DNA of 64,000 nt, from IMG/VR virus record IMGVR_UViG_3300029131_000181. One strand, written 5' to 3'. The translations under genes and the position numbers were made by a program. Shown one piece after another: positions 1 through 64,000 of the stretch (positions are counted from its first letter, which is position 1; each line of letters begins with the position of its first letter). The DNA comes from a virus. The notes beneath the pieces are model-generated. The model searched no databases. It had not been told where the DNA came from and saw only the letters and a list, made by a program, of their open reading frames with translations.

Positions 1-441
1 ACTGCTTCGAGACAAAAAGTATTTTTTGGCGATTTCCTTATCAGTCATTCCGGCTTTCGCATCTTCCAACATAGCCGCATTGCGAACTTTCGTGGCAGCA
101 GACTGCTTTTTCTTGTTCTTCTTAATCGTAGCTTGAGCGTATTCAGAAACAGTATAGTAGCACTGCTGATAGGTCACGCCATGCTTCTTTGCGATTTCAG
201 CAACCGTCATCCCGGCTTTCGCATCTTGAATCATAGCTTCGTCGAGAGGTGCTCTTTTTGCTTTCTTTGCAAGATTCTTTTCTTTTGCTAGGTCTCTCAC
301 CATGGCATAGCAATAAGAGCTTGAAAAATACGTTTCCTTGGCGATTTCCTTGACAGTTTTGCCAGAAAGATACATTTCCCGGACTTTTTCTCGGTCTTCT
401 TTGACCTGCTGCTTCGCAACATCTTTCTTTGATGCAGCCAT
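1..441 (-). CDS. HTH-repeat protein, partial (start ATG at 441, C-terminus beyond window edge)
   Basis: Reverse translation from ATG 441 is open to position 1 (MAASKKDVAKQQVKEDREKVREMYLSGKTVKEIAKETYFS...). It contains repeated 'x-G-x-T/S-xxEIAKKxxxS' helix-turn-helix-like units like the two downstream paralogues. It is missing from the ORF table only because it runs off the window edge. Confidence 0.55.
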   Translation of the reverse strand, partial: MAASKKDVAKQQVKEDREKVREMYLSGKTVKEIAKETYFSSSYCYAMVRDLAKEKNLAKKAKRAPLDEAMIQDAKAGMTVAEIAKKHGVTYQQCYYTVSEYAQATIKKNKKKQSAATKVRNAAMLEDAKAGMTDKEIAKKYFLSRSS

Positions 442-445
442 GCAA

Positions 446-964
446 TTATTCCTCACTTTGACAACTTTTACTTTTCCCTGGGCCTGGACTATACCGCTTC
501 ATGGCGCGATATACGCTTCCCTTTTTGAGCCCGTATTCTTCCGCAAGCTCTTTGACAGAAACGCCGTTTTTGTATTTCCTGACCATCTCGGCGTTTCTTT
601 TCTTGCCAGTCTCGATACGGTTTTGGCTGTGGATTTGTCGGCCATTCTTTCCGTGTGCATGAAGAATCCGATAAAAGAGCGTTCCACTGATGCCGTATTT
701 TTCCTGAAGCTCCGGAGATTTTGCGCCCATCTCATATTCATGAATCATCTGGGTTTGCCAGGCTTTCTTCTTTGCTTTTCTCTGCCGGGCCTGTTCTTCG
801 TAAAAGTCCTTCAGACTATATCGGACAGTAGAAACACAAATTTGATACTTTTCGGCCAGCTGTTCCTGGGACATACCGTTCTTGGCATCCTCCAGCATCT
901 TTTCATTTCGCGCCCTGACTTTGTCATGAGTTAGACACACGTGGGTAATCTTGTTAATCGGCAT
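446..964 (-). CDS. triple-HTH DNA-binding protein (paralogue family)
   Basis: 172 aa with three repeats of ~50 aa, each with a sigma-70 region-4 / HTH_23-like motif (ELAEKYQICVSTVRYSL; LQEKYGISGTLFYRILHAHG; LAEEYGLKKGSVYRAMKRY). AAGGAG RBS 9 nt before ATG 964. Confidence 0.65.
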   Translation of the reverse strand: MPINKITHVCLTHDKVRARNEKMLEDAKNGMSQEQLAEKYQICVSTVRYSLKDFYEEQARQRKAKKKAWQTQMIHEYEMGAKSPELQEKYGISGTLFYRILHAHGKNGRQIHSQNRIETGKKRNAEMVRKYKNGVSVKELAEEYGLKKGSVYRAMKRYSPGPGKSKSCQSEE

Positions 965-1481
965 TTTCGCTATTCTCCTTAGCTCTGGCTTTTACGTTAT
1001 ACTGGTAAATCCCATTTTGATGAAGGATAAGATAACCTAGTGAAGGGCTGATATTTACCTCCCTGCTCAACTCGATAATCGATTTTCGAGGATTTTTCTT
1101 GTAAGCATCAAGAAAAGTTTGGTTCCGCATCTTTTTCTCTTTTTTGAGAGCTGTTTCAATATGATTGTATTTTTGGCTTTCGTACTCTCCGCTCGAATGC
1201 AAGATTGCATAAATACGCTGCATGGAAATGCCGTACATCTTGCCCAATTCTCTGGCCGTCATACCGCCTTTATACTGTTTAACAATTTGCTCATTTCGAG
1301 TGGTAAGTCTCTTCCTCTTTTTTTCAAAATAACGAGGCGGCTCCTGCGTACCTTTTAGAATCTTGTAGCACATCGTTTCTGAAAGATTATAGTCCCTCGC
1401 GATTTCTAAAATCGGCTTTCCATTTTTGTAATCTTCGATGATGCTTTTATTGCGGTTCATGCGTTCTTCTTTGTTTGACAT
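954..1481 (-). CDS. triple-HTH DNA-binding protein (paralogue family)
   Basis: Three HTH repeats (ILEIARDYNLSETMCYKILKG; TARELGKMYGISMQRIYAILHSSG; IIELSREVNISPSLGYLILHQNG). Start moved to internal ATG 1481 (MSNKEERM) with GGAGG RBS. The 5' extension to 1619 overlaps the conserved promoter motif. Confidence 0.6.
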   Translation of the reverse strand: MSNKEERMNRNKSIIEDYKNGKPILEIARDYNLSETMCYKILKGTQEPPRYFEKKRKRLTTRNEQIVKQYKGGMTARELGKMYGISMQRIYAILHSSGEYESQKYNHIETALKKEKKMRNQTFLDAYKKNPRKSIIELSREVNISPSLGYLILHQNGIYQYNVKARAKENSENAD

Positions 1482-1593
1482 AAAGCCTCCGATAAAAAGA
1501 AAGAGCAGGTTCAAAACTGAGCCCGCCCTAGCCTTTCGGTCGGATTTTGCCCGACCAACGATGTTTTTTGATGCCTTTCGTTCTATATTTTGT

Positions 1594-1621
1594 ATTATAT
1601 GCAATTCGCACAGATGCACAA
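1594..1621 (-). promoter_or_regulatory. promoter P1 with conserved palindromic spacer element
   Basis: Minus strand reads TTGTGC-atctgtgcgaattgca-TATAAT (16 nt spacer). The spacer carries the recurrent TGTGCGAATTGC core. Confidence 0.5.
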
Positions 1622-1658
1622 TGTTTTTCTTTCTGGTAATTTATGGTAAGTGTTGTGC

Positions 1659-1698
1659 AAAAAAATAAGACCACCACCCTTTTTGGGGCAGTGGTCTT
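1659..1698 (-). terminator. intrinsic terminator after 1720..2169 gene
   Basis: Hairpin AAGACCAC...GTGGTCTT followed, in minus orientation, by a U-run (plus-strand A-run 1659-1666). Confidence 0.5.
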
Positions 1699-1719
1699 GA
1701 TTGCTATTGCTTTTGAAAA

Positions 1720-2169
1720 TCAATCCAGTAGTTTTCCGGCCTTGTATGAGTGGTACAAATAGCTCGGATTACAATAGTAAGTTGCAGTATTAAAATCTGA
1801 GATGTCATCGCTAATGAACGAGGAAAATACATCAATTACATCCTGGACACTAGGAGTGCTAGTACAGTCAAAGATGATGCGCTGGTACACTTTTCCGATA
1901 TCTGTATAAGATGGAACCTTGTAATGGCAGTTAGACACCGTATCATACGTTCCTTCCGGCACAGGAAAAAGCTCACAAATTTCATCGGCAGATTGCTCAA
2001 AGCTCTGGCAGTGAAACACATCCGCTGAGTCGAGAATTGCCTTGACTCCGTTTGTGCCAAGAGCAGAAACCACATCCTTGCGATGATTCCTCGTAACGCG
2101 GCCGATATATTCAATCAGGCTGCAGGTATAAAAGACATCGTTTTTGCTGTAGGTTGCAGTTTCAGTCAT
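1720..2169 (-). CDS. hypothetical protein
   Basis: 149 aa ORF with AAGGAGG RBS. ATGA start/stop overlap with the upstream DUF3990-like gene. Confidence 0.55.
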   Translation of the reverse strand: MTETATYSKNDVFYTCSLIEYIGRVTRNHRKDVVSALGTNGVKAILDSADVFHCQSFEQSADEICELFPVPEGTYDTVSNCHYKVPSYTDIGKVYQRIIFDCTSTPSVQDVIDVFSSFISDDISDFNTATYYCNPSYLYHSYKAGKLLD

Positions 2170-2618
2170 ACTTCAATCGCCTCCTTAAAAGAGAGACATT
2201 TCAAAGCGACTTCCGTGTGAAAGCTGATTTGATGCGTGGGATGCTTGAATTTTGCCAACGCCCAAAAAGCTTCACGGCTAATATCACCGCTTAGAAAGTC
2301 GTTGACGTAGTTCCAAATGGTGTCATCCGCCATGGGTCCTTCCACAATATCATAGTCATGATGTTTGCCCGAACGACATATAGCAATAAAATCAAGCCAC
2401 TCATCACTCATTTCGGGGAATTTCTTAATATTTAGCATAGGAGATTCTGTATATTCAAACACGTTGACAATACCACGAGACCTGCCTTTTTTTGACCAGC
2501 GAGCGGCTTGTTCGTAGTTGCTAGTGCAATAGAATCCCCATGAAAAATCTTTGGCGTACCTTGTTTTTCTGACCTCAGGGTTGCGGACTATTACATCGCT
2601 GCCATGATACAGAACCAT
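2166..2618 (-). CDS. DUF3990-like protein
   Basis: N-terminus MVLYHGSDV... after start refinement matches the DUF3990 signature (M-x-LYHGS). AAGGAAG RBS 7 nt upstream of ATG 2618. Confidence 0.55.
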   Translation of the reverse strand: MVLYHGSDVIVRNPEVRKTRYAKDFSWGFYCTSNYEQAARWSKKGRSRGIVNVFEYTESPMLNIKKFPEMSDEWLDFIAICRSGKHHDYDIVEGPMADDTIWNYVNDFLSGDISREAFWALAKFKHPTHQISFHTEVALKCLSFKEAIEV

Positions 2619-2739
2619 TATTATCACTTCCTTGCATATATTATACTTGTTTTTATGTGTTAACACAATCATTTCGTATGATTTTGGTTCCTACGCTTTT
2701 TGCTGAAAGAACCCGAATCAAAGTTTCGTTCTAGGAGTA

Positions 2740-4173
2740 TCAGCTGTTCGATTCACCCGGCAGCCACTGCTGAGGATAAGCGCGAAGCAGATTTTTCGGT
2801 ACGCAGTCATTCAGAGCGGAATTCTCAGCAAGAGCCATATCAATGATGTAGTAATCATTGCCGTTGCGCATTACATCGACGCTCCACTGCCCTGTCAACT
2901 CAATGCGAGGAATAACCTTCTTCAGCTCAGCCAGAACAGTTTGAACGCTTTCGTGGTAACGCTGGTTCAGAATGTCTTCATGCATCTTGTAGACAACATA
3001 ATCATGGCGTTCCTGTGGGCTGCTGACTTTTTTGAATTCGTTCTTCATAACATCGCTGCGCCAATAAGGACTTGCGCCAAGGATTTCCTTTGTATCAAAA
3101 TCCACAAACACGCGATATTCAGTGTGCAGCGGCAAACCGTTGTAGATGGTGGGGTTATTTTCTTTGTCCTTGATGTATTCTCTGACGACCCACTCGTTCG
3201 TGGTGTTCGCGCCGTAGAAGCAGCGATTGTTCAGAGGGGATGCCATCGAGCATGTCAGATGATTCAAAAACAAGAAATACTCGCCCATCTCATTGATTTC
3301 CTTCGGGTTATGGATATGAGCGTTGCGGAATTCGTATTTGGAAGAATACGTGCCCGTTTTGATAAAATAGTCTTCGTATCCATCAAGATGGAAGACTTTC
3401 TGGCAATAACGGTTCACGATTTCCTTTGTAACGGGATTCAACGTCTCGAAACCAAGGCGGGTAAGCTGCAGCATGGTGATAGGTACGCGAAGAATTTTTG
3501 TGTCCGGAACCTTGAAAAATGCGCTGCCGTACAATCCCTCTACCAGAGGAGGAAACCAGAAGCCCATAGAGTTGGGGTTCATCTCAAGCATCTGATAAGT
3601 GAAGTCATCAAGGTCGAGGATGTCAAGACCTTGACGGAACATGTTGTAGTAGAACATTTTTGTGCTGTCGTTCTTTGCATTCTTGTAGCCTGCGTAGTTT
3701 TGAAGCAATTCCTTGTACGACGGCTCAGAAATGTCAATCTTCATCAACTTTCCGGTGAGCTGCGGACGGAGTTCTTCGGGGTAGCGTTTCAACTCCTCGT
3801 TTGTAACCTCTGTCATAAAGTCGCGGTTGGCAGAGTATGTCACATAATAGCCACCGCGTTCCGCGTTGTAGATGTACAGACGCGTTTCAAGCACCAGTTC
3901 TGTGACGATGCGGTCAATGAGCGAATTGAGTTCCGGTGGGAAGTAGACCTTTTTGTCGAGAATTGCTTTGACTGTAGCTGTATCCCACTGGAGCATATTT
4001 TCATGCAGCTCTCCGCTTTCAAGAACCTGTGTCTTATAGACCTCATCAAAGGTTTTGAGGGCATCAGGGTCAGTTTTGAGCATTGCTGCAAGCTCCTCAT
4101 AAGAAAACGGCTTATCTTTCTTATCGGTTAAGATGGCGCTGATTTGTTCAAACATGTCTTTTGTTTCAGTCAT
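2740..4173 (-). CDS. ATP-grasp-fold protein (putative ligase), 477 aa
   Basis: C-terminal half shows an ATP-grasp-like strand pattern (DYFIKTGTYSSKYEF ... EYRVFVDFDTKEIL ... WSVDVMRNGNDYYIIDMALAENS). AAGGAG RBS before ATG 4173. Confidence 0.5.
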   Translation of the reverse strand: MTETKDMFEQISAILTDKKDKPFSYEELAAMLKTDPDALKTFDEVYKTQVLESGELHENMLQWDTATVKAILDKKVYFPPELNSLIDRIVTELVLETRLYIYNAERGGYYVTYSANRDFMTEVTNEELKRYPEELRPQLTGKLMKIDISEPSYKELLQNYAGYKNAKNDSTKMFYYNMFRQGLDILDLDDFTYQMLEMNPNSMGFWFPPLVEGLYGSAFFKVPDTKILRVPITMLQLTRLGFETLNPVTKEIVNRYCQKVFHLDGYEDYFIKTGTYSSKYEFRNAHIHNPKEINEMGEYFLFLNHLTCSMASPLNNRCFYGANTTNEWVVREYIKDKENNPTIYNGLPLHTEYRVFVDFDTKEILGASPYWRSDVMKNEFKKVSSPQERHDYVVYKMHEDILNQRYHESVQTVLAELKKVIPRIELTGQWSVDVMRNGNDYYIIDMALAENSALNDCVPKNLLRAYPQQWLPGESNS

Positions 4174-4190
4174 TTGTGGTCTCCTTTTCT

Positions 4191-4224
4191 AAAAAAGCCA
4201 CCGTTTCTGTAGGAAAACAGTGGC
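4191..4224 (-). terminator. intrinsic terminator between radical-SAM gene and ATP-grasp gene, abutting the ATP-grasp RBS
   Basis: Hairpin GCCACCGTTTC...GAAAACAGTGGC with U-run (plus-strand A-run 4191-4196), 20 nt after the stop at 4244 and about 10 nt before the RBS of the next gene. Confidence 0.5.
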
Positions 4225-4243
4225 AATGTATAAGTGATATGGT

Positions 4244-4984
4244 TTAGCTTGCAATGTACAACTCGCTGTTGGAAATGTTTTCCAGCCAGTTTTTGTTCAT
4301 TACATTACCAAAACGATATTTCTTCTGCGACTTGTAGGACCAATCGCAGCCGGAAACGACATCACCGATGGCGTTCAAGTACAGCTCGCCGCTGTAAAAG
4401 TCGATATCGCCGGTTTTGTTGAATTCGTATTCGAGCTTGTCTACATGAGGTTCACGCTTCTTATAGATATTCGAATCGAGATTCTTAGCACGCCCTTCGT
4501 TCAGTAAATAAGCCAGATGGAAGTCCGTTACCTTATCGTTACGGTTATATTTCAAGCCACTAAGGATACTTTCACTTTCATATGGGATTGCTTCGTGGAA
4601 GTTATCACTGCTGATGCAAAGACCGCACATATAGTCATCTTTTTCATCGCAGTAGGCCCACCACTCCAGACTCGCCATAGCAAGGTCAGCCATCTTATCG
4701 ACAGCTTTTCCGTTAGCGACCATGTAAAAGCTTCCAACGGCGATACCGCGCTCTTTGACAGCTTTCAAGGTGTATCGAATTGCCGGTATATTCAGAGAGA
4801 TTTCCCCACCGGTAAAGGTAAGAGAGCTGATATAAGCTCCCTTCTCAAAGTTGTCGAGAAAAGCATCGATGTACTTCTCCTGAATATCGATGCTTTCGGC
4901 ATCTCCGCGCAGGCAGTGCGCACAGCACATATTGCATCGGCGCGTAACTTCTATGAATACGTTGTTTGCGCTATAAATACGCAT
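4244..4984 (-). CDS. radical SAM domain protein
   Basis: CxxxCxxC cluster motif (RRCNMCCAHC) near the N-terminus, plus an FTGGE SAM-binding glycine-rich motif. 246 aa. Confidence 0.75.
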   Translation of the reverse strand: MRIYSANNVFIEVTRRCNMCCAHCLRGDAESIDIQEKYIDAFLDNFEKGAYISSLTFTGGEISLNIPAIRYTLKAVKERGIAVGSFYMVANGKAVDKMADLAMASLEWWAYCDEKDDYMCGLCISSDNFHEAIPYESESILSGLKYNRNDKVTDFHLAYLLNEGRAKNLDSNIYKKREPHVDKLEYEFNKTGDIDFYSGELYLNAIGDVVSGCDWSYKSQKKYRFGNVMNKNWLENISNSELYIAS

Positions 4985-5002
4985 TTTTTCATGCCCTTTC
5001 TG

Positions 5003-5329
5003 TTATTCTTCCTCGCAATCCTCGTAGTCGTCCATGAAGTTCTCGTTGCGGTCGACGACAACATTCACATCCGGCGGAGCGATTTTAGTCAGACCATAGT
5101 TCAAGAAGAACGAGCCGGGAATGTCATCGACATCGCCCCAGTTCCAGCAACCACAGTTGATTTCCAGCTGTCGTTTGCCTTCATCCGTCTTGAGATAGTC
5201 CTTGACAGCACTGCGCAGGACCGTTTCGGGGTCACGGATTTGCTCCGGATTGTAGCTAAACTGAATCAGTGTGCATTCCGTTGCGGATAAGCCAATGACC
5301 TCATTGGCGACGATAGTGAATACTTCCAC
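5003..5329 (-). CDS. hypothetical acidic protein
   Basis: 108 aa ORF with a strongly acidic C-terminus (DDYEDCEEE). Sits in an operon-like array. Confidence 0.45.
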   Translation of the reverse strand: MEVFTIVANEVIGLSATECTLIQFSYNPEQIRDPETVLRSAVKDYLKTDEGKRQLEINCGCWNWGDVDDIPGSFFLNYGLTKIAPPDVNVVVDRNENFMDDYEDCEEE

Positions 5330-5345
5330 CGTAAGTTCCCTCCCC

Positions 5346-5672
5346 TCACGCGTTGACGATACCGCCGTGCTTGGCCAGAACCGCGTCTACGGTTTCTACG
5401 GGCACATACCCGTAGACCGTAGCCAGCGGTGCCTCGTCGTCTTCAGCAAACGGCAGAAACTCTTCGACCTCCTCAGACAAGTAGCTGAGTTCGACCTTAG
5501 AGTAATTGCCGTCCGACAGGTCTTCGTTCGGTATGCAGTAGTGCATGCCACTTGCCTGAATCGACAGGGTGAAGCCGTCTGCACAAACTGCTTCCGGACG
5601 AAGTGCAGCAGTACCAAAGATGGTCTTGCTGAAGGTTTTGCGGAGAAATTCGTTGGTATTGAAAATAGCCAT
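5346..5672 (-). CDS. hypothetical protein
   Basis: 108 aa ORF. AAGGGAG RBS before ATG 5672. Confidence 0.5.
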   Translation of the reverse strand: MAIFNTNEFLRKTFSKTIFGTAALRPEAVCADGFTLSIQASGMHYCIPNEDLSDGNYSKVELSYLSEEVEEFLPFAEDDEAPLATVYGYVPVETVDAVLAKHGGIVNA

Positions 5673-5707
5673 AGTAATATGCTCCCTTTCTGTGTGTGAG
5701 ATGTTTC

Positions 5708-6448
5708 TTAGATGTACTTTTCCCAGAAGCGCTCGAACTCTTCGTCCGGCATCTGGGCTTCGGTTTCATCCATCACGCGGTCGTAAGTATCGCTGGAAAT
5801 GTCGGTCCCGACAAAATCAGCAACAGCCTCATGTCCGCGCTTCTGGATGGCATCCTTCAGGATAGCCCAACGACATTCGTGAATGGCATCATCCAGCGTT
5901 TTGTTGCCATCAGGCTGCCAATACTCGCCTGTCTGCTGAATTCTATAAAGCTCATCCAGCGCATCATCAACATTGTTTTCGAGAAGAATATCGTCAATAA
6001 AATTGATAGGATAATCCTTGCCGTTGATTTTCACTTCTGCATAACTGAACGAGTCATCATTATCGGGGCTTGCGCAGCATTCGACAGCAAAAACTTCATG
6101 GGTTTTGCGGTTGGCTTTGCATGGCAGATTGAACATTGCACCGGAATCAAAGCAGGACTCAATGCAGGCATTGACCACATCGCTTACGGGAGACTCTGCA
6201 GCCTCCTGATATTCCGGCATGTGCCAGATGTCGATGCTTGCCTTGTTGGTATCCTCAATGTTGCGGACCTTCAAGACACGGACACCCTTCTTCTCCATGT
6301 GAATGACGGCACGGCACAGGTCCACACGGATTTCGTGTGAATCCATAATGGTGCCACGGTCATCCTTAGGTAGGAAGATTTCGATAACTTTGTTGATATC
6401 GGGGGTTTCGGCGACGAAATAGACTTTGTCATCGTGAATTTTGAACAT
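5708..6448 (-). CDS. hypothetical protein
   Basis: Start placed at ATG 6448 (MFKIHDD) with AAGGAG RBS. An ATG at 6472 would abut the terminator U-tract and leave no room for an RBS. Confidence 0.55.
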   Translation of the reverse strand: MFKIHDDKVYFVAETPDINKVIEIFLPKDDRGTIMDSHEIRVDLCRAVIHMEKKGVRVLKVRNIEDTNKASIDIWHMPEYQEAAESPVSDVVNACIESCFDSGAMFNLPCKANRKTHEVFAVECCASPDNDDSFSYAEVKINGKDYPINFIDDILLENNVDDALDELYRIQQTGEYWQPDGNKTLDDAIHECRWAILKDAIQKRGHEAVADFVGTDISSDTYDRVMDETEAQMPDEEFERFWEKYI

Positions 6449-6473
6449 TGCATTACGCTCCTTCTTGTTCATA

Positions 6474-6511
6474 CAAAAAGGGCGGGCTCCCTAAAAACAG
6501 GAAGTCCGCCC
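6474..6511 (-). terminator. leader intrinsic terminator between promoter P2 and the 5708..6448 gene
   Basis: GGGCGGACTTCC...AGGGAGCCCGCCC hairpin followed by a U-run in minus orientation. It ends 10 nt before the RBS. Confidence 0.5.
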
Positions 6512-6585
6512 TTTAAGCGAAATTGTGAATGTACGAAAGGCATAAAACCCTTTCGATATAGAATGTTATCTATCGTACAATTTTT

Positions 6586-6613
6586 ATTGTAGTCGGTTCG
6601 CACAGCTTGTCGA
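6586..6613 (-). promoter_or_regulatory. promoter P2 with conserved spacer element
   Basis: Minus strand reads TCGACA-agctgtgcgaaccgac-TACAAT. Confidence 0.45.
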
Positions 6614-6631
6614 GTAAATCAGGTGCAATTT

Positions 6632-7792
6632 TTATGGTTTGCAAATCCCACACGCCGAATACCCTTCCTGGATGAGCTCATCGCGGGGCCCCATATAGTC
6701 GATTCGATTCTTTTGACTCATCGATTCGACTGCAGAGCAATCGGGTTTGTGAAACTTCATAGTGCTCGTGTTCAGAACGTATGTCTCGTCTATGACAAGT
6801 GAAGCTTTGTCCTGTTCATCCTTGGAATCTGCAGCACTACCGGCTTCAATCCGATTTTCATCATGATATTCACCGGAAGTGAAACTTACCTCTTTGCCAT
6901 CCGAGGTGCAGTAAATATCACCCAGCAGGTCTGTGCGATAAACCTCGACACCTTTGTTTTGCAACTTGTCGAGTGTTTCCTGATGTGGATGACCGTAACT
7001 GTTCCCTGTGCCACAAGAAATCACAGCATATGTTGGATTTACCGCATCCAGAAAAGCCTCTGAGGTAGATGTACTTGAGCCATGATGCCCTACTTTCAGA
7101 ACTGTTGACTGAATGTCTTGTCCCGATGCAAGTATCACGTTTTCCGCTTCCTGTTCCGCATCTCCGGTAAAGAGGAACGAGGTGTCTCCATAGACAATAC
7201 GCAAAACAATCGAAGTATTGTTCGTGTCATCGGGAACAGAATTAACACCAACTATCGTGAATTCTGCTTTCCCTAGAGTATAAGTGTCTCCCACATCCGG
7301 TATCGTGATGCCTCCGCCTTTCTGTTCCGCGTGGCTTGCAAAGTCCCGAAATGCTTTGCTGTCGTATTCTGTCACAGGGCATAGAGTCATGTCCGCAGTG
7401 ACGGCCTCAAAGGCACCGGACAAGCCGCCGATGTGGTCTTCGTGCGCGTGAGTCCCAACGACATAATCCAGGTGCCCATCGGTTTCACGCTGCATAACAG
7501 AATATAAGAGGTTAGAATCATCGACATTACCGCCATCAATAAGCATTGAGTGGCCGTCGCAGGTGATAAGGGCGGAATCCGCCTGCCCTACGTCTATAAA
7601 GTGAATGGTAAAGCTGCCGTCCACCGAACCGCCAGCCGTCTGTTCACTGCTTGCAGTGCTTTCTGAGACGACCCCGGTGCTGGATGGACTTTCCGATATT
7701 ATCGGATTCTGACCGCAGCCGGTGAAGCTGAGTGCAAGGAGCGTAGCGATGATTGCCGCCGTGCTCCGGAATAGATTGTTTTTGAGTTTCAT
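6632..7792 (-). CDS. lipoprotein with metallo-beta-lactamase fold and C-terminal Ada-like zinc-binding domain (ComEC-C-terminal-like)
   Basis: Signal peptide plus lipobox (LSFTGC). MBL motif HAHEDHIGG. C-terminal FHKPDCSAV...GYSACGICKP resembles Ada-type Zn-binding domains. Confidence 0.75.
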   Translation of the reverse strand: MKLKNNLFRSTAAIIATLLALSFTGCGQNPIISESPSSTGVVSESTASSEQTAGGSVDGSFTIHFIDVGQADSALITCDGHSMLIDGGNVDDSNLLYSVMQRETDGHLDYVVGTHAHEDHIGGLSGAFEAVTADMTLCPVTEYDSKAFRDFASHAEQKGGGITIPDVGDTYTLGKAEFTIVGVNSVPDDTNNTSIVLRIVYGDTSFLFTGDAEQEAENVILASGQDIQSTVLKVGHHGSSTSTSEAFLDAVNPTYAVISCGTGNSYGHPHQETLDKLQNKGVEVYRTDLLGDIYCTSDGKEVSFTSGEYHDENRIEAGSAADSKDEQDKASLVIDETYVLNTSTMKFHKPDCSAVESMSQKNRIDYMGPRDELIQEGYSACGICKP

Positions 7793-7810
7793 ACTTTTTC
7801 TCCTTTCAAC

Positions 7811-7849
7811 AAAAAAAGCGGACCTACCCCGCTATGGGATAAGTCCGCT
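7811..7849 (-). terminator. leader intrinsic terminator between promoter P3 and the MBL-lipoprotein gene
   Basis: AGCGGAC-(19 nt)-GTCCGCT hairpin plus a 7-U run, immediately before the GGAGAAA RBS. Confidence 0.5.
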
Positions 7850-7902
7850 TAAAATACAGATTGTGAATCCTACTGATTTTTAGTATCTGTTCACATTTTA
7901 TA

Positions 7903-7929
7903 TTGTACGGCGTTCGTATATTTTGGCAA
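7903..7929 (-). promoter_or_regulatory. promoter P3 (divergent variant of the conserved motif)
   Basis: Minus strand reads TTGCCA-aaatatacgaacgccg-TACAAT. Confidence 0.4.
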
Positions 7930-7932
7930 GCG

Positions 7933-8145
7933 CTATTTTTCCCCAAACTTGATGTCGATATATACAATCTCAAAGCACAGTGCAGCGCTCAAGGCAAATC
8001 CGAGAACGATATACGACGGGTGAGTTAAGGACCAGCCAGGATTCGCTAGATACCCATGCCAATATCTAATGTTAAGTACAAAAATAAACACCGGCAGAAT
8101 TAGATACCAGATGCTTTCCAGCACAATTTTGATGTCTTTTCGCAT
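7933..8145 (-). CDS. small membrane protein (2 TM helices)
   Basis: 70 aa with two hydrophobic helices. Confidence 0.45.
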   Translation of the reverse strand: MRKDIKIVLESIWYLILPVFIFVLNIRYWHGYLANPGWSLTHPSYIVLGFALSAALCFEIVYIDIKFGEK

Positions 8146-8146
8146 T

Positions 8147-8263
8147 TCACTCGCCTCGAAATTCGAGCGGAATCATGGTCCGGCGCTTTTGGCTTTCTGA
8201 ATACCAGATAACGCCAAATCCGACCAGGATAGCGAAAATGATGATTTTCAAAAGCTTCTTCAT
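8147..8263 (-). CDS. small membrane protein, 38 aa (not in the ORF table)
   Basis: MKKLLKIIIFAILVGFGVIWYSESQKRRTMIPLEFRGE. AAGGAG RBS 6 nt before ATG 8263. Stop TGA at 8147-8149, abutting the next start. Confidence 0.4.
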   Translation of the reverse strand: MKKLLKIIIFAILVGFGVIWYSESQKRRTMIPLEFRGE

Positions 8264-8440
8264 TTATTTCTCCTTTTATGCTGCGGATGCAAAGATGTCA
8301 CCGCAAGGGCAGTTATAAAACATTTTATACCGACTTGTCACGGCCGATATATCCCAATTCTTAATATCTCTCTCCTTTTTTAGAAAATTTTTATCGCTGC
8401 GAATATCTTTATGGCATCGTGATATTCGCAGAATAATTGT

Positions 8441-9106
8441 TTATGCTTTGCTCATTTTTGTCAGTCGCTTAGCAACTGACATGATGAGCCATTTCTGGGT
8501 TTTCTCCGAGAGTTGGCGGGGCTTGCATTCGATTTTCTTGCGAATCCCGCAGGTATTTTCGCCGTTGTAATATAGCAGAACTCCTATACCATCAGGAATC
8601 TCATCTTTGACTTTCTTGTATAGTGCTAACGGCATCGCATAGTAGTTACAGTGCCCCACAAAGTTGTGGCCATGGTCAGAGTGAAAGTCACTCACGGAAA
8701 CCTTAATTTCCACGCAGGTGACGACGGTGTCGATGGTGTATGTATGTTTCGTTTTGTACAGCCTGCAGAACCGTTCCGTACAAGGTTCGTTTCGAAAATT
8801 CCAGTCAGAGATATCTTTGGGGCATGATACCTCCTGCGTCCACTGCCGGACGGACGGCATAACTAAGTCTCTGTCCTCATCCCTGTACATTGAGAGTTTG
8901 CAGGTCCCACATTTTGTTTCTGATGTGAAGCACTCTTGAACCCGAACGAAGTCAACAAGGCCGGATTTTATCGAGCCACACTCGACAGGTACTTCCAGAG
9001 CGTCGAAGCCTTGACGGAACGAATCAACCCGGTATCCACCATAGTTGGCAGGATGCCAAACCTTTAGCGCTGATTCGATTTTTTGAGTCAGAAGAGTTTT
9101 TGCCAT
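8441..9106 (-). CDS. hypothetical protein, possible PD-(D/E)xK-fold nuclease
   Basis: Start refined to MAKTLL (ATG 9106). Candidate D...E-x-K arrangement (TIDTVVTCVEIKVS) and several Cys pairs. No confident family match. Confidence 0.45.
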   Translation of the reverse strand: MAKTLLTQKIESALKVWHPANYGGYRVDSFRQGFDALEVPVECGSIKSGLVDFVRVQECFTSETKCGTCKLSMYRDEDRDLVMPSVRQWTQEVSCPKDISDWNFRNEPCTERFCRLYKTKHTYTIDTVVTCVEIKVSVSDFHSDHGHNFVGHCNYYAMPLALYKKVKDEIPDGIGVLLYYNGENTCGIRKKIECKPRQLSEKTQKWLIMSVAKRLTKMSKA

Positions 9107-9120
9107 GGCTGCTCCAATCC

Positions 9121-9414
9121 TCATCGAATGATTTCGTGCGCAATAACGTCGGATTCCGTACAAAAGATATCGCTGTAATCGGCCTCATCATTGCCCGCAC
9201 AGACCTCATGCTGATATGGTGCCGTGCCCTTGCGTTCAATTTCAATGCGCCAGATACCGTTCGTATAGCGCACTACCAAAATCGTGTCATCATCCAAGAA
9301 CAGCCGGACTCCCTTGACATCGAAGCAACCAATTTCATCGACTCCATAGTTGGAATTTTCCAGGTAGACAAGGTCGTCACTGGACCCATAAATTTTGACC
9401 ACGTTGCACCTCAC
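9121..9414 (-). CDS. hypothetical protein
   Basis: 97 aa ORF in the co-directional array. Confidence 0.45.
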   Translation of the reverse strand: MRCNVVKIYGSSDDLVYLENSNYGVDEIGCFDVKGVRLFLDDDTILVVRYTNGIWRIEIERKGTAPYQHEVCAGNDEADYSDIFCTESDVIAHEIIR

Positions 9415-9686
9415 ACCGTTTTCTGTTCGCTGGTGACAATGCGCGGGATGAATAGAAATTCAGTTTTTCTTGTTTCAGCGTTGGTTCTCCGAATGACCGT
9501 GCCATCCCGAACGATTTTCACGCCATCCTTATTGATGACAGGCTTTTCTTTGCCGACGAAGTTCATCAGTTCCAGCTCTTCAACAGTGTAGTTATCCCGG
9601 TGCAGCCATTCCGTGAGCTCACCGTCATCGTCGAAAACCGGGACAGCCTCGCTCCCCAGCGTGCTCCTTGCTTCAAACTTATTCAT
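9411..9686 (-). CDS. hypothetical protein
   Basis: Start refined to MNKFEARS with AAGGAG RBS. The upstream extension is Cys/Lys-rich and not coding-like. Confidence 0.45.
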   Translation of the reverse strand: MNKFEARSTLGSEAVPVFDDDGELTEWLHRDNYTVEELELMNFVGKEKPVINKDGVKIVRDGTVIRRTNAETRKTEFLFIPRIVTSEQKTV

Positions 9687-9792
9687 AGTTTTTGTCTCCT
9701 TGCAACATTTTTTATGCGATTTATCGGAATTTTTGTGGCTATATCTTAGTTTTGCAACATCCATACAGCTGCAAAGACTCAAGTTGATGGCA

Positions 9793-10659
9793 TTACCCAG
9801 CTTTCTTGGTTTTCTTGGTTTCGGGCTTTACGATACCGCCGTTGGCATCGTAGACATTGTATGGGAAGTCACCGTTATTGACGCGCTTAGCAACGCGCTG
9901 CCCGGTGGCAGTCTTATAATACTGGTTCAGTCGGTTTGCAGTACGGAAAAAGGCAAACCTTGCATACTGTGTGCCGCGCTTGACACGGTTTTCGCGCAGC
10001 AGTTCGTCCCGCAGCGTGATAGCATAATGTTCGGCTTCATTGTTGGTGAACCCCGAATAGAACACGTCCATGAACTTCTCGATATAAATAGCGGGAACAT
10101 CGTTCATGGCAGCCACAATGATGGCCGCTGTTGTACCTGCGGAATTGAGTCCCGGCAGCGTAGCCTTCTTGATGCACTTGGTGGCGGATTCGATTTGCGT
10201 GCGGTATTTCATCAGCCATTCGCTCAAAGCTTCCTCGTGACTGAGGTTCGAGCCTGCGAACACGCGGCCGATGAGGTTTGCTGCGGAGAGAATCGTATTG
10301 TTCGTCCAGCTCATATCGTACTCGGACATCTGCACACGGTTCGCCATGGAGCGGATGTTTCCGGAATCGATGTGCTGAGACTTGGCGGCATTAAAGGTCA
10401 CGTTCATACGCACGGTCACACCGGACTCGACGATAGCGAGCAGCCGATGCTGTCCGTCAACCAGCGTGCCATCGGTGGCGATGGCAATACCCTGATGCGT
10501 AGTATCCCAATGTCCTTCTCTCATGTCCTTCGCCATCTTTTTGACTTTGGCGACGTTCACGTTCCGATTGTTATCGTTCCTCTCAAGCCATTTTGCTGCC
10601 TGTTCGGGCGAGATTTCGTAGCCATCCCGCGTTCTCTGATTGAAATTATAGCGTCCCAT
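9793..10659 (-). CDS. ParB/Srx-like N-terminal nuclease domain protein
   Basis: Motif LVDGQHRL (the ParB-N DGQHR box). About 288 aa. AAAGGAA RBS before ATG 10659. Confidence 0.75.
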   Translation of the reverse strand: MGRYNFNQRTRDGYEISPEQAAKWLERNDNNRNVNVAKVKKMAKDMREGHWDTTHQGIAIATDGTLVDGQHRLLAIVESGVTVRMNVTFNAAKSQHIDSGNIRSMANRVQMSEYDMSWTNNTILSAANLIGRVFAGSNLSHEEALSEWLMKYRTQIESATKCIKKATLPGLNSAGTTAAIIVAAMNDVPAIYIEKFMDVFYSGFTNNEAEHYAITLRDELLRENRVKRGTQYARFAFFRTANRLNQYYKTATGQRVAKRVNNGDFPYNVYDANGGIVKPETKKTKKAG

Positions 10660-10702
10660 TTGTGATTCCTTTCTGCCCAAGTAGGCGTGTGTTTGATATT
10701 TG

Positions 10703-11017
10703 TTATTGATATTCAGAAAAATTCCCTGATTTGTGATTATATTCGTGTTGGTCGAGTTGGCGTGGCTGCATCGAAACAGTGCGCAACGTTCTGAGTCTGT
10801 GCATAACGCCTCCTCTCACCAGCGGCGATAAGGTATCCCTGCCGCTGAGGTTATGAGTCCTAGCTCTGTCGTCTGAATCAGCCAGAATCGCCAGCAACTC
10901 ATCGAGGATGCCGATATAGTTGTCGTCATTGATATACTGGATGGTGTTAATCATGGCCGTTTTCAGTGCATTGATAGGTTCTCCGCGCATCGAGCCGGAA
11001 GTATCGACAACGAACAA
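10703..11017 (-). pseudogene. fragment of a vWA-domain gene (duplicate of part of 43690..45384)
   Basis: Translation MFVVDTSGSMRGEPINALKTAMINTIQYINDDNYIGI is near-identical to an internal segment of the 564 aa vWA protein. About 110 bp (roughly 10905-11015) is about 90% identical to roughly 44100-44212 at nucleotide level. No signal peptide, and the downstream sequence is unrelated. Confidence 0.55.
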
Positions 11018-11026
11018 AGCTATTTC

Positions 11027-11800
11027 TTAGTCTGTGCGGGTGTATCCGTGGTCAGCTAACCATTTATGTACTTCATTCGTGACGTCCAATGTATCGATGG
11101 AATAGCTGTTAACTCCCAGTTTGCCATTGGAAAGATTCATGCCGATATTATAAATGAGCTTGTGGCCTTTCATTTTGCCGATGGTCGTTGTGCTTCCTGC
11201 GGCGAATGTTTTGACTCCGACGCCGAGTTCCGAGTTATTCTCGTAGTCCAGCTCTTTGTAAGTAAAATTGTCTTGTACAAGAATCAGTTTTTTGAAAATC
11301 TGATGACTCTGCAAGATGCCATTATAAATGGAAAGGCAGTTTTGCCAATCGGCTTCAAAATCAATCCAGTTCCCGAATGTGGAAGCTGTCAATGGAGCAT
11401 TAGGACTCTGGTTGATAGCCGCTGCCTCTTGAAGCAGCAGTTTCTTAGGTGTTTTGTATTCCGCTACCGGATAGTTAATTTCGCCCTTGCACAGTATTTT
11501 CGCAAATGCTTTGACGGCAAGCTTACCAAAGATAACGCAGAAGCATCCGCAGAAACCAAAAAATGCGCCAAGCAGATAGAATACAAGTGTTGCTGTATGG
11601 ATGCTTTCGGGGTCGTATCTCTGCGCTGATGCCTCCGAAATAGCAAGGCCAATTGGAATCAGCAGCAAGATAATGCCGAAAATTATAAAGGCGATTCCCA
11701 TTGTTACCCACATCTGACCCGTACCTGCCGGGGTCGCATATTTCAGTGCTCTTTTCCGTTCTTTCTCAGACGGAATCATCTTATCCTTTTTGGCTGCCAT
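11027..11800 (-). CDS. membrane protein (2 TM), hypothetical
   Basis: 257 aa. Two hydrophobic helices near the N-terminus. AAGGAGG RBS. Confidence 0.55.
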   Translation of the reverse strand: MAAKKDKMIPSEKERKRALKYATPAGTGQMWVTMGIAFIIFGIILLLIPIGLAISEASAQRYDPESIHTATLVFYLLGAFFGFCGCFCVIFGKLAVKAFAKILCKGEINYPVAEYKTPKKLLLQEAAAINQSPNAPLTASTFGNWIDFEADWQNCLSIYNGILQSHQIFKKLILVQDNFTYKELDYENNSELGVGVKTFAAGSTTTIGKMKGHKLIYNIGMNLSNGKLGVNSYSIDTLDVTNEVHKWLADHGYTRTD

Positions 11801-11847
11801 GATTTCCTCCTCCTTTTAATCGTGAAATCTGTTGTTGATTTTCTGAA

Positions 11848-14568
11848 TCAGCCAAAGCTGAGCTGCTCTGAGTCAGTTGAAAAGAAAGCTGCCTTTTTCT
11901 TTGCCTGCTCTTTTGCACTCTTACTCATCGGTTTCTTCGTGCCGTCCAGATGATGCTTGCTCTTGTACGAATACCCTTTCCAGGCAGCCTGATAGGAAAG
12001 GTAGCCATATCCGTTAGCGTTGTCCAGGACCTTATCGGTAGCCGTCTCGACCACAACATAACGGGGCTGGTTGGGCTTTGAGAGCTCATCGCTTTTCACG
12101 ACACGGTAGCTCTTTTTCTCATCTACACCGTACTTGGAGAACGGCAATGCGGATTCCTTTTGGGGTTTGGCTTTTGCCTTGGTATTTTCGGTATTTCCTT
12201 CGACGGAATCCACCAGTTCAGAGTCAAAGAACGCCTCATCAAGCGGTACATTGGAGCTGTTCTGCTTCTTTGCTTCTTCGATTTTCTGATACATGGCATC
12301 TTCGACACGGCGCATCTTCCAGACCTTGATGAGGACCTTTTCCGGGAACGTGATGGTCAGTCCCTTTTCCGCCAGCATCTTTCGGACAGCAGGCGTAGCG
12401 AAAGACTTGTATTTTGCATACGGTCCTTCTTTGTGCTGCTCGATTTCATGGCTTACCTGAGTCATGTATTCCTCAAACGCCTTGTTCTGGTCGAGCCAGA
12501 AATCGACTTCGGAATAAGGAGAATCATGGTCCACGGTTTTTTGAAGTTCGCAACTCTTCGCATAAGCAAGACAAGCGTCTTTCACATCGGCAAAACCAAG
12601 CCCAAAATTATCGTTCAGAGTGTTTCGGCGTGCTCCATCCATCACGAAATAACGGCTTCCTTGCTTGATGATGGCGATACCATCTCCGGAAGTGATAGTG
12701 GTGGACTCTTCCGCATATCCGTCGTCAGTCCAGCGGTCGATAATCGATGCCGTATCCTGTACAAAGCCTTTTCGGCAGGTGTAATAATCCGCGCCGTTGT
12801 AAGCTCGTTTCGTGATGCACTTGAGGATTGCGTCAATCAGAGCGTCCTTATCCTTGATTTTTACGCTGTACATCAGGTTACTTTTCACGTTCCAGACAAC
12901 GCCATATGGAAGTCCCAGCGCAATCATAGAACACGCACACTGCAGAAAATGCTTGTGTGCCAGACTGCTGATGAACTTGATGCAGTAGACGGTGTTGTTC
13001 TTTACGACATCCGCAAGGCCCGAGGCATAAATCACTTTATGGTCATTAGTATGGATGTCGATATCTCCGCGTGCCTGAACATACTCATCGGGAGTGAACA
13101 CGGTGCCAAGCCGCATACTGAGCGACATTTTGGCTTTTGCGCTCACAAAAGGAGGCTTGACCTGTTTTACATACCGGCACTGATTCGTTTCAAGCGCCGT
13201 GAGCAGCAGAACCTTATCCTCGACCGTTGCGCCTTTCTTGATTTTCAAATACTGCATGTCCTTGTGTAGGTCCATGTAATAAGCGAGTGCGTCATCGATA
13301 TCATAGGAATTAAAGAAGCCTGCCTGCATGTAGATACTGATACAGGGGGACAAATCAATCATGGCATCCGCTGCCTGCACATCGATGGTCGTATTGTCGT
13401 TGTGCTCAATCGGTGTGACTTCCAGCAGCTTATAGCAAGCATCAACATCTTCGATGAATTTGTGGTCGAACATCTCGGAGAACGAAAACGGATGCCGGAA
13501 CACGCAATTCATTCCAGTCGGAGTCATCAGGGATTTATCGCTCAACGGATGGTCATAGTTCACGAAGATAATCCGCTGCTTTCCTCGGCTTGCTGCGACA
13601 CAAAACAGATTCCGAAGAATCTCATATCGTGACATCGGCTTGCTTGTGCGGGACGACCAGTATTCTTCAGTGAAATCGAACACGACACAGATAGGGCGCT
13701 CCATACCTTTACTGCCGTCAAATGTTGTGAAGATACCAACATCTGAGGAAGGTGCTACCGCCTTATCCCCGTCATTGTCCGCGATACTTGCATAGACGTG
13801 ATGCTTGTCATAGAGGTTTCCGGGGCGATTTTCCAGGTCATTGAGCACCTTTGTCATAGCTCCGATTCGAGCGCCCAGACACAAAACATCTTTCGGATTT
13901 TGTTTATTCAGAAACTCCGTCACCTCATCGACTGACATCTGTTCCACGATGCAGGAACCATTTACGCCGTTGATGGTCTTGCCCCAGATATTGCCGAGTC
14001 GTTCTGCCAAGTCATGAGAAATACGGAAGCATTTCGTGAAAACCACCTGTTCATGGCGGCCGAGAAAATCCTGCATGAACTCCCAGACATCCAGCGCTGT
14101 ATCATCGTAGATTTTCTGCTTCATATCGCCCACTGCGACGATTTGAAGGCCCGGATTCTGAGAACGGATATATTTGAGCAGTTCTGCAATCTCGTCATTG
14201 ATATCCTGATACTCGTCAATGATAAGAGTATCAATTGGCGGAATCGGAATTTTCTTTTCCAATACCATGGCAAGCTGTTCACCCTGCCCGCAATTCCGGA
14301 TTCCCTTTTTGTTCAGCAGCAGGCTTGCAAATCCATGATAGTTCTGAACCAAGACATTATGATTTTTGATTTTGTCTTTGGCGTCAAGTTTGAGTAATCG
14401 GTTATAGGTCAAGTACAGGATACGCCGTTCTGGAGGGTACGCATCACAGAGCACGTTGATGGTCGATGTTTTTCCGCTGCCAATGCAGGCATCACATAAT
14501 ACGTTTTTGCCCGACAATGCCAAATGTACGAATTCCTGTTGTTCGCTTGACAAGTTGTTCAGTGTCAT
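11848..14568 (-). CDS. UvrD/Rep-like SF1 helicase with C-terminal RecB-like PD-(D/E)xK nuclease domain
   Basis: Walker A ACIGSGKTST. UvrD-like N-terminal layout. C-terminal GDIDIHTNDHKV...CIKF...QCACSMIALG fits RecB/Cas4-like nuclease motifs II, III and QxxxY. Start moved to ATG 14568 (the listed M at 14574 is a TTG). Confidence 0.75.
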   Translation of the reverse strand: MTLNNLSSEQQEFVHLALSGKNVLCDACIGSGKTSTINVLCDAYPPERRILYLTYNRLLKLDAKDKIKNHNVLVQNYHGFASLLLNKKGIRNCGQGEQLAMVLEKKIPIPPIDTLIIDEYQDINDEIAELLKYIRSQNPGLQIVAVGDMKQKIYDDTALDVWEFMQDFLGRHEQVVFTKCFRISHDLAERLGNIWGKTINGVNGSCIVEQMSVDEVTEFLNKQNPKDVLCLGARIGAMTKVLNDLENRPGNLYDKHHVYASIADNDGDKAVAPSSDVGIFTTFDGSKGMERPICVVFDFTEEYWSSRTSKPMSRYEILRNLFCVAASRGKQRIIFVNYDHPLSDKSLMTPTGMNCVFRHPFSFSEMFDHKFIEDVDACYKLLEVTPIEHNDNTTIDVQAADAMIDLSPCISIYMQAGFFNSYDIDDALAYYMDLHKDMQYLKIKKGATVEDKVLLLTALETNQCRYVKQVKPPFVSAKAKMSLSMRLGTVFTPDEYVQARGDIDIHTNDHKVIYASGLADVVKNNTVYCIKFISSLAHKHFLQCACSMIALGLPYGVVWNVKSNLMYSVKIKDKDALIDAILKCITKRAYNGADYYTCRKGFVQDTASIIDRWTDDGYAEESTTITSGDGIAIIKQGSRYFVMDGARRNTLNDNFGLGFADVKDACLAYAKSCELQKTVDHDSPYSEVDFWLDQNKAFEEYMTQVSHEIEQHKEGPYAKYKSFATPAVRKMLAEKGLTITFPEKVLIKVWKMRRVEDAMYQKIEEAKKQNSSNVPLDEAFFDSELVDSVEGNTENTKAKAKPQKESALPFSKYGVDEKKSYRVVKSDELSKPNQPRYVVVETATDKVLDNANGYGYLSYQAAWKGYSYKSKHHLDGTKKPMSKSAKEQAKKKAAFFSTDSEQLSFG

Positions 14569-14574
14569 AGCCAA

Positions 14575-14735
14575 ATTCGGACTTCCAACTTTTCACGGGT
14601 TGCCCCGTTACTCAGTATGGATTTCTGCTTCATAGAGCGAGCTTACCGCAAGCCGCAGCTCTTGATAGAGGCTCGCTCTCCACAGACTTTAAGATTCGGT
14701 CGTCCTGACCGTACTGTTCGCCTGTGGTTATGAGG
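14575..14735 (-). ncRNA. candidate TnpB ωRNA / right-end element
   Basis: The region overlapping the tnpB 3' end contains GCTGGC-gta-GCCAGC and GAGCGAGC...GCTCGCTC hairpins. The position matches where TnpB ωRNAs are encoded. Confidence 0.3.
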
Positions 14736-15837
14736 CGGCTGGCGTAGCCAGCATGTCCATTCCTTTCTTTAGAATGTTTTCTGCTGCATTTTTATCCCTA
14801 TCGTGTGATGTGTTACATTTCGGACAGACCCAATGCCGAACATTGAGGTTTTTTACCTCTTTGTTTTGGTAGCCGCAGCAAGAGCAGGTCTGGCTGCTTG
14901 GATAGAAGGTTGGTATTTTTACAACTACTCTTCCTGCCCAACTGGATTTATAATCAAGTTGTCGGAAGAACTCTCCCCAAGAAACATCGGAAATACTTTT
15001 AGCAAGGTTATGATTGCGAACCATACCATTTACATTGAGGTCTTCTACACAGATGATTTGGTTTTCTTTCACCAGTGTAGATGACAACTTGTGTAGGGCA
15101 TCTTTTCGCTTATTGGTCACTTTTTCGTGGCAGCAAGCCACCTTGATACGTTGCTTCTCCCAGTTGGCAGAACCTTTCTTTTTGCGTGACAGCTTTTTCT
15201 GCTCACGCTTTAGTTTAGCTTCCGCTTTCTGAAGATATTTATTGTTTGGATATTCTTTTCCATTGCTGTCAACAGCAAAAGATTTGATGCCAACATCTAA
15301 ACCGATGACGGTATCTTTAACCGGAAGCGGCATTACTTCTACTTTGCAAAGAATACTTACATAGTATTTGCCGCTTGCTGAGCGACGGATTGTTGCCTTA
15401 CAGATGCGTCCCTCAATGTTGCGACTCTTACGATAACGCATCTTCCCAAGTGTCGGAAGCTGAATGTACTTATCGTCAACTTTAATGCTTTTTGCTTTTG
15501 TAGTTGTATAGCTTTCTTCTCCCCGTTTTCGTTTGAATTGGGGGAACCCTTTACCGTCTTCGAAAAAGCCTTTATAGGCATTATTTAACTGACGACAGCT
15601 ATATTTGAGTGCTTGACTATCTACTTCAGCAAGCCAAGGAAGATAAGTTTTCATCTGAGGAAGCAGATTTTGTGTATCAATATAGCTCATACTTTCACCG
15701 CGCCGTTGATAAGCTTTTATACGCCTATCTAGCATAGAGTTATATACAAAACGGCAGCAGCCGAGCGTTTTATTGATTTTGACTTTCTGTTCTTCTGTTG
15801 GCTCTAGCCGAAATTTATAGCCTTTATGTACTTTCAA
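14728..15837 (-). CDS. tnpB: TnpB (OMEGA RNA-guided endonuclease, IS605 OrfB)
   Basis: Ruv[11 protein letters not shown], Ruv[10 protein letters not shown], zinc finger CSCCGYQN...[18 protein letters not shown] (RuvC-III). TTG start with AAAGGAGG RBS. Confidence 0.9.
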
Positions 15838-15921
15838 AGTGGCTCACCTCCTTTATGGACTTTTGTGCTCATGAGTTATTCAGACCCCCCGGAAAAAGTT
15901 GAATAGCCCCAAATTCTCCTT

Positions 15922-15968
15922 AACAAACAAAATGCCCCGGCAGCATCCAATTCAGAAGCCGCCAGGGC
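15922..15968 (-). terminator. leader terminator between promoter P15 and the original helicase RBS (now followed by the tnpB element)
   Basis: GCCCCGGCAGC...GCCGCCAGGGC imperfect hairpin plus U-run, then an orphaned AAGGAGAA RBS. Confidence 0.4.
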
Positions 15969-15991
15969 ACAATTCTTATCTTATTAGGGTT

Positions 15992-16019
15992 ATTATATCT
16001 GATTCGCACAGATGTGCAA
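15992..16019 (-). promoter_or_regulatory. promoter P15 with conserved spacer element
   Basis: Minus strand reads TTGCAC-atctgtgcgaatcaga-TATAAT. Confidence 0.5.
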
Positions 16020-16078
16020 GCTTTATTTTACTATGTTTCATCTTGCTTCTGGGCAAAAAAAGAACGCCCACCAGCAAT

Positions 16079-16549
16079 TTACAGCTTCCAAATCTCGACA
16101 TTTACATTCCAGGCTTTAGCCGCATCGCTGATGATGTCCAGAACCGTGTTCCAATCGCCTCCGGCAAGGCCGCAGCCTAAACCATATGGCAGCCGGATAG
16201 TTACGTCCTGATTATTTCGAGCGCAGTCTCTAAAAAACGAGAACAGCGCAGTCGCCAATGCAGCATAATTCGTCTGTCTTTCACCACGGCCATAGCCATT
16301 TTGGCCGAACAGGTTCACGATGTACAGCTTCGGTTCTACCAGAACCTCCTGGTAAGTACCGAGCTTGTTGCCGTTGTTTCCATAGCAAAACTCCAGATAG
16401 CGCTGATATACCACCGGCCATTGGATGCAAATTTGCATGGCAAGTCCAGCTCCCATCACGCCTTTGCAATTTACTTGCTGGCAAATGTAAGTTGGCTTAC
16501 TCGCAGAAAGTCGTGAAAAAATATTGCCATCAACAAAATTTATGCTCAT
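16079..16549 (-). CDS. macro-domain protein (ADP-ribose binding/processing)
   Basis: ICQQVNCKGVMGAGLA and YGLGCGLAGGDW fit the macrodomain glycine-rich ADP-ribose-binding loops. Start refined to MSINF with AAGGTGG RBS. Stop/start overlap with the upstream lipoprotein gene. Confidence 0.7.
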   Translation of the reverse strand: MSINFVDGNIFSRLSASKPTYICQQVNCKGVMGAGLAMQICIQWPVVYQRYLEFCYGNNGNKLGTYQEVLVEPKLYIVNLFGQNGYGRGERQTNYAALATALFSFFRDCARNNQDVTIRLPYGLGCGLAGGDWNTVLDIISDAAKAWNVNVEIWKL

Positions 16550-16550
16550 C

Positions 16551-16958
16551 TCACTTACCACCTTTTCCAAATTTCGAGGCATTTCCCGGATAAATCGCAT
16601 AGCCCGTGCGATAATCAACGCTATCGTCTCGGTATACGAGCTCTACATTCGACATGCTGGTATAAAAGACTTTATCACGATAACGGCTATCGTTGATTTC
16701 AAACTTGATGTTTTGCCCGTTGTCCACGATTTCGTAGCTTACAAGAGCAGATACAGTCCAGATGTTATCATAGCGAAAATGAATGTAATTGTATTCCGGT
16801 TCCGTATCAGCGCTTTCCGGTGTAGCCAGCATCTGACTCGGAATGTCTTCGAGTTCAGACATTGTGGTACTTGTCACAGTGCTGATTGCGTCCTCACAGC
16901 CAGCCAAAGGTAGAGCCAGGCAGCACAGCACCAAAGCAGTTCCAATAAATTTTTTCAT
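16551..16958 (-). CDS. lipoprotein
   Basis: Signal peptide plus lipobox LPLAGC. GGAGAAA RBS. Confidence 0.65.
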   Translation of the reverse strand: MKKFIGTALVLCCLALPLAGCEDAISTVTSTTMSELEDIPSQMLATPESADTEPEYNYIHFRYDNIWTVSALVSYEIVDNGQNIKFEINDSRYRDKVFYTSMSNVELVYRDDSVDYRTGYAIYPGNASKFGKGGK

Positions 16959-16981
16959 AGTTATTTCTCCGTCTGATTTTT

Positions 16982-17012
16982 ATTGTACGCAGTTCGCACA
17001 AAAGAAAAAGCT
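16982..17012 (-). promoter_or_regulatory. promoter P4 with conserved spacer element
   Basis: Minus strand reads ...ttttgtgcgaactgcg-TACAAT. The -35 is weak. Confidence 0.4.
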
Positions 17013-17283
17013 ACCCAACAGCCATAAGGCCACTGAGCAGCTTAGTGTGAATTCTATTGTGTGCATAGTATCTTTCGTACAAATTCGATGGTATGAGATT
17101 CGCACGCCGGGTCAAGACACATCGGCAGCTACGCATCCTGGCACCTACGGTTCCAACGGCAAAAAGCGCAGCTACGCAACAAATAAGCAAAAAGAAAAAG
17201 CCGCCCACCCGGTCAGGGGTGAACGGCAGGAAACGCTATCTATGTAAAAAAACGACTGAGTTCGTCAGAGGTCTTGTAATCTA

Positions 17284-18807
17284 TCAGGCAGCCATCTTCG
17301 CTGCGGTTTTGCCCTTCGGACCCTTCTTCCGTGCATTGGCTTCAAGCTCCTTCTTGTTGGTATCATACCAAACCTCGAACTCCTTGAAGTTGTTCAACGC
17401 CCAAATCTCAGGAGAAGCCTTGCGACCGTAAGTTTCTTCCAACAGGTGGATAACTTTGCGGCCAACTTCTTCCATGATTTCGGCATCGTATTTGCCGCCA
17501 CCGCAGTAAAACCCTTCAGGCATAATAATGTCGTATTTAGGGTCAAGAACTTCAAGCCCCGGCTCCAAAACGCGAATGCCTTTGTAGCCAGCTTTGCGTA
17601 CAGCTTCAAATTTGAAGCGGTCCTTTTCGGCAGCATCTGCGTGCGGATATTTTCCATTATACTCATAAATGAGTCTCTGGATATGGTCCACGAAGTCTAA
17701 TCCCAAAAGACTATTTTCGCCCAAGATGTTTCGAACATCAAAGAAGGGGTTGGCAATTCCGTTTTCACCGGCAAATGCCAACATGGGACGTGTGTAAAAC
17801 CACTCCGGCTTGGAAATGGCATTGATTCTTCGCATTTTGCAGTCGTAGCATCCAGTAAGACCGTTGTTCACAGAACGAACAATATTGTTAATTGCAGCTT
17901 CGAATTCTTGCCCGCAATCACGGCATTTGAAGAAGGCTTTTTTGTTGCTTTGAACAGTTACTTCTGAAGCAGAAAGCTTGTTTTTACTACTCCACATGGA
18001 GGCTGCTTTCGGACATTGCGACGCAAGGTCATTGATGCCGGGAACAACCCTCCGACCTACGCAAACTAGGCATCCAGTGTTGCCGTTTTTTACAGCACAA
18101 ACAACATCTCCAATTATGGCTTTGAACTCTTGCCCACAATCCGGGCACACAAAGAAAGCTTTTTTCCCGCTTTTAGCTGTGACTTCTGAAGCGGAAAGCT
18201 TATTTTTATTACTCCACATAGCGGCTGCTTCTGGGCACTGTGACGCAAGGTCATTGATGCCAGGGGCAACTCTTAGTCCTCTGCAAACAGGGCAACCTGT
18301 GTTTCCGTTACTTACAGAATAGACAACGTGTTCGATTTTGGCTTCAAATTCTTCCCCGCAGTCCGGGCATACGAATATCGCCTTTTTGTTGCATTTGACA
18401 GCAATTTCCGAGGCAGACTTTTTGTTTTTGTTACTCCACATAGCTGCAATTTCCGGGTATTTCGACGCAAGGTCGTTGATGCCGGGGATAATCTTTCTTC
18501 CTGCGCAAACAGAGCAACCCGTGAATCCCTTGTCTACAGAACGAACAACATTAAAGATTCTGCTTTCAAATTCCTGCCCGCAATCAGGACACACAAAAGT
18601 GAGTTTTTTATTGCTTCCAGTAGTAACTTCAAAGGCAAGTTTCTTATCTTTTTCGCTCAGCATTGCAGCTACTTTTGGGCAAGCAACAGCAAGGCAATTT
18701 TTCTTAACCACTTCATACGGCATCTCAATGCCAAGAGCCGGAATAGGAGCGCAAGAAGCGCAGTTGCAAGAGTTAGCGTGCATCATAATTTTCATGTTAG
18801 TATTCAT
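17284..18807 (-). CDS. zinc-ribbon repeat protein (4x treble-clef DUF4379-like repeats) with C-terminal Vsr/DUF559-like endonuclease domain
   Basis: Four tandem ~75 aa repeats, each FVCPDCGQEF...GNTGC.VC.G...PGINDLAS...AAMWS.KNK. C-terminal IYEYNGKYPHADAAEKDRFKFEAVRKAGYKGIRV matches the Vsr/DUF559 E-x-DG...H...D..R...L...G..V.R pattern. Start refined to MNTNMK with AAAGGAG RBS. Confidence 0.7.
   Translation of the reverse strand: MNTNMKIMMHANSCNCASCAPIPALGIEMPYEVVKKNCLAVACPKVAAMLSEKDKKLAFEVTTGSNKKLTFVCPDCGQEFESRIFNVVRSVDKGFTGCSVCAGRKIIPGINDLASKYPEIAAMWSNKNKKSASEIAVKCNKKAIFVCPDCGEEFEAKIEHVVYSVSNGNTGCPVCRGLRVAPGINDLASQCPEAAAMWSNKNKLSASEVTAKSGKKAFFVCPDCGQEFKAIIGDVVCAVKNGNTGCLVCVGRRVVPGINDLASQCPKAASMWSSKNKLSASEVTVQSNKKAFFKCRDCGQEFEAAINNIVRSVNNGLTGCYDCKMRRINAISKPEWFYTRPMLAFAGENGIANPFFDVRNILGENSLLGLDFVDHIQRLIYEYNGKYPHADAAEKDRFKFEAVRKAGYKGIRVLEPGLEVLDPKYDIIMPEGFYCGGGKYDAEIMEEVGRKVIHLLEETYGRKASPEIWALNNFKEFEVWYDTNKKELEANARKKGPKGKTAAKMAA
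17930..18640. repeat. intragenic tandem nucleotide repeats (~225 bp units, about 85% identical)
   Basis: For example, 17950-18090 versus 18175-18310 align base for base with few substitutions. They encode the zinc-ribbon repeat units. Confidence 0.6.
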
Positions 18808-18837
18808 GATAGATTTCTCCTTTGTTATCAATAAAAA

Positions 18838-18888
18838 TAAAAAAGCAGCCACCCTTCCCTCTTTTGAGGGCAAAAGCGACTGCTTTAC
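18838..18888 (-). terminator. intrinsic terminator
   Basis: Long imperfect hairpin AAGCAGCC...GGCTGCTT with U-runs in minus orientation. Confidence 0.4.
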
Positions 18889-18927
18889 GTTCAATGGGTA
18901 TTGAGTTGTTATTCATGAAGAATTGCT

Positions 18928-19113
18928 TCACTCGTCCAGCATAACCTGCAAACGGGCGTTGAATTCCTTCATGTCGGCGCTTTCCTCGGCTGCAGCAAGG
19001 ACACGCGGATAAATTTCCGGATTCATGCTCTTCAGCATGTTCAGAGTAGAAAGAAGCAGAGGGTTGGTGATAGTCATAGTAAGCATCTCCTTGTTATTCA
19101 TAGTAATGTTCAA
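18928..19113 (-). CDS. small hypothetical protein (61 aa)
   Basis: ATGA overlap with the upstream gene. Confidence 0.35.
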   Translation of the reverse strand: MNITMNNKEMLTMTITNPLLLSTLNMLKSMNPEIYPRVLAAAEESADMKEFNARLQVMLDE

Positions 19114-19949
19114 ACGTTGGTATTCGTGCGATGGCCTTTCAGCGTGCCCTTGTTGAACTGTGTCAAACGGGCGTGCTTCAGAACAAATCCGTCTTCGAAT
19201 TGAACGTCAACGGCGTTTGTGCTGATGATGCGAATGATGGTTGCTTTCGAGCCATCATTCATGGTCTTGGTCATAGGTCCGCTATACTCGACCTTAAAAT
19301 CGAAAGGAAGCGGCTTATGCTTGGTGCAGCAGGGACAAGAAGAACTGCCGTTATTGATGCAGTGGACAAGAGAATTCACGTGAGTGACGTATTCTTCTCC
19401 GCAATCCGGGCATACAATGACGACCTTCTTGCAGCTATTGGCACTTACTTCACGCGGGGAGAAAGCGTTTTTGCTGCTCCACATTTTTGCCACGGCAGGA
19501 GATGTGGTTGCCAAGTCATTGGTTCCGGGAACGACTTTCATGCCACGGCATACGGGGCAAGTGAAGGTTCCATTCTCGATGTCTTTGACCAAAGAGATGA
19601 TTTTTGTTGTGTACTCTGCATGACAATCAGGGCATACAACAATCACCTTTTCGGGACTGTCACAGCGAACTTCGTCGGGATGAATCGTGTTTTTAGGACT
19701 CCACATAGCTGCAATTTTGGGATACTTGGTAGCCAAATCATTGACTCCGGGAACAAGCTTTTCGCTATGGGTTTCTTCGGCTTTGAATGCCGTAGTTACC
19801 TTACGGTTTTTGACCGTTTTGAATCGGCAGACAGGGCAGGCAGTTACGCCACGCTGCTTAGCTCTAACAAGGTTTGCCTCGTAGGTTGTGTATTTGCAAC
19901 CGCAATCGGGGCAGATGGTGATGACTTTTTCGTTCATGTTAATGTTATT
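19110..19949 (-). CDS. zinc-ribbon repeat protein (paralogue of 17284..18807), no recognisable nuclease domain
   Basis: Repeats ITICPDCGCKY...ACPVCRF, VVCPDCHAEY...CPVCRGMKVVPGTNDLAT, VIVCPDCGEEY...SSCPCC. Start refined to MNNINMNEK. The 5' extension overlaps a terminator and a promoter. Confidence 0.6.
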   Translation of the reverse strand, partial: NNINMNEKVITICPDCGCKYTTYEANLVRAKQRGVTACPVCRFKTVKNRKVTTAFKAEETHSEKLVPGVNDLATKYPKIAAMWSPKNTIHPDEVRCDSPEKVIVVCPDCHAEYTTKIISLVKDIENGTFTCPVCRGMKVVPGTNDLATTSPAVAKMWSSKNAFSPREVSANSCKKVVIVCPDCGEEYVTHVNSLVHCINNGSSSCPCCTKHKPLPFDFKVEYSGPMTKTMNDGSKATIIRIISTNAVDVQFEDGFVLKHARLTQFNKGTLKGHRTNTNV

Positions 19950-20009
19950 CATGATAGTTCCGGGTGCTGCTCTTGATGCAATCTCCACAGCGGGTCGGTC
20001 GCTTCTGCA

Positions 20010-20045
20010 AAACAAAAAGGACAACCTCAAAATGAGGCTGTCCTT
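20010..20045 (-). terminator. leader terminator between promoter (20101..20128) and the zinc-ribbon gene
   Basis: AAGGACAACCTC-aaaat-GAGGCTGTCCTT perfect 12 bp stem plus U-run. About 55 nt upstream of the start codon. Confidence 0.5.
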
Positions 20046-20100
20046 GCAAAAGCGGAATGTTAAAAATAAATTGGTAAGTGGTATCTTTGATACAACATCT

Positions 20101-20128
20101 ATCATAGCCATCTCGCACACATTGTCAA
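20101..20128 (-). promoter_or_regulatory. strong sigma-70-like promoter
   Basis: Minus strand reads TTGACA-atgtgtgcgagatggc-TATGAT (16 nt spacer). The spacer resembles the conserved element. Confidence 0.55.
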
Positions 20129-20130
20129 AC

Positions 20131-20168
20131 AAAAAAAGACCCTGCCCGCATTTTGCTGCGAGCAGGGT
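20131..20168 (-). terminator. intrinsic terminator after the acidic-protein gene
   Basis: ACCCTGCCCGC...GCGAGCAGGGT hairpin flanked by A- and T-runs. Possibly bidirectional. Confidence 0.5.
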
Positions 20169-20188
20169 TTGCTTTTGCACTGTTGTGC

Positions 20189-20509
20189 TTAGCCTTCAAG
20201 GTCGAAGGTGTAGCTGTCTTCTTTCATTGCAACAAGGCCCTTAAACGTCTGGCACTCGGCGTCGTCCAGGAATGCCTTGATGGTCAGGCTGGTATCCTCG
20301 TTATCCAGCCATTCGGGACGCATACGGACAACGAGGTCGTGCAGCTCTCCGACGACATAGGCCATCAGGTCCTGGTCGCCCAGGGCCTCACCAATTGCTT
20401 CATCATCGTATTCGACAGGGAAGCTGATGGAAGCGGCGAGGCCGTCGAGTTCGTCAAAATCTTTGGGACGGATTACAGTGGCTTCAAGTTTCAGAATGCT
20501 AGTGCTCAT
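20189..20509 (-). CDS. small highly acidic protein (106 aa)
   Basis: About 25% Asp+Glu with few basic residues. AAGGAG RBS. Directly downstream of promoter P5. Confidence 0.55.
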   Translation of the reverse strand: MSTSILKLEATVIRPKDFDELDGLAASISFPVEYDDEAIGEALGDQDLMAYVVGELHDLVVRMRPEWLDNEDTSLTIKAFLDDAECQTFKGLVAMKEDSYTFDLEG

Positions 20510-20557
20510 GGTAAAATCTCCTTTTTGTGTGTTGTGGTTTGTCTTTCAACATTTTTA

Positions 20558-20585
20558 ATTGTACGCAATTCGCACGCTGTAGCAA
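20558..20585 (-). promoter_or_regulatory. promoter P5 with conserved spacer element
   Basis: Minus strand reads TTGCTA-cagcgtgcgaattgcg-TACAAT. Confidence 0.55.
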
Positions 20586-20638
20586 TACAAAATTTCTTAT
20601 ATTGGGTTCGCAATTTCTTGTATTTGCCTTGGGATTCT

Positions 20639-20720
20639 GCACAAATCAAGACCTATGAAAGGGTGAAATCCTACACAAATCAAGACCTTAACACACCCCA
20701 AAAACAACACAAATCAAGGA
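20639..20720. repeat. three 14-15 bp direct repeats (A/G)CACAAATCAAG(A/G)(C/A) at exact 34 bp spacing (iteron-like)
   Basis: Copies begin at 20639, 20673 and 20707. The surrounding region (20590-20775) has no convincing ORF. Confidence 0.55.
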
Positions 20721-20776
20721 TTTTGCTTCACCAATTCTTGCCGCCGTGTACACCGCACACCAGGCAAAACGCCTCA

Positions 20777-21070
20777 TCAATGCTCCTGCAGTTCATCGAC
20801 CTGAATCCGCGTGGGCCCATGAGCATGTTCCCGCACAAAATATAGGTTTCGCTCATGCCCCGGCCGCTGATACTTATGGTGTTCCCAAAGACATGAACGG
20901 TTGAGCCATCTCGACACATGGCAAACATTATATACGTCTCGCTTTCTGTTTTTGTTTCTTATCATTCTAGGCAAATCGCATAATGAGTCAATTTCAGACA
21001 TTCTGGAATAAGCATCCATTAGGCAGCGTTCCCTTTTGAGGTTGTTGGCTACATAATAACCACGTGGCAT
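20777..21070 (-). CDS. hypothetical small basic protein (uncertain)
   Basis: 97 aa ORF starting immediately after the TAA of the upstream gene (TAAATG). Arg/His-rich. Could be non-coding. Confidence 0.25.
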   Translation of the reverse strand: MPRGYYVANNLKRERCLMDAYSRMSEIDSLCDLPRMIRNKNRKRDVYNVCHVSRWLNRSCLWEHHKYQRPGHERNLYFVREHAHGPTRIQVDELQEH

Positions 21071-21880
21071 TTATTCTTCCGCACTAATCATCAGCCCATG
21101 AATGTAGTTTTTTGAATGGCTTTTCCCACTTTTTAACGCTTTTACATCAATAATAGCAGCTCTATAAATAGGCTGTTTCAACCTTCTAAAGCCATCGGAC
21201 AATTTGTCGTAATATTTATATGGTGCGTACCAAATCATGTAATCTGCATCACTATTTTTTATGATGCTTTGAAATTTTATATCATGTGCATAGAAGTGGA
21301 GCTGTGACGGAGAGACATAATTGATTTGACCTTTTTCAGGGATAATATAAGTTTGACCGGCGAAAAGTTGCGTATATGCAGTGGATTCGTCATAAACAAA
21401 AAATATAGTTTTGAAGTTTTCATGGTTTTGTTGGTAAAGTGGAATTTTGTTATTGTGACTCGAAACAACTCGCTCAAAGGAATCAAAATACCACTTGAAT
21501 TGATGGTCCTCCATTGTAGGCAAGTCCGTAACAGCGTTTATTACGACATCTTGTGTTTCGCTTGTAATGACGCCAGCATTTTTGAATTTTCTATACACTT
21601 GACTTTCTTTTTCTGCTTTTGGATTATATAATTTGCCTTTTTTCCCTTTCCTCGTATTATCCTCTATCTTCATAACATCCATCATAAGGCCATATTTATC
21701 CGAGTAAAAATCCGGTGGTGGTGCATTATGTGCAGAGGTATCTATCCATTCATTCCAGAAGTTTTTGCTTTGAATGATGGAACGCAGTTCCGCTTCTTCT
21801 TTTGTATTACATAATAAGCAAATTTCTTTTGTTGGCTCTGTTTGAAATTTACGAATTAACTGTTTTTCTGATTCAATCAT
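21071..21880 (-). CDS. hypothetical protein
   Basis: Start refined to MIESEKQ with an AAGAGGG RBS. AT-rich gene. Confidence 0.5.
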   Translation of the reverse strand: MIESEKQLIRKFQTEPTKEICLLCNTKEEAELRSIIQSKNFWNEWIDTSAHNAPPPDFYSDKYGLMMDVMKIEDNTRKGKKGKLYNPKAEKESQVYRKFKNAGVITSETQDVVINAVTDLPTMEDHQFKWYFDSFERVVSSHNNKIPLYQQNHENFKTIFFVYDESTAYTQLFAGQTYIIPEKGQINYVSPSQLHFYAHDIKFQSIIKNSDADYMIWYAPYKYYDKLSDGFRRLKQPIYRAAIIDVKALKSGKSHSKNYIHGLMISAEE

Positions 21881-21912
21881 AACCATCGCCCTCTTTCTGC
21901 GAAACAAAAAGC

Positions 21913-21986
21913 TTCCCACCGCAGTCAGTGTGATACTGATTACGATGGAGGATTAAACCTTTTGTGATAGTCTTATTATACCACGC
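21913..21986 (-). promoter_or_regulatory. repeated promoter/5'-leader element copy A (extended -10 TGGTATAAT)
   Basis: About 75 bp, about 85% identical to 23291..23368. Minus strand reads gcgTGgTATAATaag followed by a conserved leader. Confidence 0.45.
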
Positions 21987-22173
21987 TTCGTGAATTACTC
22001 GAATTACTCAAGGCCAATCTTAGTACACCCCTCCTTCAGGTGGGGTAGTTGACTTGTATGAGGTTCGCATAATCGGTTAACCGTCATACCTCATGAATCC
22101 GACCAGACCGGACTTTAAATTTCTTTGTAAACAAAAAATAGTCCGCACAGAACTGAATCTGTACGGGCTCGTA

Positions 22174-22638
22174 TTAGTCATGAGGATGTTCGTGGCATGG
22201 TTCAGGCGGCATACCATGCGGGTCAGGCTCTTGGAAGTGACCATGGTCCCCGATGATTTCCGAAGTACGGATACCGTTCGCTTTCCGGCAAGCCTCAATG
22301 GTTTTAGAAAGCACTTCCTTGACATCGCGCGGGTTCTTGATACGACGGATATCGATTTCCGGTGTCATAGCATCCGTGGAGCAGAGATGGATGCTGCCAA
22401 CACGGCACAGACGCTCATAGAAGTTCTGCTTGAATGCGATGTCCCGGACGCGGTACAGCTGAATCTCGTCCTCGCGCAAATTGAAGCAGCCACGCTGGAT
22501 GATGAGTTTGGTCTCGGTCAGGGTGTACTTCGTAAAGGATAGCGGCAGAGAAAAAATGGTGTGGCGTTTTCGGTCGGTCCAGAGAATTTTCTCCTTGTCC
22601 AAGTCGATGCCGAACTCGCCGTTTTTGAGGGTGGACAT
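22174..22638 (-). CDS. bacterial PH-domain (bPH_2/DUF304-like) protein with His-rich C-terminus
   Basis: The pattern TETKLIIQRGCFNLREDEIQLYRVRDIAFKQNFYERLCRVGSIHL fits the bPH_2 fold. Extended -10 TGGTATAAT at 22731-22739 upstream. Confidence 0.6.
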   Translation of the reverse strand: MSTLKNGEFGIDLDKEKILWTDRKRHTIFSLPLSFTKYTLTETKLIIQRGCFNLREDEIQLYRVRDIAFKQNFYERLCRVGSIHLCSTDAMTPEIDIRRIKNPRDVKEVLSKTIEACRKANGIRTSEIIGDHGHFQEPDPHGMPPEPCHEHPHD

Positions 22639-22815
22639 GGTATGGTTCCTTTCGTTATGTGATTGGTTTTGGTTATTGGTATTCTGCTTGATGGTGTGTG
22701 GAATGATGTTATAGTCTTTATATTGAGTATATTATACCATGCTGTGATGATTTTAGCAATTCCATTTAAAGTGTTAGTACGCAAACAAAGCCCGGTTCAC
22801 TATTGGTCTCCAATA

Positions 22816-23265
22816 TCAACCATTTTCTAGGTTCCCTGTGCTCTTGTTTGTTGCGGAAAGGACGTATTCTTTGCCGTATAGTGTTACCCAAAAATTGTTA
22901 CAACTACCATTAAAATAGCCACGATTTTTCAAGTCTTCGAAACGTAGGCGCGCTTTTCTTGTCGCTTCTTTTTGGTTTGCGTTGTTTTCTCGGTCTTTGT
23001 ATCCATTTCCCGTCATAAAAAGCATTCGCAATTCAGAGTTGTTATCAATCACTATAGGAACACTATCTTGACCATTTGCGAGTTCTAGTGCCTTTTTCAA
23101 TATTGTAATAGATTCCTTGCCATCAATCTTGGAAAGCCATTCTTCAGCGTCCTTAGTAGTCACTGTCACTTTTTCATTTCTCATAACAGCTTTTTTTCGC
23201 TTATTATGGTAATAAGTATAAATGTGCTGTGCCACAATTTTCTTGTCGTCATTTTCGCTTTTCAT
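22816..23265 (-). CDS. hypothetical protein
   Basis: 149 aa ORF preceded by repeated promoter/leader element copy B. Confidence 0.5.
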   Translation of the reverse strand: MKSENDDKKIVAQHIYTYYHNKRKKAVMRNEKVTVTTKDAEEWLSKIDGKESITILKKALELANGQDSVPIVIDNNSELRMLFMTGNGYKDRENNANQKEATRKARLRFEDLKNRGYFNGSCNNFWVTLYGKEYVLSATNKSTGNLENG

Positions 23266-23290
23266 ACAGAATCCTCCTTAAAATAAACAG

Positions 23291-23368
23291 CCTCCCACCG
23301 CAGTCAGCATACTACTGATTACGATGGGAGGCTCAAAACCTTTTGTGATGGTTCTATTATATCACGCC
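23291..23368 (-). promoter_or_regulatory. repeated promoter/5'-leader element copy B (extended -10 TGATATAAT)
   Basis: Homologous to 21913..21986. Confidence 0.45.
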
Positions 23369-23399
23369 TTGCGAAAAACTCAAGGCAAATTTCAATAAC

Positions 23400-23789
23400 T
23401 CAGTCAATATCTAAGTTACCAAAATCATCTGCAGGAGGCTCGTTGTACCAGTCATACTCCTCTGCTTTTTCATCATCCAAATCGTCATCAAAGAAGTCGT
23501 CATCAGTGACGGGAATGTCTTCCCTGATGTCCTGCTGTGGCACGAACGTGGCAGCGGTAGCGGTATAGTCGCCGTCTTCGAGCACAATCTGCACGGTTGC
23601 GATATCCCCTACTTTGGGGACAGAACCGTTCTGAACGGATGCATCGGGGTTACGCTGGACATCCACCTCGACATCGAGCGCCGGGATGAAGACCACGATG
23701 GTCTTGTGGGTGACGGTAGTCACGGTTCCGGAGTAAGCGGCTTCGTTTTCGTGAATGTCCTGGCGGACGGTTTTCTTAGTATTAAACAT
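23400..23789 (-). CDS. hypothetical acidic protein
   Basis: 129 aa. C-terminal half is Asp/Glu-rich (DDDFFDDDLDDEKAEEYDWY). GAGGTAGAAG RBS. Confidence 0.5.
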   Translation of the reverse strand: MFNTKKTVRQDIHENEAAYSGTVTTVTHKTIVVFIPALDVEVDVQRNPDASVQNGSVPKVGDIATVQIVLEDGDYTATAATFVPQQDIREDIPVTDDDFFDDDLDDEKAEEYDWYNEPPADDFGNLDID

Positions 23790-23809
23790 TAACTTCTACC
23801 TCGCTGATT

Positions 23810-24270
23810 TTGTATGCTTCATCGTGGACCTCCCCACCTAAACCTTTCGGCTATAGTTGGGGCTTCTCCGTGGGTTGTAACCCCACGGTAAGTCTCTGCG
23901 TAACCCGAAGGTAGAGATACGACCCGAACTTAGCTAACAATGCCTGACGGCATTGGTCGCCACATAGGGGTTAGTCTCCCGCAAAGTTCTCGCAACACAG
24001 TGTAATCCCAACAGATGGGCCCGGGCTGTTGAGTCGCCACGGGGGGCTCAACAGTGAATGCAACTGTTTAAGGGAGTACAATGTGCATTGGGTTCTACGC
24101 TCAATGTCAGGAACTTTAGCCTTACACTGAGACCATGCCTTCTTTGACATGGGTTTTGTTACCTCGCGGATGAAATACCGGGCACCAATGTTATAATTGG
24201 GAGCTAGAAAACCCGCAGGCTTTCCTGTGGTATGAACGGCTCCTGTTTTTGAATTTTTTTGTAAAATAAC
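23810..24270. ncRNA. ORF-free structured region (candidate ncRNA or long structured 5' leader)
   Basis: About 450 bp without ORFs between divergent genes, with higher local GC. Perfect hairpins CCGTGGG-ttgtaac-CCCACGG and CAACAG-N11-CTGTTG. Ends on the plus strand with GGAGC...GCTCC plus a T-run (24205-24270). Confidence 0.2.
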
Positions 24271-24353
24271 GACCTAGCAGCTTGGCCAACGGTATAGAAT
24301 GCATGTATAATATATGTATGAAATGATACTACATAACTGTCGGAGGAATCTTT

Positions 24354-24758
24354 ATGGCATTGCCCGGTATGCTTGAGCTTACGAAGGAACAAACGCAACG
24401 GCTTGTGAATATCATCGAGGATAAGCAAGGTTGTATTTGCAACGTATCTAATAGTATGCGCACAGTCTGGATTACTTCTGATGACGGTGAAAATGAACTT
24501 AGGGTTTCATTTCTTTGTAATTTTGCTTTGGTTATTTCACGTGTTAGGTTTTCTATAAAGCGTCATGGTACAATGTCTCTGTTGCTCGATGCGTTGAAAG
24601 AAATTTGCGAAGACTATGGTGTGCATCGTATCGTTATGCAATCTGTACTAACTCGTGAAATGGAAGTCTTTTGTCATAAAGCTGGGTTTCGAGCAGACCC
24701 GAACGCAACAATGGAGGTTGATGGGATTCTTACAGGGGATTATAAATTGGATTTTTGA
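24354..24758 (+). CDS. GNAT-family acetyltransferase-like protein
   Basis: C-terminal GTMSLLLDALKEICEDYGVHRIVMQSVLTREMEVFCHKAGF resembles the GNAT acetyl-CoA binding core. GGAGG RBS. Plus-strand promoter TTGGCC-N18-TATAAT upstream. Confidence 0.5.
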   Translation: MALPGMLELTKEQTQRLVNIIEDKQGCICNVSNSMRTVWITSDDGENELRVSFLCNFALVISRVRFSIKRHGTMSLLLDALKEICEDYGVHRIVMQSVLTREMEVFCHKAGFRADPNATMEVDGILTGDYKLDF

Positions 24759-24844
24759 AAAAATACGACATTTGTATTCCCATCTGTGCCGGTGAACATA
24801 CCGAACATGAAATAGCGATATTTTTTCATGATATGCTCCCACCA

Positions 24845-25981
24845 TTACATATCCGACTTCGCCGCATTACACTTCTTGCACAGCATCTGCAGATTGTCAT
24901 CAGTGGTATGTCCGCCCTTGCTCCAAGGAATGATGTGGTCGCCTTCCATATCCTCAAAGGCGTACTCGGTGTTGATGCCATTTGCAACGCACAAGGGGCA
25001 CTTGTGACCCTGCCGCTCATAGGCGCGGAGTTTCTGCGACTCAGTAAATGCACGAAGGGACAGATGCTTTTCGTCGCGCCAAGTGCGGTCAGAGAGGATG
25101 AACGGGACAATGCCTGCCTTCTTGGTCACGTCATCATCCAGCACGAGTTTCTTGATATCAGCGTCCAGAGCGTTGCTATTATACTGCTTTGCATGGTACT
25201 TGTTGTAGAGTAGTCCCCATGCCTGTGTATCCGTAATTCCCTTCCGCTTGGTCGGGAACAACATTTTAGCCCAGTTGATTACAGACTGGAAGTAAAGCCA
25301 GAGGTCATTGGCGTCCTCGTCATGCTGGTGAATCGCCATGTACATCTGCCCGGATTCCAGACCATCACGGTCAGCAATCCACGCCAGTGCCTTTTCCAGC
25401 AACTCCTGCCGAATCGGGTTACCTTTCAGGTATCCGTCAGCCATCTTCGCAGCAACACAGTTGCGTTTCGAGAAGTAGTTCTTGGCATCGGCCAGCCACG
25501 GTCCTGTATAAGTAGCGTTCAGCAGCTCCTGCGGAGTCAACACCTCACCGGCGATGTTGATGCGCTTGAACCATTCCAGTTTCTCGGCTTCGGAGCCTTC
25601 ACAGATATTCACGGTCAACTCGTAGTCCAGAATTTTCTGTTTTTCCTCATCTGTCAAGTTCTGGAAGAACTTGTCGTTGCCGTTGATTTTGACGGGGAAA
25701 TCCTTGTTGACATACTGTGCAATGGAAATTGTCCGCTGTTGTCCATCGAGAACCTCGTAGGTATCTGGACCGGTCTTGGACCAGTACATGAGGTTCAACG
25801 GGAATCCGTTCATTACCGAATCAATGACGGCTGCACGCTGTTTATCGGAGAAGCAAAAATTTCTTTGGTAGCTTGGCCTAATCGTGAGGCGATTGTTGTA
25901 CCCATATACGCCACTGTCTCCGTCATCCGAATAGTTCTCTACAAGGTCGGATACCTTGATTTTGGTTTCTGTGATTTTCAT
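24845..25981 (-). CDS. DUF262 (ParB-like NTPase, GmrSD N-domain) + HNH endonuclease fusion
   Basis: DGQQR motif (EVLDGQQRTISI). C-terminal HNH: CPLCVANG...EGDHIIPWSKGGHTTDDNLQMLCKKCNAAKS. Confidence 0.8.
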   Translation of the reverse strand: MKITETKIKVSDLVENYSDDGDSGVYGYNNRLTIRPSYQRNFCFSDKQRAAVIDSVMNGFPLNLMYWSKTGPDTYEVLDGQQRTISIAQYVNKDFPVKINGNDKFFQNLTDEEKQKILDYELTVNICEGSEAEKLEWFKRINIAGEVLTPQELLNATYTGPWLADAKNYFSKRNCVAAKMADGYLKGNPIRQELLEKALAWIADRDGLESGQMYMAIHQHDEDANDLWLYFQSVINWAKMLFPTKRKGITDTQAWGLLYNKYHAKQYNSNALDADIKKLVLDDDVTKKAGIVPFILSDRTWRDEKHLSLRAFTESQKLRAYERQGHKCPLCVANGINTEYAFEDMEGDHIIPWSKGGHTTDDNLQMLCKKCNAAKSDM

Positions 25982-26862
25982 AACAATTTCCTTTCTCTGC
26001 CCACAATGTTAATATCGTCAGCACTTTTTATAATTGCTTTTATTATATTCTGCGTCAACTCATATTTAGAAATTACATGCTTTTTGGCAGATGCATAAGA
26101 AGCGGCATTCAGACGCATCACATCCTTTTCTTTCGCATTGCGAATCAATCTATTCTCCTTTTGCAACGAAGAGTTGCTGCCGCATGATGTAACGCAGTAA
26201 ATTTTTGGCGACAATATTGTGATAACCATATGATTTGATAAACTATATTCTGTGCCTGTGTTATTCAAACAGCCTGTACCCAGCACAAGCCCTATATCCG
26301 GAAGTAAAATGGCGCTATTGTTTGCTTTATAGATAACGGTTCCTGAACTGTAATATCCAATTTTTACTTTATAGTAGTTCCACTCATTATCAGATAACTT
26401 TGGATGGTTCCCCGTCTGTATAAATTTCATGAAATTGCAAAATGCTTCTTCTGTATCGAACAGTTTTTTTATTTCGTCTATATACGATGGTAGCCTGAAC
26501 AGCATACGCAAGGCATACTCTCCAAGCCAATGCGCAGATTCTTCGGATATTCTATTTTCCGAATTCAAATAAGTTGTTTTATCAATTTCATTAAGAATTT
26601 CGTTCAACTTTTTCGCATCAGAATTCTCAATATCATTGCTCAGGAGTCCTTTTTCAATCTTCCCACGATAGCATTCGTTCCATTTTTTGAGCTCTGGATA
26701 TTCATATAAATTGTTTTCCGCTGCAATACCTTTTACATTTGCCCCTACATGTATAATTTTTCCAGTTTCCTTGTTATATACAAAAAAATTTCCGTCTTTT
26801 CCAGCGAATTTTTTCAGTCGGTATTTTGGCAAATAATGTTGATTTTCATTTTGTACCTTCAT
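25978..26862 (-). CDS. DUF4238-like protein
   Basis: N-terminal NQHYLPKYRLKKFAG resembles the DUF4238 HY(V/L)P(Q/K)F signature. Very AT-rich. ATGA overlap with the downstream HNH gene and about 17 nt overlap with the upstream MTase gene. Confidence 0.6.
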   Translation of the reverse strand: MKVQNENQHYLPKYRLKKFAGKDGNFFVYNKETGKIIHVGANVKGIAAENNLYEYPELKKWNECYRGKIEKGLLSNDIENSDAKKLNEILNEIDKTTYLNSENRISEESAHWLGEYALRMLFRLPSYIDEIKKLFDTEEAFCNFMKFIQTGNHPKLSDNEWNYYKVKIGYYSSGTVIYKANNSAILLPDIGLVLGTGCLNNTGTEYSLSNHMVITILSPKIYCVTSCGSNSSLQKENRLIRNAKEKDVMRLNAASYASAKKHVISKYELTQNIIKAIIKSADDINIVGRERKLL

Positions 26863-27955
26863 CGCCTTGCTTCCTCCTTTTTCTGATAAAAATTCTCTGA
26901 TAAACTGCAGAAAGCTGCACGCCATCAGGGCTTACCGAAAAGTCGCTCCTTCCTCTTTTAACAACTTTTGGTGACATCTTATCTCTTAATGCACCAGAGC
27001 CGGAGATTGTTACGCCATCCGCCTTGAAGAACTTAAAGCCAAGGCTTGTATAATCTTTATCGGCTCTGCAAGGCGTATCATCGAACATGGAACCACCAAC
27101 AATCTCAAACTGCTCCGGATTATACTTATCCAAAAAAGTGATAGGCACGCCCATAACGCCTTCATAGTCCACCGGAATATTCGCAACCCTATCCACATTG
27201 ATGGCCATGTAGTTATCATAGCGGGGGTAGCGCTCTTCCACGTCCGGCAGAGGGTTTCCGTCATCGTCATAGTACCGCTGCCAGAGAATCAGTTTCTCGT
27301 GGCGCTTCTGGATGTCGAGGTTAGTAAACCATCTTGTTAGACCGTTGATTTTCTTTGTTATTCCATTGGGGGTATCAAACTCGGATGGTGAGCTATAACC
27401 AATCCACACTTTGTTTTCTTTCAGAAGTGGAAAAAACTCTTTGTATGTAATGGCGTTCTTATTCCCGATAATCAGGAACTTTTTGCCGTGCTGCATCAGT
27501 GTGCCAACATACTCACGGAATAAGCTGAATGGCGGATTGGTCACCACGATATCACTTTCATCCAGCAAGTCAAGGCATTCCTTGCTCCGGAAATCGCCGT
27601 TGCCTTCCAGCAGGGTTTTTACACCGACTTCCACATCATTATCATCTCCGCCCTCGTACTCCATCTTGTAGGTTGGTTCGGTGTGGTCATAGTGCGTAGA
27701 AATCAGCTTCTTTAAGCCAAGTTCTGCAAAGTTCAGGTGAAAATACCGCCAGAAAGCGGACCATGTCGGGTCGTCACAGTTGCAGAATACAACCTTGCCT
27801 GCGAAATGCTTCTTGTAGTGCCGCAATTCCTCTGCGACATCCTCGATTCTGGTGTAGAACTCATCATTCTTCGCGTCCTTCGCCTTATGAAGGTTATCGT
27901 TCTTTGCCATGTCTATATCTCCCAATAAAAAATCCAGCACCGAATTACTCAGCAC
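26846..27955 (-). CDS. DNA methyltransferase (N6-adenine/N4-cytosine class, NPPF motif)
   Basis: DEFYTR ... FCNCDDP ... TNPPFS motifs. Confidence 0.8.
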   Translation of the reverse strand: MLSNSVLDFLLGDIDMAKNDNLHKAKDAKNDEFYTRIEDVAEELRHYKKHFAGKVVFCNCDDPTWSAFWRYFHLNFAELGLKKLISTHYDHTEPTYKMEYEGGDDNDVEVGVKTLLEGNGDFRSKECLDLLDESDIVVTNPPFSLFREYVGTLMQHGKKFLIIGNKNAITYKEFFPLLKENKVWIGYSSPSEFDTPNGITKKINGLTRWFTNLDIQKRHEKLILWQRYYDDDGNPLPDVEERYPRYDNYMAINVDRVANIPVDYEGVMGVPITFLDKYNPEQFEIVGGSMFDDTPCRADKDYTSLGFKFFKADGVTISGSGALRDKMSPKVVKRGRSDFSVSPDGVQLSAVYQRIFIRKRRKQGDEGTK

Positions 27956-29813
27956 TGGATGTATTTTCCGTATTACAATGACCGCATGATGTTTTCTTGT
28001 TTTCTACAAGACTTTGGGTTATCGCAAAGCATTCGTTTCCGCAATCACATTGACATTTCCATCGAGCATGACCGTTTTGGCTTCCTGCTCTCTCAATGAC
28101 CTTTAGCTTACCAAAGTGCATATTAGCTAAATCGTAAGTTCTTCCTTTTTTGACGAACTTATCGCGTGATGGATTTGCTTTCAAAAAGGCATCTGCTTCC
28201 TCTTCTGTCATGCTTTCGTATTCATTGGCAAATAACCAATGATATCCTCCGGCAACTGTACGTAGCTTGTTGCAGCAGTTCAAGATAGGCGAACCGCCGC
28301 TAATCCCGTATTTAAGAGAAGCCTCTTTTGCTGTAGAAAATCTCTCTTTTGTTTCAACGCAAATCACACTCTTGAAGTGTTTTTGTTTATAGCATTCAGG
28401 GCAGTTATGCCCGTATACTCTATCGGCTATTATCATCTTGTAGGAATGACCGTTTTTGCATTTCCACCAGCATTTTTCTGCAGACCCGGATGAGAAATAT
28501 TCGGGCTTCAAATTCTTGTTTTTTTCGTAATCCCATTCAGCAACAATTTCAGGATGTTCTGTAGCAAGGTTGTTCTTTTCGTTCCGTCTTCTTTTGCCTG
28601 TTGTACAAACAGGACATGTTGCGTTTTCTTTTGCTCTGCCATTGATGGGTGCTTCCCATTTATGCCCGCACTTAGAGCAAATCCAATGAACCATTTCTGA
28701 GCTAGATGATGACACCATCATCGGGTCAATGCCTACATTCAGTTCGTAGTCCCATTCTTTCAGGAGTTCCGGATGCCGTCCGCCCATACTTCGTTCAGCT
28801 TTGTAATCTTTGTATTGACGATAGATGTCTTTTGAATCCTTTTGTGTATCAATGTTAGGTTCAGAAACGCCAAGCATCTCTAAGCATTGGCGAATTGCTG
28901 CGTCGAGCGTTGCGTGCCCTCTATTGTTTTCTCTGATGATATTCTCGCTATTACGAATTTCCTGAAGCCCATGCTCGCGAATACGAATTATCCGAATTCC
29001 ATTCTGCTTGCATTTTTCGGACTTTTCTTCGTCATTTTTCACTCTTTTCTCATCAGAATGGTATCGAACACCATCGTATTCTACTGCAGTGCGAATGGAG
29101 GGGATGTAAATGTCCAGCTCTTTTCCAATAACTTTCTTGTTTCCAATAACAGCCTCTGAAAAATACTTTTTTGCATAATACGCTACTGCTTGTTCTTGGA
29201 ACGAGGTCTGTCCTTTATCGATAGTGCTGCATATCGGGCAACTCTTGATACGCTGGATGTAATGATATACGCTTGCCTGCCATTCCGTGCCACAAGCAGA
29301 GCATTTCCACCATACAACAATATTGCTTCCTTGTGTCAGCATACTGACATCTACGTCCTTATTTTTTGCAAAGTCATAGTCTTGCATAGCTTCTGCATTA
29401 TCTACAAGCATTTTCGAAGCTTCGGTAATGTGTTTGCAACAACCGCAAGACTTCACTTTTCCCCGCAGCAAAGAAGAGCGATAAGCAACAAATTCTTTTC
29501 CGCAGCTACACATACAGTTATAACGAATGTTTCTATGCCCCGTGCTTCCAATCGCATCTTCTGCCAAAGAAATAACTTTGATACCGTTGTGTTCTTCGCC
29601 AACCAAATCCTGGTATGTACGTTTACGGTCTTTACCTCGGCAGTCTTTACACTTTAACCCTTTCAAGAGCGCGTCGATACCAATTATCATTGTGTTTCCG
29701 CAGCAGTTACATTTCACCAAATAGGTATCTGCTTTTGAATTAGAGCCGGGGATAGTTTCGAAAACTGTTAAATCTCCGTATGTTTTGCCTGTTCTATTTA
29801 TTTTCGCCGCCAT
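27945..29813 (-). CDS. zinc-ribbon repeat protein with internal Vsr/DUF559-like nuclease motif (paralogue of 17284..18807)
   Basis: Multiple C-x2-C...C-x2-C ribbons (KCNCCGN...CKDCRG; WKCSACGTEW...CPICS; CWWKCKNGH...CPECY). AVEYDGVRYHSDEKRVKNDEEKSEKCKQNGIRIIRIRE matches the Vsr/DUF559 pattern. Stop overlaps the MTase start. Confidence 0.65.
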   Translation of the reverse strand: MAAKINRTGKTYGDLTVFETIPGSNSKADTYLVKCNCCGNTMIIGIDALLKGLKCKDCRGKDRKRTYQDLVGEEHNGIKVISLAEDAIGSTGHRNIRYNCMCSCGKEFVAYRSSLLRGKVKSCGCCKHITEASKMLVDNAEAMQDYDFAKNKDVDVSMLTQGSNIVVWWKCSACGTEWQASVYHYIQRIKSCPICSTIDKGQTSFQEQAVAYYAKKYFSEAVIGNKKVIGKELDIYIPSIRTAVEYDGVRYHSDEKRVKNDEEKSEKCKQNGIRIIRIREHGLQEIRNSENIIRENNRGHATLDAAIRQCLEMLGVSEPNIDTQKDSKDIYRQYKDYKAERSMGGRHPELLKEWDYELNVGIDPMMVSSSSSEMVHWICSKCGHKWEAPINGRAKENATCPVCTTGKRRRNEKNNLATEHPEIVAEWDYEKNKNLKPEYFSSGSAEKCWWKCKNGHSYKMIIADRVYGHNCPECYKQKHFKSVICVETKERFSTAKEASLKYGISGGSPILNCCNKLRTVAGGYHWLFANEYESMTEEEADAFLKANPSRDKFVKKGRTYDLANMHFGKLKVIERAGSQNGHARWKCQCDCGNECFAITQSLVENKKTSCGHCNTENTSSAE

Positions 29814-29958
29814 ATTGAATTTCCCTCTTTAATAAAAAATCCTATGCAGAATCTCTCTGCATAGGATGCCTTTTTACTTATTTGAATAAGGCTGTTTATT
29901 TCTTCCGTCTGAATCTATTATGTCACGGGCTGGTCCCCACAAAAAAATGAGCGTTAAA

Positions 29959-30013
29959 TGTGCGGAAACGCACAAAAAACGCACGCACACATTTTTTGAA
30001 TGATGCGTGCGTT
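29959..30013. promoter_or_regulatory. two palindromes in the divergent intergenic region: TGTGCG-gaaa-CGCACA and AACGCACGCA-N16-TGCGTGCGTT
   Basis: Perfect 6 bp and 10 bp inverted repeats. The half-site TGTGCG equals the core of the conserved promoter-spacer element. Confidence 0.5.
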
Positions 30014-30109
30014 TATGATAGCTTTTATTTAATGAAATGAGAGAATATATAGTGGCACTTCAGAGTAGGGCTTTCTGCTTTCCCCTGTACCCTGTCGTTG
30101 ATGGATGCT

Positions 30110-30236
30110 TTTCATTTGCGCCCGCACTTGGTGCAGACCCAGTAAACAGCATTTGTGCCGGAAGCTGTTACCTGCATCGGGTCGATGCGGGTGTTGAGCT
30201 TACGGTTCCAGTTGTCGCGCAGTTCCGGATGAAATT
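30110..30236 (-). pseudogene. remnant of a zinc-ribbon-repeat gene (3' fragment)
   Basis: Minus-strand translation FHPELRDNWNRKLNTRIDPMQVTASGTNAVYWVCTKCGRK* matches the E(H)PE...W...KN...CxxCG repeat unit. No start context. The plus-strand 161 aa ORF here is rejected. Confidence 0.4.
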
Positions 30237-30245
30237 TAGAAAACA

Positions 30246-30279
30246 CAAAAAGAAGCCGCAGAAACCTATCCTCTGCGGC
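30246..30279 (-). terminator. intrinsic terminator about 20-50 nt downstream of promoter P6
   Basis: GCCGCAGA-aacctatcct-CTGCGGC hairpin plus U-run. Confidence 0.5.
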
Positions 30280-30303
30280 TACACTTATTTATCTTATATT
30301 TCC

Positions 30304-30330
30304 TATCATATCCAATTCGCACGGATGCAC
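30304..30330 (-). promoter_or_regulatory. promoter P6 with conserved spacer element
   Basis: Minus strand reads TTGTGC-atccgtgcgaattgga-TATGAT. Upstream (30328-30368) are four GGCAAAA repeats with about 11 bp phasing. Confidence 0.5.
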
Positions 30331-30488
30331 AAGGCAAAATTGTGGCAAAACCGTAGCAAAACAGTGGCAAAGACAAGGTACATGGGACTTGTTCCGTTGC
30401 TGAACAGGAAATGCCAAAAAACAACTGCTTTGCTCAAATATGTCATCTCGTGTATTTTCTTGTCATTTATTGTAAATTCGCGCTTGCT

Positions 30489-30530
30489 TTTTGGTGCGGG
30501 ATGTGCTATTATAATTACATAAGATGACAG
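30489..30530 (+). promoter_or_regulatory. plus-strand promoter for the 30569 gene
   Basis: TTGCTT-N17-TATTAT/TATAAT. The GAAAGGAG RBS follows. Confidence 0.4.
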
Positions 30531-30568
30531 CATTGTACAGCTAACGACATATTTGAAAGGAGTACACC

Positions 30569-31969
30569 ATGATTTATGTTAACCTCGCCATGCCCGTGAT
30601 TTTCTATAAGCAGCTGCCCGGCATCGCTAAGAAGCTGGATGTGGATGCTGATTTTTTGAAAGGCTTTCTCACCAACGCCAGGTGTTATGTCGAGGATGCC
30701 GGAAAAGGTGAAGTGCTTGAGCTGGACAACTCGGCCGACACGATAACGAAAGTTGTCGCAACCCATGAGAAGCGTTTCTATGGCGCGGAAGCCATTGTGG
30801 AATTCGCCAAGAGCAAAGGCGTGGATATTCCTGCACTGAACCATTTTGAACTTGGTGCAGATATCTCTGCCCATGCAACGGAAGACCAAGTTGCCAACAT
30901 CACTGCATTGGCCGCACGAGTCGAGCGCCTCAATAATCGGTACAAGAGTCTTGCCCGGCTTGAAGCCCCGGACGTCATCCTGATGAACGAAGCAAGGATG
31001 GTGCGTGACGCAGTAGAGCAGCTGGAAGATAACAGCGGTACATACTCCCCGGCTCTTGACCAGAACGGGGTTGCCTATCAATCCTTGAAGGATATTGGGT
31101 ATTCTCTTGTCACCGGTTGGGACAAGTCGGTACTTGAAAAGAACAGCAATAAGGATACGGAGGCCACCTTTCCCAAAGAGCCCGACTTTCAAAGGCTGGC
31201 ATCGCTGGTCAAAAAAGCCATCGGAACCCGCACACAGGGTAAGTTTGCGTTTCAAGCGGGGCTGACTCGTGGATATATCAGTAACCTTGCGAACGGCAAC
31301 GCGAAAGCTCAGCCGACCGAGAATACCATCAAGAAAATTGCAAGCGCAACAGATGCTGTCACGGAGAACGAGCTTCGTATCGCCTGTGGGTATGAGCCCT
31401 TGCCTGACGACGGGAAAGACAAGCTCTCTATGCAGCGTGCAAGCATGTCTGATGACGCATGGCAGAAAGACAACGTGGATGCATTCCTCTCTTTTCTGAA
31501 TGAAACGATTCCAATGTCCACTCCTCTTTCGTCCACTGAAATTCTTCAAGCTCTTTTCAAGGAAAAATACGGTGACAAGAACGACCAGATTCTGCTGGAA
31601 AAGGTCTCTGCCCCCGGCACCTATCGTACGGAAGGTACGGCTGCTAATGTCATTCTACCCATTCGTCTTTGTTGGTTCAGCTTCAAGCGGATGCTGATGC
31701 AGACTCTCTATGTAGGACTTATCGGGCATTACAGCAAAAACGATGAGCTGTACATTACCGGATACATTTCTTCTGTGAAAGAGCTGCATGACGCGGTTCC
31801 GGCGCTGCGAGGCGGCATTGATGCGGCCTATGACGCGAGTCTGCCGGAGGGAATCGACATCATGAAGTTCCCGGTATTTTACACGGCTTCCAATGTTCAG
31901 GAAGCATACAAGCGGGTCCAGCAGAAAATCGTCTCCAAAATTGACGAGTCAGCCGCCGTAAGCTTGTGA
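30569..31969 (+). CDS. hypothetical protein with internal XRE-type HTH
   Basis: 466 aa. Segment RTQGKFAFQAGLTRGYISNLANGNAKAQPTENTIKKIASA fits the Cro/C1 HTH. Confidence 0.6.
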   Translation: MIYVNLAMPVIFYKQLPGIAKKLDVDADFLKGFLTNARCYVEDAGKGEVLELDNSADTITKVVATHEKRFYGAEAIVEFAKSKGVDIPALNHFELGADISAHATEDQVANITALAARVERLNNRYKSLARLEAPDVILMNEARMVRDAVEQLEDNSGTYSPALDQNGVAYQSLKDIGYSLVTGWDKSVLEKNSNKDTEATFPKEPDFQRLASLVKKAIGTRTQGKFAFQAGLTRGYISNLANGNAKAQPTENTIKKIASATDAVTENELRIACGYEPLPDDGKDKLSMQRASMSDDAWQKDNVDAFLSFLNETIPMSTPLSSTEILQALFKEKYGDKNDQILLEKVSAPGTYRTEGTAANVILPIRLCWFSFKRMLMQTLYVGLIGHYSKNDELYITGYISSVKELHDAVPALRGGIDAAYDASLPEGIDIMKFPVFYTASNVQEAYKRVQQKIVSKIDESAAVSL

Positions 31970-32042
31970 CTTCAGTCATGAGTTAGGCGACTTTTCTCTT
32001 GATTTGTAATCTCACATATGGTATAATAATTATGGTGATATT

Positions 32043-32462
32043 ATGCAAATGTTCGTCAATAATAACCTGTCATATGGTAGAGGTTATGTTTACAATATTC
32101 AATATCATATTGTGTGGTGTACAAAGTACAGAAAACCAGTTTTGATAAACGAAACAGAACAATCGCTAAAAGAGTCTCTGCAGCAGACCGCCGAAACCAT
32201 AAAAATCAATATTGTAGAAATGGAATGCATGCCTGACCATATTCACCTGTTGGTGGAGTGTTCACCGCAGCATTTTATCCCGGATATGATAAAAGTGCTT
32301 AAAGGCAACAGTGCAAGAGCTATTTTTATCGCCAATCCGGACTTGAAGAAGCAACTTTGGGGCGGGCATCTTTGGAACCCAAGCTACTTTATTGCAACCG
32401 TCAGTGATAACACGCGCAAACAAGTACAAGAATACATTGCATCTCAAAAAATAAGAAACTGA
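32043..32462 (+). CDS. tnpA: IS200/IS605 Y1 HUH transposase TnpA
   Basis: HUH motif PDHIHLLV. Catalytic Tyr region NPSYFIATV. 139 aa. Confidence 0.85.
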   Translation: MQMFVNNNLSYGRGYVYNIQYHIVWCTKYRKPVLINETEQSLKESLQQTAETIKINIVEMECMPDHIHLLVECSPQHFIPDMIKVLKGNSARAIFIANPDLKKQLWGGHLWNPSYFIATVSDNTRKQVQEYIASQKIRN

Positions 32463-32480
32463 TGAAAGGGGGGCTTCGCA

Positions 32481-33812
32481 GTGAAAATCACTTCCAGCTA
32501 TGCTGTGGAAATCAAAAAGCAGAAAATGTTCGACAATACTATAAAGATTTATCGCGAAGCCGTTTCTTTCTTGATTGGTTGTTTTAACAAAGAATGGGAT
32601 TCTATTCAAAAAGTAGAGGGTGCCAAATCTCGAAAGAGTTTTGCCGAGAAGTTAATTCATACTACAAAATACAGCACTGCTAAATATGATTTCGATGCCA
32701 AGTTTTATAAGTTCCCTAGTTACCTGCGCAGAGCGGCTATTCAAGCAGCACTCGGCTCTGTAAGCAGCTACTACAGTAGCCATAAGAACTGGGAAGCAAA
32801 CGGCAAGGTTGACAGGGAGCCAAAACTTCAATGCGATAGATTTTGCTTCCCGGCTTTTTATAAGACCGTTATGTATGAGGAAAGCAACAAACCAAACCAG
32901 TGCTATCTGAAGCTGTATAAAAACAATGACTGGGTTTGGGTTCCTATCGCAATGCGTGCCACCGATGTCAAATACATCACGAAATACTGGTCACATTGCG
33001 AAAAGAGTGCTCCTGCACTCGAAAAGAAGTACGGGAAGTATTTCCTACGCTTTGCCTTCGAGGAAGAGGTAAAACTCTCCGAAACTGAAATTCAAGACAG
33101 GCGTATCTGCGCTGTAGACCTTGGTCTCAATACTGACGCCGTGTGCAGCATCATGACTGCCGATGGAACTGTCCTTGCAAGAAAATTTATCAATTTTGCA
33201 AGTGAAAAAGACCATCTGTATCATGTGCTCAACCGTATTAAGCGTAAGCAAAGAGAACATGGACCTAAGAGTGCTGCTGCTATGTGGCGTTACGCCAAAG
33301 CCTTGAATAACGATATAGCGAAAAAGGTTGCTGCTGCGATTACTGAATTTGCTGTGCTTTATTCTGTAGATGTGATTGTTTTTGAACATTTGTCATTTAC
33401 AGGCAAAAAGCACGGTGGCAGTAAGGCACAGAAGCTGTCGATGTGGAAGCGTAATTCCATACAGGATTATGTGGAACACAAGGCGCACCGCTGCGGTATC
33501 CGGATTTCGCGTATCTGTGCTTGGGGGACAAGCAAACTCGCCTTTGATGGCAGTGGTGCTCTCAAGCGTGATGAAACCAATCGTGCCCTTGCAACGTTTG
33601 CAAGCGGCAAACAATACAACTGCGACCTAAGTGCGAGCTACAATATTGGCGCTCGCTACTTTGTCAGAGAGTTGCTAAAACCCTTGCCAGCGATGGTAAG
33701 GTCTCAGCTTTCGGCTAATGTTCCGGATGTTGAGCGTAGAATCCAAGTTACACTTGCCACGCTTAAAGTTCTGTATCCTGAGCTTAAAAAACTCAGTACA
33801 CAGGCAGCGTAA
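32481..33812 (+). CDS. tnpB: TnpB (OMEGA RNA-guided endonuclease)
   Basis: RuvC-I CAVDLGLNTDAV, RuvC-II VIVFEHLSF, RuvC-III NCDLSASYNIGARY, CxxC-type Zn region. Confidence 0.85.
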   Translation: MKITSSYAVEIKKQKMFDNTIKIYREAVSFLIGCFNKEWDSIQKVEGAKSRKSFAEKLIHTTKYSTAKYDFDAKFYKFPSYLRRAAIQAALGSVSSYYSSHKNWEANGKVDREPKLQCDRFCFPAFYKTVMYEESNKPNQCYLKLYKNNDWVWVPIAMRATDVKYITKYWSHCEKSAPALEKKYGKYFLRFAFEEEVKLSETEIQDRRICAVDLGLNTDAVCSIMTADGTVLARKFINFASEKDHLYHVLNRIKRKQREHGPKSAAAMWRYAKALNNDIAKKVAAAITEFAVLYSVDVIVFEHLSFTGKKHGGSKAQKLSMWKRNSIQDYVEHKAHRCGIRISRICAWGTSKLAFDGSGALKRDETNRALATFASGKQYNCDLSASYNIGARYFVRELLKPLPAMVRSQLSANVPDVERRIQVTLATLKVLYPELKKLSTQAA

Positions 33813-33985
33813 GATGTACAGATGCTAACTGAGTTATTAGTTTTCTTGCGGTGATGGCTCCCGTCTGGACGCCTGAGCTGAGGGATTACCGTATCTTTCG
33901 TTAGAACGCCGCTACCCATAAAAGGAGCGGGAAGCCCGCGACTTTAGTCGTGGGAGGATTCACTGTAAGGCTTCCGTTATCGCTT
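33690..33985 (+). ncRNA. candidate ωRNA / right end of the IS
   Basis: Structured GC-rich sequence overlapping the tnpB 3' end and beyond (for example GCGGTGATGGCTCCCGTCTGGACGCC..., GGAGCGGGAAGCCCGCGAC). Confidence 0.3.
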
Positions 33986-33990
33986 ATGCG

Positions 33991-34260
33991 ATGAACAATG
34001 AGACGGTTCTCTGTGCAGGACAGGACATCTTTGACGGGATGCTGGGCAGCAAAGAAACCGATGCAGAAAATTGCTCTTGCGTTTCTGTCTCTGACAAAGA
34101 GTTTGCCCGTCTGCATTCCAAGTTTGGCCTCAAGAAAGAGGACGTTCTGGAAGCTATCAAGGCATACGCGCAGGAGCTCGGTCTGGAGTACGGCCCCGTC
34201 AACTATTTCATGATGTGTGACCCGAAATACGCAAATGACCTTGGCGAAGTTGTTCAGTGA
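33991..34260 (+). CDS. hypothetical protein (possibly the 3' remnant of a gene interrupted by the IS)
   Basis: 89 aa coding-like ORF with no RBS, starting directly at the IS right end. Confidence 0.35.
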   Translation: MNNETVLCAGQDIFDGMLGSKETDAENCSCVSVSDKEFARLHSKFGLKKEDVLEAIKAYAQELGLEYGPVNYFMMCDPKYANDLGEVVQ

Positions 34261-34314
34261 GTTGTTCTGAATGCGGCAAGGTGATTCGCTGCCATAATGG
34301 ATGAGGTGTTTCCT

Positions 34315-34749
34315 ATGACACAAACCGATACCAATACCCGTATTACCGGCCTTGGCTTTTACTTGGATGAAATCGAAAAGCCGATATTTTGCATTTTTCT
34401 TGAGAATCATCGTCAGACTATAGATGCCATGAGCGCATCTGCTTCTGTTCGTGCATTTCTTGACCGTATATGTCTCGATAACGGCCGCATTAACTACGAT
34501 GAGGCGGATAGGCTTTTGGCGAAAGATGAGGATTGTGCTTTGCTCGGTAAATGTCTTGCCTCCGCCCTTAATCACGAATTTGGAGAAGAGTTGCTCTCCT
34601 GCCACTATAGCAGCTCAACTGATATTAACCGTCCGTGCCTTATCCTTTTACCTGAAAAAGTCAAGGATGAACCGGCCATAGCATGTGTGCAAAAGGCAGC
34701 AAATGAGCTGCTCGTCGATTTCGAGCATGTGTGCCACGACACCCACTAA
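34315..34749 (+). CDS. hypothetical protein
   Basis: Start refined to MTQTDTN with GAGGTG RBS. 144 aa. Confidence 0.45.
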   Translation: MTQTDTNTRITGLGFYLDEIEKPIFCIFLENHRQTIDAMSASASVRAFLDRICLDNGRINYDEADRLLAKDEDCALLGKCLASALNHEFGEELLSCHYSSSTDINRPCLILLPEKVKDEPAIACVQKAANELLVDFEHVCHDTH

Positions 34750-34751
34750 AC

Positions 34752-34795
34752 AAAAAAAGAAGGCTGCTACCCGTGATGGGCGGCAGCCTTTTGTC
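34752..34795. terminator. bidirectional intrinsic terminator between convergent blocks
   Basis: AAGGCTGC-tacccgtgatgggcg-GCAGCCTT hairpin flanked by an A-run and a T-run. Confidence 0.55.
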
Positions 34796-34821
34796 TTAAA
34801 AAAGGAAATGACTCGCAAATA

Positions 34822-35274
34822 TTATTTACTCGTTTGTTTTTTTAGCTTGTCCCTCGTTTCCATCAGAATAATCCCAAGCCGGTTCTGACCCGGGATGTTC
34901 CGGCATTTCGGGCAATGGCAGTTTCCCCAGTAGTTATCGTGCCAACTGGTGGTATCTTCCTCGATTGGCTGCGTTCCCGTTTCGAGGAGACGCTGCTTGA
35001 GGTCTTTATTCTGTTCGAATTTAGCCATCACCACGCGGCGCATTACATCGTCCCGGGTTTCGTCCCAGTTGGCAGGGAAAGCCACATGACGGCCAAAATG
35101 CTTAGCCGTTGCCGGAGGCATGTCTGAAAATTGTTTGCGCTCTTCCAGCGGAACCTTGTGGCTCTGAAACGCTGCTTCGGCATTCTTGTAACGAATCCCA
35201 TTCATCACAAATTCGCAAGAATAATAGTTACTCATAAACCAGTAGCGAGGGGTATCTTTTCTAAATCGAATCAT
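34822..35274 (-). CDS. NADAR (DUF1768, YbiA-like) domain protein
   Basis: YWFMSNYY...F...GIRYKNAEAAFQSHK...WDETRDDVMRRVVMAKFEQNKDLKQRLLETG...WGNC follows the NADAR consensus closely. TAGGAGA RBS. Confidence 0.75.
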   Translation of the reverse strand: MIRFRKDTPRYWFMSNYYSCEFVMNGIRYKNAEAAFQSHKVPLEERKQFSDMPPATAKHFGRHVAFPANWDETRDDVMRRVVMAKFEQNKDLKQRLLETGTQPIEEDTTSWHDNYWGNCHCPKCRNIPGQNRLGIILMETRDKLKKQTSK

Positions 35275-35295
35275 ACGAATCTCCTATTCTCTATC

Positions 35296-35850
35296 TCATG
35301 CGGCGGTTTTATTGCCGCTGTTCTTTTTCTCTACTGCTGTACTCAAAAGACCATCAAACAACTCAACTGCCGTAGACACAAACAGCTGGCTCTGAACCGA
35401 GATTTTTCCCGGCTCCGGAGTCTGCTCTTTCATGTGCGCAGCAGCATTATAAATTGCCGCCAAAACCCCATGCTTCATCAAAACCACTTCTCTGATATCG
35501 GGACTTTCAGCGGCAAGGAAGCTGGCGAGGTTGTAGGCCCGCCCAAGCATCAGCTCATCGTACAGCGGAGCGTTGTGCTGGACCATGGTAGTGTAAACAG
35601 CAGGTTGTTCTCCGAAAGTGCTGAATCGGATGCCTCGGAATCCAGAATTCAGCTCATACAAAAGCGCGAGGCGTTCGGTTAGAAATACTGCCGTCTCAGC
35701 AGTCTTCTTTGCCGTTTTATCAGATAACGGAGCGGCATTGTTCTGCTGTGCCGCGTGCAGAATTTTTTTGGCTAAAAGCCGTTTCGCGTATTCCTGCACA
35801 TCGTGGTCAAGCTCATAGTAAATGTGGCTTGCCGTCTTGTTTGTACGCAT
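35296..35850 (-). CDS. hypothetical protein
   Basis: 184 aa ORF. AGGAGG RBS. Tightly coupled downstream of the helicase gene. Confidence 0.5.
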   Translation of the reverse strand: MRTNKTASHIYYELDHDVQEYAKRLLAKKILHAAQQNNAAPLSDKTAKKTAETAVFLTERLALLYELNSGFRGIRFSTFGEQPAVYTTMVQHNAPLYDELMLGRAYNLASFLAAESPDIREVVLMKHGVLAAIYNAAAHMKEQTPEPGKISVQSQLFVSTAVELFDGLLSTAVEKKNSGNKTAA

Positions 35851-35854
35851 CTTG

Positions 35855-38050
35855 TTACCTCCTGGTTCTTGCCGCCTTCTGTTGTTCGACCCACGCTTCG
35901 GCTTCCTCTACTGTGGCATACACTGCCGTCTCACCGCGCCGGGCAATCTGCTTTCGGGCATTCTGAGCTGCCTGCTCACTCTTGTAAGTTTCATAGCCAA
36001 TGTAGGACCCATCCCATCGGGCAAGGCAGCAATAATATTCGTGGCTCTTAGCGGGAGCTGTCGGGACAAAGGGAGGAGGTACTGCGGGTGTTGCCTGAGT
36101 CGGCTGTGCGGCAGGAATCGGTGTTCCAGTCTTTCTGGCAATTAGATTCTGCTTTTCTGCCATCCAGGCATCAGCTTCCTTCGTATAATAGAAGTACTTT
36201 GCTTCGCAAGTATTGAACAGTGAATAATACAGATTCAACATTTCTTTTTCACTGTTGCAGACCTTCTTGCGAGCCAAATTGTAGCTTGCATCGTAGTAGC
36301 AGCAGATGAAAGCATCCCCACGCGGTGCTTTCTTCGTCTCGTCTTCCTTGTAGTCTGGATACAGCTTGGCGAGGTCTTCTGCCGTATTCTTTTCCGGGTC
36401 CAGCGTGGATGCGTCGAACCCATTCGGAAGTTTCCAGTCATGAGAACTGATGATGTCCAAAAAGCTGCTTGCATAGCGCAATGTCCAGCGCCCAACATGG
36501 ACGAACCCAAAACTTTCAAGACACCGAATCTGTTTCGGGGTAGCCATTCCGCTGGCTCTGCGAGCAATGAGTCGTTTGAGAATTGCAGCGGCAAGGCCCT
36601 GAGATTTGATGGCATCCCCTTTTACGCCGTAGCACGAAATACTATCGATGATGTCATCGGAAGGCTCCTGCCTCTCACTCTCAAACATCGGCTGATAATC
36701 GTTGAGTTCCGGCGCTTCGATGCTGAAAATGTACTGCAGCGGGTCAACCAATCCTCTCGGCTTTTGACGCTGTGCCTTGAGCTTGCGCTGAATCGTATCC
36801 TGCTTTTCGAGTTCACACAGTGCTTTCCGCTTTTCCTCGTCCAGCTCAGTCTGTGCTTCCTCGATTGCCTCAATCAGCCCCAATTCAGGACTCCCGAAAT
36901 TCTCCTGGCTATTCGAACCGGTGAGTGCCGCATCCGCCAGCATATCGGTGGTCTTTTGTGCCACTTCTTGGTCTTCACAGAAAATATCAGCAGGATGGCA
37001 AAGACTATGTTTCTTTGTCAGCCACAGGAAATCCAGCACGAGAAGATTCTTTTTCCCTTCACACAGACGTGTTCCGCGTCCCACAATCTGCGCATACAGG
37101 CTGCGGCTCCTGGTAGGACGCAGGCAAATGATGCAGTCAACGGTCGGGCAATCCCAGCCTTCCGTCAGAAGCATCGCGTTCGTGAGCGCCTTGTACTCGC
37201 CGTTGTCGAATCCTTTCAGAACGTCCTCGCGGTCCGCAGACGCGCCATTGACTTCTGCAGTCTTGAAGTTCCGCTTATTGAGGATATTGCACAGTCTTTT
37301 GCTGATTCGTACCAGAGGCGTAAAGATAACGGTCTTTCGGTTCTGGCATTCTCGTACAATGGCATCCGCAATCGTGTCCAGATACAGGTCAAGAACATTG
37401 CCGAGGTCCTGAGCACTGAAATCACCGGCGTTGATATGGACTTTGCTGATATCCACCTTGACAGGAATCGTCTTCGTGTTGATTTTGCAGAGATAACCTT
37501 CCCGAATTGCATCCGGAAGCTTATATTCAAATGCAAGACTATCAAAGATATCAGATAGGGATTTCATGTCGCTTCGGTCGGGTGTTGCGGTCACGCCCAA
37601 CACTTTGGCATCGATGAAATGCTCGAGAATTCCCTTGTAAGTTTTGGTTGCCGTGTGATGCGCTTCATCAATGATGATAGTCCCGAAATAATCACGCGGA
37701 TACTTCATTAACCGATTCTGCTTAGAGAGAGTCTGTACACTGGCAACCACGACCATCTTATCGGAATCGAGCGCCGAGCTTTGTGCTTTCTCTAACGCGG
37801 TCTCTAGCCCCGTCACCATCTTGAGCTTGTCGCTTGCCTGCTGTAAAAGCTCTTCCCGGTGCGCAAGAATCAAAACGTGTTCGCCCTTTGCCACCTGGTC
37901 GTTCACGATGCTTGCAAACACAATAGTTTTGCCGGTTCCGGTCGGCATCACAACCAGCGTTTTCTTATTCCCGGCATCCCACTCCCTGTGAATCGCTGCA
38001 GCAGCTTCCTGTTGGTAGGGCCGGGAGTCAATCTTCTTTGTCATTGTCAT
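35855..38050 (-). CDS. SF2 DEAD/DEAH-box (ResIII-like) helicase
   Basis: Walker A PTGTGKT, DEAH box IIDEAHH, motif VI QIVGRGTR. 731 aa with a Pro/Ala-rich C-terminal extension. Confidence 0.8.
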   Translation of the reverse strand: MTMTKKIDSRPYQQEAAAAIHREWDAGNKKTLVVMPTGTGKTIVFASIVNDQVAKGEHVLILAHREELLQQASDKLKMVTGLETALEKAQSSALDSDKMVVVASVQTLSKQNRLMKYPRDYFGTIIIDEAHHTATKTYKGILEHFIDAKVLGVTATPDRSDMKSLSDIFDSLAFEYKLPDAIREGYLCKINTKTIPVKVDISKVHINAGDFSAQDLGNVLDLYLDTIADAIVRECQNRKTVIFTPLVRISKRLCNILNKRNFKTAEVNGASADREDVLKGFDNGEYKALTNAMLLTEGWDCPTVDCIICLRPTRSRSLYAQIVGRGTRLCEGKKNLLVLDFLWLTKKHSLCHPADIFCEDQEVAQKTTDMLADAALTGSNSQENFGSPELGLIEAIEEAQTELDEEKRKALCELEKQDTIQRKLKAQRQKPRGLVDPLQYIFSIEAPELNDYQPMFESERQEPSDDIIDSISCYGVKGDAIKSQGLAAAILKRLIARRASGMATPKQIRCLESFGFVHVGRWTLRYASSFLDIISSHDWKLPNGFDASTLDPEKNTAEDLAKLYPDYKEDETKKAPRGDAFICCYYDASYNLARKKVCNSEKEMLNLYYSLFNTCEAKYFYYTKEADAWMAEKQNLIARKTGTPIPAAQPTQATPAVPPPFVPTAPAKSHEYYCCLARWDGSYIGYETYKSEQAAQNARKQIARRGETAVYATVEEAEAWVEQQKAARTRR

Positions 38051-38060
38051 ATTTCACCTA

Positions 38061-38092
38061 AAAAAACAAGCAGGCCCGAAATGAGCCTGCCT
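38061..38092 (-). terminator. intrinsic terminator abutting the helicase RBS
   Basis: GCAGGC-ccgaaatga-GCCTGC hairpin plus a 7-U run, immediately upstream of the AGGTGAA RBS. Confidence 0.45.
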
Positions 38093-38106
38093 TACATTTT
38101 CCCAAT

Positions 38107-38307
38107 TTAGTTCATTGCCCGCTGCATCACAAATATGATGCCGGTTGCCAAAACCATAACGCCAATGTCTCTGACAACGGTTCCGACCCGTTTATCATTG
38201 GTAATGTCCTGATTCCATTCAAATCCCCAACCAATCATAGCGACACCAACCACAATCAAAATAACACCAACAATCGTTAAGCTCTCTTCTGATAAACCGT
38301 ACATCAT
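38107..38307 (-). CDS. small membrane protein (66 aa, 2 TM)
   Basis: MMYGLSEESLTIVGVILIVVGVAMIGWGF... GGAAAGG RBS. The longer listed ORF overlaps promoter P7. Confidence 0.45.
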   Translation of the reverse strand: MMYGLSEESLTIVGVILIVVGVAMIGWGFEWNQDITNDKRVGTVVRDIGVMVLATGIIFVMQRAMN

Positions 38308-38321
38308 GCATTTCCTTTCCG

Positions 38322-38358
38322 CAAACAAAAAGCCCCGCACAAGCAATTCATGCGGGGC
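38322..38358 (-). terminator. leader terminator between promoter P7 and the small membrane protein gene
   Basis: GCCCCGCA-caagcaattca-TGCGGGGC perfect 8 bp stem plus U-run, about 15 nt before the RBS. Confidence 0.55.
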
Positions 38359-38391
38359 AGCGATTCGATATACTTCTACTTTATATTTGCT

Positions 38392-38419
38392 ATTGTACGC
38401 AATTCGCACAGATTAGCAA
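38392..38419 (-). promoter_or_regulatory. promoter P7 with conserved spacer element (best consensus copy)
   Basis: Minus strand reads TTGCTA-atctgtgcgaattgcg-TACAAT. Confidence 0.55.
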
Positions 38420-38476
38420 TAGAAAATTACAAAAAATTCCCGCATGAGCGCTATCACTCACGCGGGAAAATGCTGC

Positions 38477-39085
38477 TTAGTACTCGGTGCAGAGAACCGT
38501 CAAAAGGCTGGAGAAGTAGTACATTGCGATGGTCGTGATTTTCACAGCATCGCTTCCCTGCCCGTTTGCAAGGCGTGTAAAAGTTCCGCCGTTCTTGAGT
38601 CGGGTCATGGTCAGGTACATGAGCATATAGGTGTTCACATAGACGTCTGTATATCGCTGACCGTCGTCCTCGTAGCGCTGCGGGATACATTCCTGACTCA
38701 ACATTTCAATGAGCTGATACCAGGATTTCAGGAACAGCGGGCTCTTCGGCTCATTCAGAGCATTCTGAGCCTGCTTCTGGTATTCCTTCAAAGTCTCCTC
38801 TTTCAGAGGCATAAACTCAACGTTCGCAAACTTATCGCGGTTGTAGTAGAGCCACAGCGTAGCGTTGGACAGGTCCATGCAGATACCGGCGAGCTTCTCC
38901 GCCTTTTCGTCTTCCAGCTGAGTCACCGGAACGCTCGGGTCATCGATTTCGGCATCTTCGGAAGTCATGTCCACAATCCGGTAGCTGTTCTCCTCTGCCC
39001 GAATTTCAGAACTGACGAAGCGCTTGAAATCGTCAACGAGAGTCCGATAAGCTTCGAGCTGAGCATTTTCTTTCTGTTCACTCAT
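38477..39085 (-). CDS. hypothetical protein
   Basis: 202 aa. TAGGAGA RBS. Confidence 0.55.
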   Translation of the reverse strand: MSEQKENAQLEAYRTLVDDFKRFVSSEIRAEENSYRIVDMTSEDAEIDDPSVPVTQLEDEKAEKLAGICMDLSNATLWLYYNRDKFANVEFMPLKEETLKEYQKQAQNALNEPKSPLFLKSWYQLIEMLSQECIPQRYEDDGQRYTDVYVNTYMLMYLTMTRLKNGGTFTRLANGQGSDAVKITTIAMYYFSSLLTVLCTEY

Positions 39086-39123
39086 GTTTATATCTCCTAT
39101 TCGTTCTATCTTGGATTTTTATT

Positions 39124-39152
39124 TATTGTATGCGTATCGCACGTTTTTGCAA
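39124..39152 (-). promoter_or_regulatory. promoter P8 with conserved spacer element
   Basis: Minus strand reads TTGCAA-aaacgtgcgatacgca-TACAAT. Confidence 0.5.
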
Positions 39153-39290
39153 GAGTTCTGGCCCTAAGCACATTTTTGGCAGTTTGTCAATGGCCGCAGA
39201 ATATCAAAGTGCTGTTAAAGTTCAGGCGGAAAAACGTTCTGGAACCAACAAACCCGGGCTCCCGCCTCTTGCATTTGTTTACCGCCTTTT

Positions 39291-39998
39291 TCAGCCTGTG
39301 TTCTGGCTGTTCTTCTTGACATCGGCTGCAACCTTCAAGCGGCGTATGTACTCTTCCAGTTCCTCCAGCGTATAGGTCTCTTCCATCTCAATCGGATTCT
39401 TAGCGTCTTTGGGCAGGTAGCTTTTCGTGCAGACGAATTCAGGAGTTGTCACGGGACAATCCAGAACCGTTTCATCGTACAGTTCCTTCTCAATGTTGCG
39501 GTAGAGAAAGAACGGGATATGCCGTCCGCAATCGTCATCCGATTCCGTCCATTCCGGGAGTTCCTGAATCTCGCGGCCATATGTTTCATACAATACCGTG
39601 TTTGCCCGAGCATTGCCAAGCAGGGTATTGTACAGCTTGAAGTTTTCCCTCACTTCACGGCGAAAGAACTTCGGGAGCGAGAACTCCTCGAATTCCAGCT
39701 TCGTATCAGAACGTAGATAGTAGCGGTACTGCGCCTCGACCGGCATGAATTCAGTCGTGTTGTTCAGTTCTTTCAAAGCGTTGAGTCGTTCACTCGTTTT
39801 TTTGACATTATGCCTTGCATAGCACAGATACGCTGAAACCAGAATCATCAGAAGAAGAGCTGCAAGGATAATGACAATGAGCCATTCCTCGCCTTCCATA
39901 TGCGGCAGGTGTTTCAGAATACTATCCTGGATAGCATAAGGAAGGTCATCGAACCATTCATAGAACCCAATCGGGTCCTGATAAGTATGGGGAGCCAT
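39291..39998 (-). CDS. single-pass membrane protein, hypothetical
   Basis: 235 aa. One TM helix (LIVIILAALLLMILVSAYL). Confidence 0.55.
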   Translation of the reverse strand: MAPHTYQDPIGFYEWFDDLPYAIQDSILKHLPHMEGEEWLIVIILAALLLMILVSAYLCYARHNVKKTSERLNALKELNNTTEFMPVEAQYRYYLRSDTKLEFEEFSLPKFFRREVRENFKLYNTLLGNARANTVLYETYGREIQELPEWTESDDDCGRHIPFFLYRNIEKELYDETVLDCPVTTPEFVCTKSYLPKDAKNPIEMEETYTLEELEEYIRRLKVAADVKKNSQNTG

Positions 39999-40016
39999 GA
40001 TTCACCCTCACCGCCA

Positions 40017-40904
40017 TCAGTAAATAAACTTGCATTCCCGGCGTTCCCGGCCATTGCCGCACCAGTAATGCCGCCAGCGGGGAGTTTTGCCTTCCCCATT
40101 CTTTTTGTATTCTTTGGCCGCATTCTCACCAACGGTATATGTCTTGACGTTGATTCGCTGTGCCTTTCCCTGAAACACGAATACCGGGCGGTCACGCTTT
40201 TTGGAAGTTTCCAAGCAGACATCAGGGTTCTTGCTGGCAAGATAGTTGGCGCACAGGATTGCCAGCCGGACATAAGGTGTGCCGCCGTCAAAGACCGAAG
40301 GGACTGCTTCCATCACAGCCGGTACGCTGATACCATTTACTTGCCGCTGCCCTGCTGCCTTTTCCAGGTATTCTTTCGTGCTCCGAGTTGCTTCCGTCAA
40401 ACTCTGATTTTCCTTGGCCCAGGCAGGCAGAGTCAGGAACGTGAAATCATCGTGGCTGCCCTTAGTGGGGCCGACAAGAACGATACCGAAAGCTGTGGTT
40501 TTCTCTTTTTCGTCGAATTCCACATGCACGAACATACCGTTGTAGTCGTAGCTGTCATACACCGGGATAAAGAAATCACGAACCGGGAGTCGCTGCAGGA
40601 TATCCTGATGAATTGCCACGTCATCCGTATCCATCAGCATTTTCTGAAACTCGTAGTCAAAATCATAGACCGTCTTCGTCTGATTCCAGCAGCCAATGGT
40701 AAAGCAGGGAAAAATCTGCGCAGCCAAAACACGCTCAAAACCCGGCGTGTTCATTCTCTGCGCCGCTGTCATGCAGCACAGCATCGCGGACTTGTTGTAT
40801 TCTTCCAGCGTTTTTCCACACGGGTCACTGAATCCAAAATGGTTTCGGGTTTGTTTGGTAACGGCATTCGCCGTCAATGCGATTCTCAGCTGTTCATTGG
40901 TCAT
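40017..40904 (-). CDS. hypothetical protein
   Basis: 295 aa ORF. ATGA overlap with the upstream gene. Confidence 0.55.
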   Translation of the reverse strand: MTNEQLRIALTANAVTKQTRNHFGFSDPCGKTLEEYNKSAMLCCMTAAQRMNTPGFERVLAAQIFPCFTIGCWNQTKTVYDFDYEFQKMLMDTDDVAIHQDILQRLPVRDFFIPVYDSYDYNGMFVHVEFDEKEKTTAFGIVLVGPTKGSHDDFTFLTLPAWAKENQSLTEATRSTKEYLEKAAGQRQVNGISVPAVMEAVPSVFDGGTPYVRLAILCANYLASKNPDVCLETSKKRDRPVFVFQGKAQRINVKTYTVGENAAKEYKKNGEGKTPRWRHYWCGNGRERRECKFIY

Positions 40905-41500
40905 TTGTTATCCTCCAAATTATTTTTGATTTTTGCCATATGCAAACAGCGCTGGACCATCCCAATGGTGAATTTGCGAGTCGTCAGTACTGTCATGAGC
41001 TTGCCTTCATTACCCTTGATAGTTCGTTCCAAAATGTTCCAGGATTCGCTTTCGGGCTTGACATTGGTATATAAGTCCAGCGGAACATACAGCCACGCGA
41101 TTTCACTGTCCTGCATCACGGCATAGGATTGTAGGATTTTATCAATTGCCTCCACGCCGACCTTCCAGCTGGTGATTATGGTCCGGCTGATATCGTATAC
41201 AATCAGGTGCGGTGCTTCATTTGCTTCCGTATCAACTTCAATGACATGAGCAATATACGGTTTCCCGTCCACCAGCTTATACCGATAAATGATGGACGGG
41301 ATTTTCTCTCGAATCAATCTGTCATGTTCAAGCGCCAAGTCCGCGTACTCGCCCGTTGCATCAATGATGATGACTCGTCCCTGACAGGTCCTCAGTGTCG
41401 CTCTAATTTGCTTGCGGCACCAGGCAGAGCTGCTCTCTTTGTACTCCGTCGAGACAAGAAAGAAATTCCTGCCCGGTGTGATAATGGGTTCATAGCTCAT
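40901..41500 (-). CDS. hypothetical protein
   Basis: 199 aa. AGAGGA RBS. Confidence 0.55.
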   Translation of the reverse strand: MSYEPIITPGRNFFLVSTEYKESSSAWCRKQIRATLRTCQGRVIIIDATGEYADLALEHDRLIREKIPSIIYRYKLVDGKPYIAHVIEVDTEANEAPHLIVYDISRTIITSWKVGVEAIDKILQSYAVMQDSEIAWLYVPLDLYTNVKPESESWNILERTIKGNEGKLMTVLTTRKFTIGMVQRCLHMAKIKNNLEDNK

Positions 41501-41539
41501 TGTTTATCCTCTGTAGCTTTTGTAATTCATTCACTTTTA

Positions 41540-41567
41540 ATTGTCTGCAATTCGCACAGTTTCGCAA
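41540..41567 (-). promoter_or_regulatory. promoter P9 with conserved spacer element
   Basis: Minus strand reads TTGCGA-aactgtgcgaattgcag-ACAATT. Confidence 0.45.
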
Positions 41568-41600
41568 CATGATATTGTCTGTGAATACCAGTTATCGGAG

Positions 41601-42239
41601 TCATAGTCCTTTGACAAAATTCGGGTCGTAGTGGGACAGGACTTCCTCGTTCAAGCTGTATTCGCAGTTGATAGTCGTTGCGTCATCCACATACATGCCT
41701 CGGTTTGCGTAGTATATTCCATCAATATAAATGGCGAACATGACGGACGGCATCAGTGCCTTTTCATTCACTGCGTAAATCAGGTATTCATCCAGATTAT
41801 CCTTGACCACCGCGCTCTTATTGATTTGGGCGATTTGCTGTCCGCCAAGAAATACAGGGCAGCATACTCCTTCTTTTCCAAAACCAATTTTGTAGCTCTG
41901 GTATTCCTCGCCATACAGCTGCATGGCGATAGAATTGTATCCTTGGAGGAATCCGGTTTTTGTATGGATGACGGAAATCTCGCCTACCCTGCGGTTGTTC
42001 TCACAGATAGCAAAAGGGTGTCTCAGAATATCTTTCGTGTTGATGCCGCGCATGTACGCCCTTGCGTCAGCAGCTGGCATGTATTGCAGCAGGAACTTGG
42101 AATCATTCAGCCGGATGCCATAACCTTGCCGCAGCACTTTCGGAATATAGTGTGCCTGCCCGATAACGGCCTTGCCTTTCACGATATCGAAGGTGAACTC
42201 ATATCCTTTCGATTTGGTTTGCTTCACAATCCATTGCAA
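41601..42239 (-). CDS. hypothetical protein
   Basis: 212 aa ORF. Confidence 0.55.
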   Translation of the reverse strand: MQWIVKQTKSKGYEFTFDIVKGKAVIGQAHYIPKVLRQGYGIRLNDSKFLLQYMPAADARAYMRGINTKDILRHPFAICENNRRVGEISVIHTKTGFLQGYNSIAMQLYGEEYQSYKIGFGKEGVCCPVFLGGQQIAQINKSAVVKDNLDEYLIYAVNEKALMPSVMFAIYIDGIYYANRGMYVDDATTINCEYSLNEEVLSHYDPNFVKGL

Positions 42240-42667
42240 AACTCAATCGCCTCCTTTTGCCTTCTCACTCGCTGGATAACCTTGTAAATACCAGGAACCG
42301 AGAGCTGATATTTTTCGGATAGTTTCTGCACCGGCACGCCGCTCTCGTATTCTCGAAAGATATTCTCATTGCGCGGTCTTTGTCTAATTTTGATGCGCTC
42401 ATTTCTACGGTTTTCAGTCAGGCCCGCATCGTTGGCAACCATGCTGCAATATCCTTCTGCCACGTTGAATTTTGCAATCATTTCCTTGAGAGGGACACTG
42501 GCTTTGTACGCAGCAAGAATTTCGGCCTTTCTAGCATCCTCTACCTGCGCCAACTGAATTCTGGCCTCCTGTTTCGCGTCGTCTAACGCTCGATAGCATG
42601 TACGGACGCTCAACCTGTATTTTGCGGCAAGCTCCTCAATGGAATAGCCGTTGCCGTAGTCTTTCAT
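42224..42667 (-). CDS. triple-HTH DNA-binding protein (fourth member of the family at 1..1481)
   Basis: Repeats IEELAAKYRLSVRTCYRALDDA; LKEMIAKFNVAEGYCSMVANDAG; VQKLSEKYQLSVPGIYKVIQRV. Start moved to MKDYGNG because the 5' extension is the promoter P10 motif. Confidence 0.55.
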   Translation of the reverse strand: MKDYGNGYSIEELAAKYRLSVRTCYRALDDAKQEARIQLAQVEDARKAEILAAYKASVPLKEMIAKFNVAEGYCSMVANDAGLTENRRNERIKIRQRPRNENIFREYESGVPVQKLSEKYQLSVPGIYKVIQRVRRQKEAIEFCNGL

Positions 42668-42751
42668 GATATTGCAATTTCGCTCAATCAACTTTTTGCT
42701 TGCAAATTTTGAGATGGTACTCAACTCCTTTGCTTTACGCTTTATTTCTGA

Positions 42752-42779
42752 TTGTCTGCAATTCGCACAAATGGGCAAC
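42752..42779 (-). promoter_or_regulatory. promoter P10 with conserved spacer element
   Basis: Minus strand reads TTGCCC-atttgtgcgaattgcag-ACAATC. Confidence 0.45.
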
Positions 42780-42829
42780 TATTTTTGCGAAATAAGAAGG
42801 CAGGCTCCGAAAAGAACCTGCCATGCATA

Positions 42830-43211
42830 TTAGAGGTTAAAGATGCCCAGCCAGCGCCGAAACTTGATGCCGAACAATTCCTGTGCCTGCTCGTAGTTCA
42901 TGATAAGCTGGTTGCCGCCAGAAATCAACACTATGCCGTCCGGCGTATAAGCCGTTTCCGTAAGCTTTATTGACGGCCTTTTTGAGCTCCTCTTGAAACT
43001 CCTGCTCTTCCATTTCGTTCTTTCTGAATGCTTCCGCAAACGCCTTGTACAAGTCATAGGTCTCTTTGTCGGGGTTAAATGGTGCGGTTCTGTAGTATTC
43101 TGTTACGAACCACTTTTTGCCATCGATGCTGGTCAGATAAAATCTTGTATTCGGAATCGGAATGCTTCCCATCATGTCAATCACCATCCTCCACGACCAA
43201 GGCGAACCCAC
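42830..43211 (-). CDS. hypothetical protein with apparent frameshift near 43040-43060
   Basis: The N-terminal part in one frame (…EELKKAVNKAYG) and a coding-like C-terminal part in another (…TPDGIVLISGGNQLIMNYEQAQELFGIKF) meet near an A5 run (ctcaaaaagg). Confidence 0.35.
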
Positions 43212-43570
43212 TCGGTTTTCGTGGTGTGCGAAGTATGATGAGCATATACTTCATATTGCAGCTTGCGCTCATACTCTGCTCTTGACGCTTGTTCTTCCTT
43301 CAGCTCCTTGACTGTGGCGAGCAGCTTATCTTCTCGACCTTCCGCTTCACCCTTGGCAAAAGCTGCTTTTTCGGCTTCTTCGATGCGCTGGTATCTGCTC
43401 TTTCGCTCTTTCTCGATGTAGAGTAACCCGTTGGCTACTGCATCAAGGAACGCTTGCATCTCAGATTCCGGGATAGGTTCTTGGCTTTCTCTGCTTTTGG
43501 ATATACAGCAAAAGCCCTCATCGTCGTAATGGATGAAATAGGGTGAGTTCGGAACCTGTTGTACTCGCAT
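43181..43570 (-). CDS. hypothetical coiled-coil protein
   Basis: 129 aa ORF. Confidence 0.45.
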   Translation of the reverse strand: MRVQQVPNSPYFIHYDDEGFCCISKSRESQEPIPESEMQAFLDAVANGLLYIEKERKSRYQRIEEAEKAAFAKGEAEGREDKLLATVKELKEEQASRAEYERKLQYEVYAHHTSHTTKTEWVRLGRGGW

Positions 43571-43689
43571 AGGGCACTTCTTCCTTCCGTCTCAAAGACA
43601 ATTTGCCGGGACTGTCTCCCGTTGCCCGCTGCTCGCCGCGTGGAGGCTGTCTTTTGGAGCAGCTGCGCGGACAAAACCGCGCTTTTGAG

Positions 43690-45384
43690 TTACATCTCTG
43701 CGTTAAACAGGTTGCGGAGCTTGTAGGTGATATCCTCGCTGTTGCCGACGATAGCTGCCGCTTCGTTGATGGAAGCGAGCTCCGAAAGACTATCCGCTGC
43801 GTAGTTGTAGCTGATGGTGTAAATGGGGATATCCATACCGGCAATGATGTTCTTCGTATCGGAGAAGCCATATCCGGTATTGTTGTCACCGTCCGTGAGC
43901 ACAAAGATGATGGGCGTGCAATTCCCACCCAGTTCCTGAGATTTCTGGTAGATGCGGTCCATAGCAACGCAAAGACCGTTGTACATTGCGGTGCTGCCGT
44001 TCGCATCGAGGGAGTTCACGGCACCCTTATACAGAGTTTTCTGGGTCAGAGAGAACTGGTTAATGGGCAGGTATTCCCTGACATCTGAATCAAAGCCAAT
44101 GATGCCGATATAGTTGTCGTCATTGATATACTGGATGGTGTTTATCATCGCGGTTTTCAGGGCATTCAGGGGTTCGCCGCGCATCGAGCCGGAAGTATCG
44201 ACAACGAACTCTGCCACAATAGGAATGCCTGAGTCCTTCTCTTCTTTCCAGACACTCTGAGCCTGTGCGATGGTGTTGCCATCGTATGCCTTGCCTGTAT
44301 AAGCATAGTCGTCAAGACCATTGAATCCGTCCTTGGTCGCCTCTGCCTGGTTCTGAGCGCAGAAGGAAACGAAGGCAGCAATAACTTCCTTCTTCTCCGC
44401 AGAGACATTCCCGATGGAATACAGAGGATTATCGTGCCGTACACCGAACGGGATGAACTCGTAGTTGCGCTGTAAGGTCGGGTCATTCTGATAAGACTGA
44501 TACTCCATGACAACGCCGTCCACGATGCCCTTGTCTGCCGACTGGACCATCTGCTGGGTCGTGAAGGATACGAGAGGGACGTTCGCTTGAAATTTCTGGA
44601 AATTCTCAACAGCAGCCGTATCGACAATCGTATCGCTGCCGCTGCTCGCAAGAGCCTCAAGCAGAAAATTAAGACCCGTAGCACTTGTGTAGGGGTTCGA
44701 GTATCCCATCATGAGTTTGCCATCGATGGTTGCGTTCAGAACGGAAGAAACAGACGCTTCACCGTATTCAGAGCGAAGCATATCCCCTGTCTTCTTTGAT
44801 ACGAGAATACCCGCCACATTGCCGACCAGACGGTCAGCCTCAACGGTCAATTCTACGCCCTCGTTCTTCACCAGCTCGCCAAAGAGCGTATTTGAGGGGG
44901 TATAGCACTCGGGCTGATACTTTCCCGTCGAGATGTACTCAGCCGCCGTACCGGACGGAATGGAGCGCAGGGAGACACTCATAGTCTTGTCTCCGGAAGT
45001 CTTGTTGTGCTGGGCGTTGAACTTCTTTGCCATTTCGGTCAGGAAAGAATCTGAGCCGGACTCTGCTGCTTTCTCGCCAGAGGAAAAGATTTCGATGTTC
45101 ACATCTCCGTTTCCTACGACCACGAATGGGTAGGAGGATTCAATGTCGGGCAGTTCATCCTTTGCATCAAGGAATTCAGAGACATCCAGCTGCTGAGGAT
45201 TGACCTTGACCTCCTGCACGCCGATGCGCTTCATCTTGCTGCTCAAGTTGGCATATGCCTGCTCGGACGTCATTGTACTAATGCTGACGTTTGAGTCCCT
45301 CATCACCGTCATCGAAAATACTCCGAGAACAACGCCTACCACAGCAATGGTTGCAACCACAGGGAAAATGTTCTTTTTTGTCAC
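43690..45384 (-). CDS. membrane-anchored vWA-domain protein (TerY-like)
   Basis: N-terminal TM helix. C-terminal von Willebrand A domain with MIDAS DTSGSM and later LTDGDNN. Confidence 0.75.
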   Translation of the reverse strand: MTKKNIFPVVATIAVVGVVLGVFSMTVMRDSNVSISTMTSEQAYANLSSKMKRIGVQEVKVNPQQLDVSEFLDAKDELPDIESSYPFVVVGNGDVNIEIFSSGEKAAESGSDSFLTEMAKKFNAQHNKTSGDKTMSVSLRSIPSGTAAEYISTGKYQPECYTPSNTLFGELVKNEGVELTVEADRLVGNVAGILVSKKTGDMLRSEYGEASVSSVLNATIDGKLMMGYSNPYTSATGLNFLLEALASSGSDTIVDTAAVENFQKFQANVPLVSFTTQQMVQSADKGIVDGVVMEYQSYQNDPTLQRNYEFIPFGVRHDNPLYSIGNVSAEKKEVIAAFVSFCAQNQAEATKDGFNGLDDYAYTGKAYDGNTIAQAQSVWKEEKDSGIPIVAEFVVDTSGSMRGEPLNALKTAMINTIQYINDDNYIGIIGFDSDVREYLPINQFSLTQKTLYKGAVNSLDANGSTAMYNGLCVAMDRIYQKSQELGGNCTPIIFVLTDGDNNTGYGFSDTKNIIAGMDIPIYTISYNYAADSLSELASINEAAAIVGNSEDITYKLRNLFNAEM

Positions 45385-45385
45385 G

Positions 45386-46198
45386 TTAAATTTCTCCTTT
45401 CAAGTTGTTATATCGTTTCATAGCCTCACGACTGATATCTTCATCCTGTTCAATATCCTGCGTCGTCTTGTTAATGACAGCATCGAGCTTTGACATTGCG
45501 AGCACAACCTCTGTATCCCACGGATTCTGGGCAGAACGTTGGTTCAGAGCGTATGCTAAAGAATCCAATCGGAGGATTAAGCGCTCATTGTCATGAACTA
45601 CCTTATCCACGGTACTTACGATACCATTGTAGATTTCTTTCTTTTTCTGCGCTTCTTCTTTGTTTCCAAACGAGATAGAGCCTTGACAGAAAGCCTTGTA
45701 TTCCGTTTCATCAAACATTGAAGCCGAGCGAATCGCGTCATCCAGTCGGTCATAGAAGATACGTTCTGCGGATTCCAATAACGTTAGGCACTTGGCTTGT
45801 TCCCCGGATGTCTTGCTATCCTGGGTCATGCTGTAGGCAACGGCCATTTTTTGCCCGAAGCGCCGTACCTGATACAGCATTTGGTCAGCCTGCTCTGAGA
45901 AGACGCTTTTTGTCTTTACTGCCGTTTGAATTTTGTTGGTATACAGCTCTTCTTTGCTTGTAGGCCGTTCAGATGCAGCAGAAGCCGCAGCTTTCTGCTT
46001 TTTGAGAAAATTGCGATATGCAATGTAGGCGCAGAGCAGCAGGAACAGGACTGGCGTGCCATATTTCGCAAGGAGGATAAGGAACAGCGATGTTCCGTGC
46101 ATGTATTCGATAGTGTAATAGGTGCTGATATAGGTTTCGACCATGTAGACTATAGCCGCTGCTATGATAATCAAACTCACGCCGAGCATTAACTTCAC
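45386..46198 (-). CDS. membrane protein, XpaC-like (TelA/XpaC-associated family)
   Basis: Two N-terminal TM helices followed by a coiled-coil cytoplasmic domain. Its stop is 1 nt from the vWA start. Confidence 0.45.
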   Translation of the reverse strand: MKLMLGVSLIIIAAAIVYMVETYISTYYTIEYMHGTSLFLILLAKYGTPVLFLLLCAYIAYRNFLKKQKAAASAASERPTSKEELYTNKIQTAVKTKSVFSEQADQMLYQVRRFGQKMAVAYSMTQDSKTSGEQAKCLTLLESAERIFYDRLDDAIRSASMFDETEYKAFCQGSISFGNKEEAQKKKEIYNGIVSTVDKVVHDNERLILRLDSLAYALNQRSAQNPWDTEVVLAMSKLDAVINKTTQDIEQDEDISREAMKRYNNLKGEI

Positions 46199-46259
46199 CT
46201 CTCCGGTTTTACTCTATTTGCTATCAAGAGGGCTTGATACGAAGTATCTTTTGCTTCTA

Positions 46260-46288
46260 ATTATCTTCGATTCGCACGATTCAGCAAC
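46260..46288 (-). promoter_or_regulatory. promoter P11 with conserved spacer element
   Basis: Minus strand reads TTGCTG-aatcgtgcgaatcgaag-ATAATT. Confidence 0.45.
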
Positions 46289-46409
46289 AAAGCCTTAACA
46301 TGCAAAAAAGACAGTCACCCTAATTGGATGGCTACCATGAACTTTTCGTTTGCGTCACAACAGAAAAAAGGATGGCTCTTTCGAGTCACCCTCTTTTTAT
46401 TCGTTGTCT

Positions 46410-48053
46410 TTAATCTTTGGCCTTTTTGTCTTTCATGATAGCCTTCTCTTCTTCGGTCACATCCGGTCGAAAATGAGTGACTTCCTCACCGTTGAGACTC
46501 TTCTCATGAATTAGATAGCCGCCTTCTACGCGTTCCATAGCATTGACACCTCCTTCCTTTTCACTATTCACAGGCTGTTCGCCTTGATTCATGATGTTGA
46601 TGTTGCGGTCGGTCTTTGCCTGGATGCTGTTGGCACGGACAATTTCGCCCATGTCGATTCCGGTCGCTTCTTTCACCGTCTGCATGGTTTGAGCCATCAG
46701 GATAGGAACGTTCCCGGAAACGCCGGATACGCCGGAGGCGTCACCGCCAATGATAGAAACCTTATCAATGCTGGACAAAGGCTGAGCCACGCTTTTGGCA
46801 ATGTCAGGAAGAACCTTGATGAGCATTTCAGCCACAGCCGCATCGTTATACTGCTTATATGCCTCTGCTTTCTGTTTCATGGCTTCCGCTTCAGCCAAGC
46901 CTTTCTGACGAATCGCTTCAGCTTCTGCCTTACCGACAAGTTCAATGCCTTCTGCTTCCTGCTGCTTGGAGAACTTCTGTGCCTCAGCTGCACGTTCCGC
47001 CTCATATTTCTTGGCTTCTGCCTCTTTCTGGCGGCGGTACAGGTCAGCATCTGCCTGTTTGCGGACTTCCGCATCCAGTTTGCGCTGCTGGACCTCGGCT
47101 TCCTGTGCGGCAAGGTCTACCATTTTCTTCTGCTTGGCGATTTCAGCATCCGCTTCCGCTTCTTTGATTTCTTTGGCGCGGAGATTCATCTGAATCTGAC
47201 CGGCAGCATCTGCGTCAGCCGCAGCTTTATCAGCTTCAGCTTTCAGCTTTGCCTTGGCGAGCTGCAATTCATTGTTGCGTTTTGCAATCGCAGTCTGCGC
47301 TTCAACTTCCTTGGCATTTGCAGCCATCTCAGCATCGGCCTTCGCGCAGGCTACATCACGGGCAGCCTGAGCACGGGCAATTTCAGCCTGTTTTTTCACA
47401 AGCTCTTCCTGTTCAATGCCGATAGCCTCAATGACGCCGTGGTTGTGGCCCTGAACATCCACCGCATCCCTGATATCCTGGACGTTAAAAGTCACGACCT
47501 CAAGTCCCATCTTAGCAAGGTCGGGGCGAGCATTCTCGATAACGCTCACAGCCATCTGCTTGCGGTTCGTCAGAATTTGGTCGACGGTCATGTCAGAGAC
47601 AATCTCACGCAAATTGCCCTGCAGAACGTCATTAACTTTCTCATTGATGCCCTGCTCGTTCATGCCCAGAAAGTTCGAGATGGCTGCCTGTTGGCGGGAC
47701 ATGATGTACGCCTTGGCGTCTTTCAGACCGGATGCCTTCACTTCTTCATCCAGAACGGTAGAGTTTTCGCTGTAGACTTGAATCGTGACAACAGAGTCAA
47801 TCCAGAGACTTACGCCGTTCTTCGTCTTAACACCTGTTTCAGGAGTTTTGACGTCAATTTTCAGAAGGCGCATATTTAGCCGGTCAGCCCGCTGAAGAAC
47901 GGGCAGAACAAATGTACCTTTTCCGCAAACTACTTTAGGCTTAGACAGACCAAAGCCGGTCACAACGATAGCCTCCGTGGGCGGAGCTTTCTTGTAGCAG
48001 AGAAATCCAAAGAGAATAATCAGGGCTGCCACAATCGCAATCACATATACCAT
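46410..48053 (-). CDS. flotillin / SPFH (band-7) family membrane protein
   Basis: N-terminal TM, SPFH domain, and a long Ala/Glu/Lys-rich coiled coil (EAEAKKYEAERAAEAQKF...) typical of FloT/YuaG. Confidence 0.8.
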   Translation of the reverse strand: MVYVIAIVAALIILFGFLCYKKAPPTEAIVVTGFGLSKPKVVCGKGTFVLPVLQRADRLNMRLLKIDVKTPETGVKTKNGVSLWIDSVVTIQVYSENSTVLDEEVKASGLKDAKAYIMSRQQAAISNFLGMNEQGINEKVNDVLQGNLREIVSDMTVDQILTNRKQMAVSVIENARPDLAKMGLEVVTFNVQDIRDAVDVQGHNHGVIEAIGIEQEELVKKQAEIARAQAARDVACAKADAEMAANAKEVEAQTAIAKRNNELQLAKAKLKAEADKAAADADAAGQIQMNLRAKEIKEAEADAEIAKQKKMVDLAAQEAEVQQRKLDAEVRKQADADLYRRQKEAEAKKYEAERAAEAQKFSKQQEAEGIELVGKAEAEAIRQKGLAEAEAMKQKAEAYKQYNDAAVAEMLIKVLPDIAKSVAQPLSSIDKVSIIGGDASGVSGVSGNVPILMAQTMQTVKEATGIDMGEIVRANSIQAKTDRNINIMNQGEQPVNSEKEGGVNAMERVEGGYLIHEKSLNGEEVTHFRPDVTEEEKAIMKDKKAKD

Positions 48054-48146
48054 AATTTTTGTTTCTCCACATTCAGTTTTTTAGCTGCTAAGATTCTCAT
48101 CCCTACTGCATCGGTATCGCCCCATCTCACAATCGCTCTGTCTTTA

Positions 48147-48174
48147 ATTGTCTGCAATTCGCACGATTCCGCAA
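48147..48174 (-). promoter_or_regulatory. promoter P12 with conserved spacer element
   Basis: Minus strand reads TTGCGG-aatcgtgcgaattgcag-ACAATT. Confidence 0.45.
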
Positions 48175-48210
48175 TAAACAAAACCCACAGGTGAGAGAAT
48201 GACCTGTGGG
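48173..48210 (-). terminator. intrinsic terminator about 100 nt downstream of promoter P13
   Basis: CCCACAGGT-cattctctc-ACCTGTGGG perfect 9 bp stem plus U-run. Confidence 0.55.
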
Positions 48211-48306
48211 CTTCGAAAAGAGGTAATTATGCGCAAGCAGACACGGCATCGATTCGTGGCGACCAACTACAATCACTACAAATGTCTCTTGCCGTTTCTC
48301 TTGTAC
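48185..48306 (-). ncRNA. candidate ~120 nt small RNA (promoter P13 to terminator)
   Basis: Bounded by a consensus promoter and a strong terminator. No credible ORF. The listed 78 aa ORF spans both promoters. Confidence 0.3.
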
Positions 48307-48313
48307 AATTCTT

Positions 48314-48341
48314 ATTGTACGAAGTTCGCACAGCAGCGCAA
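48314..48341 (-). promoter_or_regulatory. promoter P13 with conserved spacer element
   Basis: Minus strand reads TTGCGC-tgctgtgcgaacttcg-TACAAT. Confidence 0.5.
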
Positions 48342-48374
48342 GAGCAAATTTGCTTGGTTCCAAATATTTTCAAG

Positions 48375-48415
48375 TTGCAAAATTAGCTAACTTTGTGTAT
48401 AATATAATTAGCTAA
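48375..48415 (+). promoter_or_regulatory. TA-operon promoter with flanking direct-repeat operator
   Basis: TTGCAA-N17-TATAAT. AATTAGCTAA occurs twice (48381-48390 and 48406-48415), bracketing the -10. Confidence 0.55.
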
Positions 48416-48430
48416 AAGGAGGTGTCAGTT

Positions 48431-48673
48431 ATGATTACTGCTACTGCAACCGCAACTGAAATGCAGAATAATTTTGGAAGATACTTGAATCTCGTTATGT
48501 CTGGTCAGGAAATAATCGTAACAAAAAACGGCCGTGAAGTGGGTCGTTTCATTCCCAAAGATGCTGCCGTTTCCTATCTCACAGATTCCCTCACCGGCAT
48601 CCTTAAAGGAAATTACAACCTTGACGAAGTGAAAGAGGAAAGGCTGAGAGAAAAGTATGACCTTACTGATTGA
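48431..48673 (+). CDS. Phd/YefM-family antitoxin
   Basis: 80 aa. N-terminal TEMQNNFGRYLNLVMSGQEIIVTKNGREVGRFI matches the YefM/Phd fold. AAAGGAGG RBS 9 nt before ATG 48431. Confidence 0.7.
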   Translation: MITATATATEMQNNFGRYLNLVMSGQEIIVTKNGREVGRFIPKDAAVSYLTDSLTGILKGNYNLDEVKEERLREKYDLTD

Positions 48674-49064
48674 CGCTAACATCGTATTGGATGTATTGCA
48701 AAACCGAGAAAACTTTGTGAAGGAATCCGCGATGATATGGAAGCTATGCGAAACAGAGCAAGCAAAAGGCTATATTTCCACGCTATCCTTCGCAAATATT
48801 ATGTATATTCTCCGAAAAGAACTCACTTCCGATAAAATCGAAGAAGTATATCACAAACTGTGTTTGATTTTTGAATTTGCTGATTTCAGTTCTTCTATTC
48901 TTTCAAAAGCTGTTGAAATGAACTGGAAGGATTTTGAAGATGCAGTTCAAAGTGCTACTGCAGAACAAATTCATGCCGATTATATTATTACAAGAAACGT
49001 TCGTGATTTCACAAGAAGCAAAGTAGTCGCATTTACTCCGACAGAACTTCTAATGAGAATCTGA
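48657..49064 (+). CDS. PIN-domain (VapC-like) toxin
   Basis: LLIDANIVLD N-terminal acidic motif and further conserved Asp residues. 17 nt overlap with the antitoxin gene. Confidence 0.7.
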   Translation: MTLLIDANIVLDVLQNRENFVKESAMIWKLCETEQAKGYISTLSFANIMYILRKELTSDKIEEVYHKLCLIFEFADFSSSILSKAVEMNWKDFEDAVQSATAEQIHADYIITRNVRDFTRSKVVAFTPTELLMRI

Positions 49065-49236
49065 CGTTCGAGCCTCACGCGACCCCCTTAGAAAGTGTTG
49101 CGTATCCGGACGCGCAGGTCGTTAACGCCAACACATTGCAAAAGTAAAGCATTCATGAACGATTTTGCGATTTAGCCCTGTAATCACCAAAATATGGTAT
49201 AATGCATTTGTAAAGAAATGTAGAAAGAAAAGAATT

Positions 49237-50634
49237 ATGACAATCGGAGATATCCTGATACAAATAAATCAAGCAAATCTCGACACGATGCTTCCCCTTA
49301 CAGCAGTGAAAACAAGCGCAGATATCGAACGGTACTACAAAGAAGGCTACAGTGTCGGCATAACGGCCGACGAATTTGCTAAGAAGTATCCGAGGCTTCC
49401 TGTCGCCAGAATCTATGCTACGCACAATATGCTTGCTCCTCTTTATTATTGCGAGCTCGATAGCACGACCGTTCCCATTGTTCTCTCTCTGAACATTTAC
49501 GGGGACAAGCGTCTGGCTGTGAACGGCGAATCGGACGAAAAGTTTCAGCAGAGAGTTCTGGATATGGCCGAGAAAATCTCATCGGGAAACGCCCCCTTCA
49601 TTCGCAGCTACCTCTTTTCCCTGGAAAACAGCCTTCGTGTGTCTGTTCTTTCCAGGTACATTGAGTTGTCTAACCCTGACGAGGACCTGTACTCACTCTT
49701 TCTGGACCTTTATCGTACCAGCGACTTTGGCTTCTCTGCTCTCAAGGAGGATGACCTCCAAAAAGTCTTTGCCGAAAAATCTCAGAAACAAAAGCAGGAT
49801 ACTATAAAGAGGCTATCCAGCCTGCCGGATACCGTGACTGTTTATCGTGGGGAAGGCAGCAAGTCTACTACATACAAAAAGTCCTTTTCCTGGACCACGA
49901 GCTACAAGGCAGCCTGTTTCTTCGCCTGCCGCATTCCGAGTCTCGAGAACAGCAGAATCATCACTGCCCATATCAACAAAAGTGATATTATCGAGTATTT
50001 TCCGGACGATGAGGAAAAAGAGGTCCTTGTCCCCACGGCTGCCGTAAAAGATGTAAAGGTCGATGTGCTTCTCGGTATCAACGCTCTGACAGACGAAATC
50101 CAGGCGTTCTACCCTCTCTACCAGCACTACCGGAGCCGCATTTCCACTCTGTATGATGCTTATGGCCGGGCTAATGATGAGGAGCACGACGCCGAGCATA
50201 CGCTGCGAGTTCTCTTTGATGCGCTGCTTTTGGTTCAGGTTCAGGGCATTGCCTTAACAAGAAAAGAATCCCACCAGCTATGTGATGCGATTCTTTACCA
50301 TGATATTGGGCGGACAAACGATGATGTCGATGACAGCCACGGAGCAAAGTCTAGGGACATTTATTATGACACAGTCTCCGACTGCAATCCGGCAACTGCT
50401 TTCCTCATCGAGTATCATTGCTTGGATGACCGCAAGGCTCTTGCAGACCTCAAAACATCCAATATTCGAAACAAAGAACGGGTGTGGCTGCTATATACGA
50501 TTCTCAAGGATGCAGATGCTTTAGACCGTGTGCGGTTCGGGATGCGGGCCGTGGACCCTAAGTATTTCCGCAACGAGATAACCCACAAACTACTGCCCAC
50601 TGCGCAGAGCTGTGTAGGGCAGCTGAAACTATGA
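49237..50634 (+). CDS. HD-domain phosphohydrolase with ~330 aa N-terminal domain of unknown function (weak R-S-E ADP-ribosyltransferase-like signature)
   Basis: C-terminal HD motifs (EHTL...LYHDIGR...DHGAKS...LKDADALDR). N-terminal VTVYRGEG...SFSWTTS...EEKEVLVP loosely resembles Arg / STS / ExE ART motifs but with atypical spacing. Start moved to ATG 49237. Upstream extended -10 TGGTATAAT at 49195-49203. Confidence 0.6.
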   Translation: MTIGDILIQINQANLDTMLPLTAVKTSADIERYYKEGYSVGITADEFAKKYPRLPVARIYATHNMLAPLYYCELDSTTVPIVLSLNIYGDKRLAVNGESDEKFQQRVLDMAEKISSGNAPFIRSYLFSLENSLRVSVLSRYIELSNPDEDLYSLFLDLYRTSDFGFSALKEDDLQKVFAEKSQKQKQDTIKRLSSLPDTVTVYRGEGSKSTTYKKSFSWTTSYKAACFFACRIPSLENSRIITAHINKSDIIEYFPDDEEKEVLVPTAAVKDVKVDVLLGINALTDEIQAFYPLYQHYRSRISTLYDAYGRANDEEHDAEHTLRVLFDALLLVQVQGIALTRKESHQLCDAILYHDIGRTNDDVDDSHGAKSRDIYYDTVSDCNPATAFLIEYHCLDDRKALADLKTSNIRNKERVWLLYTILKDADALDRVRFGMRAVDPKYFRNEITHKLLPTAQSCVGQLKL

Positions 50635-50644
50635 GGAGGATACT

Positions 50645-52174
50645 GTGCAGAACGAAAATGGTGTTTTGGCAGTGCAGGAAGATTTCGGTAATGCCTTAGT
50701 CGATAAATACGCACCGGTATGGGATAAGAAGTATCGGAGCAAAGGCGAGTCTATCTGGGTATTTCAGAGAAGAACCCTGTCCAGCGCTTGCCAGGTTGCG
50801 ACGACATTGCATGACATAGATTTTGGGAAAGCATCTACTTTCCTCTTTCACCTGGCCCGTGGAGCTGAGGAGTGCAAACCCATCATTGATGCCGTCAGCT
50901 CTCAGGTAGAGCTTGCCATGGCAAACCCCGACAAGTTCATTAAAGGCTATCATCAGTTTTTGCAGGGGCTCACAAAGCCCATCAAGAAGAATAAGGACTA
51001 TGCTCTGTATTTCAAGGCTATTGCTTATGCGCAGGAATGTGTTTATTCAGGATTATCCATTGACGGAGTTATGGAACGTAATGATTCTGTCCTGTACGCG
51101 GTAATCGATATGCTGATGCAGGGGAGCGAATACCTCAAGCCTCAGGAATTCGATATTGTGAACAACATTGTCGGTATCTCAACTGAGAACGAGCCAATCA
51201 TCATCCGGGACCCCTATCCCCTCGCCGATGTTCCTGTCTATTATAGTGATGCTCTTTTCAACAATCGGCCATACGACAAATGTGAATCTCAGATTTCTGA
51301 AGACAGACGCTTGGATATGGTCTTTTCGTACTATAAGCGTTATGGTTATGAGGACGTTGCCGACTTCGACAGCATCAACAACCTCGCTTTGCTCTCACAT
51401 CTGTATACGAACACAGTCCTTTCGATGGCTACCTATGTGAACGAGTATACCGTGGACATGCTGCCGGACAAGCCGCTGATTGAGAATACTCCGAACATGT
51501 GGTCCTGGTGGCCAAAGCCCATCTCACCAAAATATACGACAGAGTTTCTGAAAGATACGCTGCACCATCGCCGCAGAACTCTTCCCGCCAACGGTGCATT
51601 GTTTCAGTTTGATGCCTGCCAACTGATACAGGAAATTAAGCTGAAAGAGACTTGCCGCGACAACGAGATTGTGTGTCTGTATAAAATCGTAACCAAGTTC
51701 GGTGACCTGGCCGGATACTATAACACAAGCACCGAGTGGTTTTATATTTTGACTGACCGAGCTCAATTTCCAGAGCTGGTTGACAGCGTCACGAATCTGA
51801 TTCTCTGGCTGTACACTTCTCTCGTCTGTGATTTGCCGGATGTCCTGCCCACTGATGCGTCGTTCCGGTCTTCGTTTGTGACACACGCGGATACTCCATT
51901 CGGGATTCGTTGTCTGATGATTGGCGGCAAGCCCCGCGATTATCGCAAGAAAGACAATGAAGACGATGAGCCGCTGCGAGTGTTCGACAAGTCCAAGTAT
52001 GATGCTTCGTCCAAGAACATCAATGGTTTTATTCGTCGCCTGCCTGCCGGGCAGAAAGCGAGTGAACGTGCTACCATGATAGCTGAAAGCTATGGCTATG
52101 AGCTGAAGAGTGATGAAACCTATGTAACGCCGTTCGTTAGAAGGCAGTGGCTGAAAAAGAAAACTGAAGAATAA
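50645..52174 (+). CDS. hypothetical protein (509 aa), translationally coupled to the HD protein
   Basis: GAGGAGG RBS overlapping the upstream stop. GTG start at 50645 (alternative ATG 50658). Confidence 0.55.
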   Translation: MQNENGVLAVQEDFGNALVDKYAPVWDKKYRSKGESIWVFQRRTLSSACQVATTLHDIDFGKASTFLFHLARGAEECKPIIDAVSSQVELAMANPDKFIKGYHQFLQGLTKPIKKNKDYALYFKAIAYAQECVYSGLSIDGVMERNDSVLYAVIDMLMQGSEYLKPQEFDIVNNIVGISTENEPIIIRDPYPLADVPVYYSDALFNNRPYDKCESQISEDRRLDMVFSYYKRYGYEDVADFDSINNLALLSHLYTNTVLSMATYVNEYTVDMLPDKPLIENTPNMWSWWPKPISPKYTTEFLKDTLHHRRRTLPANGALFQFDACQLIQEIKLKETCRDNEIVCLYKIVTKFGDLAGYYNTSTEWFYILTDRAQFPELVDSVTNLILWLYTSLVCDLPDVLPTDASFRSSFVTHADTPFGIRCLMIGGKPRDYRKKDNEDDEPLRVFDKSKYDASSKNINGFIRRLPAGQKASERATMIAESYGYELKSDETYVTPFVRRQWLKKKTEE

Positions 52175-52320
52175 ACACGAAAGCGCCCACCGAAGATGGT
52201 GAGCGCTTTAATTTTTCCGTTCCAGAAAAATTTTCCCAAAAATACTAAAAGTTTTTTGAACTCAGAAAAGTTTTGCTGTTTTCCCAAGATTTTTTTTGGT
52301 TTTGGAAAATTATGCGGCTA

Positions 52321-52998
52321 TCATTGGGGATTCACTATCGGCGTTGCTGTTCTTGCTTGTGGGTCAATGGAATAAGTGGCGTCAATGCATACCGTATTGC
52401 TCCCTGTGTCTTTTCTCACAAAAACTGGCATTACAATTTCTGTGATGGATGTTGGGTCATTGCCATTCTCTGCATAGGTTTCGGCATATTCCTGCCAACG
52501 GATATCCACGTAGGCATTAGAATGTGGTTCCAGCAATGTTGTTCCTCCCGGGGTACACTCAAAGCCATTGATGGAGCCTTTATCCAGAATGACATCGATA
52601 CGGTCGTTGGTTTTGTTTTCGTAGTAGGCTTTTGCCGTATAGCCCATGAAACTATCAGAATAAAATCCGCAAACGACCATGCTGCAGGCATTATTGTCGA
52701 ACAGCACAATATCCGTGGGCTGAATCTCGTGTTTTGGTTCTGTCGCGTTCTCTTCACCTTTCGGATAAATCACAAAGTCATCATCGACAGGGTCATCACG
52801 ATTCGACACATCCCATTCTGCTTCATCATAGACATCGATGTGAAGTTTGACGGTATCGATGTCTTGCGGTTTCACTCCATAGATTTCCAGTCCTGCTTTA
52901 TCCCACGAAACGACCTCGGTGGTTTTCACTCCTGGTCCAATTTCCGGGAACCAACTGGTATCTGCCGGGATTCCATAAAATTTGTGCGTAGGGCACAC
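52321..52998 (-). pseudogene. lipoprotein gene, 3' portion (split by the IscB element)
   Basis: About 60% identical to the C-terminal 225 aa of the intact paralogue 55365..56444 (for example YPKGEENATEPKHEIQPTD; GSINGFECTPG). Lacks signal peptide and start context. Confidence 0.6.
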
Positions 52999-53106
52999 CG
53001 TCTACAGTCGTTTGCGACTTAGGCGGTGAGGAATGCGCTAACCAAGATTTGATTTGAGGTAAACTTAGTTAACGCAAATACCCTGCTACTCCTTTCTTTG
53101 AATGAT

Positions 53107-54504
53107 TTAAGATACTTTTTCCCATGCGGGATGTATGGAATCTGCTGCTTTTACAATTTTGAGTTTTTTAAGGCTCGCGGATTTTTGACCGTTTTTTGCG
53201 GGTGCTTTGAATTCTACATTTACGGCACCCTTTTTATTGGTATGAGTGCCATGCACAATGAGAACTTTTCCGTTGAGAGAGACTAAATCACCCGGATTAA
53301 GGTTTACCTTTTTGCGTAATAGAGCGCGATGCCCTGCGTATGTCCTCTTGCCACGATATTTGTGCAGGTTTTCCGAATCCTTTTTATGGCTGCGGCTGAT
53401 TCTACCGTTGAAGAGTTTTTTTCCGGTAGCTATTTCTCCTGTACGAATGTCAATGTAGCGAGAATCATAAAACTTTTCAAGGATGCGATTATTACGCCTT
53501 ACCTTTTCATAATGTTCAAACGTACAGCGGCAGTTTGGATGAAACTCGCCCATTGCATATGCATCATTATTATGACTCTTTTCAAGATGAAGCGCGATAC
53601 GTTTTTCTTTTGTCATTGCGCCATAAGTGACGGTGACAAAATCTTTTCCAAAAGCAGCATAGAGTTCATTGACAATTTGCCACCTAACGGTGTTCATAAA
53701 AGCCGCACCGGAAAGGTCGGCAAACTTTACATTTTCTCCGAAGCCATAAAGCTTACCGCTTTTTTGGTGATTGGCAGGCGTATGGCACTTTTCGCATACC
53801 GTTAGAAGTTCGTCCAGACTGTTGCCGTGACGACCTTTCCAGTAGAACATATGATGCATATGTAAAATCGCACCTTCTGTAGCTTTACGCCCACAAACCT
53901 TACAGACATAGTTATCGCGGTAAAATACCGCTTCCCGCAAGGTTGCCAAGTTGTAGCGGGGACCTTTCTGGTAGTCTACACCTTCCGGTTTTGATTCGCC
54001 TTTCTGGATGGCTTGCAGCAACATTGTGTCGAAAGAACCAACCTCAACCGTTGCATGAGTAATGGGCATTACCGCACAATACATCTTAACAACGTTGACA
54101 TTGAGTTCTTTCTTATGTCTCAAAGATGGAGCAAGCCAACTCTCGCCGCGTTTGCGATTATCGAAACGCGGTTTACGGTAGCGCAGTCTGTTTCTTCGGG
54201 AACGACGCATCTTGCGACAATCATCGTGATGTTCCTTCTCATCCTGTAATGTATCATACTGCGCAGATACATACTCGTGAGATTGACTTTTCACACTGAT
54301 GCCGATGTAGTTGTAGCCAACATCCTCACAGATTTCGATGGGTTGTGTGTTTGTTTTGCTGTCATACAGCAGCTGGATGGTAAAAGGATGATGCTTAACG
54401 ATTTTTGCTTTTCCGTCTTTCAAGAGGCGGCGTACCTTGCCAAGACGGAAGGTAGGCATTAAGCGTTCACCACTGTTGCTGAGAACGCAAACGCAAGTGC
54501 TCAT
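53107..54504 (-). CDS. iscB: IscB (OMEGA RNA-guided nuclease, Cas9 ancestor)
   Basis: N-terminal PLMP-domain motif (GERLMPTFRLGKVRRLL). HNH CKVCGRK...HMHHMFYWKGRHGNSLDELLTVCEKCH. RuvC-III NNDAYAMGEF. 465 aa. Confidence 0.85.
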   Translation of the reverse strand: MSTCVCVLSNSGERLMPTFRLGKVRRLLKDGKAKIVKHHPFTIQLLYDSKTNTQPIEICEDVGYNYIGISVKSQSHEYVSAQYDTLQDEKEHHDDCRKMRRSRRNRLRYRKPRFDNRKRGESWLAPSLRHKKELNVNVVKMYCAVMPITHATVEVGSFDTMLLQAIQKGESKPEGVDYQKGPRYNLATLREAVFYRDNYVCKVCGRKATEGAILHMHHMFYWKGRHGNSLDELLTVCEKCHTPANHQKSGKLYGFGENVKFADLSGAAFMNTVRWQIVNELYAAFGKDFVTVTYGAMTKEKRIALHLEKSHNNDAYAMGEFHPNCRCTFEHYEKVRRNNRILEKFYDSRYIDIRTGEIATGKKLFNGRISRSHKKDSENLHKYRGKRTYAGHRALLRKKVNLNPGDLVSLNGKVLIVHGTHTNKKGAVNVEFKAPAKNGQKSASLKKLKIVKAADSIHPAWEKVS

Positions 54505-54883
54505 GCAAGATACTCCTTTCGTTAAATAGTAATGAAACTATAAGTCAGGGCTTGCGCCCCGTGGTCCACTTCGCCAATGTTATGCACTGTTTTAGCCTTT
54601 CGGCATGGCTTACGCACTTCTCCTACCCTTAGAGATGTTTAACGTAATATGTATCAACGGCTTGCACCATTGACACATACGCTGCCCGCAGAGCCCGACA
54701 CTTGTGGAGCATATCGGGGTGCCTATATTATTAGTACACAACGTAGTTTTCCCCACTGCCGGAGCAATGGGCTTAGGCTAATCAACTGGGCTTACAGGTT
54801 GCCCCGCAAGCCCCGTCTATAACCGGTGAACCGGTTTAGGCGGGGTTGTTGACTCAAGGACGAGCTGCTTGTGATAGCGCAAA
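54505..54883 (-). ncRNA. IscB ωRNA (candidate), encoded immediately upstream of iscB
   Basis: About 370 bp ORF-free GC-rich region with many hairpins (GGGGCTTGCGGGGC..., CCACGGGGCGCAAGCCC...). The architecture is as expected for IscB. The guide would lie at the 54850-54883 end. Confidence 0.5.
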
Positions 54884-55220
54884 GAGTTTTGTCATCCGTT
54901 TTATTTTGGAAATCAACGGTCCAGTAGTAGCCATAGCTGTCATCATAACCCACGTTCTGCAAGATGATGGTACAGGTATCGTTGTCGGCAATCGTCTGTG
55001 GCTGGAAACTCTCATCGAACTGGATGTCGGGTTCAGCCGTTGCATTATCGGCAGCACTACTTGCAGTACTCGTTGAAGAGTCGCTGGTGCTTTCCTCGGG
55101 GGATGCAGCATCAGATGTAGCTGCACTGCTGGCAGCAGTACTGGTAGTGTTAGAGCTGCTACAGGCGGCCAGGGAAAGGGCAAGCAAAGCCGAAAGTGCT
55201 AATGATACAACCTTTTTCAT
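54884..55220 (-). pseudogene. lipoprotein gene, 5' portion (signal peptide + N-terminal domain), interrupted by the IscB element
   Basis: MKKVVSLALSALLALSLAAC lipobox. Homologous to the paralogue up to ...FQNKTDDKTL, then reads into the IS and terminates. Confidence 0.6.
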
Positions 55221-55364
55221 GATTTTCTCCTTTTTTCTTTGTATAAGGCTATTATACATCAAAAGCGCTTCGGCATTTTACTTTTCCAGAACGAAACCTT
55301 TATTTACAAAGTTGCAAACGAAGCCTGGGAAAGTTAATAATTTTAATCGCAGGAGGGCGTCAAA

Positions 55365-56444
55365 TTATTCCGATGTTGTCACGGAATTTGTCTGAGGGTT
55401 AATAGTGAAAGTCTCATCTACATAGATGTCCCGAGTGCTGGAATTGTTTATAACGATTGGCATCACCATTTTGGTGACAGAGGTGGGGTCTTTACCGTTG
55501 GCCTCATAAGTATCTAAATAATCGTAATAGTAGATGTCTACATAGGCATTAGTGTGCGCATCAATTCCCATTGTATCTGTTTCAGGGAAGCACTCAAAGC
55601 CATTTATGGAACCTCCACTTCTAAAGGCAAACATGATTTCTTTATCCGTCTTGTTTTCTATGTAAGCTTTGGCCGTATAACCGTGTAGGCCGTTGGGGTC
55701 AAATCCACAAATCATCAGGGCGCAAGCGTCATTGTCGGCCAGTACGAGGTCTGTGGGTTGGGTTTCATGCTTTGGCTCGGTTGCGTTTTCTTCCCCTTTT
55801 GGATAAACCACGAAATCGTCATCAACAAAGTCATGCCGTGGGATAACATCATAATCTAATTCGTTATAGACATCGAGATAAAAACTTACCGTATTGATAT
55901 CCTGCGGATTGATGTTATAAATTTTAAGCCCGGAACTTTCCCAATGATGAATCTCCGTTTCCTCTTGACCAGGTTCAACACTCGTAAGCCAAAGGCTCGC
56001 ACCCACGCCATTCAATGTGCAGTCATCAAACGAGTAACCGAGTTTTTTATCTGATGTCTTATTCTTGAAATAAAGCTTCCAATAATAGCCGTAATCATCA
56101 TCGTAACCAACGCTCTGCAAGATAATGGTGCATTCTTCATTATCAACAAGTGTCTGTGCCTGGAAATCATTATCGTATGTAATTTTGGGTTCGGGGGACG
56201 GCGTAGGTAAATCGCTGCCTGTGCCGTTCCACACCCTTTCATATGTTTTGCCGTCTTCTGTAGTATATGTCTCTCCTACTTTAATCCCGTCAGGGCTGTA
56301 ATCTTGCGTGCTATTGGAAGTGCTATTTGACGAAGCACTTGACTTGGATTCACTTGAGGCTGCAGCAGAACTATCTGCCTTGCCACAGGCAGCCAACGAG
56401 AGGACGAGCAAAGTCGAAAGTGCTAATGATACAACCTTTTTCAT
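55365..56444 (-). CDS. lipoprotein (intact paralogue of the disrupted gene)
   Basis: Signal peptide plus LAAC lipobox. Start refined to MKKVV with AAGGAGAA RBS. 359 aa. Confidence 0.7.
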   Translation of the reverse strand: MKKVVSLALSTLLVLSLAACGKADSSAAASSESKSSASSNSTSNSTQDYSPDGIKVGETYTTEDGKTYERVWNGTGSDLPTPSPEPKITYDNDFQAQTLVDNEECTIILQSVGYDDDYGYYWKLYFKNKTSDKKLGYSFDDCTLNGVGASLWLTSVEPGQEETEIHHWESSGLKIYNINPQDINTVSFYLDVYNELDYDVIPRHDFVDDDFVVYPKGEENATEPKHETQPTDLVLADNDACALMICGFDPNGLHGYTAKAYIENKTDKEIMFAFRSGGSINGFECFPETDTMGIDAHTNAYVDIYYYDYLDTYEANGKDPTSVTKMVMPIVINNSSTRDIYVDETFTINPQTNSVTTSE

Positions 56445-56964
56445 AGTGTTCTCCTTTTTTCTGTTTGTCAGAGCCATTATACACCAAAAGCACTTTGACT
56501 TATTTATTTTGGGAATATTTATCGCCAATTTGAGCGGATTGCACAAATAGCAAGAAGAAAATCAGTGCATATATGCTTCGACATTTTCCTTTCCCCTCTG
56601 CATTTTCCAGAACGAAACTTTTAATGCAGGCTTTCCCAAACGAAACTTTTGGGAGTTGTGATTTGAACTTGACAGCATTTGCGGCAGCTGAGATTTTGCT
56701 ATTCGCCTGTTCCGATTGTCTCACCACAGATACGAAGCAGCGCATTTCGCTTTTGTGAGATACATCTCATATTTGGAAAGGCTGCGACAAAATTCTGAGG
56801 TTTCAGCGGCTCGCTTGCGACATTTTTCCAACTTTTTGGGCAGCAAAAAAGCCCTACCAGAATGGTAGAGTCTTTGCATGTTTTCTTTCGGTCATACGAG
56901 TAGGAAGCGTCATTTATCCGATATTCTTTCGCGCAAAAAAATGAACTTGCTTCGAGGTGAAGCG

Positions 56965-57005
56965 TAGCAAGTGCTTAGCAAGTTTTTAGCAAGTTCGTAG
57001 CAAGT
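56965..57005. repeat. four perfect TAGCAAGT repeats at exact 11 bp phasing (plus two degenerate copies to 57028)
   Basis: Copies at 56965, 56976, 56987 and 56998, in the 560 bp intergenic region upstream of the lipoprotein gene. Confidence 0.6.
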
Positions 57006-57039
57006 ATGCAACAAGCTCATGACAAGTACAATGTCTACT

Positions 57040-57082
57040 TTTCCGTAGCAAAAAGAAAAGCCACCAAACGATTTTACTCGCT
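57040..57082 (-). terminator. intrinsic terminator after the GIY-YIG/helicase gene
   Basis: GCCGCCAAGCG-aguaaaau-CGUUUGGUGGC hairpin (with G·U pairs) plus UUUUCUUUUU in minus orientation. Confidence 0.45.
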
Positions 57083-57111
57083 TGGCGGCTTAGCTATATT
57101 CCTATACTGTT

Positions 57112-60100
57112 TTATCCAAATAACTCATCCAGCTTTTCGCTCAACGTCCCATCCTTTGCATAAGGCAATGCATCGCACATACGAAAGTTATACTGCTTTC
57201 CGTTATGCTCCTCAGAGAACCCAAGAATATAGTTGGTTGCAATGCGATAAATAATTTCGGACGGAGCCAGACCGTAGACCTGCTTTTCAAAGATGTGTTC
57301 GAGCCGCTCCTTGGAGTTCGGGAACGCAGCTTTCATGCCTTCGCTCTGGTACAGACGCTTCACGATTTCGGTAATGTACAGGCCCGATTTCATGTACAGG
57401 TCAATAAAGGTCTTGTCCGGGTCATTAAAGCATCCGGGATTTTCTTCTTCCAAAAGCGATACCATCTTTGCCACGGTTGCTTTCGGGGTAAAGATTTGGT
57501 TCGTGCGCTGCGGCGGAATGTAGTCGAAGATGTCCTTTTCGTTCGCCGGGTCAAAATAGTTTGCCAGTTCACGCTTTAACCGCAGGAACTCTTTGATGGA
57601 ATCATCAAACACGACTTCATCAAACAGCTTCCCGTCAAAGTGCTTCGTTTCGCCTGTGGCGGTATCCTTGTAATCACCGCCATCGCGCAGGAAACGGAAC
57701 TGCTCCAGCGTGATGCTGGTGACTTCTTGGAAAACTTCATCGGGAACGATTTGGTCGAAGTTGGCAAGAGTGGTATCCTCTGTGCCATAGGCCATCAGAA
57801 ATGACGGTATCGTGCGGGCAAAACCGCGTAGATGGTCGCGGATGGTATCTTCCACATCGTTCTTTTTGCGTTCCTCGATTTGTGTCTCATAGCTGCGGAC
57901 AGTCTCTTTGGCGGCATCTTCCACGAAGCTGCTGACCGTATCATTCAAAGCTGTTTTCAGCTTTTCAGTAGCCTCTGCCTTTTTCTGGTCGAATTCCTGA
58001 TTGATTTTTGCCTGTTCGTGGGGCGCAGCAGCAGCCAACTGCTCATGGCGTTCTTTTTCGATTTGGTTGGTTTCGATACGATAGTCGCCGTAAGTCCGCG
58101 CCACCAAACGGTCCGCATCCTCGCCCAGCTTCTTCTCTACACGCTTGGCATCCGATGCCTTAATTTCCGAGTCATAATTGGAGGTGGCAGCAGCCACGAT
58201 GGGTTTAACAGCCTGCGCCTTGAAAGCCTCCTGCAACGCTTCCAGCGCCTTATCCTTGGGCTGGTTGTCAACGGCGACTTTATCAATAGCCTGCGTGACC
58301 TGCTCGCTGACAGTCTCATAGATTTTATCGCCAAAAATATCATCGGCCAAACCGATAACATAGCCCTCATCTACTTCGACATCGCCGTTTTCATCAACAT
58401 GGACGCGGTCCAAATCTTCTTTCTTGACTTCCTGCTTTTTCGGTTCGTCCACAGGGGTGAACTTTGTAATAATGTTCACAACCGCCTGCGGAGCACCGAA
58501 GATGTTGGAAATGTTCTGGAACAGATAATTGGACATAAATCCGCGATTCACAACTTCTGTGGAGCGAATCTTTCGCGGAATAGAAAGTACCTTTTCGGCA
58601 TCCAGTTCCACCATTTCGCCGTCTTCATCCTCGCCGATGACCGGGAAGAAGTTCAGCAGTTCCTTGATGTGCTTTTTGCGGGTTTCGGTATCACCGCGAC
58701 CATCGGAAGTGCTGGCATACAGGTCGTTCGCGAACTCCTCAAAAATCATAAGAGTTCGCGCAGGGTCGAAGTCGAAGATATAAGCATTCTCCTTGCGGTA
58801 GAACTTGCCTTTGTCGTGGAACAAGCACGGATTCTGCGCACGGAACGCCGCCTGCATATACAGGGATGCACTCTTGATGCTGCTCAGCATCAGCACAGCA
58901 GTCCATTCTGGAATCGTAACGCCCGTGGTGAGCTGTCCGACAGACAGTGTAATTGTCTTGTCGTTCTGGGCGATAGCCTCGGTCACGCTGTCAAACGCTT
59001 TCTTGGCAGAATCATCATCGTTCAATCTACCGTCACCCACTGCCGCGACGACCTTGTAATCCTTGAAAACAGGATGGTTGTTCAGCTTGCGGGCTAGAGC
59101 CTTGGCGCTGTCCACACGGTTCAGCAGCCAAAGCGTATGCTTTAATTCATCGCGTAATTCCGGTGTGGAGAACGGGAACTTAGTCTGTGTAGTCAGCGCA
59201 TCAAGGAACTTGTCCACAGCGCTGTCATGCACAAAGTTTCCGGCCTGATTGACTGCAAAAAACTCATTTAGGTCAAACGCCCATTCTTCTGTCTCGCCGT
59301 TGATTTCAATGCCCTGCTTCAGTTCATCCCGAACGACCTCGGACATCTGATAGGTGAACATATTGAGCTGCGGCAGATTCGCGTAGGGATTCTGCTCGCT
59401 CTGGTCACCCTGCCAATCGCGTTTTTTCTTCTGCTCGTCGGCATAGGTCCAGTTATAGATGGCGTCCTCTTTGAATTTTTCGCTGGCAATGGCCTTAAAC
59501 GGCGTGCCGGACAGATGCAGCGTAAAGTTGCGGTCAATATGGTCGAACGCCACATCCGTCTTGTAGGTATCTACGCCCTCGTGGGCTTCGTCAATAATCA
59601 GAACATCCCAATGAATGTCATTGACTTCTTTCAGCTTTTCAAATTCACCGCCAAAGTAAATGGAGCCTTTGAGGTCCTGCAAGCTGACGAACTCGATGCA
59701 CTTGTAGTCGTCGTTGTTCAGCATATCCAGATACTGATTGCGGCTCACAACAAAAGGCTTCCCCTGCAGGGAGCTGGTATCGCTCACAAACAGATACCCG
59801 GAATCGGGACCGAGGAACTTCTCGTAGTCGGAATACCACGAGTTTGCAATCGCAGGGCGGTTCGTCACGATAAGGACCGTGTCTGCGTCCATCTGTTTGC
59901 AAAGCTCATAGGCCGTAAGTGTTTTGCCGAAGCGCGGCTTTGCGTTCCAGAGGTATTCACCCTTGGTATGCAGGCGGCTGTAATTCAGCGTTTTCTCTAC
60001 CGCATCCTCCTGCTCCTCACGCAGATTATACGGGGTTGCGGCGGTCAGCGATTGCAAAATACCGCGATTCGCACGGAAATCATAGAAGTGGTTGCGGGAA

Positions 60101-60408
60101 ACAGGCCCCGTCACATGGAACCATTCGTTCTTGGGGTCGTTCTCAATGTTCAGCTTGCGCAGATAGCGGTGGAAATCTTTATCGGTAAATGTATCGCCGG
60201 AGCCATCCTCGAATGTAGCATTGCCGCGCCATTCTTCTTTGTATTCCACATCGGCAGTATGGGTCTGCTGGCTCAATCGCTTGTCTACATCCTGCTCGGT
60301 GTAGCCGATTTTCGTCCAACCGTTATGGCGGGCAATCTCAGGAGTGGTATAGGCATAAATCATCGGAACAACGCGGTCCGTTGTTTTGATGACGATTTTA
60401 GTGCTCAT
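57112..60408 (-). CDS. GIY-YIG nuclease + SF2 helicase fusion with C-terminal methyltransferase-N-half-like region (1098 aa)
   Basis: N-terminal PMIYAYTT...GWTKIGYTEQDVDKRL (GIY-YIG-like). Walker A KPRFGKT. DEAH LIIDEAHEG. C-terminal NQIFTPKATVAKMVSLL...DPDKTF and QVYGLAPSEIIYRIATNYIL resemble γ-class MTase motifs X, I and II. Confidence 0.7.
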   Translation of the reverse strand: MSTKIVIKTTDRVVPMIYAYTTPEIARHNGWTKIGYTEQDVDKRLSQQTHTADVEYKEEWRGNATFEDGSGDTFTDKDFHRYLRKLNIENDPKNEWFHVTGPVSRNHFYDFRANRGILQSLTAATPYNLREEQEDAVEKTLNYSRLHTKGEYLWNAKPRFGKTLTAYELCKQMDADTVLIVTNRPAIANSWYSDYEKFLGPDSGYLFVSDTSSLQGKPFVVSRNQYLDMLNNDDYKCIEFVSLQDLKGSIYFGGEFEKLKEVNDIHWDVLIIDEAHEGVDTYKTDVAFDHIDRNFTLHLSGTPFKAIASEKFKEDAIYNWTYADEQKKKRDWQGDQSEQNPYANLPQLNMFTYQMSEVVRDELKQGIEINGETEEWAFDLNEFFAVNQAGNFVHDSAVDKFLDALTTQTKFPFSTPELRDELKHTLWLLNRVDSAKALARKLNNHPVFKDYKVVAAVGDGRLNDDDSAKKAFDSVTEAIAQNDKTITLSVGQLTTGVTIPEWTAVLMLSSIKSASLYMQAAFRAQNPCLFHDKGKFYRKENAYIFDFDPARTLMIFEEFANDLYASTSDGRGDTETRKKHIKELLNFFPVIGEDEDGEMVELDAEKVLSIPRKIRSTEVVNRGFMSNYLFQNISNIFGAPQAVVNIITKFTPVDEPKKQEVKKEDLDRVHVDENGDVEVDEGYVIGLADDIFGDKIYETVSEQVTQAIDKVAVDNQPKDKALEALQEAFKAQAVKPIVAAATSNYDSEIKASDAKRVEKKLGEDADRLVARTYGDYRIETNQIEKERHEQLAAAAPHEQAKINQEFDQKKAEATEKLKTALNDTVSSFVEDAAKETVRSYETQIEERKKNDVEDTIRDHLRGFARTIPSFLMAYGTEDTTLANFDQIVPDEVFQEVTSITLEQFRFLRDGGDYKDTATGETKHFDGKLFDEVVFDDSIKEFLRLKRELANYFDPANEKDIFDYIPPQRTNQIFTPKATVAKMVSLLEEENPGCFNDPDKTFIDLYMKSGLYITEIVKRLYQSEGMKAAFPNSKERLEHIFEKQVYGLAPSEIIYRIATNYILGFSEEHNGKQYNFRMCDALPYAKDGTLSEKLDELFG

Positions 60409-60409
60409 A

Positions 60410-61438
60410 TTATGCCATCTCCTTTACATGAGATTCGATGAAGTCGATTTCCTGCTGTGAAAGACCATACTTCTTGTATAGTTGCTGGTCAATGTCGCGG
60501 ATGGAAGCCGACCAGTTAATGTCAGAGTTGGGGGTGAAATCTTGTAAAGGAACATTCTTCCATGCAGAAATCGATGTGTGCTGCGTAACTTTTAATGTCC
60601 CAAGCATTGCACGGCAAAACTTTGTCTTTATATATTTCACAACACGCTCTGCTTCATCAGAAGTTTCAAATCGTCCCATGCTGATGAATGTCTGTGTAAA
60701 TCCTACATTCGGGCCTTCAACATGAGGAGGATAAATTGCTTCACCAAATTTACCAATTCCGGTTGCTTCTGGCATGACCGCTTTGTAGTAATTCAAATTG
60801 GTTTTATTGTCTATATATTCTCGTTTAATGTACTTATAAACACGCGCATTATTTACTCGCCCAAGGATTGACACATATTCGCCATTAGCTGGTTTTTGAG
60901 AGTAGAACACTTCTGGAATAGAATCAAAGACATTGGTTTTTACTTCATATTCATTTCCCTTACTGAGTTTTGCCTTTAGTTGCGGATTTTCGTCATGCAT
61001 CAACTGTGTAAATTTATAAGCCACTGGCGAATACACTATTGTGCTAAAAGCAATAAAATCTTCCGCATGAAGTATCTTTTTTGCAATGCCGTTGAGTTCT
61101 GGTTCCTTAAAAAAGTGCTCTATAGGTCCGAAATCTTTTCGCTTGTCACGATAGGTAACTGCGACACCGCCTTTAATATCTGTGTTCGGGAAAATGCTTG
61201 CACTAAGCGGTCTATAGTACAAGACTTTATAATGTGGGTCAGAAAGCATTTTTCTATTCCACTTTTTATCGGTATCACCAGCATCGAACAAAAAACGTGC
61301 CGGATGAATCATTTCGACTACCGTTGCCACTTCGAAGCCAGATTCCAAGAAATAATTATAAACAGAAGGAGCCTTTGTATTATCACCAATACCCGTATCT
61401 TGATACGGAGGGTTGCCAATTGCATAATCGAACTTCAT
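60410..61438 (-). CDS. N6-adenine DNA methyltransferase C-terminal half (motif IV NPPY + target-recognition region)
   Basis: MKFDYAIGNPPYQDTG at the extreme N-terminus. No AdoMet-binding motif I in this ORF. AAAGGAGAAAAG RBS. Confidence 0.7.
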   Translation of the reverse strand: MKFDYAIGNPPYQDTGIGDNTKAPSVYNYFLESGFEVATVVEMIHPARFLFDAGDTDKKWNRKMLSDPHYKVLYYRPLSASIFPNTDIKGGVAVTYRDKRKDFGPIEHFFKEPELNGIAKKILHAEDFIAFSTIVYSPVAYKFTQLMHDENPQLKAKLSKGNEYEVKTNVFDSIPEVFYSQKPANGEYVSILGRVNNARVYKYIKREYIDNKTNLNYYKAVMPEATGIGKFGEAIYPPHVEGPNVGFTQTFISMGRFETSDEAERVVKYIKTKFCRAMLGTLKVTQHTSISAWKNVPLQDFTPNSDINWSASIRDIDQQLYKKYGLSQQEIDFIESHVKEMA

Positions 61439-61442
61439 ATCG

Positions 61443-62438
61443 TCACTTTTCTCCTTTCATTTGGTTGTAAGAAATTGTCCGCATAGCACGCCAATCACGG
61501 ATTTTACATTCGTATTTCTTATTTTGCTTAGCCGCCTCATCGAACAGTGTTTCCTGTTCAAAATCACTTGCAAACAGGGATAGCTGCTCGTAGTCGTCTG
61601 ATATGTACAGTTCTTTGCCCGGAATCGTCCCTTTTAGGCCGTCCATCTGCCATATGTTCCAGCAGATTACATTGGCAATCTGGTTCAGTTCCTTGGCAGT
61701 CGGCTCCCGCTGCCATCGCTCCTGCATATAGTCCACGAAGGTCATCAGCAGGTTGATACGGGCAACAAGCAGGTTGTCACCCTGATATTCGTAGCCGTAG
61801 GTACTTTCAAAGGCTCGCCGCGTCCATTTCAGCCAGTCAGCCTCATTATTGGTATTCTCGTTTACGACCCGCAGCTTTCTGTCCAGAATCCCAATTCTGT
61901 TTTCAATCGGAAGTTCTTCGCCGGTAGCGGCATCATAGCGGGATACCAAATAAGGGGCCTCGCCGCAGGTGATTTCCAGCCGCCGAGAATCAACATACCG
62001 CTGCCAATCCCGTTCTTTCTCAAAGTAAACAGGCTCTTTCGTTGGCTCCCAGTGTTCACCGTTCAGCGTATTAAATACGTTCTCGCGTCCAAACCAATCG
62101 TCATCGCATTTATTGTTCATATAGCAGACGACCCAAGAGGGCGTAAAGACCTCGGCTTTGGATTTCGTTCTTGCCGCCTGTTCTTCTTCCGCTTTCAAAA
62201 TGCGCGGCTGGATAAGATTGGCATATACCCCGGAAATCAGCTCCGGCGTGATTTGATTATCCTGCCGATAGCCATCGCCGTATCGTTCATAAGTATTTGT
62301 TGCCCAGATTATATTTTCACCTGTCGTCTTATCTTCCAGCAGAAACCGCATTGCCGTTCTGACCGGATAAGAATACAGGTCAATCAGTTTGCCCAGATGT
62401 GCCACCCCCGCGCAGCGCAGGAAGCAGCCAGAACCCAT
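61443..62438 (-). CDS. DNA methyltransferase N-terminal half (motifs X and I)
   Basis: KAEVFTPSWVVCYM (motif X FTP) and RRLEITCGEAPYLVS (motif I-like (D/E)xxCGxxxYL). The start codon is uncertain because a hairpin directly abuts ATG 62438. Confidence 0.55.
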   Translation of the reverse strand: MGSGCFLRCAGVAHLGKLIDLYSYPVRTAMRFLLEDKTTGENIIWATNTYERYGDGYRQDNQITPELISGVYANLIQPRILKAEEEQAARTKSKAEVFTPSWVVCYMNNKCDDDWFGRENVFNTLNGEHWEPTKEPVYFEKERDWQRYVDSRRLEITCGEAPYLVSRYDAATGEELPIENRIGILDRKLRVVNENTNNEADWLKWTRRAFESTYGYEYQGDNLLVARINLLMTFVDYMQERWQREPTAKELNQIANVICWNIWQMDGLKGTIPGKELYISDDYEQLSLFASDFEQETLFDEAAKQNKKYECKIRDWRAMRTISYNQMKGEK

Positions 62439-62440
62439 CC

Positions 62441-62480
62441 TTACGGAGTTCTTCTCCGTAAGGAAAGGGACGTCCCTTTC
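62441..62480. promoter_or_regulatory. hairpin CCTTACGGAG-N5-CTCCGTAAGG followed by the perfect 16 bp palindrome AAAGGGACGTCCCTTT
   Basis: Read directly from the sequence. Located immediately upstream of the MTase N-half ORF. Confidence 0.5.
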
Positions 62481-62695
62481 GCGCTGATTGTTATTTTTGC
62501 AAACGTTTCTTGCTATTTTATATGGCAGCCTTTCTCTTTAAGCTGCATTTCTGTTATTTGATATTTGCTTTTTATTGCTGTGCAGTTTCAAGCAGGTATC
62601 AAGCTCTTCGTTGAGATTGTATCGGCTGTGGTTCTTGAACTTGAAAATATTATAGCATATAGCACCGTTTCTCTCAACGCTTGTTTTATCGGCAC

Positions 62696-63421
62696 TCATC
62701 CGCCTTTAACTGTCTCAAACTCCAAAGTAATGGTATCCACGATACAAAAAGCCTGTGACCCGTATGGGGTTCCATCACGATAAGTAGAAAACGTATCACA
62801 GGAAAGTACTCCGCCTTCCAGATACACTTCTTTGACCGGCGTATGTCCTACCACTTGCAGATATTCGCCGCCGCGATACAAACGTTTTGCATTCTGATTT
62901 GGAGACAGCTGCGGGCGATACCAGATAGGAGAATCTGTTGCCCACATTGTTTCACAGCTCATTTGGTTGATAGCTTTGACAGCCGCGAGAACATTTTTTC
63001 GGTTCTGTGGTGCTACCCGGAGCTGAACAAAGAGATTTGCAAGGCCGCCGTGCATGAAAAGTGTTTTGTCAATTTTGTGGATATATGCAAGCTGACTTTT
63101 CTTTGGCAAGGCATTTGTCAACTTTTTAATTTCTTGACACACGAGTCCTCTCTTTTCCGGATGGAATCCGGTTTCCGGCTCTCCCCAAATGTAGCTCAGG
63201 TCATGGTTCCCGTAGCACCAGAGAGTATCTGGATGTTCCTTGGCAAACGTGATTGCGGTTTCATAGGTCTCCAGATACTGCGCATCATCATGTACCCCGA
63301 AATCATCTGCCAGGTCCATAAGACAGATAGCTTTGTCTGCAATGCCTTTTTTCATGATGGTATTTGCCTGCGCAAACATCCAGGGTTTCAAATGGCAATC
63401 TGGAATGACTAAGACCTTCAT
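62696..63421 (-). CDS. calcineurin-like metallophosphoesterase (Ser/Thr phosphatase-like)
   Basis: Motifs DCH (VIPDCHLKP), DLADDFG, GNHD, GH (VVGHTP). GAGAGGTG RBS. Confidence 0.75.
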   Translation of the reverse strand: MKVLVIPDCHLKPWMFAQANTIMKKGIADKAICLMDLADDFGVHDDAQYLETYETAITFAKEHPDTLWCYGNHDLSYIWGEPETGFHPEKRGLVCQEIKKLTNALPKKSQLAYIHKIDKTLFMHGGLANLFVQLRVAPQNRKNVLAAVKAINQMSCETMWATDSPIWYRPQLSPNQNAKRLYRGGEYLQVVGHTPVKEVYLEGGVLSCDTFSTYRDGTPYGSQAFCIVDTITLEFETVKGG

Positions 63422-63457
63422 GGCTCTTCACCTCTCTTTTTTGTGTTTACTATTTAG

Positions 63458-63486
63458 ATTATATACGATTCGCACCGAACGTCGAG
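63458..63486 (-). promoter_or_regulatory. promoter P14 with conserved spacer element
   Basis: Minus strand reads CTCGAC-gttcggtgcgaatcgta-TATAAT. Confidence 0.45.
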
Positions 63487-63703
63487 AATTCCGTTCTGGA
63501 GAATCATTGTGTTCGGCCGCCATGGCATCGTGCTGCCGGGCCAAGCTGAGCCACGCCAAATAATGTTGAATCGGAATTCAGTGAAATTGAATTCAACGTT
63601 TTTGAGAATACAAGAAGAGCCCCCGCCAAAGAGCGGAGGCTTGTTTTTGTGCAGCAAAGCTCAAAGTCCTAGGGGTATTTTTCCAAATGCCAGGAAATCT
63701 CCC

Positions 63704-63997
63704 TCATATTTTGTGCGAAGACACTTCCTGTTCGTTCTTCCCAAGTGGCTGAGCCTGAAGCAAGGCGCTCACGTCGAAACTGGAAGCGTTATACACCGTT
63801 ACGCCATGTTCCAGAGCGTATTTTACCGTATATGCTGTGCCTCCAGTATTTCTAGTACAATAAGAGATGCAATAGGCAGAACAATCCACTAAATGCCGGT
63901 CTCTTAAAAGATATACTCCCCTGCTTGGCTCTTTCGCCGCATAGACAATCTTATCCACCTGTTTGTCTATCTTCTTTGCGTGCCGCTGCTGTTCCAA
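63704..63997 (-). CDS. hypothetical protein, possible DprA/SLOG-like Rossmann fragment (N-terminus may lie beyond the window)
   Basis: GGTAYTVKYALEHGVTVYN loosely resembles DprA/SLOG C-terminal motifs. Only 3 nt of upstream sequence is available. Confidence 0.3.
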   Translation of the reverse strand: MEQQRHAKKIDKQVDKIVYAAKEPSRGVYLLRDRHLVDCSAYCISYCTRNTGGTAYTVKYALEHGVTVYNASSFDVSALLQAQPLGKNEQEVSSHKI

Positions 63998-64000
63998 GCT

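Follow-up and report, generated by a model that had tools for sequence, protein, structure and literature searches.

A macrodomain protein and a NADAR protein of a phage-like human gut element: predicted ADP-ribosyl hydrolases with a possible role in counter-defence

SCO6735, a macrodomain protein of Streptomyces coelicolor, cleaves thymidine-ADP-ribose on DNA, and its residues N27, Q85 and G128 are needed both for this cleavage and for rescue from DarT (PMC9411070). AdfM (PhiKZ gp104), a chimallivirus macrodomain protein, strips DarT2 marks from DNA, neutralizes DarTG2 and protects a jumbo phage (PMC13309987). Guanosine-ADP-ribose (G-ADPr) is a substrate of NADAR enzymes (PMC11543638), and is hydrolysed by all the NADAR subfamilies tested, YbiA and phage versions included (PMC11125620, PMC11833690). 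Phage NADARs neutralize DarTG1 (PMC11825919), among them AdfN (T4 gp30.3) and the Bas32 and Bas60 proteins, which hydrolyse guanine-ADPr (PMC11825919, PMC11125620). A role of YbiA in riboflavin damage control is also on record, as relayed in PMC11543638. The co-occurrence of macrodomain and NADAR genes in large DNA viruses was described by Iyer, Burroughs, Anantharaman and Aravind in 2022 (PMC9503650).

Here we analyse a stretch of 64,000 nucleotides (the window) of the IMG/VR record IMGVR_UViG_3300029131_000181, which carries a gene of each family (Table 1). The window is part of a phage-like element that is very prevalent in the human gut, is roughly 270 kb in size (range about 230-280 kb) and is probably hosted by Lachnospiraceae. 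IMG/VR classes the element as viral. On its viral contigs of up to 346 kb, IMG/VR has 57 relatives of the NADAR gene and at least 509 of the macrodomain gene; isolated-phage records with homologues number 458 and 850, respectively, and profile searches place both proteins in PHROG families. In support of an earlier note on this DNA, both genes sit on a phage-like mobile element. It should be noted that neither a capsid nor a terminase gene turned up in the window or within 10 kb past either end, so that the label 'phage' rests on the IMG/VR listing and the PHROG matches.

Table 1. Features of the window discussed in the text.
Feature	Position	Strand	Remarks
PDC-M10 candidate system	1720..2672	-	two genes, PDC-M10A and PDC-M10B
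PDC-M10B partner	1720-2169	-	E 3e-55; 4-nt overlap with DUF3990 gene
DUF3990 ART-clan protein (PDC-M10A)	2166-2672	-	Pfam E 1.3e-51
UvrD-like superfamily-1 helicase	11848..14574	-	908 aa; conserved downstream neighbour of macrodomain gene
IS605-family TnpB (OrfB)	14728..15837	-	inserted between UvrD-like helicase and macrodomain genes
Macrodomain ADP-ribosylhydrolase (predicted)	16079..16549	-	156 aa; ALC1-like class, SCO6735/BT1257 Gln-type subclass
Lipoprotein-like protein	16551..16958	-	135 aa; signal peptide and 'LAGC' lipobox
Variable cargo separating macrodomain and NADAR genes	17284..33812		mobile-element and restriction-modification genes; includes three zinc-finger proteins (DUF4379), of which one weakly matches a homing endonuclease
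Cargo: type II REase	24845-25981		
Cargo: DUF4238	25978-26925		
Cargo: EcoRI-like MTase	26846-27955		
Cargo: conserved HTH protein	30569-31969	+	
Cargo: IS200 TnpA	32043-32462		
Cargo: TnpB-like gene	32481-33812		
NADAR N-glycosidase, YbiA-type (predicted)	34822..35274	-	150 aa; catalytic E33, K40, E106
p184	35296..35850	-	184 aa, function unassigned; always directly upstream of NADAR gene in relatives
ResIII/DEAD superfamily-2 helicase	35855..38050	-	731 aa; first gene of helicase-p184-NADAR unit
ART-HD protein	49237..50634	+	465 aa; N-domain, ART-like domain, HD phosphohydrolase domain

The two predicted hydrolases and their nearest relatives

Both ORFs exist where the earlier note had placed them, are intact and lie on the minus strand, which the note had left unstated. 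The macrodomain ORF is the ATG-started version of a longer TTG ORF extending to 16618, and its translation contains exactly the glycine-loop motifs previously quoted, NCKGVMGAGLA and GLGCGLAGGDW. The Pfam Macro search that the note had proposed as confirmation stayed below threshold (13.5 bits, cut-off 22, E 0.071), but every other test was significant, and the family assignment stands. The best phmmer matches in PDB were the SCO6735 macrodomain (5e3b, E 4.4e-13) and BT1257 (E 4.4e-10); PHROG 335, a family labelled 'phosphatase' (E 4.6e-36), and the PADLOC DarG model (E 7.1e-14) matched as well. With the AF2 model (pLDDT 91.3), Foldseek retrieved BT1257 first (TM 0.88, E 4.5e-13), then SCO6735, TARG1, Poa1p and DarG; Poa1p is also among the sequence matches. 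The key residues are N27, Q83 and G125-C-G127-L-A-G-G131. Across 27 homologues with identities as low as 42%, Q83, G125-C-G-L and G130-G131 do not vary, and N27 is kept in at least 90%. As judged from sequence and the predicted structure, the protein belongs to the TARG1/DarG (ALC1-like) class and, within it, to the Gln-type SCO6735/BT1257 subclass.

Like SCO6735 and BT1257, its best matches in sequence and in fold (TM 0.78-0.88), the protein stands alone at about 150-160 aa, and its Asn27, Gln83 and Gly occupy positions equivalent to N27, Q85 and G128 of SCO6735, with Gln in place of the Lys that is catalytic in DarG and TARG1 (PMC9411070). However, identity to these proteins is only about 25%, Val25 of SCO6735 is Gln25 here, and SCO6735 belongs to a bacterial DNA-damage regulon, whereas the present gene lies on a phage-like element beside lipoprotein and UvrD-like helicase genes. 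AdfM is likewise an orphan phage protein of the DarG-related class, but it is Lys-type (N23/K78), as is DarG2, and is imported into the phage nucleus, while the element shows no sign of a nucleus-forming phage. The earlier description as DarG-like is right about the class, and the DarG structures 5m3i and 5m3e are matched with TM 0.78-0.80; it does not extend to the catalytic Lys, to an adjacent DarT gene or to the C-terminal DarT-binding domain of DarG, which is missing, the match covering only positions 2-143 of the 329 of the DarG profile.

For the NADAR protein, the Pfam score was 92.3 bits (cut-off 35.1; E 5.2e-26), with positions 2-163 of the 163-position profile covered, which upholds the family assignment, and PDB matches include YbiA (2b3w, E 1.5e-13) and the NADAR 8bau (E 3.5e-9). 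The residues E33, K40 and E106, counterparts of the catalytic E43, K50 and E125 of the P. nicotianae NADAR (PMC11543638), are invariant across 21 homologues. The protein has the size (about 150 aa) and orphan status of AdfN and of the Bas32 and Bas60 NADARs, but the last strand carries a Glu, as in YbiA-type proteins, where gp30.3-type NADARs have His, and there is an extra, clade-specific CxCxxC insert (C119-C124). The protein, being YbiA-type, is not DarT1-linked and not of the gp30.3 type; Pfam Phage_30_3 scored no more than 17.4 bits (cut-off 36). Escherichia coli YbiA is also a bare fold without N-terminal extension, with the same Glu/Lys/Glu set, and the helicase in operon with the NADAR gene recalls the association of ybiA with dinG and rhlE (PMC11125620), although ybiA belongs to the LexA regulon and the present gene to a phage context. 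The closest relatives in isolated phages (SPbeta-like, Phass-1 and AR9/PBS1) share 42-46% identity. PADLOC PDC-M42C is also matched. Unlike in the YarT-YbiA pair, no ART toxin gene is adjacent.

Gene neighbourhood and linkage

The macrodomain and NADAR genes sit in a variable accessory region with many DNA-metabolism genes. The stop codon of the lipoprotein-like gene lies 1 nt ahead of the macrodomain ATG, the two genes are kept together in lineages A and B, and terminator-like sites are found upstream of the former (17227-17200 and 17043-17008). On the other side, the TnpB insertion that separates the macrodomain gene from the UvrD-like helicase is missing at that position in one relative (L043). 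Three terminator-like hairpins precede the ResIII/DEAD helicase. In the window the two hydrolase genes belong to separate transcription units and form no operon.

The two genes are 18 kb apart in the window, whereas most close relatives have both on one strand with 3.8-4.2 kb between them; an insertion hotspot for mobile elements and restriction-modification genes has driven them apart here. On an unrelated phage contig of 238 kb (L158), a macrodomain gene (3119-3655) is directly followed by a NADAR gene (3656-4072). Of the 22 NADAR-centred loci that allowed a call, 8 lack the macrodomain gene at its syntenic position; of 15 macrodomain-centred loci, 2 lack the NADAR gene. As either can be absent from close relatives, both are accessory, and the 'kit' of the earlier note does not hold in the sense of an operon. 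In relatives L004-L007, a gene for RlaP (RNA-repair-associated nucleotidyltransferase) lies directly downstream of the macrodomain gene.

Further anti-defence-like neighbours are an AcrVA2-like gene, recognized through the precomputed Pfam match of its L001 homologue (97% identity), an MBL gene of the element backbone with a faint match to Apyc1 and, at the window's right edge, a YpsA/SLOG gene.

Candidate ADP-ribosyltransferases of the element

The earlier note had mentioned in passing that the element may have an ART of its own, namely a possible ART-like N-domain of the ART-HD protein. The likeness was retained, its location was not: the ART-like domain lies mid-protein (about aa 195-280; Y203-R204-G205, S218-W219, E260-x-E262), followed by an HD domain in the C-terminal third (H317, H321, H355-D356, H394, D425-D430). 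The invariant R204, S218 and E260/E262 are colinear with the R-S-ExE of T4 ModA and ModB (hhalign probability 33%, P 4.6e-4); on this motif-level and weak profile-profile match, the protein is a candidate ART. Its gene has 35 relatives on IMG/VR viral contigs; it lies 14 kb away from the NADAR gene and 33 kb away from the macrodomain gene, and its constant neighbour is p509. The suggestion of an own ART also gains from the DUF3990/PDC-M10 pair, which the note had missed; the DUF3990 protein weakly matches PADLOC PDC-M42A, and in one relative (L125) NADAR and DUF3990 genes are 3.5 kb apart. Because the element carries these candidates, self-management was retained among the readings below.

Possible roles of the two hydrolases

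The macrodomain and NADAR proteins are unrelated, both predicted orphan ADP-ribosyl hydrolases with complementary chemistry. Their fold, family, catalytic residues, mobile-element context and conserved gene linkage are observed, and the best-supported reading, with a probability of roughly 0.55, is that they are AdfM-like and AdfN-like factors against host ARTs of the DarTG2 and DarTG1 type. The activities proposed in the earlier note, removal of thymidine-ADPr and guanine-ADPr, are indeed those of the nearest characterized relatives (SCO6735 and DarG, and NADARs), and AdfM and AdfN neutralize DarTG2 and DarTG1 (PMC9411070, PMC11543638, PMC11825919, PMC13309987). With substrates and timing that we infer, and a host presumed to possess such defences, both hydrolases, each encoded beside a helicase gene, would be expressed during infection. 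The two glycine loops of the macrodomain would bind ADP-ribose, and Asn27 and Gln83 would hydrolyse the bond between ribose and thymine in ADP-ribosylated single-stranded DNA, while Glu33, Lys40 and Glu106 of the NADAR protein would cut the N-glycosidic ribose-guanine bond of DNA or RNA. Base-ADP-ribose marks placed on replicating phage DNA by DarTG2-type (thymine), DarTG1-type (guanine) or similar defences would thus be erased, and replication would resume. Against this reading stand the Gln where DarG and AdfM have their catalytic Lys, the YbiA type of the NADAR protein, the separate transcription units and independent loss of the genes, the element's own ART candidates, RlaP beside the macrodomain gene in some relatives, and the negative search for capsid and terminase genes noted above.

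It seems unlikely that the hydrolases chiefly destroy small diffusible ADPr-derived immune molecules, such as cyclic ADPr isomers (TIR/Thoeris-type), ADPr-1''-phosphate or other NAD+-derived signals or toxins, rather than repair ADP-ribosylated DNA. Iyer et al. favoured such targets for phage Macro and NADAR proteins when noting their co-occurrence (PMC9503650), and the YpsA/SLOG gene, the backbone MBL with its faint match to the cyclic-nucleotide-degrading Apyc1, the presence of Poa1p, an ADPr-1''-phosphatase, among the macrodomain matches and the 'phosphatase' label of PHROG 335 would fit. However, the DNA-acting SCO6735, TARG1 and DarG are closer than Poa1p in sequence and fold, the catalytic Gln of SCO6735 is kept, helicase genes lie beside both hydrolase genes, and in later work phage NADAR and macrodomain proteins de-ADP-ribosylate DNA and defeat DarTG (PMC11825919, PMC13309987); the SCO6735- and YbiA-type subclasses found here point more to base-ADPr on nucleic acids. 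Somewhat less likely still is that the hydrolases serve the ModA/B-like ART-HD or DUF3990 proteins as partners in self-immunity or regulation, keeping the element's DNA, RNA or proteins clear of its own marks. The Pfam match of DUF3990, the colinear ART-HD residues and the spacing in L125 speak for such a role, the PDC-M42C and weak PDC-M42A matches hint at ART-NADAR pairs as systems, and YarT-YbiA is a known toxin-antitoxin pair of this kind (PMC11125620). Yet DUF3990 is already paired with its cognate PDC-M10B through overlapping genes, the ART-HD gene is distant from both hydrolase genes and its constant neighbour p509 is no hydrolase, the backbone is kept in relatives that lost either gene, and T4 has Alt, ModA and ModB together with a NADAR that acts against host DarT1 (PMC11825919).

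There is only a slight chance of an accessory role in housekeeping or RNA repair, with the macrodomain clearing ADPr-1''-phosphate or ADPr>P from Tpt1/KptA-type repair and the NADAR protein cleaving, like YbiA, the N-glycosidic bonds of riboflavin-pathway or other small N-ribosides. This would agree with RlaP in L004-L007, with the Glu in the last NADAR strand and with the riboflavin role of YbiA as relayed in PMC11543638; but neither the window nor compact relatives encode RlaP, a Pfam scan of the 52 window proteins found no RNA ligase, Tpt1/KptA, 2H or riboflavin genes, and SCO6735 does not cleave phosphate-end ADPr (PMC11833690).

Counter-defence against base ADP-ribosylation is the reading that we prefer. 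The co-occurrence of macrodomain and NADAR genes in large phages has already been published, and the window adds another instance of it.

Identity of the macrodomain and NADAR proteins

The two open reading frames from which the earlier note had read a macrodomain and a NADAR protein are both present, both lie on the minus strand, and the peptide motifs quoted in the note occur in the translation. The macro gene most likely starts with the ATG at 16549, which lies 1 nt past the stop codon of a lipoprotein-like gene and has the ribosome-binding site AAAGGTGG; an alternative ORF with a TTG start, extending to 16618, overlaps the lipoprotein-like gene. The latter encodes a small protein with a predicted signal peptide and 'LAGC' lipobox and no family match, is translationally coupled to the macro gene, and is kept with it in both lineages of the element's relatives (about 40% identity in lineage B).

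The macrodomain assignment stood, although not through the Pfam check proposed for it: the match to PF01661 spans profile positions 4-118 of 118, but scores 13.5 bits (E 0.071), short of the cut-off of 22. This was not counted against a macrodomain, because the PDB, PHROG, PADLOC and fold evidence agree. In phmmer searches of the PDB, the protein matched SCO6735 of Streptomyces coelicolor (E 4.4e-13), BT1257 of Bacteroides thetaiotaomicron (E 4.4e-10) and yeast Poa1p (about 2e-7), plus DarG entries; it belongs to PHROG 335 (E 4.6e-36) and matches the PADLOC DarG model (E 7.1e-14). Homologues at 43-47% identity do have the PF01661 domain and bear the names macro or Appr-1-p processing protein. 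An AlphaFold2 model built from 27 homologues (pLDDT 91.3) gave 183 PDB matches in Foldseek at E<=1e-3, and all but two among the 50 matches listed are annotated macrodomains. The top matches were BT1257 (TM 0.88), SCO6735, TARG1, Poa1p and the macrodomains of DarG from M. tuberculosis and T. aquaticus, which as a set represent the ALC1-like class. The protein has the three-layer alpha/beta/alpha fold with two glycine-rich ADP-ribose (ADPr)-binding loops, 'GVMGAGLA' and 'GCGLAGG', which are invariant or near-invariant among homologues.

The catalytic Lys of TARG1 and DarG is replaced in SCO6735 by Gln85, and that enzyme also requires Asn27 and Gly128 (PMC9411070). In the phmmer alignment to SCO6735 (5e3b), N27, Q83 and G127 of the macro protein fall on N27, Q85 and G128; in the 27 homologues, which go down to 42% identity, Q83 and G127 never vary and N27 is at least 90% conserved. 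By its aligned residues, therefore, the protein fits the SCO6735/BT1257 subclass of the ALC1-like class, with Gln for the catalytic Lys and the Asn27 and Gly128 equivalents kept. On DNA, SCO6735 outpaces DarG in cleaving thymidine-linked ADPr, and it rescues cells from DarT (PMC9411070); it is without activity on phosphate-end and 2'-OH ADP-ribosylation (PMC11833690).

The earlier description of the protein as DarG-like thus holds at the level of the class, but not for DarG proper, since the catalytic Lys, a DarT-binding domain and a neighbouring darT are all missing. As the DarG antitoxin of DarTG2 it was rejected: although its macro part matches the PADLOC DarG model, Gln83 occupies the position of the catalytic Lys80, and its 156 aa cover only positions 2-143 of the 329-position profile. 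The neighbours of the gene are the lipoprotein-like gene, a TnpB gene and a UvrD-like helicase gene, and no match to the DarT family was found among the 52 window proteins scanned.

For the NADAR protein, the Pfam check gave a match to PF08719 above threshold along the whole domain (score 92.3 bits, cut-off 35.1, E 5.2e-26; positions 2-163 of the 163 in the profile). In the PDB it matched YbiA at E 1.5e-13 and the NADAR of P. nicotianae (8bau) at E 3.5e-9. Residues E33, K40 and E106, invariant in 21 homologues, align to their YbiA and 8bau equivalents, and are the counterparts of the catalytic E43, K50 and E125 of the P. nicotianae enzyme (PMC11543638). The protein thus has the catalytic arrangement of the superfamily, namely a Glu and a Lys in the first helix region and an acidic residue in the last strand.

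The last-strand residue distinguishes the NADAR subfamilies, being Glu in the YbiA type, Asp in the DarT1-linked type and His in the phage gp30.3 type (PMC11125620). Here E106, in 'PIEEDT', aligns to the Glu of YbiA 'LVEHT', and the protein begins at profile position 2; with this Glu and no N-terminal extension, it is of the YbiA type. Two other identities were rejected: DarG1 (the DarT1-linked BC4488), given Glu instead of Asp, no basic N-terminal extension, and p184 (a 184-aa protein) and a ResIII helicase as neighbours; and an orthologue of AdfN, the T4 gp30.3 NADAR that acts against DarTG1 (PF08010), given a Phage_30_3 score of 17.4 bits against a cut-off of 36 and Glu106 instead of His. 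All NADAR subtypes tested so far remove guanosine ADPr from both DNA and RNA but leave thymidine-ADPr untouched, and their protection inside cells differs by subtype (PMC11125620, PMC11833690); DarTG1 is neutralised by the NADARs of the non-T4 phages Bas32 and Bas60 (PMC11825919). Just past the conserved 'YWG', residues 119-124 form a CxCxxC insert ('NCHCPKC'), which may be a small metal-binding knuckle; it is common to many phage-clade homologues and absent from YbiA-like bacterial ones.

Gene neighbourhood and nature of the element

The NADAR gene closes a run of three adjoining minus-strand genes, following those for the ResIII helicase and p184. Terminator-like hairpins precede this unit and that of the macro gene, so the two hydrolase genes, 18 kb apart, are separate transcription units.

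Features of the window, in order of position
Feature	Position	Strand	Length (aa)	Matches and remarks
PDC-M10, complete PADLOC candidate defence pair	1720..2672	(-)		both components adjacent
PDC-M10B partner gene	1720..2169	(-)		PDC-M10B, E 3e-55
DUF3990 gene	2166..2672	(-)		DUF3990, E 1.3e-51; PDC-M10A, E 9.5e-78
Metallo-beta-lactamase (MBL) gene	6632..7792	(-)	386	faint match to anti-Pycsar Apyc1
Insertion hotspot	14728..33812			between macro and NADAR genes
TnpB gene	14728-15837			cargo; between macro and UvrD-like helicase genes
Three DUF4379 zinc-finger proteins	within 14728..33812			cargo
DUF4238 gene	within 14728..33812			cargo
Macro gene	16079..16549	(-)	156
Lipoprotein-like gene	16551..16958	(-)
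Hairpins before macro unit	17227-17008			terminator-like
Type II R-M, REase	24845-25981			cargo; E 2e-129; system complete
Type II R-M, EcoRI-like MTase	26846-27955			cargo; E 1e-105
IS200 TnpA gene	32043-32462			cargo
TnpB-like gene	32481-33812			cargo
NADAR gene	34822..35274	(-)	150
p184 gene	35296..35850	(-)	184	directly upstream of NADAR gene
ResIII helicase gene	35855..38050	(-)
Hairpins before NADAR unit	38468-38068			terminator-like
AcrVA2-like gene	40017..40904	(-)	295	family match in relative
ART-HD gene	49237..50634	(+)	465
YpsA/SLOG-family gene	63704..64000	(-)	98 seen	C-terminal part; runs off window end

The comparison of 14 window proteins with 186 fetched loci of relatives by tblastn revealed a conserved backbone, which runs from the AcrVA2-like gene to the ResIII helicase, p184 and NADAR genes, an HTH protein gene on the opposite strand and small ORFs, and onward through the lipoprotein-like, macro and UvrD-like helicase genes to those for the MBL and DUF3990 proteins. 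In its compact form (locus L043), it spans 17.5 kb, with the NADAR and macro genes on the same strand and 4.2 kb apart; the distance is 10.1 kb in loci L004-L007. The extra DNA of the window, about 21 kb absent from the compact form, is mobile or selfish cargo. In L004-L007, the place taken by TnpB in the window is held by a gene (10652..11659) for RlaP (PF10127), an RNA-repair-associated nucleotidyltransferase.

Among close relatives with a readable slot, 13 NADAR-centred loci had an intact macro gene, 1 a partial one and 8 none; of the macro-centred loci, 13 had the NADAR gene and 2 did not. In the databases, homologues of the two hydrolases are in many cases truncated or joined to fragments of TnpB (PF07282), RRXRR (PF14239) or PF05107. 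Both genes are therefore accessory, and either can be lost without the other. In one relative (L107), a deletion has fused p184 to the macro gene's 3' half, which, together with the truncated and fused homologues, indicates that both genes are often disrupted in natural populations. In the second lineage, at about 55% identity, the UvrD-like helicase gene is still the neighbour of the macro gene; no NADAR gene was found there in the 10 kb around either the macro or the ART-HD gene, in an interval that is only partly covered. The linkage of the two families recurs independently: in an unrelated, AT-rich IMG/VR contig of 238 kb, a 178-aa macro ORF (3119-3655) is directly followed by a 138-aa NADAR ORF (3656-4072), and two further unrelated contigs have both within 4.6 kb and 9 kb.

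The element itself has no close annotated relative, as megablast with positions 14000-38500 gave no match among GenBank phages or PLSDB plasmids. IMG/VR has dozens of near-identical viral contigs of up to 222 kb, and contigs of 232-280 kb are present in assemblies from ENA, Logan and JGI. The element is very common, because the assembly index has the exact sequence of the PDC-M10B partner protein in 4,923 of its blocks. Homologues of one window protein at 40% identity sit in genomes of Catenibacillus scindens, Acetatifactor and Eubacteriales, which suggests hosts of the Lachnospiraceae type; the GC content is about 46%, and no tRNA genes were found in the window. Its gene content includes helicases, Mor-like activators, radical-SAM, MBL, VWA, SPFH and PIN proteins, HNH/RRXRR nucleases, IS200/IS605 elements and R-M modules. 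No capsid, portal or terminase showed up when the 52 window proteins were scanned against PHROG and Pfam, nor among the genes called in the 10 kb outside either end; the designation as a phage therefore rests on the IMG/VR listing and on PHROG matches, and the element could alternatively be a phage-plasmid or a megaplasmid.

Two other backbone genes look anti-defence-like from their sequence matches. One encodes the metallo-beta-lactamase; the other encodes a 295-aa protein for which a Pfam scan gave no family, and whose 97%-identical homologue in locus L001 has a precomputed AcrVA2-like match (PF26125). The YpsA/SLOG fragment is 96% identical to a 184-aa PF06908 protein of locus L187, and SLOG domains reportedly accompany Macro and NADAR in large phages.

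ADP-ribosyltransferase candidates of the element

The window encodes ADP-ribosyltransferase (ART) candidates of its own. DUF3990 is a member of the ART clan (PMC7955679), and this ART-fold gene comes with its own partner, since the downstream gene, which overlaps it by 4 nt, matches PDC-M10B. The pair had been overlooked in the earlier note. In the ART-HD protein, the other candidate, four residues (R204, G205, S218, E262) do not vary among 36 sequences of 23-38% identity, and three more (Y203, W219, E260) are at least 90% conserved. These motif residues lie on predicted strands (199-206, 218-220 and 262-264) and align to R72 ('LWRG'), 'SAS' and 'EQEVMIP' of T4 ModA, giving the colinear R-S-ExE motif of ModA/ModB-like enzymes (Arg on strand 1, Ser-x-Ser/Thr on strand 2 plus helix, Glu-x-Glu on strand 5). 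This ART-like/HD fusion is a more unusual item than the macro-NADAR pair.

Possible function of the two hydrolases

The best-supported reading is that the two hydrolases are orphan, antitoxin-like erasers of base ADP-ribosylation, deployed against DarTG2/DarTG1-type or related ART defences of the host; by analogy with their characterized relatives, we give it a probability of about 0.55. The macrodomain would remove ADPr marks from thymine and the NADAR protein those from guanine, countering DarTG2/DarTG1-type defence in the manner of AdfM (a chimallivirus macrodomain active against DarTG2) and AdfN. It is also conceivable, if somewhat unlikely, that both enzymes destroy small ADPr-derived immune signals, as has been proposed (PMC9503650), and the YpsA/SLOG gene at the window edge and the Apyc1-like MBL, faint as the latter match is, would fit such a role.

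That the hydrolases manage the element's own ARTs, a possibility already raised in the earlier note, seems unlikely, considering that the DUF3990 protein is already paired with its own partner, that the hydrolase and ART genes lie at a distance from each other, and that the hydrolases are lost independently. A role in RNA repair or housekeeping is suggested by the RlaP gene adjoining the macro gene in some relatives, but the window is without a ligase, Tpt1 or 2H gene, and we regard this role as highly improbable.

If base-ADPr erasure is the function, the gain in knowledge is incremental, because AdfN and AdfM have been characterized, with anti-DarT roles shown experimentally for a phage NADAR (PMC11825919) and a phage macrodomain (PMC13309987), and because co-occurrence and fusion of Macro and NADAR in large DNA viruses have already been published (PMC9503650). 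Among 50,697 isolated-phage records, macro homologues occur in 850 and NADAR homologues in 458. What is new, modestly, is that an abundant gut element combines, in a hypervariable slot, a macrodomain of the Gln type, like SCO6735, with a NADAR of the YbiA type; the greater promise lies with the ART-like/HD fusion family. Both hydrolases would be added to the candidate anti-defence factors as types of phage macrodomain and phage NADAR new to such testing. If the enzymes act like their closest relatives, a large mobile element that ranks among the commonest of the human gut would encode erasers of both known defensive base ADP-ribosylations, those of thymine and guanine, and DarTG-like or related ART defences would be a real selective force in gut Clostridia.

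Follow-up and report, generated by a model that had tools for sequence, protein, structure and literature searches.

Free-standing homing endonuclease genes (HEGs) are exemplified by seg and mob of phage T4. Homing endonucleases with a Vsr fold were named the EDxHD family in 2011 (PMC3239194). I-Bth0305I (PDB 3R3P) is phage-borne, lies in a recA group I intron and has a C-terminal nuclease joined to two NUMOD/HTH motifs; its Asn208 is the equivalent of Vsr His64 (PMC3239194). The phage-intron HEGs described in 2025 combine three to five CapR/DUF4379/DUF723-like zinc-finger modules of ~60 aa with a C-terminal EDxHD/Vsr domain of ~100 aa, and thousands of unannotated relatives were reported (PMC12350094). 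T5orf172 HEGs of ICP1 and other phages, described in 2023 together with 'HEG islands', carry CapR/DUF723/DUF4379-type zinc-finger repeats (PMC10055350). The genes analyzed here form no new category, since their fold family (PMC3239194), their architecture (PMC12350094) and their repeat and domain-shuffling dynamics (PMC10055350) are in the literature. The first-pass annotation had called a Vsr-fold core in such genes an under-described flavour, a view overtaken by the papers of 2011 and 2025.

The window, the 64-kb stretch of DNA that was analyzed, comes from a large human-gut phage-like genome, with Faecalibacterium as the leading candidate host. A few hot spots between genes break up its conserved backbone. 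IMG/VR lists related contigs (100-390 kb) as viral, and the viral nature of the genome is taken from these labels and a few PHROG matches; structural genes are absent from the 64-kb window. Megablast of a 13.5-kb region found no near-identical DNA in GenBank phages or PLSDB plasmids. Four ORFs, here called A to D, had been described as three paralogues and a decayed fourth copy of a nuclease gene family with zinc ribbons. All four scored above the Pfam gathering threshold (24.5 bits) for DUF4379 (PF14311), a treble-clef zinc finger, with 129.2 bits for A, 51.1 for B, 158.4 for C and 27.2 for D; Pfam counted four DUF4379 stretches in A and three in C. An HMM derived from the repeat units and run over six frames of the window matched A, B, C and D and no other place. 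The genes and their parts are as follows.

17284..18807, minus strand: gene A, 507 aa, four DUF4379 ribbons and a C-terminal EDxHD/Vsr-like nuclease (Pfam, unit HMM)
17794..18681, minus strand: ribbon units of A, four in tandem, 222 nt (74 aa) each, residues 43-338 (TRF period 222, repeat family D1)
17287..17820, minus strand: C-terminal nuclease domain of A, residues 330-507
18928..19113, minus strand: g61, a small ORF between B and A, present only in the window's own cassette lineage
19110..19952, minus strand: gene B, 280 aa, three DUF4379 ribbons, of which the first is partial, followed by a small beta-barrel that is conserved at the C terminus
27945..29813, minus strand: gene C, 622 aa (Pfam, PHROGs, unit HMM)
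28914..29216, minus strand: nuclease core of C, residues ~200-300 (profile, hhalign)
30025..30243, minus strand: D, pseudogene of a 78-aa single-ribbon DUF4379 gene (Pfam 27 bits, alignments)

As first proposed, A, B, C and D are free-standing and intergenic. Each has its own terminator. Searches with Rfam at gathering thresholds found no group I or group II introns in the window. An intron- or intein-encoded HEG was ruled out because the genes sit between the terminators of separate genes and Rfam finds no intron around them.

Both parts of the architecture first read in A, four repeats and a Vsr-like C-terminal domain, were recovered. The identity of about 85% first given for its repeat units at the DNA level applies only to the best 60-nt window; pairwise identity between units is 58-72%, TRF matches are 77% and no exact run exceeds 20 nt. 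Copy number does vary, as had been anticipated: homologues of A carry 3, 4, 5, 6 or 7 units (n = 60, 30, 21, 8 and 1, respectively), showing that 74-aa ribbon units are gained and lost in frame. The putative active site of A consists of D371, E382, N384, H389, D396 and K399, with E335 as an upstream candidate. All of 89 distinct homologues keep D371, N384, H389 and D396 and also E335, whose equivalence to Glu170 is uncertain. Across representatives the nuclease domain of A is 80-94% identical, and the flanking backbone genes have 40-55% identity between clades. Conservation of the A domain at this level would be unusual in a gene that is only selfish.

Database searches with the C-terminal domain of A returned little. 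Its only match to the PDB by sequence was at chance level, Pfam DUF559, Vsr and MTES_1575 did not match A, and Pfam and PHROGs yielded nothing useful for the C-terminal domains of A or B, neither of which matched any of 50,697 phage records by tblastn. Its weak sequence neighbours are DUF559/MTES_1575 proteins, many of them also with DUF4379. A, C and seven relatives of the A domain from a representative search, 5/7 with DUF559/MTES_1575 matches, were aligned, and D, E, G, H, D, K, G, R and E were invariant.

Gene C is organized differently, with its nuclease inside the protein, as the first reading of ribbons with an internal Vsr-like motif had it. Two CxxC...CxxC ribbons and one DUF4379 unit precede the EDxHD/Vsr nuclease, and two more DUF4379 units, a weakly homing-endonuclease-like segment (residues 476-553) and a C-terminal ribbon follow it. 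Residues 476-553 are a tentative candidate for a NUMOD/HTH segment; they gave weak PHROG matches (phrog_4538, 9e-5; phrog_314 'homing endonuclease', 0.012) and no Pfam match. C matched PHROGs 559, 374, 681 and 3339, annotated 'HNH/homing endonuclease'. The putative active site is E207, D234, E245, D247, H252, D261 and K264. The nuclease core is present in 119/120 homologues listed and extends over most of its length in 111.

The two nucleases could be joined by profile comparison. A profile of the C nuclease from 24 homologues had a single match in the whole PDB, 3r3p_A (E 5e-4), and hhalign matched the A family to the C nuclease at 98.3% (E 1.6e-14). The residues by which the EDxHD family is recognized (Glu, Asp as Mg2+ ligand, the His64 equivalent, His and Asp) occur in both A and C, with E335 as a candidate for the Glu of A. 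For A a fold comparison was needed, and it did not refute the Vsr-like fold suggested for the end of the protein. The nucleases of A and C are homologues, and both are homologous to the I-Bth0305I catalytic domain. The profile search that had been suggested for DUF559 and Vsr was negative, as the Pfam models fell below their thresholds on A and C (for C, MTES_1575 20.3 against a cutoff of 38.2 and DUF2726 18.3 against 24.7). The tie of A and C to DUF559/MTES_1575 is seen via intermediates and profiles only. The fold and core motifs (hD..., hE.(D/N)G...H, D..K, G...R) are the same in DUF559, MTES_1575 and E. coli Vsr. To our knowledge, Vsr and typical DUF559 proteins are small and lack strings of DNA-binding modules.

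A and C have the active-site set of I-Bth0305I (Asp, Asn or Asp, His, Asp) and, like it, are phage-borne and join a nuclease to modular DNA-binding domains (PMC3239194). A has Asn at the Asn208 position, and its EYNG motif matches EVNG of I-Bth0305I (PMC3239194). Sequence identity to I-Bth0305I is only about 17%, and in contrast to that intron-encoded enzyme with its pair of NUMOD/HTH motifs, both window genes are free-standing, with 3-4 tandem DUF4379 ribbons; the nuclease of C is internal rather than C-terminal. By description, A has the architecture of the module-string EDxHD HEGs, with four modules (3-7 in homologues), from which C deviates by its internal nuclease (PMC12350094). Those HEGs are encoded in introns of cultured phages, whereas A and C lie in intergenic cassettes of an uncultured gut genome and A is paired with its nuclease-less paralogue B. 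The T5orf172 HEGs share with the window genes 'beads-on-a-string' zinc-finger DNA-binding repeats and HEG domain swapping, but have a GIY-YIG-like catalytic domain instead of EDxHD/Vsr and come from Vibrio phages (PMC10055350). One of their repeats was lost in frame in a step of 228 bp, compared with 222-bp steps in the window family. Further parallels are the position of HEGs at the edges of exchangeable islands and the existence of nuclease-less derivatives, of which CapR is a DNA-binding repressor (PMC10055350). DUF4379 proteins of cultured phages (Listeria LMTA-94, LP-125 and WIL-1, and Campylobacter, Bacillus and Sporosarcina phages) are 27-34% identical to C over one ribbon and the nuclease core, are shorter than C and are annotated 'DUF4379 containing protein' or hypothetical.

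To define the B-g61-A cassette, the window was compared by blastn with empty-site relatives (L028, L023, L021, L022, L024, L025 and L032). Homology reaches window position 20126 and resumes at 17188. The features at this site are listed below.

17189..20125, minus strand: B-g61-A cassette, cleanly missing from empty-site relatives (blastn, gene-order table)
20139..20168, minus strand: terminator of backbone gene g106, 12-bp stem and T-run, with the same hairpin at empty sites
20101..20128, minus strand: predicted sigma-70-type promoter in the first cassette bases, TTGACA-16-TATGAT, 11/12 matches (consensus match only)
20017..20045, minus strand: hairpin and T-run in the 5' leader of B, possibly an attenuator or regulatory site
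17200..17227, minus strand: terminator closing the A cassette; the same hairpin belongs to the backbone at the empty site of L042, in a distant clade

The cassette begins directly after the T-run of the g106 terminator, and its junctions have ~11-13 nt of T-rich sequence in common, at terminator T-runs. B and A make up one promoter-to-terminator cassette. Some 1250 relatives carry A. Loci fetched with A as the query, each covering ±10 kb, all had the order g106-B-A-g135, but this reflects ascertainment bias from the query. The neighbouring gene g106 was used as an unbiased anchor for the site. The site was empty in 19/20 close relatives (L021-L039) and occupied in L020. A second clade is polymorphic, with B and A present in L041, L046 and L047 and missing from L042-L044, as well as from the more divergent L040 and L045. 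The junctions are clean, and in the second clade the flanks are 94-98% identical. A and B were therefore rejected as fixed core genes, and the sporadic distribution on which the homing idea had been staked was found.

B is the constant nuclease-less partner of A, lying directly upstream of it in every occupied locus of both clades. The first-pass annotation described it correctly as lacking a nuclease, but it is not ribbons only, since a small beta-barrel of SH3/Tudor/KOW-like type is modelled for its final ~55 residues, and its ATG is at 19952 rather than 19949. The ribbons of B are about 41% identical to those of A. B homologues come in lengths of 248, 322 or 396-406 aa, and between clades they are 43-47% identical, as diverged as the backbone. 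In L006 the B copy appears frameshifted and A is intact. The small ORF g61 had no Pfam match.

The second hot spot contains D and C. Window 31947-30243 aligns with L009 233-1927 (96%) and window 27935-27156 with L009 1959-2733 by blastn, which gives the following features.

27936..30242, minus strand: D-C cassette, missing from L009/L020, which have 31 nt in its place (blastn)
30254..30280, minus strand: backbone terminator directly upstream of the D-C junction, also in L009
29839..29867, minus strand: terminator-like hairpin a short way upstream of C that nearly duplicates the hairpin at the 3' end of C (repeat family D6)
27932..27960, minus strand: terminator overlapping the C stop, directly before the methylase start

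The view of D as the remnant of a fourth nuclease copy had to be abandoned, because its intact orthologue is a separate 78-aa single-ribbon gene (L015/L016 6180-6416). D is 73-74% identical in nucleotide sequence to L015/L016/L019 6203-6534, and its reading frame can be traced over 30025-30243. At the cassette junction (30243) ~8 codons are missing from its 5' end, and it has an in-frame TGG>TGA change at 30112-30114, a nonsense codon also found in L023. C itself is sporadic as well. It is intact in L023, broken in L028 by a 1-nt indel and a 70-nt deletion, and absent from L009/L020 and L048. In L019, C and A are fused in the C::A chimera P0125, which has two nuclease cores, and the ~10 kb between both genes is gone. 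P0130 and P0131 have the N-terminal half in common with C and different C-terminal halves. Recombination between the paralogues runs through the ribbon repeats.

The cassettes are real and sporadic, and they are new examples of an already described nuclease type. The locus documents, in well-resolved form, the natural life cycle of zinc-ribbon-repeat EDxHD/Vsr nucleases that do not lie in introns: alleles are occupied, empty, decayed or chimeric, ribbons number 3-7, and a recombination between paralogues deleted a 10-kb accessory island. Like free-standing HEGs, the genes are intergenic, have their own expression signals and occur sporadically at a constant site. We consider it probable, with some reserve, that they are homing-endonuclease-like cassettes of DUF4379/CapR/DUF723-type ribbons and an EDxHD/Vsr nuclease at two hot spots. 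Homing itself we infer. The ribbon string would recognize an extended DNA target close to the vacant insertion point of a relative lacking the cassette, the Vsr-type domain would cut there, and repair from a co-infecting cassette-bearing genome would copy the cassette in, as homing or marker exclusion. The enzyme would be retargeted when ribbons are added, lost or reordered. By analogy with the nuclease-less CapR repressor, B would most likely be a DNA-binding regulator or a site-masking partner. Concrete empty-site sequences are now at hand for cleavage testing. Repeated deletion of an old cassette would give the same pattern, and the junction sequences fit gain and loss alike.

An extension of this model, which we regard as doubtful, is a two-component homing cassette in which B occupies or marks the recognition site of A in the carrier and the exchange of 74-aa ribbons acts as a modular retargeting code. 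If B marked the site of A, this would mean self-immunity or target handover, and a modular ribbon code would offer tandem-repeat, potentially engineerable DNA-recognition nucleases.

Alternatively, A and C may be beneficial accessory nucleases, kept because they harm rival phages or host DNA or oppose defence, in cassettes that move at terminators as morons do. The T-run junctions with ~11-13 nt of common sequence suit this possibility, since microhomology recombination could move cassettes without a nuclease. Each cassette has its own promoter and terminator, the neighbouring cargo is of defence or anti-defence type (an EcoRI-like methylase and a GmrSD_N+HNH protein), and the conservation of the A nuclease domain with its invariant catalytic residues points the same way. 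The divergence of B, equal to that of the backbone, suggests long residence rather than recent invasion. However, judged by fold and sequence, the nearest characterized relatives are genuine homing endonucleases (PMC3239194, PMC12350094), and the decay, loss and chimerism of C are typical of selfish HEGs. Marker exclusion by free-standing HEGs is also inter-phage competition, so the two views overlap. We judge accessory function a serious possibility, though not a likely one.

It is quite unlikely that B and A are a toxin-antitoxin-like or self-regulated pair in which A is a DNA-cutting toxin and B neutralizes it or represses the operon. The invariable placement of B upstream of A, its A-like DNA-binding units without a nuclease and the hairpin in the cassette leader would fit such a pair, but no toxin-antitoxin family was matched, plain repressors that derive from HEG DNA-binding domains and have no nuclease are already known (CapR, PMC10055350), and A is intact in L006 beside a B that appears frameshifted. 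Least credible of all is that C is a type II restriction endonuclease paired with the adjacent EcoRI-like adenine methylase, or a Vsr-type mismatch-repair nickase serving a methylase: the C stop lies 35 nt before the methylase start, a 91% identical C in L015 is followed by a C5 methylase, and the C nuclease belongs to the Vsr/PD-(D/E)xK superfamily, yet obligate pairing was not observed, as at least 7 loci (L020, L046, L047, L048, L032, L034 and L038) have the methylase but no C, and C-type nucleases are found with no methylase beside them in L016 and L019, a state lethal to any carrier of a restriction-modification pair. This pairing was rejected on co-occurrence; moreover, a terminator separates C from the methylase, and with at least six DNA-binding modules C does not resemble type II enzymes or Vsr.

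Four ORFs in the window exceed the Pfam threshold for DUF4379, a treble-clef zinc finger, all on the minus strand, which carries all relevant genes:

17284-18807, minus strand, gene A, 507 aa, Pfam DUF4379
19110-19952, minus strand, gene B, 280 aa, Pfam DUF4379
27945-29813, minus strand, gene C, 622 aa, Pfam DUF4379
30112-30246, minus strand, D, a short ORF, Pfam DUF4379

An HMM built from the ribbon unit and run in six frames over the 64 kb matched these four places only. The first-pass annotation read them as zinc-ribbon and Vsr-like nuclease genes resembling selfish homing endonucleases; the ribbon/Vsr nuclease feature is real and this main idea holds. The ATG of B lies 3 nt further upstream than proposed (19952 rather than 19949). 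The ribbons of A are four tandem units, each of 74 aa (222 nt). Their DNA identity had been overstated at about 85%, a value found only in the best 60-nt window: pairwise identity is 58-72%, TRF matches are 77%, and no exact run exceeds 20 nt. Because A, B, C and D lie between terminators they are free-standing, as first suggested, and Rfam found no intron in the window.

Pfam recovered the expected ribbons in the four ORFs, but the DUF559 and MTES_1575 models were sub-threshold on both A and C. In a set of 1.84 billion representatives the last 178 residues of A have very few relatives, 46 clusters in all; the weak matches are DUF559/MTES_1575 proteins, and DUF4379 is also present in several of these. 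A and C were aligned with seven proteins from the representative search that are related to the C-terminal domain of A; the invariant residues were D371, E382, G385, H389, D396, K399, G407, R412 and E415 (A numbering). The internal domain of C was matched by profile in 119 of the 120 C homologues listed, over most of its length in 111. A profile from 24 C homologues had a sole match in the PDB, 3r3p (E 5e-4), the structure of the homing endonuclease I-Bth0305I, and the C nuclease profile matched that of the A family with 98.3% probability (E 1.6e-14). The active site of I-Bth0305I consists of Asp196, Asn208 (His64 in Vsr), His213 and Asp222, plus Glu170 (PMC3239194). Since Asn208 lies in 'EVNG', the invariant 'EYNG' of A mirrors an active enzyme and is not inactivating; C has 'EYDG' at this position. 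Putative active-site residues are invariant across 89 distinct A homologues. These results establish the architecture and fold of the nuclease genes and the conservation of their putative catalytic residues.

Ribbon number is variable. The unit HMM counted 3, 4, 5, 6 or 7 ribbons in 120 A homologues (n = 60, 30, 21, 8 and 1), whose lengths differ in steps of about 74 aa; B homologues have lengths of 248, 322 and 396-406 aa. P0125, a 736-aa protein of the related locus L019 (8001-10211), fuses roughly the first 480 residues of C to the part of A from about residue 113 to 507 and contains two nuclease cores of Vsr type (EYDG at 245, EYNG at 611). L019 is missing the ~10 kb that separates C from A in the window. 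Two other relatives, P0130 and P0131, keep the N-terminal half of C with different C-terminal halves. Variation in ribbon number together with the chimeras indicates that the repeats do act as substrates for recombination, both inside a gene and from one paralogue to another, so the proposal that copy number can change by recombination stands despite the lower identity.

A homologues are carried by metagenomic contigs reaching 388 kb and, in IMG/VR, by 'viral' contigs from human gut samples (104-389 kb). About 30 loci share a conserved backbone (hel731, g184, g150, g234, g466(+), g106, g135, g179, hel908, g257, g295, g240, g386), and in the window extra sequence lies between its genes at four points: an IS200/IS605 element, the D-C cassette with a 9.7-kb island, the B-g61-A cassette (g61 is a small ORF between B and A), and a TnpB gene. 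The accessory and IS200/IS605-type features are:

about 20600-27935, accessory island, with several unknown ORFs besides the next four genes
26846-27910, EcoRI-like N6-adenine methylase
25978-26925, DUF4238
24845-25981, GmrSD_N+HNH
22174-22638, bPH_2 protein
14728-15837, minus strand, solo TnpB
32043-33812, plus strand, TnpA+TnpB pair
about 24000-24200, TnpB C-terminal relic

The island is missing from most relatives, whose g466-g106 gap is about 290 nt. Since both complete IS elements are missing from many otherwise near-identical relatives, they are recent insertions.

All loci retrieved with A have the order g106-B-A-g135, as if B-A were a fixed pair. This was ascertainment bias, as revealed when occupancy was counted from g106, the neighbour of the site, instead of A. 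The site is empty in 19/20 close relatives, with g135 about 285 nt past g106; B-g61-A is present in L020 alone. A second clade, whose g106 is about 52% identical, is occupied in L041, L046 and L047 and empty in L042-L044, and the site is empty too in the more divergent L040 and L045. Nothing takes the place of window 17189-20125 in L028, L023 and L025, where junctions are clean, and 11637-15063 of L041 corresponds to 8 nt in L042, with flanks 94-98% identical. The cassette opens with a near-consensus promoter (TTGACA-16-TATGAT), immediately following the T-run of the g106 terminator, and closes with a terminator of its own. In the second clade this closing terminator belongs to the backbone at the empty site. 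The D-C segment (27936-30242) is missing in L009 and L020, which have 31 nt instead, and in L048; it is intact in L023 and broken in L028, with an indel of 1 nt and a deletion of 70 nt. Position is constant but occupancy sporadic, so the pattern named as contrary to homing, genes fixed at conserved positions, is not what the relatives show.

B has ribbons and no nuclease. The C-terminal ~55 residues are strongly conserved in its family and are predicted to form a four-stranded small barrel (pLDDT >90). D, taken at first for the remnant of another nuclease gene, is instead the counterpart of a 78-aa single-ribbon gene intact in L015, L016 and L019 (6180-6416; 73-74% nucleotide identity). The window copy has lost about 8 codons from its 5' end, a loss ending exactly at the cassette junction, and has TGG>TGA within its CGRRW motif, a lesion identical in L023. 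Between D and C, L015, L016 and L019 have a gene of 481 aa (6517-7962), absent from the window, with no convincing Pfam family and only faint TPR matches; upstream they carry two TPM_phosphatase genes and LemA, which the window lacks. The cassettes, then, are autonomous, polymorphic in occupancy, and subject to decay and chimera formation.

The EDxHD family of Vsr-fold homing endonucleases was defined in 2011 on I-Bth0305I (PMC3239194). In 2025, homing endonuclease genes (HEGs) with three to five CapR/DUF4379/DUF723-like modules and a C-terminal EDxHD/Vsr domain were described in phage group I and II introns, and thousands of unannotated relatives were said to exist (PMC12350094). A has their architecture but is free-standing, not intron-encoded. 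In 2023, T5orf172 HEGs were described with zinc-finger repeats arranged like beads on a string, loss of a single repeat in frame (228 bp), swapping of domains between HEGs, islands bordered by HEGs, and DNA-binding derivatives that lack the nuclease (CapR) (PMC10055350). Relatives of C at 27-34% in cultured Listeria, Campylobacter and Bacillus phages are annotated only as 'DUF4379 containing protein'. Specific here are the free-standing cassettes that members of the ribbon/EDxHD group form in an uncultured gut genome, the pairing of A with a constant partner, B, the internal nuclease of C between ribbons of several kinds, and a documented C::A fusion with the accessory island removed.

We infer a homing cycle in which the ribbon string would read a long DNA target close to the empty insertion point and the Vsr-type domain would cut it, after which recombinational repair from a co-infecting carrier would copy the cassette in. 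Ribbon changes would retarget the enzyme, and B may be a DNA-binding regulator or site-masking partner. Several findings count against homing. The indels are unpolarised as gain or loss. The nuclease domain of A shows unusually high conservation (80-94%), compatible with either a benefit to the phage or horizontal spread of A's 3' half. B divergence between clades (43-47%) equals that of the backbone, suggesting long residence, and junctions at T-runs with ~11-13 shared nt make nuclease-independent, moron-like movement possible as well. The genes might instead be nucleases that benefit the phage in competition or against defence and travel on moron cassettes, which is conceivable, though on balance unlikely. 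That the cassette has two components, with B providing immunity or targeting, and that the ribbons form a modular code appears doubtful, and a toxin-antitoxin-like role for the B-A pair seems improbable. A restriction-modification or Vsr-repair partnership of C with the neighbouring methylase is rejected as highly implausible because each occurs without the other in many loci.

Other features were also observed. The methylase+GmrSD module occupies another backbone site in L032, L034 and L038. Two ~100-nt intergenic segments, 21902-22000 and 23281-23381, are 80-85% identical and lie directly upstream of the unrelated g282 and g149; they are probably a shared promoter or leader module. g179 (16079-16618, minus strand) matches the Macro-domain model along its whole length but below threshold (E 0.07, 13.5 bits against a cutoff of 22) and may bind or remove ADP-ribose. 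A 465-aa protein (53107-54504, minus strand) matches PHROG HNH-endonuclease families (phrog_119, E 5e-50), making it another candidate homing or accessory nuclease, of different catalytic type. Finally, 43594-43663 (minus strand) matches the Faecalibacterium prausnitzii HDV-like ribozyme at full length and Rfam gathering level (RF02682, 60.4 bits), and the helicase at 35855-38050 shares about 51% identity with one from a Faecalibacterium phage; together they point to a Faecalibacterium-associated element.

Follow-up and report, generated by a model that had tools for sequence, protein, structure and literature searches.

A putative Type II-like restriction-modification pair with a variable defense-gene slot in a huge gut phage or phage-like element

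Three independent layers, a restriction-modification (R-M) pair, a cargo slot and a selfish gene, are probably stacked at one site in IMG/VR record IMGVR_UViG_3300029131_000181, and we regard this as the best explanation for four genes within the 64,000 nucleotides of viral DNA that we analyzed (the window). All four open reading frames of the initial annotation were found on the minus strand at positions 24845 to 29813, and its domain assignments held in profile searches: DUF4379 with a weak Vsr-like match, EcoRI_methylase, DUF4238, and GmrSD_N plus HNH. Its proposal of a tightly coupled four-gene operon was not borne out. When conservation as a unit was examined in homologous loci, the four-gene unit failed and the two-gene unit of methyltransferase (M) and nuclease (R) passed. 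Only M and R are conserved (68 of 68 two-gene bacterial loci), and the upstream gene, encoding 622 amino acids (aa), is present, absent or elsewhere in near-identical genomes and is followed by a terminator-like hairpin. The carrier is a huge (about 250 to 390 kb) gut phage or phage-like element, where "phage" denotes IMG/VR membership and PHROG matches; no virion genes were found within the 64-kb window.

In the assembly collection, 859 indexed blocks contain the exact nuclease protein, and the four-gene arrangement is the same in all six contigs shown (250 to 293 kb; DUF4238 is frameshifted in one), so the layout is not an assembly artifact. Overlaps had been claimed at every junction and are real at two of the three. 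A 17-nt overlap joins the M stop codon and the DUF4238 ATG, which has an AGGAGGA ribosome-binding site, and the DUF4238 stop and nuclease start have ATGA in common (25981-25978). The claimed overlap at 27945/27955 depends solely on GTG being the first in-frame start of M. Gene callers in six assemblies start M at ATG 27910 (354 aa), which has GGGAG upstream; the Pfam match covers the long GTG form only from residue 21 on, and DNA homology with relatives sets in at 27935, which is downstream of the GTG. The real junction between the 622-aa gene and M is therefore a 34-nt spacer, which contains the 3' arm and T-run of a terminator-like hairpin (27960-27932).

The core of the locus appears, from sequence comparison, to be a two-gene Type II-like R-M pair: an EcoRI-family N6-adenine methyltransferase, then a DUF262 (ParB-like) plus HNH nuclease. 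Its basis is domain architecture, intact catalytic motifs and universal M-to-R linkage. M (26846..27910, minus strand), delimited by Pfam, PADLOC and the gene callers, matches EcoRI_methylase PF13651 (E = 3.9e-109) and PADLOC MTase_II (E = 1e-105) and carries motif IV, NPPF, at aa 125 to 128 (27538-27527) in 354-aa numbering. The predicted restriction endonuclease (24845..25981, minus strand; 378 aa), recognized by Pfam, PADLOC, motifs and an AF2 model (pLDDT 82), combines an N-terminal ParB/Srx-like DUF262 domain with DGQQR at aa 79 to 83 (25747-25733), a helical middle region and a C-terminal Cys4 HNH domain (CPLC 328-331, D348-H349, N363, CKKCN 368-372; 25000-24866). Pfam matches are to GmrSD_N (E = 7.8e-20) and HNH (E = 2.4e-13), and the motifs are invariant in 45 homologues. 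Residues 1 to 377 align with positions 1 to 371 of 372 in PADLOC profile PDLC03418 "REase_II" (E = 2.2e-129), a REBASE-derived Type II model behind which no characterized REBASE prototype could be named. Foldseek matched the N-domain to ParB-CDP (6sdk) and, with weak fold-level similarity (E = 4e-3), to BrxU (7p9k), and the C-domain to phage HNH nickases. RefSeq annotates the family just as "DUF262 domain-containing protein," no biochemically characterized DUF262+HNH member was located in the literature, and site-avoidance analysis did not reveal the recognition site of the pair.

Outside the phage lineage, both genes occur in 68 of 80 bacterial loci from many phyla; in all 68, M lies upstream of R on the same strand, and in 58 the two abut (-11 to +14 nt). 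On plasmids there are 43 full-length nuclease matches; among the matches listed, the annotation is DUF262 protein, often accompanied within the one match by an EcoRI-family methyltransferase. DUF4238 is missing from the M-R junction in all bacterial homologues. In bacteria the gap is usually empty, with an occasional Fic protein, Phd/RelE toxin-antitoxin pair, protease or ATPase, whereas in the phage lineage it is always filled.

An R-M-like module whose HNH enzyme would cut unmethylated DNA, one of two roles proposed initially, is the reading that the evidence favors. The layout had also been called unlike any textbook arrangement, which is true of the inserted independent defense gene and not of the underlying M-to-R pair. 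Orthodox HNH (beta-beta-alpha-Me) Type II systems include KpnI, Hpy99I, PacI and NlaIII (classification in PMC2441816), and the pair resembles them in its separate adjacent genes in M-to-R order, overlapping stop and start codons, Cys4-Zn HNH domain, N6-adenine methyltransferase with NPPF, and spread on plasmids and phages. The window's nuclease differs in its N-terminal ParB/Srx-like DUF262 domain, whose DGQQR nucleotide-hydrolysis motif is intact; to our knowledge, no DUF262 domain is known in the HNH Type II enzymes of the published classification. None of the 14 HNH subfamilies in PMC2441816 is obviously the window's nuclease. The other known carriers of a DGQQR/ParB-like domain are Type IV enzymes, so the nuclease may work in an unusual NTP-dependent or modification-sensing mode.

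The gap between M and R appears to be a slot for swappable small defense genes. In at least 30 phage-lineage loci (nuclease 91 to 98% identical) it is always filled, over 316 to 1375 nt, and relatives of the huge phage carry at least 10 unrelated cargo families. These include TIR_2/ThsB-like (E = 1.6e-21), CAP12-TIR (E = 1.6e-22), HEPN_AbiU2 and DUF4238 proteins, a weak DUF4145 match and at least six families without annotation; two families match PADLOC "PDC" candidate-defense models (PDC-S66 and PDC-S35), and cargo is absent from locus L137. Every cargo gene has 32 to 39% GC, versus about 50% in the nuclease. In locus L111, flanks 97% and 94% identical to the window enclose a TIR gene in place of DUF4238. 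DNA homology of M with relatives ends at about aa 170 to 316, mostly near aa 272, and a hypervariable C-terminal loop (aa 273 to 354; 26846..27094, minus strand), delimited by this break, GC3 and cargo linkage, sits between conserved PITFLDKYNPEQFEIVG and Y.RI.I.K motifs. With a GC3 of 0.40 versus 0.59 for aa 1 to 272, and a tail type partly linked to cargo type, the loop is probably part of the exchanged segment.

Such a slot would extend "embedded defense genes" to a Type II pair. "Guilt-by-embedding" has been described in Hma, BREX, DISARM and Type I R-M (Payne et al. 2024, bioRxiv 10.1101/2024.01.29.577857), and, as with PrrC in the EcoprrI Type I R-M system and BrxU in BREX, unrelated variable defense genes here lie between components of a conserved system. 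Unlike in those systems, the frame is a minimal two-gene Type II pair on a huge phage carrier, and all sampled members of the lineage have a filled slot, whose content is swapped between near-identical genomes. Fixed position, conserved flanking genes and mutually exclusive AT-rich anti-phage cargo with turnover by recombination recall the P2 old/tin and P4 hotspots (PMC9122126); in contrast to these, the flanks would themselves be a defense system, and the exchange boundary falls inside the M coding sequence.

In the window the slot holds a 294-aa DUF4238 protein (25978..26862, minus strand), delimited by its Pfam match (PF14022; E = 1.3e-17; 64.6 bits against a cut-off of 27), GC content and replacement in relatives, with a conserved N-terminal QHYLP motif at aa 8 to 12 (26841-26827). 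The compositional drop noted initially was confirmed: GC is 35.0% (GC3 0.35), versus 46.1% in M and 50.0% (GC3 0.64) in the nuclease. This and the swapped cargo of relatives strongly support a mosaic cassette, and DUF4238 is best read as an AT-rich insertion between M and R. Only 18 relatives were found among 1.84 billion representative proteins, and the M-DUF4238-R order occurs only in one narrow phage lineage (DUF4238 at least 78% identical). A T7 homopolymer tract (26783..26789, minus strand) is T8 in one metagenome copy (L004), which frameshifts DUF4238 and leaves M and R intact; the extra T may reflect either an error in sequencing or a genuine loss or phase switch of the cargo. As a single-gene defense system, DUF4238 has been published from a P2-like prophage hotspot, where the lone gene conferred strong T7 resistance (Rousset et al. 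2022, PMC9122126). Like the published proteins, the window's copy has a whole-protein PF14022 match, the N-terminal QHY(V/L)P motif and about 300 aa in a single, phage-carried gene at a variable hotspot; unlike them, it is only 18 to 24% identical to typical members and lies inside an R-M operon rather than standing alone. DUF4238 is also a DefenseFinder type.

The 622-aa gene (27945..29813, minus strand; Pfam, PADLOC, PHROG) appears to be a separate, independently mobile selfish insertion resembling a homing endonuclease. It encodes three DUF4379 treble-clef Zn fingers (Pfam E = 4.7e-47) and a weakly scored Vsr/DUF559-like PD-(D/E)XK core at aa 232 to 291 (29120-28941), with matches below Pfam cut-offs to MTES_1575 (E = 6e-4) and DUF2726 (E = 2e-3). 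PADLOC labels it "HEase" (5e-5), the PHROGs that it matches, 559, 374 and 3339, are annotated "HNH/homing endonuclease," and paralogues lie at 17284-18894 and 19110-20180. Together with about 430 nt of upstream DNA bearing two hairpins, it forms a 2.3-kb insertion unit (27936..30242, minus strand) that is missing from otherwise 96%-identical relatives; L095 and L116 have about 32 nt with a different hairpin in its place. The gene occupies the same site in L096 and L111 and lies 3.5 kb further upstream in L102 and L119, and the site holds a GIY-YIG+HTH gene in L092 and a 437-aa gene in L087/L088. The terminator-like hairpin before the M ribosome-binding site (27932..27960, minus strand; 13 pairs then TTTTTTATT) contains the stop codon of the 622-aa gene in its loop and recurs in L102 after a 91%-identical copy at a different site; it seems to travel with the gene. 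A bidirectional terminator-like hairpin (29839..29867, minus strand) lies directly upstream of the ribosome-binding site of the 622-aa gene, and another terminator-like hairpin (30254..30280, minus strand) ends the conserved backbone upstream of the insertion unit. No promoter was recognizable between hairpin 27932..27960 and M, so transcription of M, cargo and R may depend on read-through from the 622-aa gene. Sporadic presence, absence and relocation between close genomes, an intergenic position just upstream of a neighbor's ribosome-binding site, several paralogues per genome, and Zn-finger DNA-binding repeats with a small nuclease core all resemble free-standing phage homing endonucleases (T4 seg/mob-type), whereas the core is Vsr/DUF559-like, weakly scored, and not GIY-YIG or HNH.

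We propose that, in a first layer comprising the EcoRI-family m6A methyltransferase and the ParB-like (DUF262)+HNH endonuclease of a Type II-like R-M system, M would mark a short site on the phage's own DNA and the nuclease would cut DNA without that mark, be it the host chromosome or co-infecting or superinfecting rivals; as DGQQR is intact, cleavage may need NTP. In a second layer, recombination via the conserved M body and the nuclease start would swap AT-rich single-gene effectors of abortive-infection type, often carrying along the variable C-terminal loop of M. The window's cargo, a member of the known stand-alone anti-phage protein DUF4238, is translationally coupled to both neighbors and would thus be expressed whenever the R-M pair is; it would act autonomously as a second exclusion layer, with only the pair's expression and mobility in common. 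In a third layer, the selfish 622-aa gene, inserted with its own 3' hairpin just upstream of the M ribosome-binding site, would have no role in R-M. The anti-competitor role suggested initially is plausible because the carrier is a huge phage.

An alternative is that all four genes form one integrated system: a modification-dependent nuclease of GmrSD/BrxU type would attack rival genomes with different modifications, M would mark self, and the Zn-ribbon nuclease and DUF4238 would be accessory subunits. Four closely spaced genes on one strand and a phage carrier, where anti-competitor weapons make sense, fit this idea, as does the N-terminal DUF262 with DGQQR, followed by a C-terminal His-Me finger nuclease, that the enzyme shares with GmrSD, BrxU and SspE. 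However, those are DUF262+DUF1524 proteins (Type IV or phosphorothioate-sensing), whereas the window's nuclease lacks DUF1524, ends in a PF01844 HNH with a classical Cys4 zinc site, and is half the length of GmrSD and about 200 aa shorter than such enzymes (378 aa versus 580 aa in BrxU), without the long linker. A PDB sequence search with it returned no matches, BrxU included. Its end-to-end match to a Type II profile and its ever-adjacent, cognate-looking M, of one family across phyla, led us to reject the Type IV assignment made initially; such constant pairing is what marks restriction that modification blocks, as opposed to restriction that depends on modification. Near-identical genomes, moreover, dispense with or replace the 622-aa gene and DUF4238, and a terminator-like hairpin separates the 622-aa gene from M, making an integrated system extremely improbable.

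It is also conceivable, if unlikely, that the embedding is functional beyond position: as in the PrrC/EcoprrI or Ronin model, M and/or R would keep the cargo inactive until a rival's anti-restriction protein blocked R-M, whereupon the cargo would fire as an abortive-infection effector. Besides those precedents, the nearest non-phage DUF4238 relatives (about 33% identity) lie inside Type I R-M loci (hsdM-hsdS-DUF4238-x-hsdR), a hint of a functional link and not of mere hitch-hiking. Translation of the cargo is coupled to that of M and R, every cargo type is Abi-like (TIR, HEPN_AbiU2 and, on our own reading of the sequences, proteins with an N-terminal transmembrane-like segment), and the partly co-varying M loop could be a docking surface. 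Yet DUF4238 works alone in E. coli, R-M components make up about 3 of 87 immediate neighbors of DUF4238 genes (55 non-redundant loci), ten unrelated families would each need to have evolved binding to one partner, and the tail-cargo linkage is broken in L100, while cargo clusters 8 and 10 occur with one common tail. Selfish behavior is known for Type II R-M systems, and a purely selfish addiction cassette, kept by post-segregational killing, with further toxins or addiction modules riding along in the gap and no net defense or exclusion benefit to the phage, would match the pair's wide spread on small plasmids and the toxin-antitoxin pair and Fic protein found in the same gap in bacteria. We consider it very unlikely: the phage lineage always has a filled slot and bacteria mostly an empty one, a contrast that points to selection tied to the phage lifestyle; TIR, HEPN_AbiU2 and DUF4238 are defense effectors with documented anti-phage phenotypes; and the nuclease is strongly conserved (91 to 98%) across diverged phages.

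All four minus-strand ORFs that the initial annotation described as one tightly coupled operon exist at the places it gave them, and each of its domain names was confirmed by profile searches. The 622-aa protein (27945-29813) carries three DUF4379 treble-clef zinc fingers (E 5e-47) and is followed by an EcoRI-family adenine methyltransferase (MTase; 26846-27910; PF13651, E 3.9e-109; TNPPF at aa 124-128), whose N6-adenine SAM-dependent catalytic motifs are intact. The DUF4238 gene (25978-26862) scores 64.6 bits against PF14022, where the cutoff is 27, with ORF residues 28 to 287 of 315 aa aligned to profile positions 1 to 278 of 281 and with conserved residues Q8, H9, Y10, P12, E70, and R123. 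The fourth protein (24845-25981) combines a GmrSD_N/DUF262 domain (PF03235, E 7.8e-20; DGQQR at aa 79-83) with an HNH nuclease. The overlap of stop and start codons claimed for every junction held for two, both with good ribosome-binding sites: the MTase stop and DUF4238 start overlap by 17 nt, and the DUF4238 stop and nuclease start share an ATGA. It did not hold for the first junction, where the GTG at 27955 is simply the earliest in-frame start of the MTase ORF. The likely MTase start is instead the ATG at 27910, which gene callers chose in six assemblies and which is favored by where the Pfam match begins and where homology with relatives sets in (27935). With this start, the 622-aa gene and the MTase are separated by a 34-nt spacer, which contains the 3' half of a 13-pair hairpin and T-run (27960-27932), with the upstream stop codon in the hairpin loop.

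The MTase and the nuclease, on comparative grounds, are better read as a widespread two-gene Type II-like restriction-modification (R-M) system. The nuclease matches PADLOC PDLC03418 "REase_II" end to end (residues 1 to 377 on 372 positions, E 2.2e-129), and the MTase matches PADLOC "MTase_II" (E 1e-105). In a bacterial survey limited to one genome per species, full-length nuclease homologues (about 50% identity) were found at 80 loci across Clostridia, Bacteroidota, Patescibacteria, Treponema, Proteobacteria, and cyanobacteria. An EcoRI-family MTase lay directly upstream on the same strand in 68 of the 68 loci holding both genes, and the pair abutted or overlapped (-11 to +14 nt) in 58 of these. 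The other 12 loci comprised 10 that reach a contig end near the nuclease and 2 with less than 1.3 kb of upstream DNA, one of which (L078) has that stretch taken up by other genes. The same pair is carried on plasmids of Aeromonas, Mammaliicoccus, Ligilactobacillus, Variovorax, and others, annotated there as a "DUF262 domain-containing protein" beside an "adenine-specific methyltransferase EcoRI family protein." DGQQR, D348-H349, N363, N372, and a Cys4 site are invariant in nuclease homologues; an active enzyme is probable, possibly one that uses a nucleotide.

The initial annotation had taken the nuclease for a GmrSD/BrxU-type modification-dependent enzyme, a reading that fails on two defining features. 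Like GmrSD and BrxU, the nuclease has an N-terminal DUF262 domain with DGQQR, but those enzymes, of about 580 aa or more, carry a DUF1524 nuclease joined through a long linker, whereas the 378-aa protein here ends in a PF01844/PF14279 HNH domain and gave no DUF1524 match in a profile search. Moreover, GmrSD and BrxU act without a cognate MTase, whereas the nuclease here is always linked to one MTase family, which is the signature of methylation-blocked rather than modification-dependent restriction. A sequence search of the PDB returned nothing for the nuclease, BrxU and SspE included, and its AF2 model (pLDDT 82) resembled the ParB CTPase fold and BrxU at the domain level only, with a C terminus resembling small phage HNH nickases. 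Literature searches found neither a Type II enzyme of DUF262/ParB plus HNH architecture nor the characterized REBASE enzyme behind PDLC03418, and none of the 14 HNH subfamilies of the 2008 Type II classification obviously matches the DUF262-HNH nuclease. Site avoidance in the window did not reveal a recognition site: the signal lay mostly in GATC and other classic sites, and neither GAATTC nor AATT was avoided. A phage that methylates its own DNA would have no need to avoid the site, so avoidance carries little information here. With more than 8000 homologue matches labeled in RefSeq just as "DUF262 domain-containing protein," reading DUF262-HNH homologues as Type II-like R-M nucleases rather than Type IV means that defense-system censuses need correcting.

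Some bacterial MTases of this family carry repeats of their own. A tandem 12-nt repeat encoding (TDRQ)n occurs in those of Moryella indoligenes and a Ruminococcus MAG (L044, 332-1867, and L057, 6062-8011), followed by a duplicate of the C-terminal MTase segment in another frame, and partial duplicates of this segment occur at three further loci (L020, L081, and L085). Such an arrangement may allow phase variation of the MTase.

Compared with the bacterial loci, the DUF4238 gene appears as an insertion into this pair. No DUF4238 homologue was found near the nuclease at any of the 80 bacterial loci, and the gene has a GC content of 35%, lower than that of the MTase (46%) and the nuclease (50%). 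Only 10 close homologues of the window's DUF4238 turned up among 5.8 billion clusters, and only 18 matches among 1.84 billion representatives searched exhaustively; every close homologue (78 to 100% identical) whose contig was looked up lies between the MTase and the nuclease on the same phage backbone. A DUF4238 protein from a P2 hotspot is a single-gene antiphage system conferring strong T7 resistance in E. coli (PMC9122126). Antiphage action has been demonstrated just for this homologue, and by analogy the window's DUF4238 would act likewise. In one metagenome copy with an MTase and nuclease 100% identical to those of the window, a T7 homopolymer in DUF4238 (26783-26789, minus strand) is a T8 (L004, near 9195), which frameshifts the gene; the extra T may be an error of sequencing, or it may reflect natural loss or phase switching of the cargo.

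The position occupied by DUF4238 is a variable cargo slot. Within the same phage lineage the nuclease is 91 to 98% identical and the MTase only 68 to 92%, and the gap between them, of 316 to 1375 nt, is always filled, with ORFs that fall into at least 10 unrelated families by all-against-all BLASTP. Besides DUF4238, these include a TIR_2/ThsB-like protein (PADLOC PDC-S66) at five loci, a CAP12/Pycsar-type TIR (PADLOC PDC-S35), a protein with a weak DUF4145 match under the Pfam cutoff, and six families to which neither Pfam nor PADLOC assigned any annotation. The gap of more distant relatives holds a 191-aa protein without annotation (L133) or a pair made up of CAP12-TIR and HEPN_AbiU2, and at one locus it holds no cargo; at seven bacterial loci other genes occupy it, among them a Fic protein, a Phd/RelE-like pair, a trypsin-like protease, and a 927-aa ATPase, as read from translations. 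All cargo genes have a GC content of 32 to 39%. The exchange is clearest at L111, a locus 97% identical to the window upstream, through the 622-aa gene and the first 272 MTase codons, and 94% identical downstream from the nuclease start, with a TIR gene replacing DUF4238. The cargo is thus a gene between components of a known system whose content varies across homologous loci, as in embedded defense cargo. A role as a C-protein-like regulator was ruled out, as the cargo proteins are 185 to 340 aa long and mutually unrelated, with TIR and HEPN among them, and at the sensitivity of Pfam and PADLOC the unannotated cargo is not divergent DUF4238.

Homology with relatives mostly breaks within the MTase near codon 272 and restarts 0 to 17 nt before the nuclease ATG, a pattern that fits repeated homologous recombination at several breakpoints. 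Between the breakpoints lies a hypervariable C-terminal MTase loop that is linked to cargo type only partly. This loop (26846-27094, minus strand, and the corresponding tails in L094 to L121) measures about 40 to 80 aa and, beside a nuclease that stays more than 91% identical, occurs in several types with no sequence relationship to one another; it is too variable to set the target of a conserved nuclease.

Embedding of defense genes is known from Type I R-M (PrrC), BREX (BrxU), DISARM, and Hma, and has been described as "guilt-by-embedding" (Payne et al. 2024, bioRxiv 10.1101/2024.01.29.577857). The components here are each of a known kind, namely a Type II-like R-M pair, a DUF4238 defense gene, and a homing endonuclease gene. 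The apparent novelty lies in the frame, a minimal Type II pair carried by a huge phage, and in a slot that is filled in each sampled member and swapped between near-identical genomes. Guilt-by-embedding would thereby extend from multigene systems (Type I, BREX, DISARM, and Hma) to a two-gene Type II pair, and from bacteria to phages. The slot also yields a small set of compact cargo genes that exclude one another; several lack annotation, and they are good candidates for new antiphage effectors.

At about 33% identity, the nearest non-phage relatives of the window's DUF4238 are found within Type I R-M loci (hsdM-hsdS-DUF4238-x-hsdR), an embedding that recalls PrrC and speaks for a guard model, in which the cargo is wired to the R-M system. 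However, among 55 non-redundant metagenome DUF4238 loci only about 3 of 87 immediate neighbors are R-M components, the usual neighbors being unrelated genes such as integrases, sigma factors, and PLD, which rules out a general coupling of DUF4238 to R-M. Because R-M neighbors are this rare and DUF4238 works alone in E. coli, we favor autonomous action of the cargo, with expression and mobility shared with the R-M pair, and consider the guard model, its main rival, quite unlikely. A more far-reaching proposal would make the MTase-nuclease junction a dedicated defense-cargo exchange site in huge gut phages, at least six unannotated families (clusters 2, 4, 5, 6, 8, and 10, plus the 191-aa protein of L133) new antiphage or abortive-infection effectors, and the cargo functionally wired to the R-M pair, for example via the hypervariable MTase loop, so as to fire when a rival inhibits restriction. 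Taken jointly these claims are unlikely to hold; if true, they would describe a Type II, phage-borne analogue of PrrC/EcoprrI.

Judging from its distribution, the 622-aa gene is a separate selfish element and not part of the cassette. A 2.3-kb stretch (30242-27936) is missing in L095 and L116, two loci with 96% identical flanks that have about 32 nt with a different hairpin in its place. The gene occupies the same site in L096 and L111 and one 3.5 kb further upstream in L102 and L119, and its site holds a GIY-YIG+HTH gene in L092 and a 437-aa gene in L087 and L088. Sporadic presence and absence at a fixed site, with copies elsewhere, is the pattern of a homing gene, and the 3' hairpin travels along with it. 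The protein matches PHROG homing endonuclease families, including PHROG 559 (E 4e-39, labeled "HNH endonuclease"), and PADLOC HEase (5e-5); its Vsr/DUF559-like core is weak (MTES_1575, E 5.7e-4; DUF2726, E 2.1e-3), both matches falling below Pfam cutoffs. Two DUF4379 zinc-finger paralogues lie 8 to 10 kb away on the minus strand (17284-18894 and 19110-20180); L003, like the window, has them, and L001, a contig with the same nuclease, lacks them, which further supports mobility of the family within these phages. The hairpins around the gene were considered as a target-site duplication and rejected, the shared GGATTTTTTATT being a hairpin tail plus T-run. A hairpin and T-run ahead of the MTase are present in every variant.

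We treat the source element as a huge phage, although a search for virion genes found none within the 64-kb window, because the contigs reach 250 to 293 kb, relatives in IMG/VR reach 389 kb, and the neighboring gene content is consistent with this. The assembly collection contains the exact nuclease protein in 859 blocks, and of the contigs that carry it the longest come from human gut metagenomes. Helicases, IS200/IS605 copies, and an IscB-like protein are among the neighboring genes, as are type I-C cas genes in some variants. Megablast of the cassette DNA against phage and plasmid collections gave no match. Huge gut phages appear to stack weapons and countermeasures, here an R-M pair, an Abi-type effector, and total GATC avoidance, joined in some variants only by CRISPR-Cas I-C and orphan MTases.

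GATC is absent from the 64-kb window, where about 251 copies are expected, and from about 627 kb of loci of the same lineage (L087 to L133), AT-rich cargo genes included. Bacterial loci with the homologous R-M pair contain 2.7 per kb, and two more distant relatives (L134 and L137) contain 41 to 46 per 11 kb. Such a deficit looks like a strong means of evading host restriction enzymes that target GATC. The window is also depleted in CTAG (ratio 0.35), ACGT (0.53), and GGCC (0.54), and lacks CCGCGG (0 of 11.6 expected), GCCGGC (0 of 12.9), and ATTAAT (0 of 7.4).

Further mobile and defense-related genes surround the cassette. An IS200/IS605 element (31948-33958), with a Y1 transposase gene tnpA (32043-32462) and a TnpB-like gene (32481-33812), splits a large HTH-domain gene, which is intact at 628 aa in L001 to L006 and of which the window retains just the 466-aa 5' part (30569-31969). 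Another transposase, at 14728-15837, belongs to PHROG family 506. RRXRR (E 5e-46) and HNH domains give a 465-aa protein (53107-54504, minus strand) the architecture of IscB-type RNA-guided nucleases, and a 1098-aa protein (57112-60408, minus strand) in which T5orf172 (GIY-YIG-like) is fused to a ResIII helicase may be another defense or counterdefense gene. Type I-C cas genes (Cas5d and Csd1) lie in L002 to L004 about 7.5 to 8.5 kb past the end of the nuclease gene (locus coordinates; in terms of the window, beyond about position 16000), where the window (11848-14574) and L001 have a UvrD-like helicase; gene content thus varies at a second locus too. Upstream of the R-M pair in L087 and L088 (2400-5530), which lack the 622-aa gene, are three additional orphan DNA methyltransferase genes, one N6_N4_Mtase and two of the C5 DNA_methylase type, an arrangement that suggests stacked antirestriction methylation.
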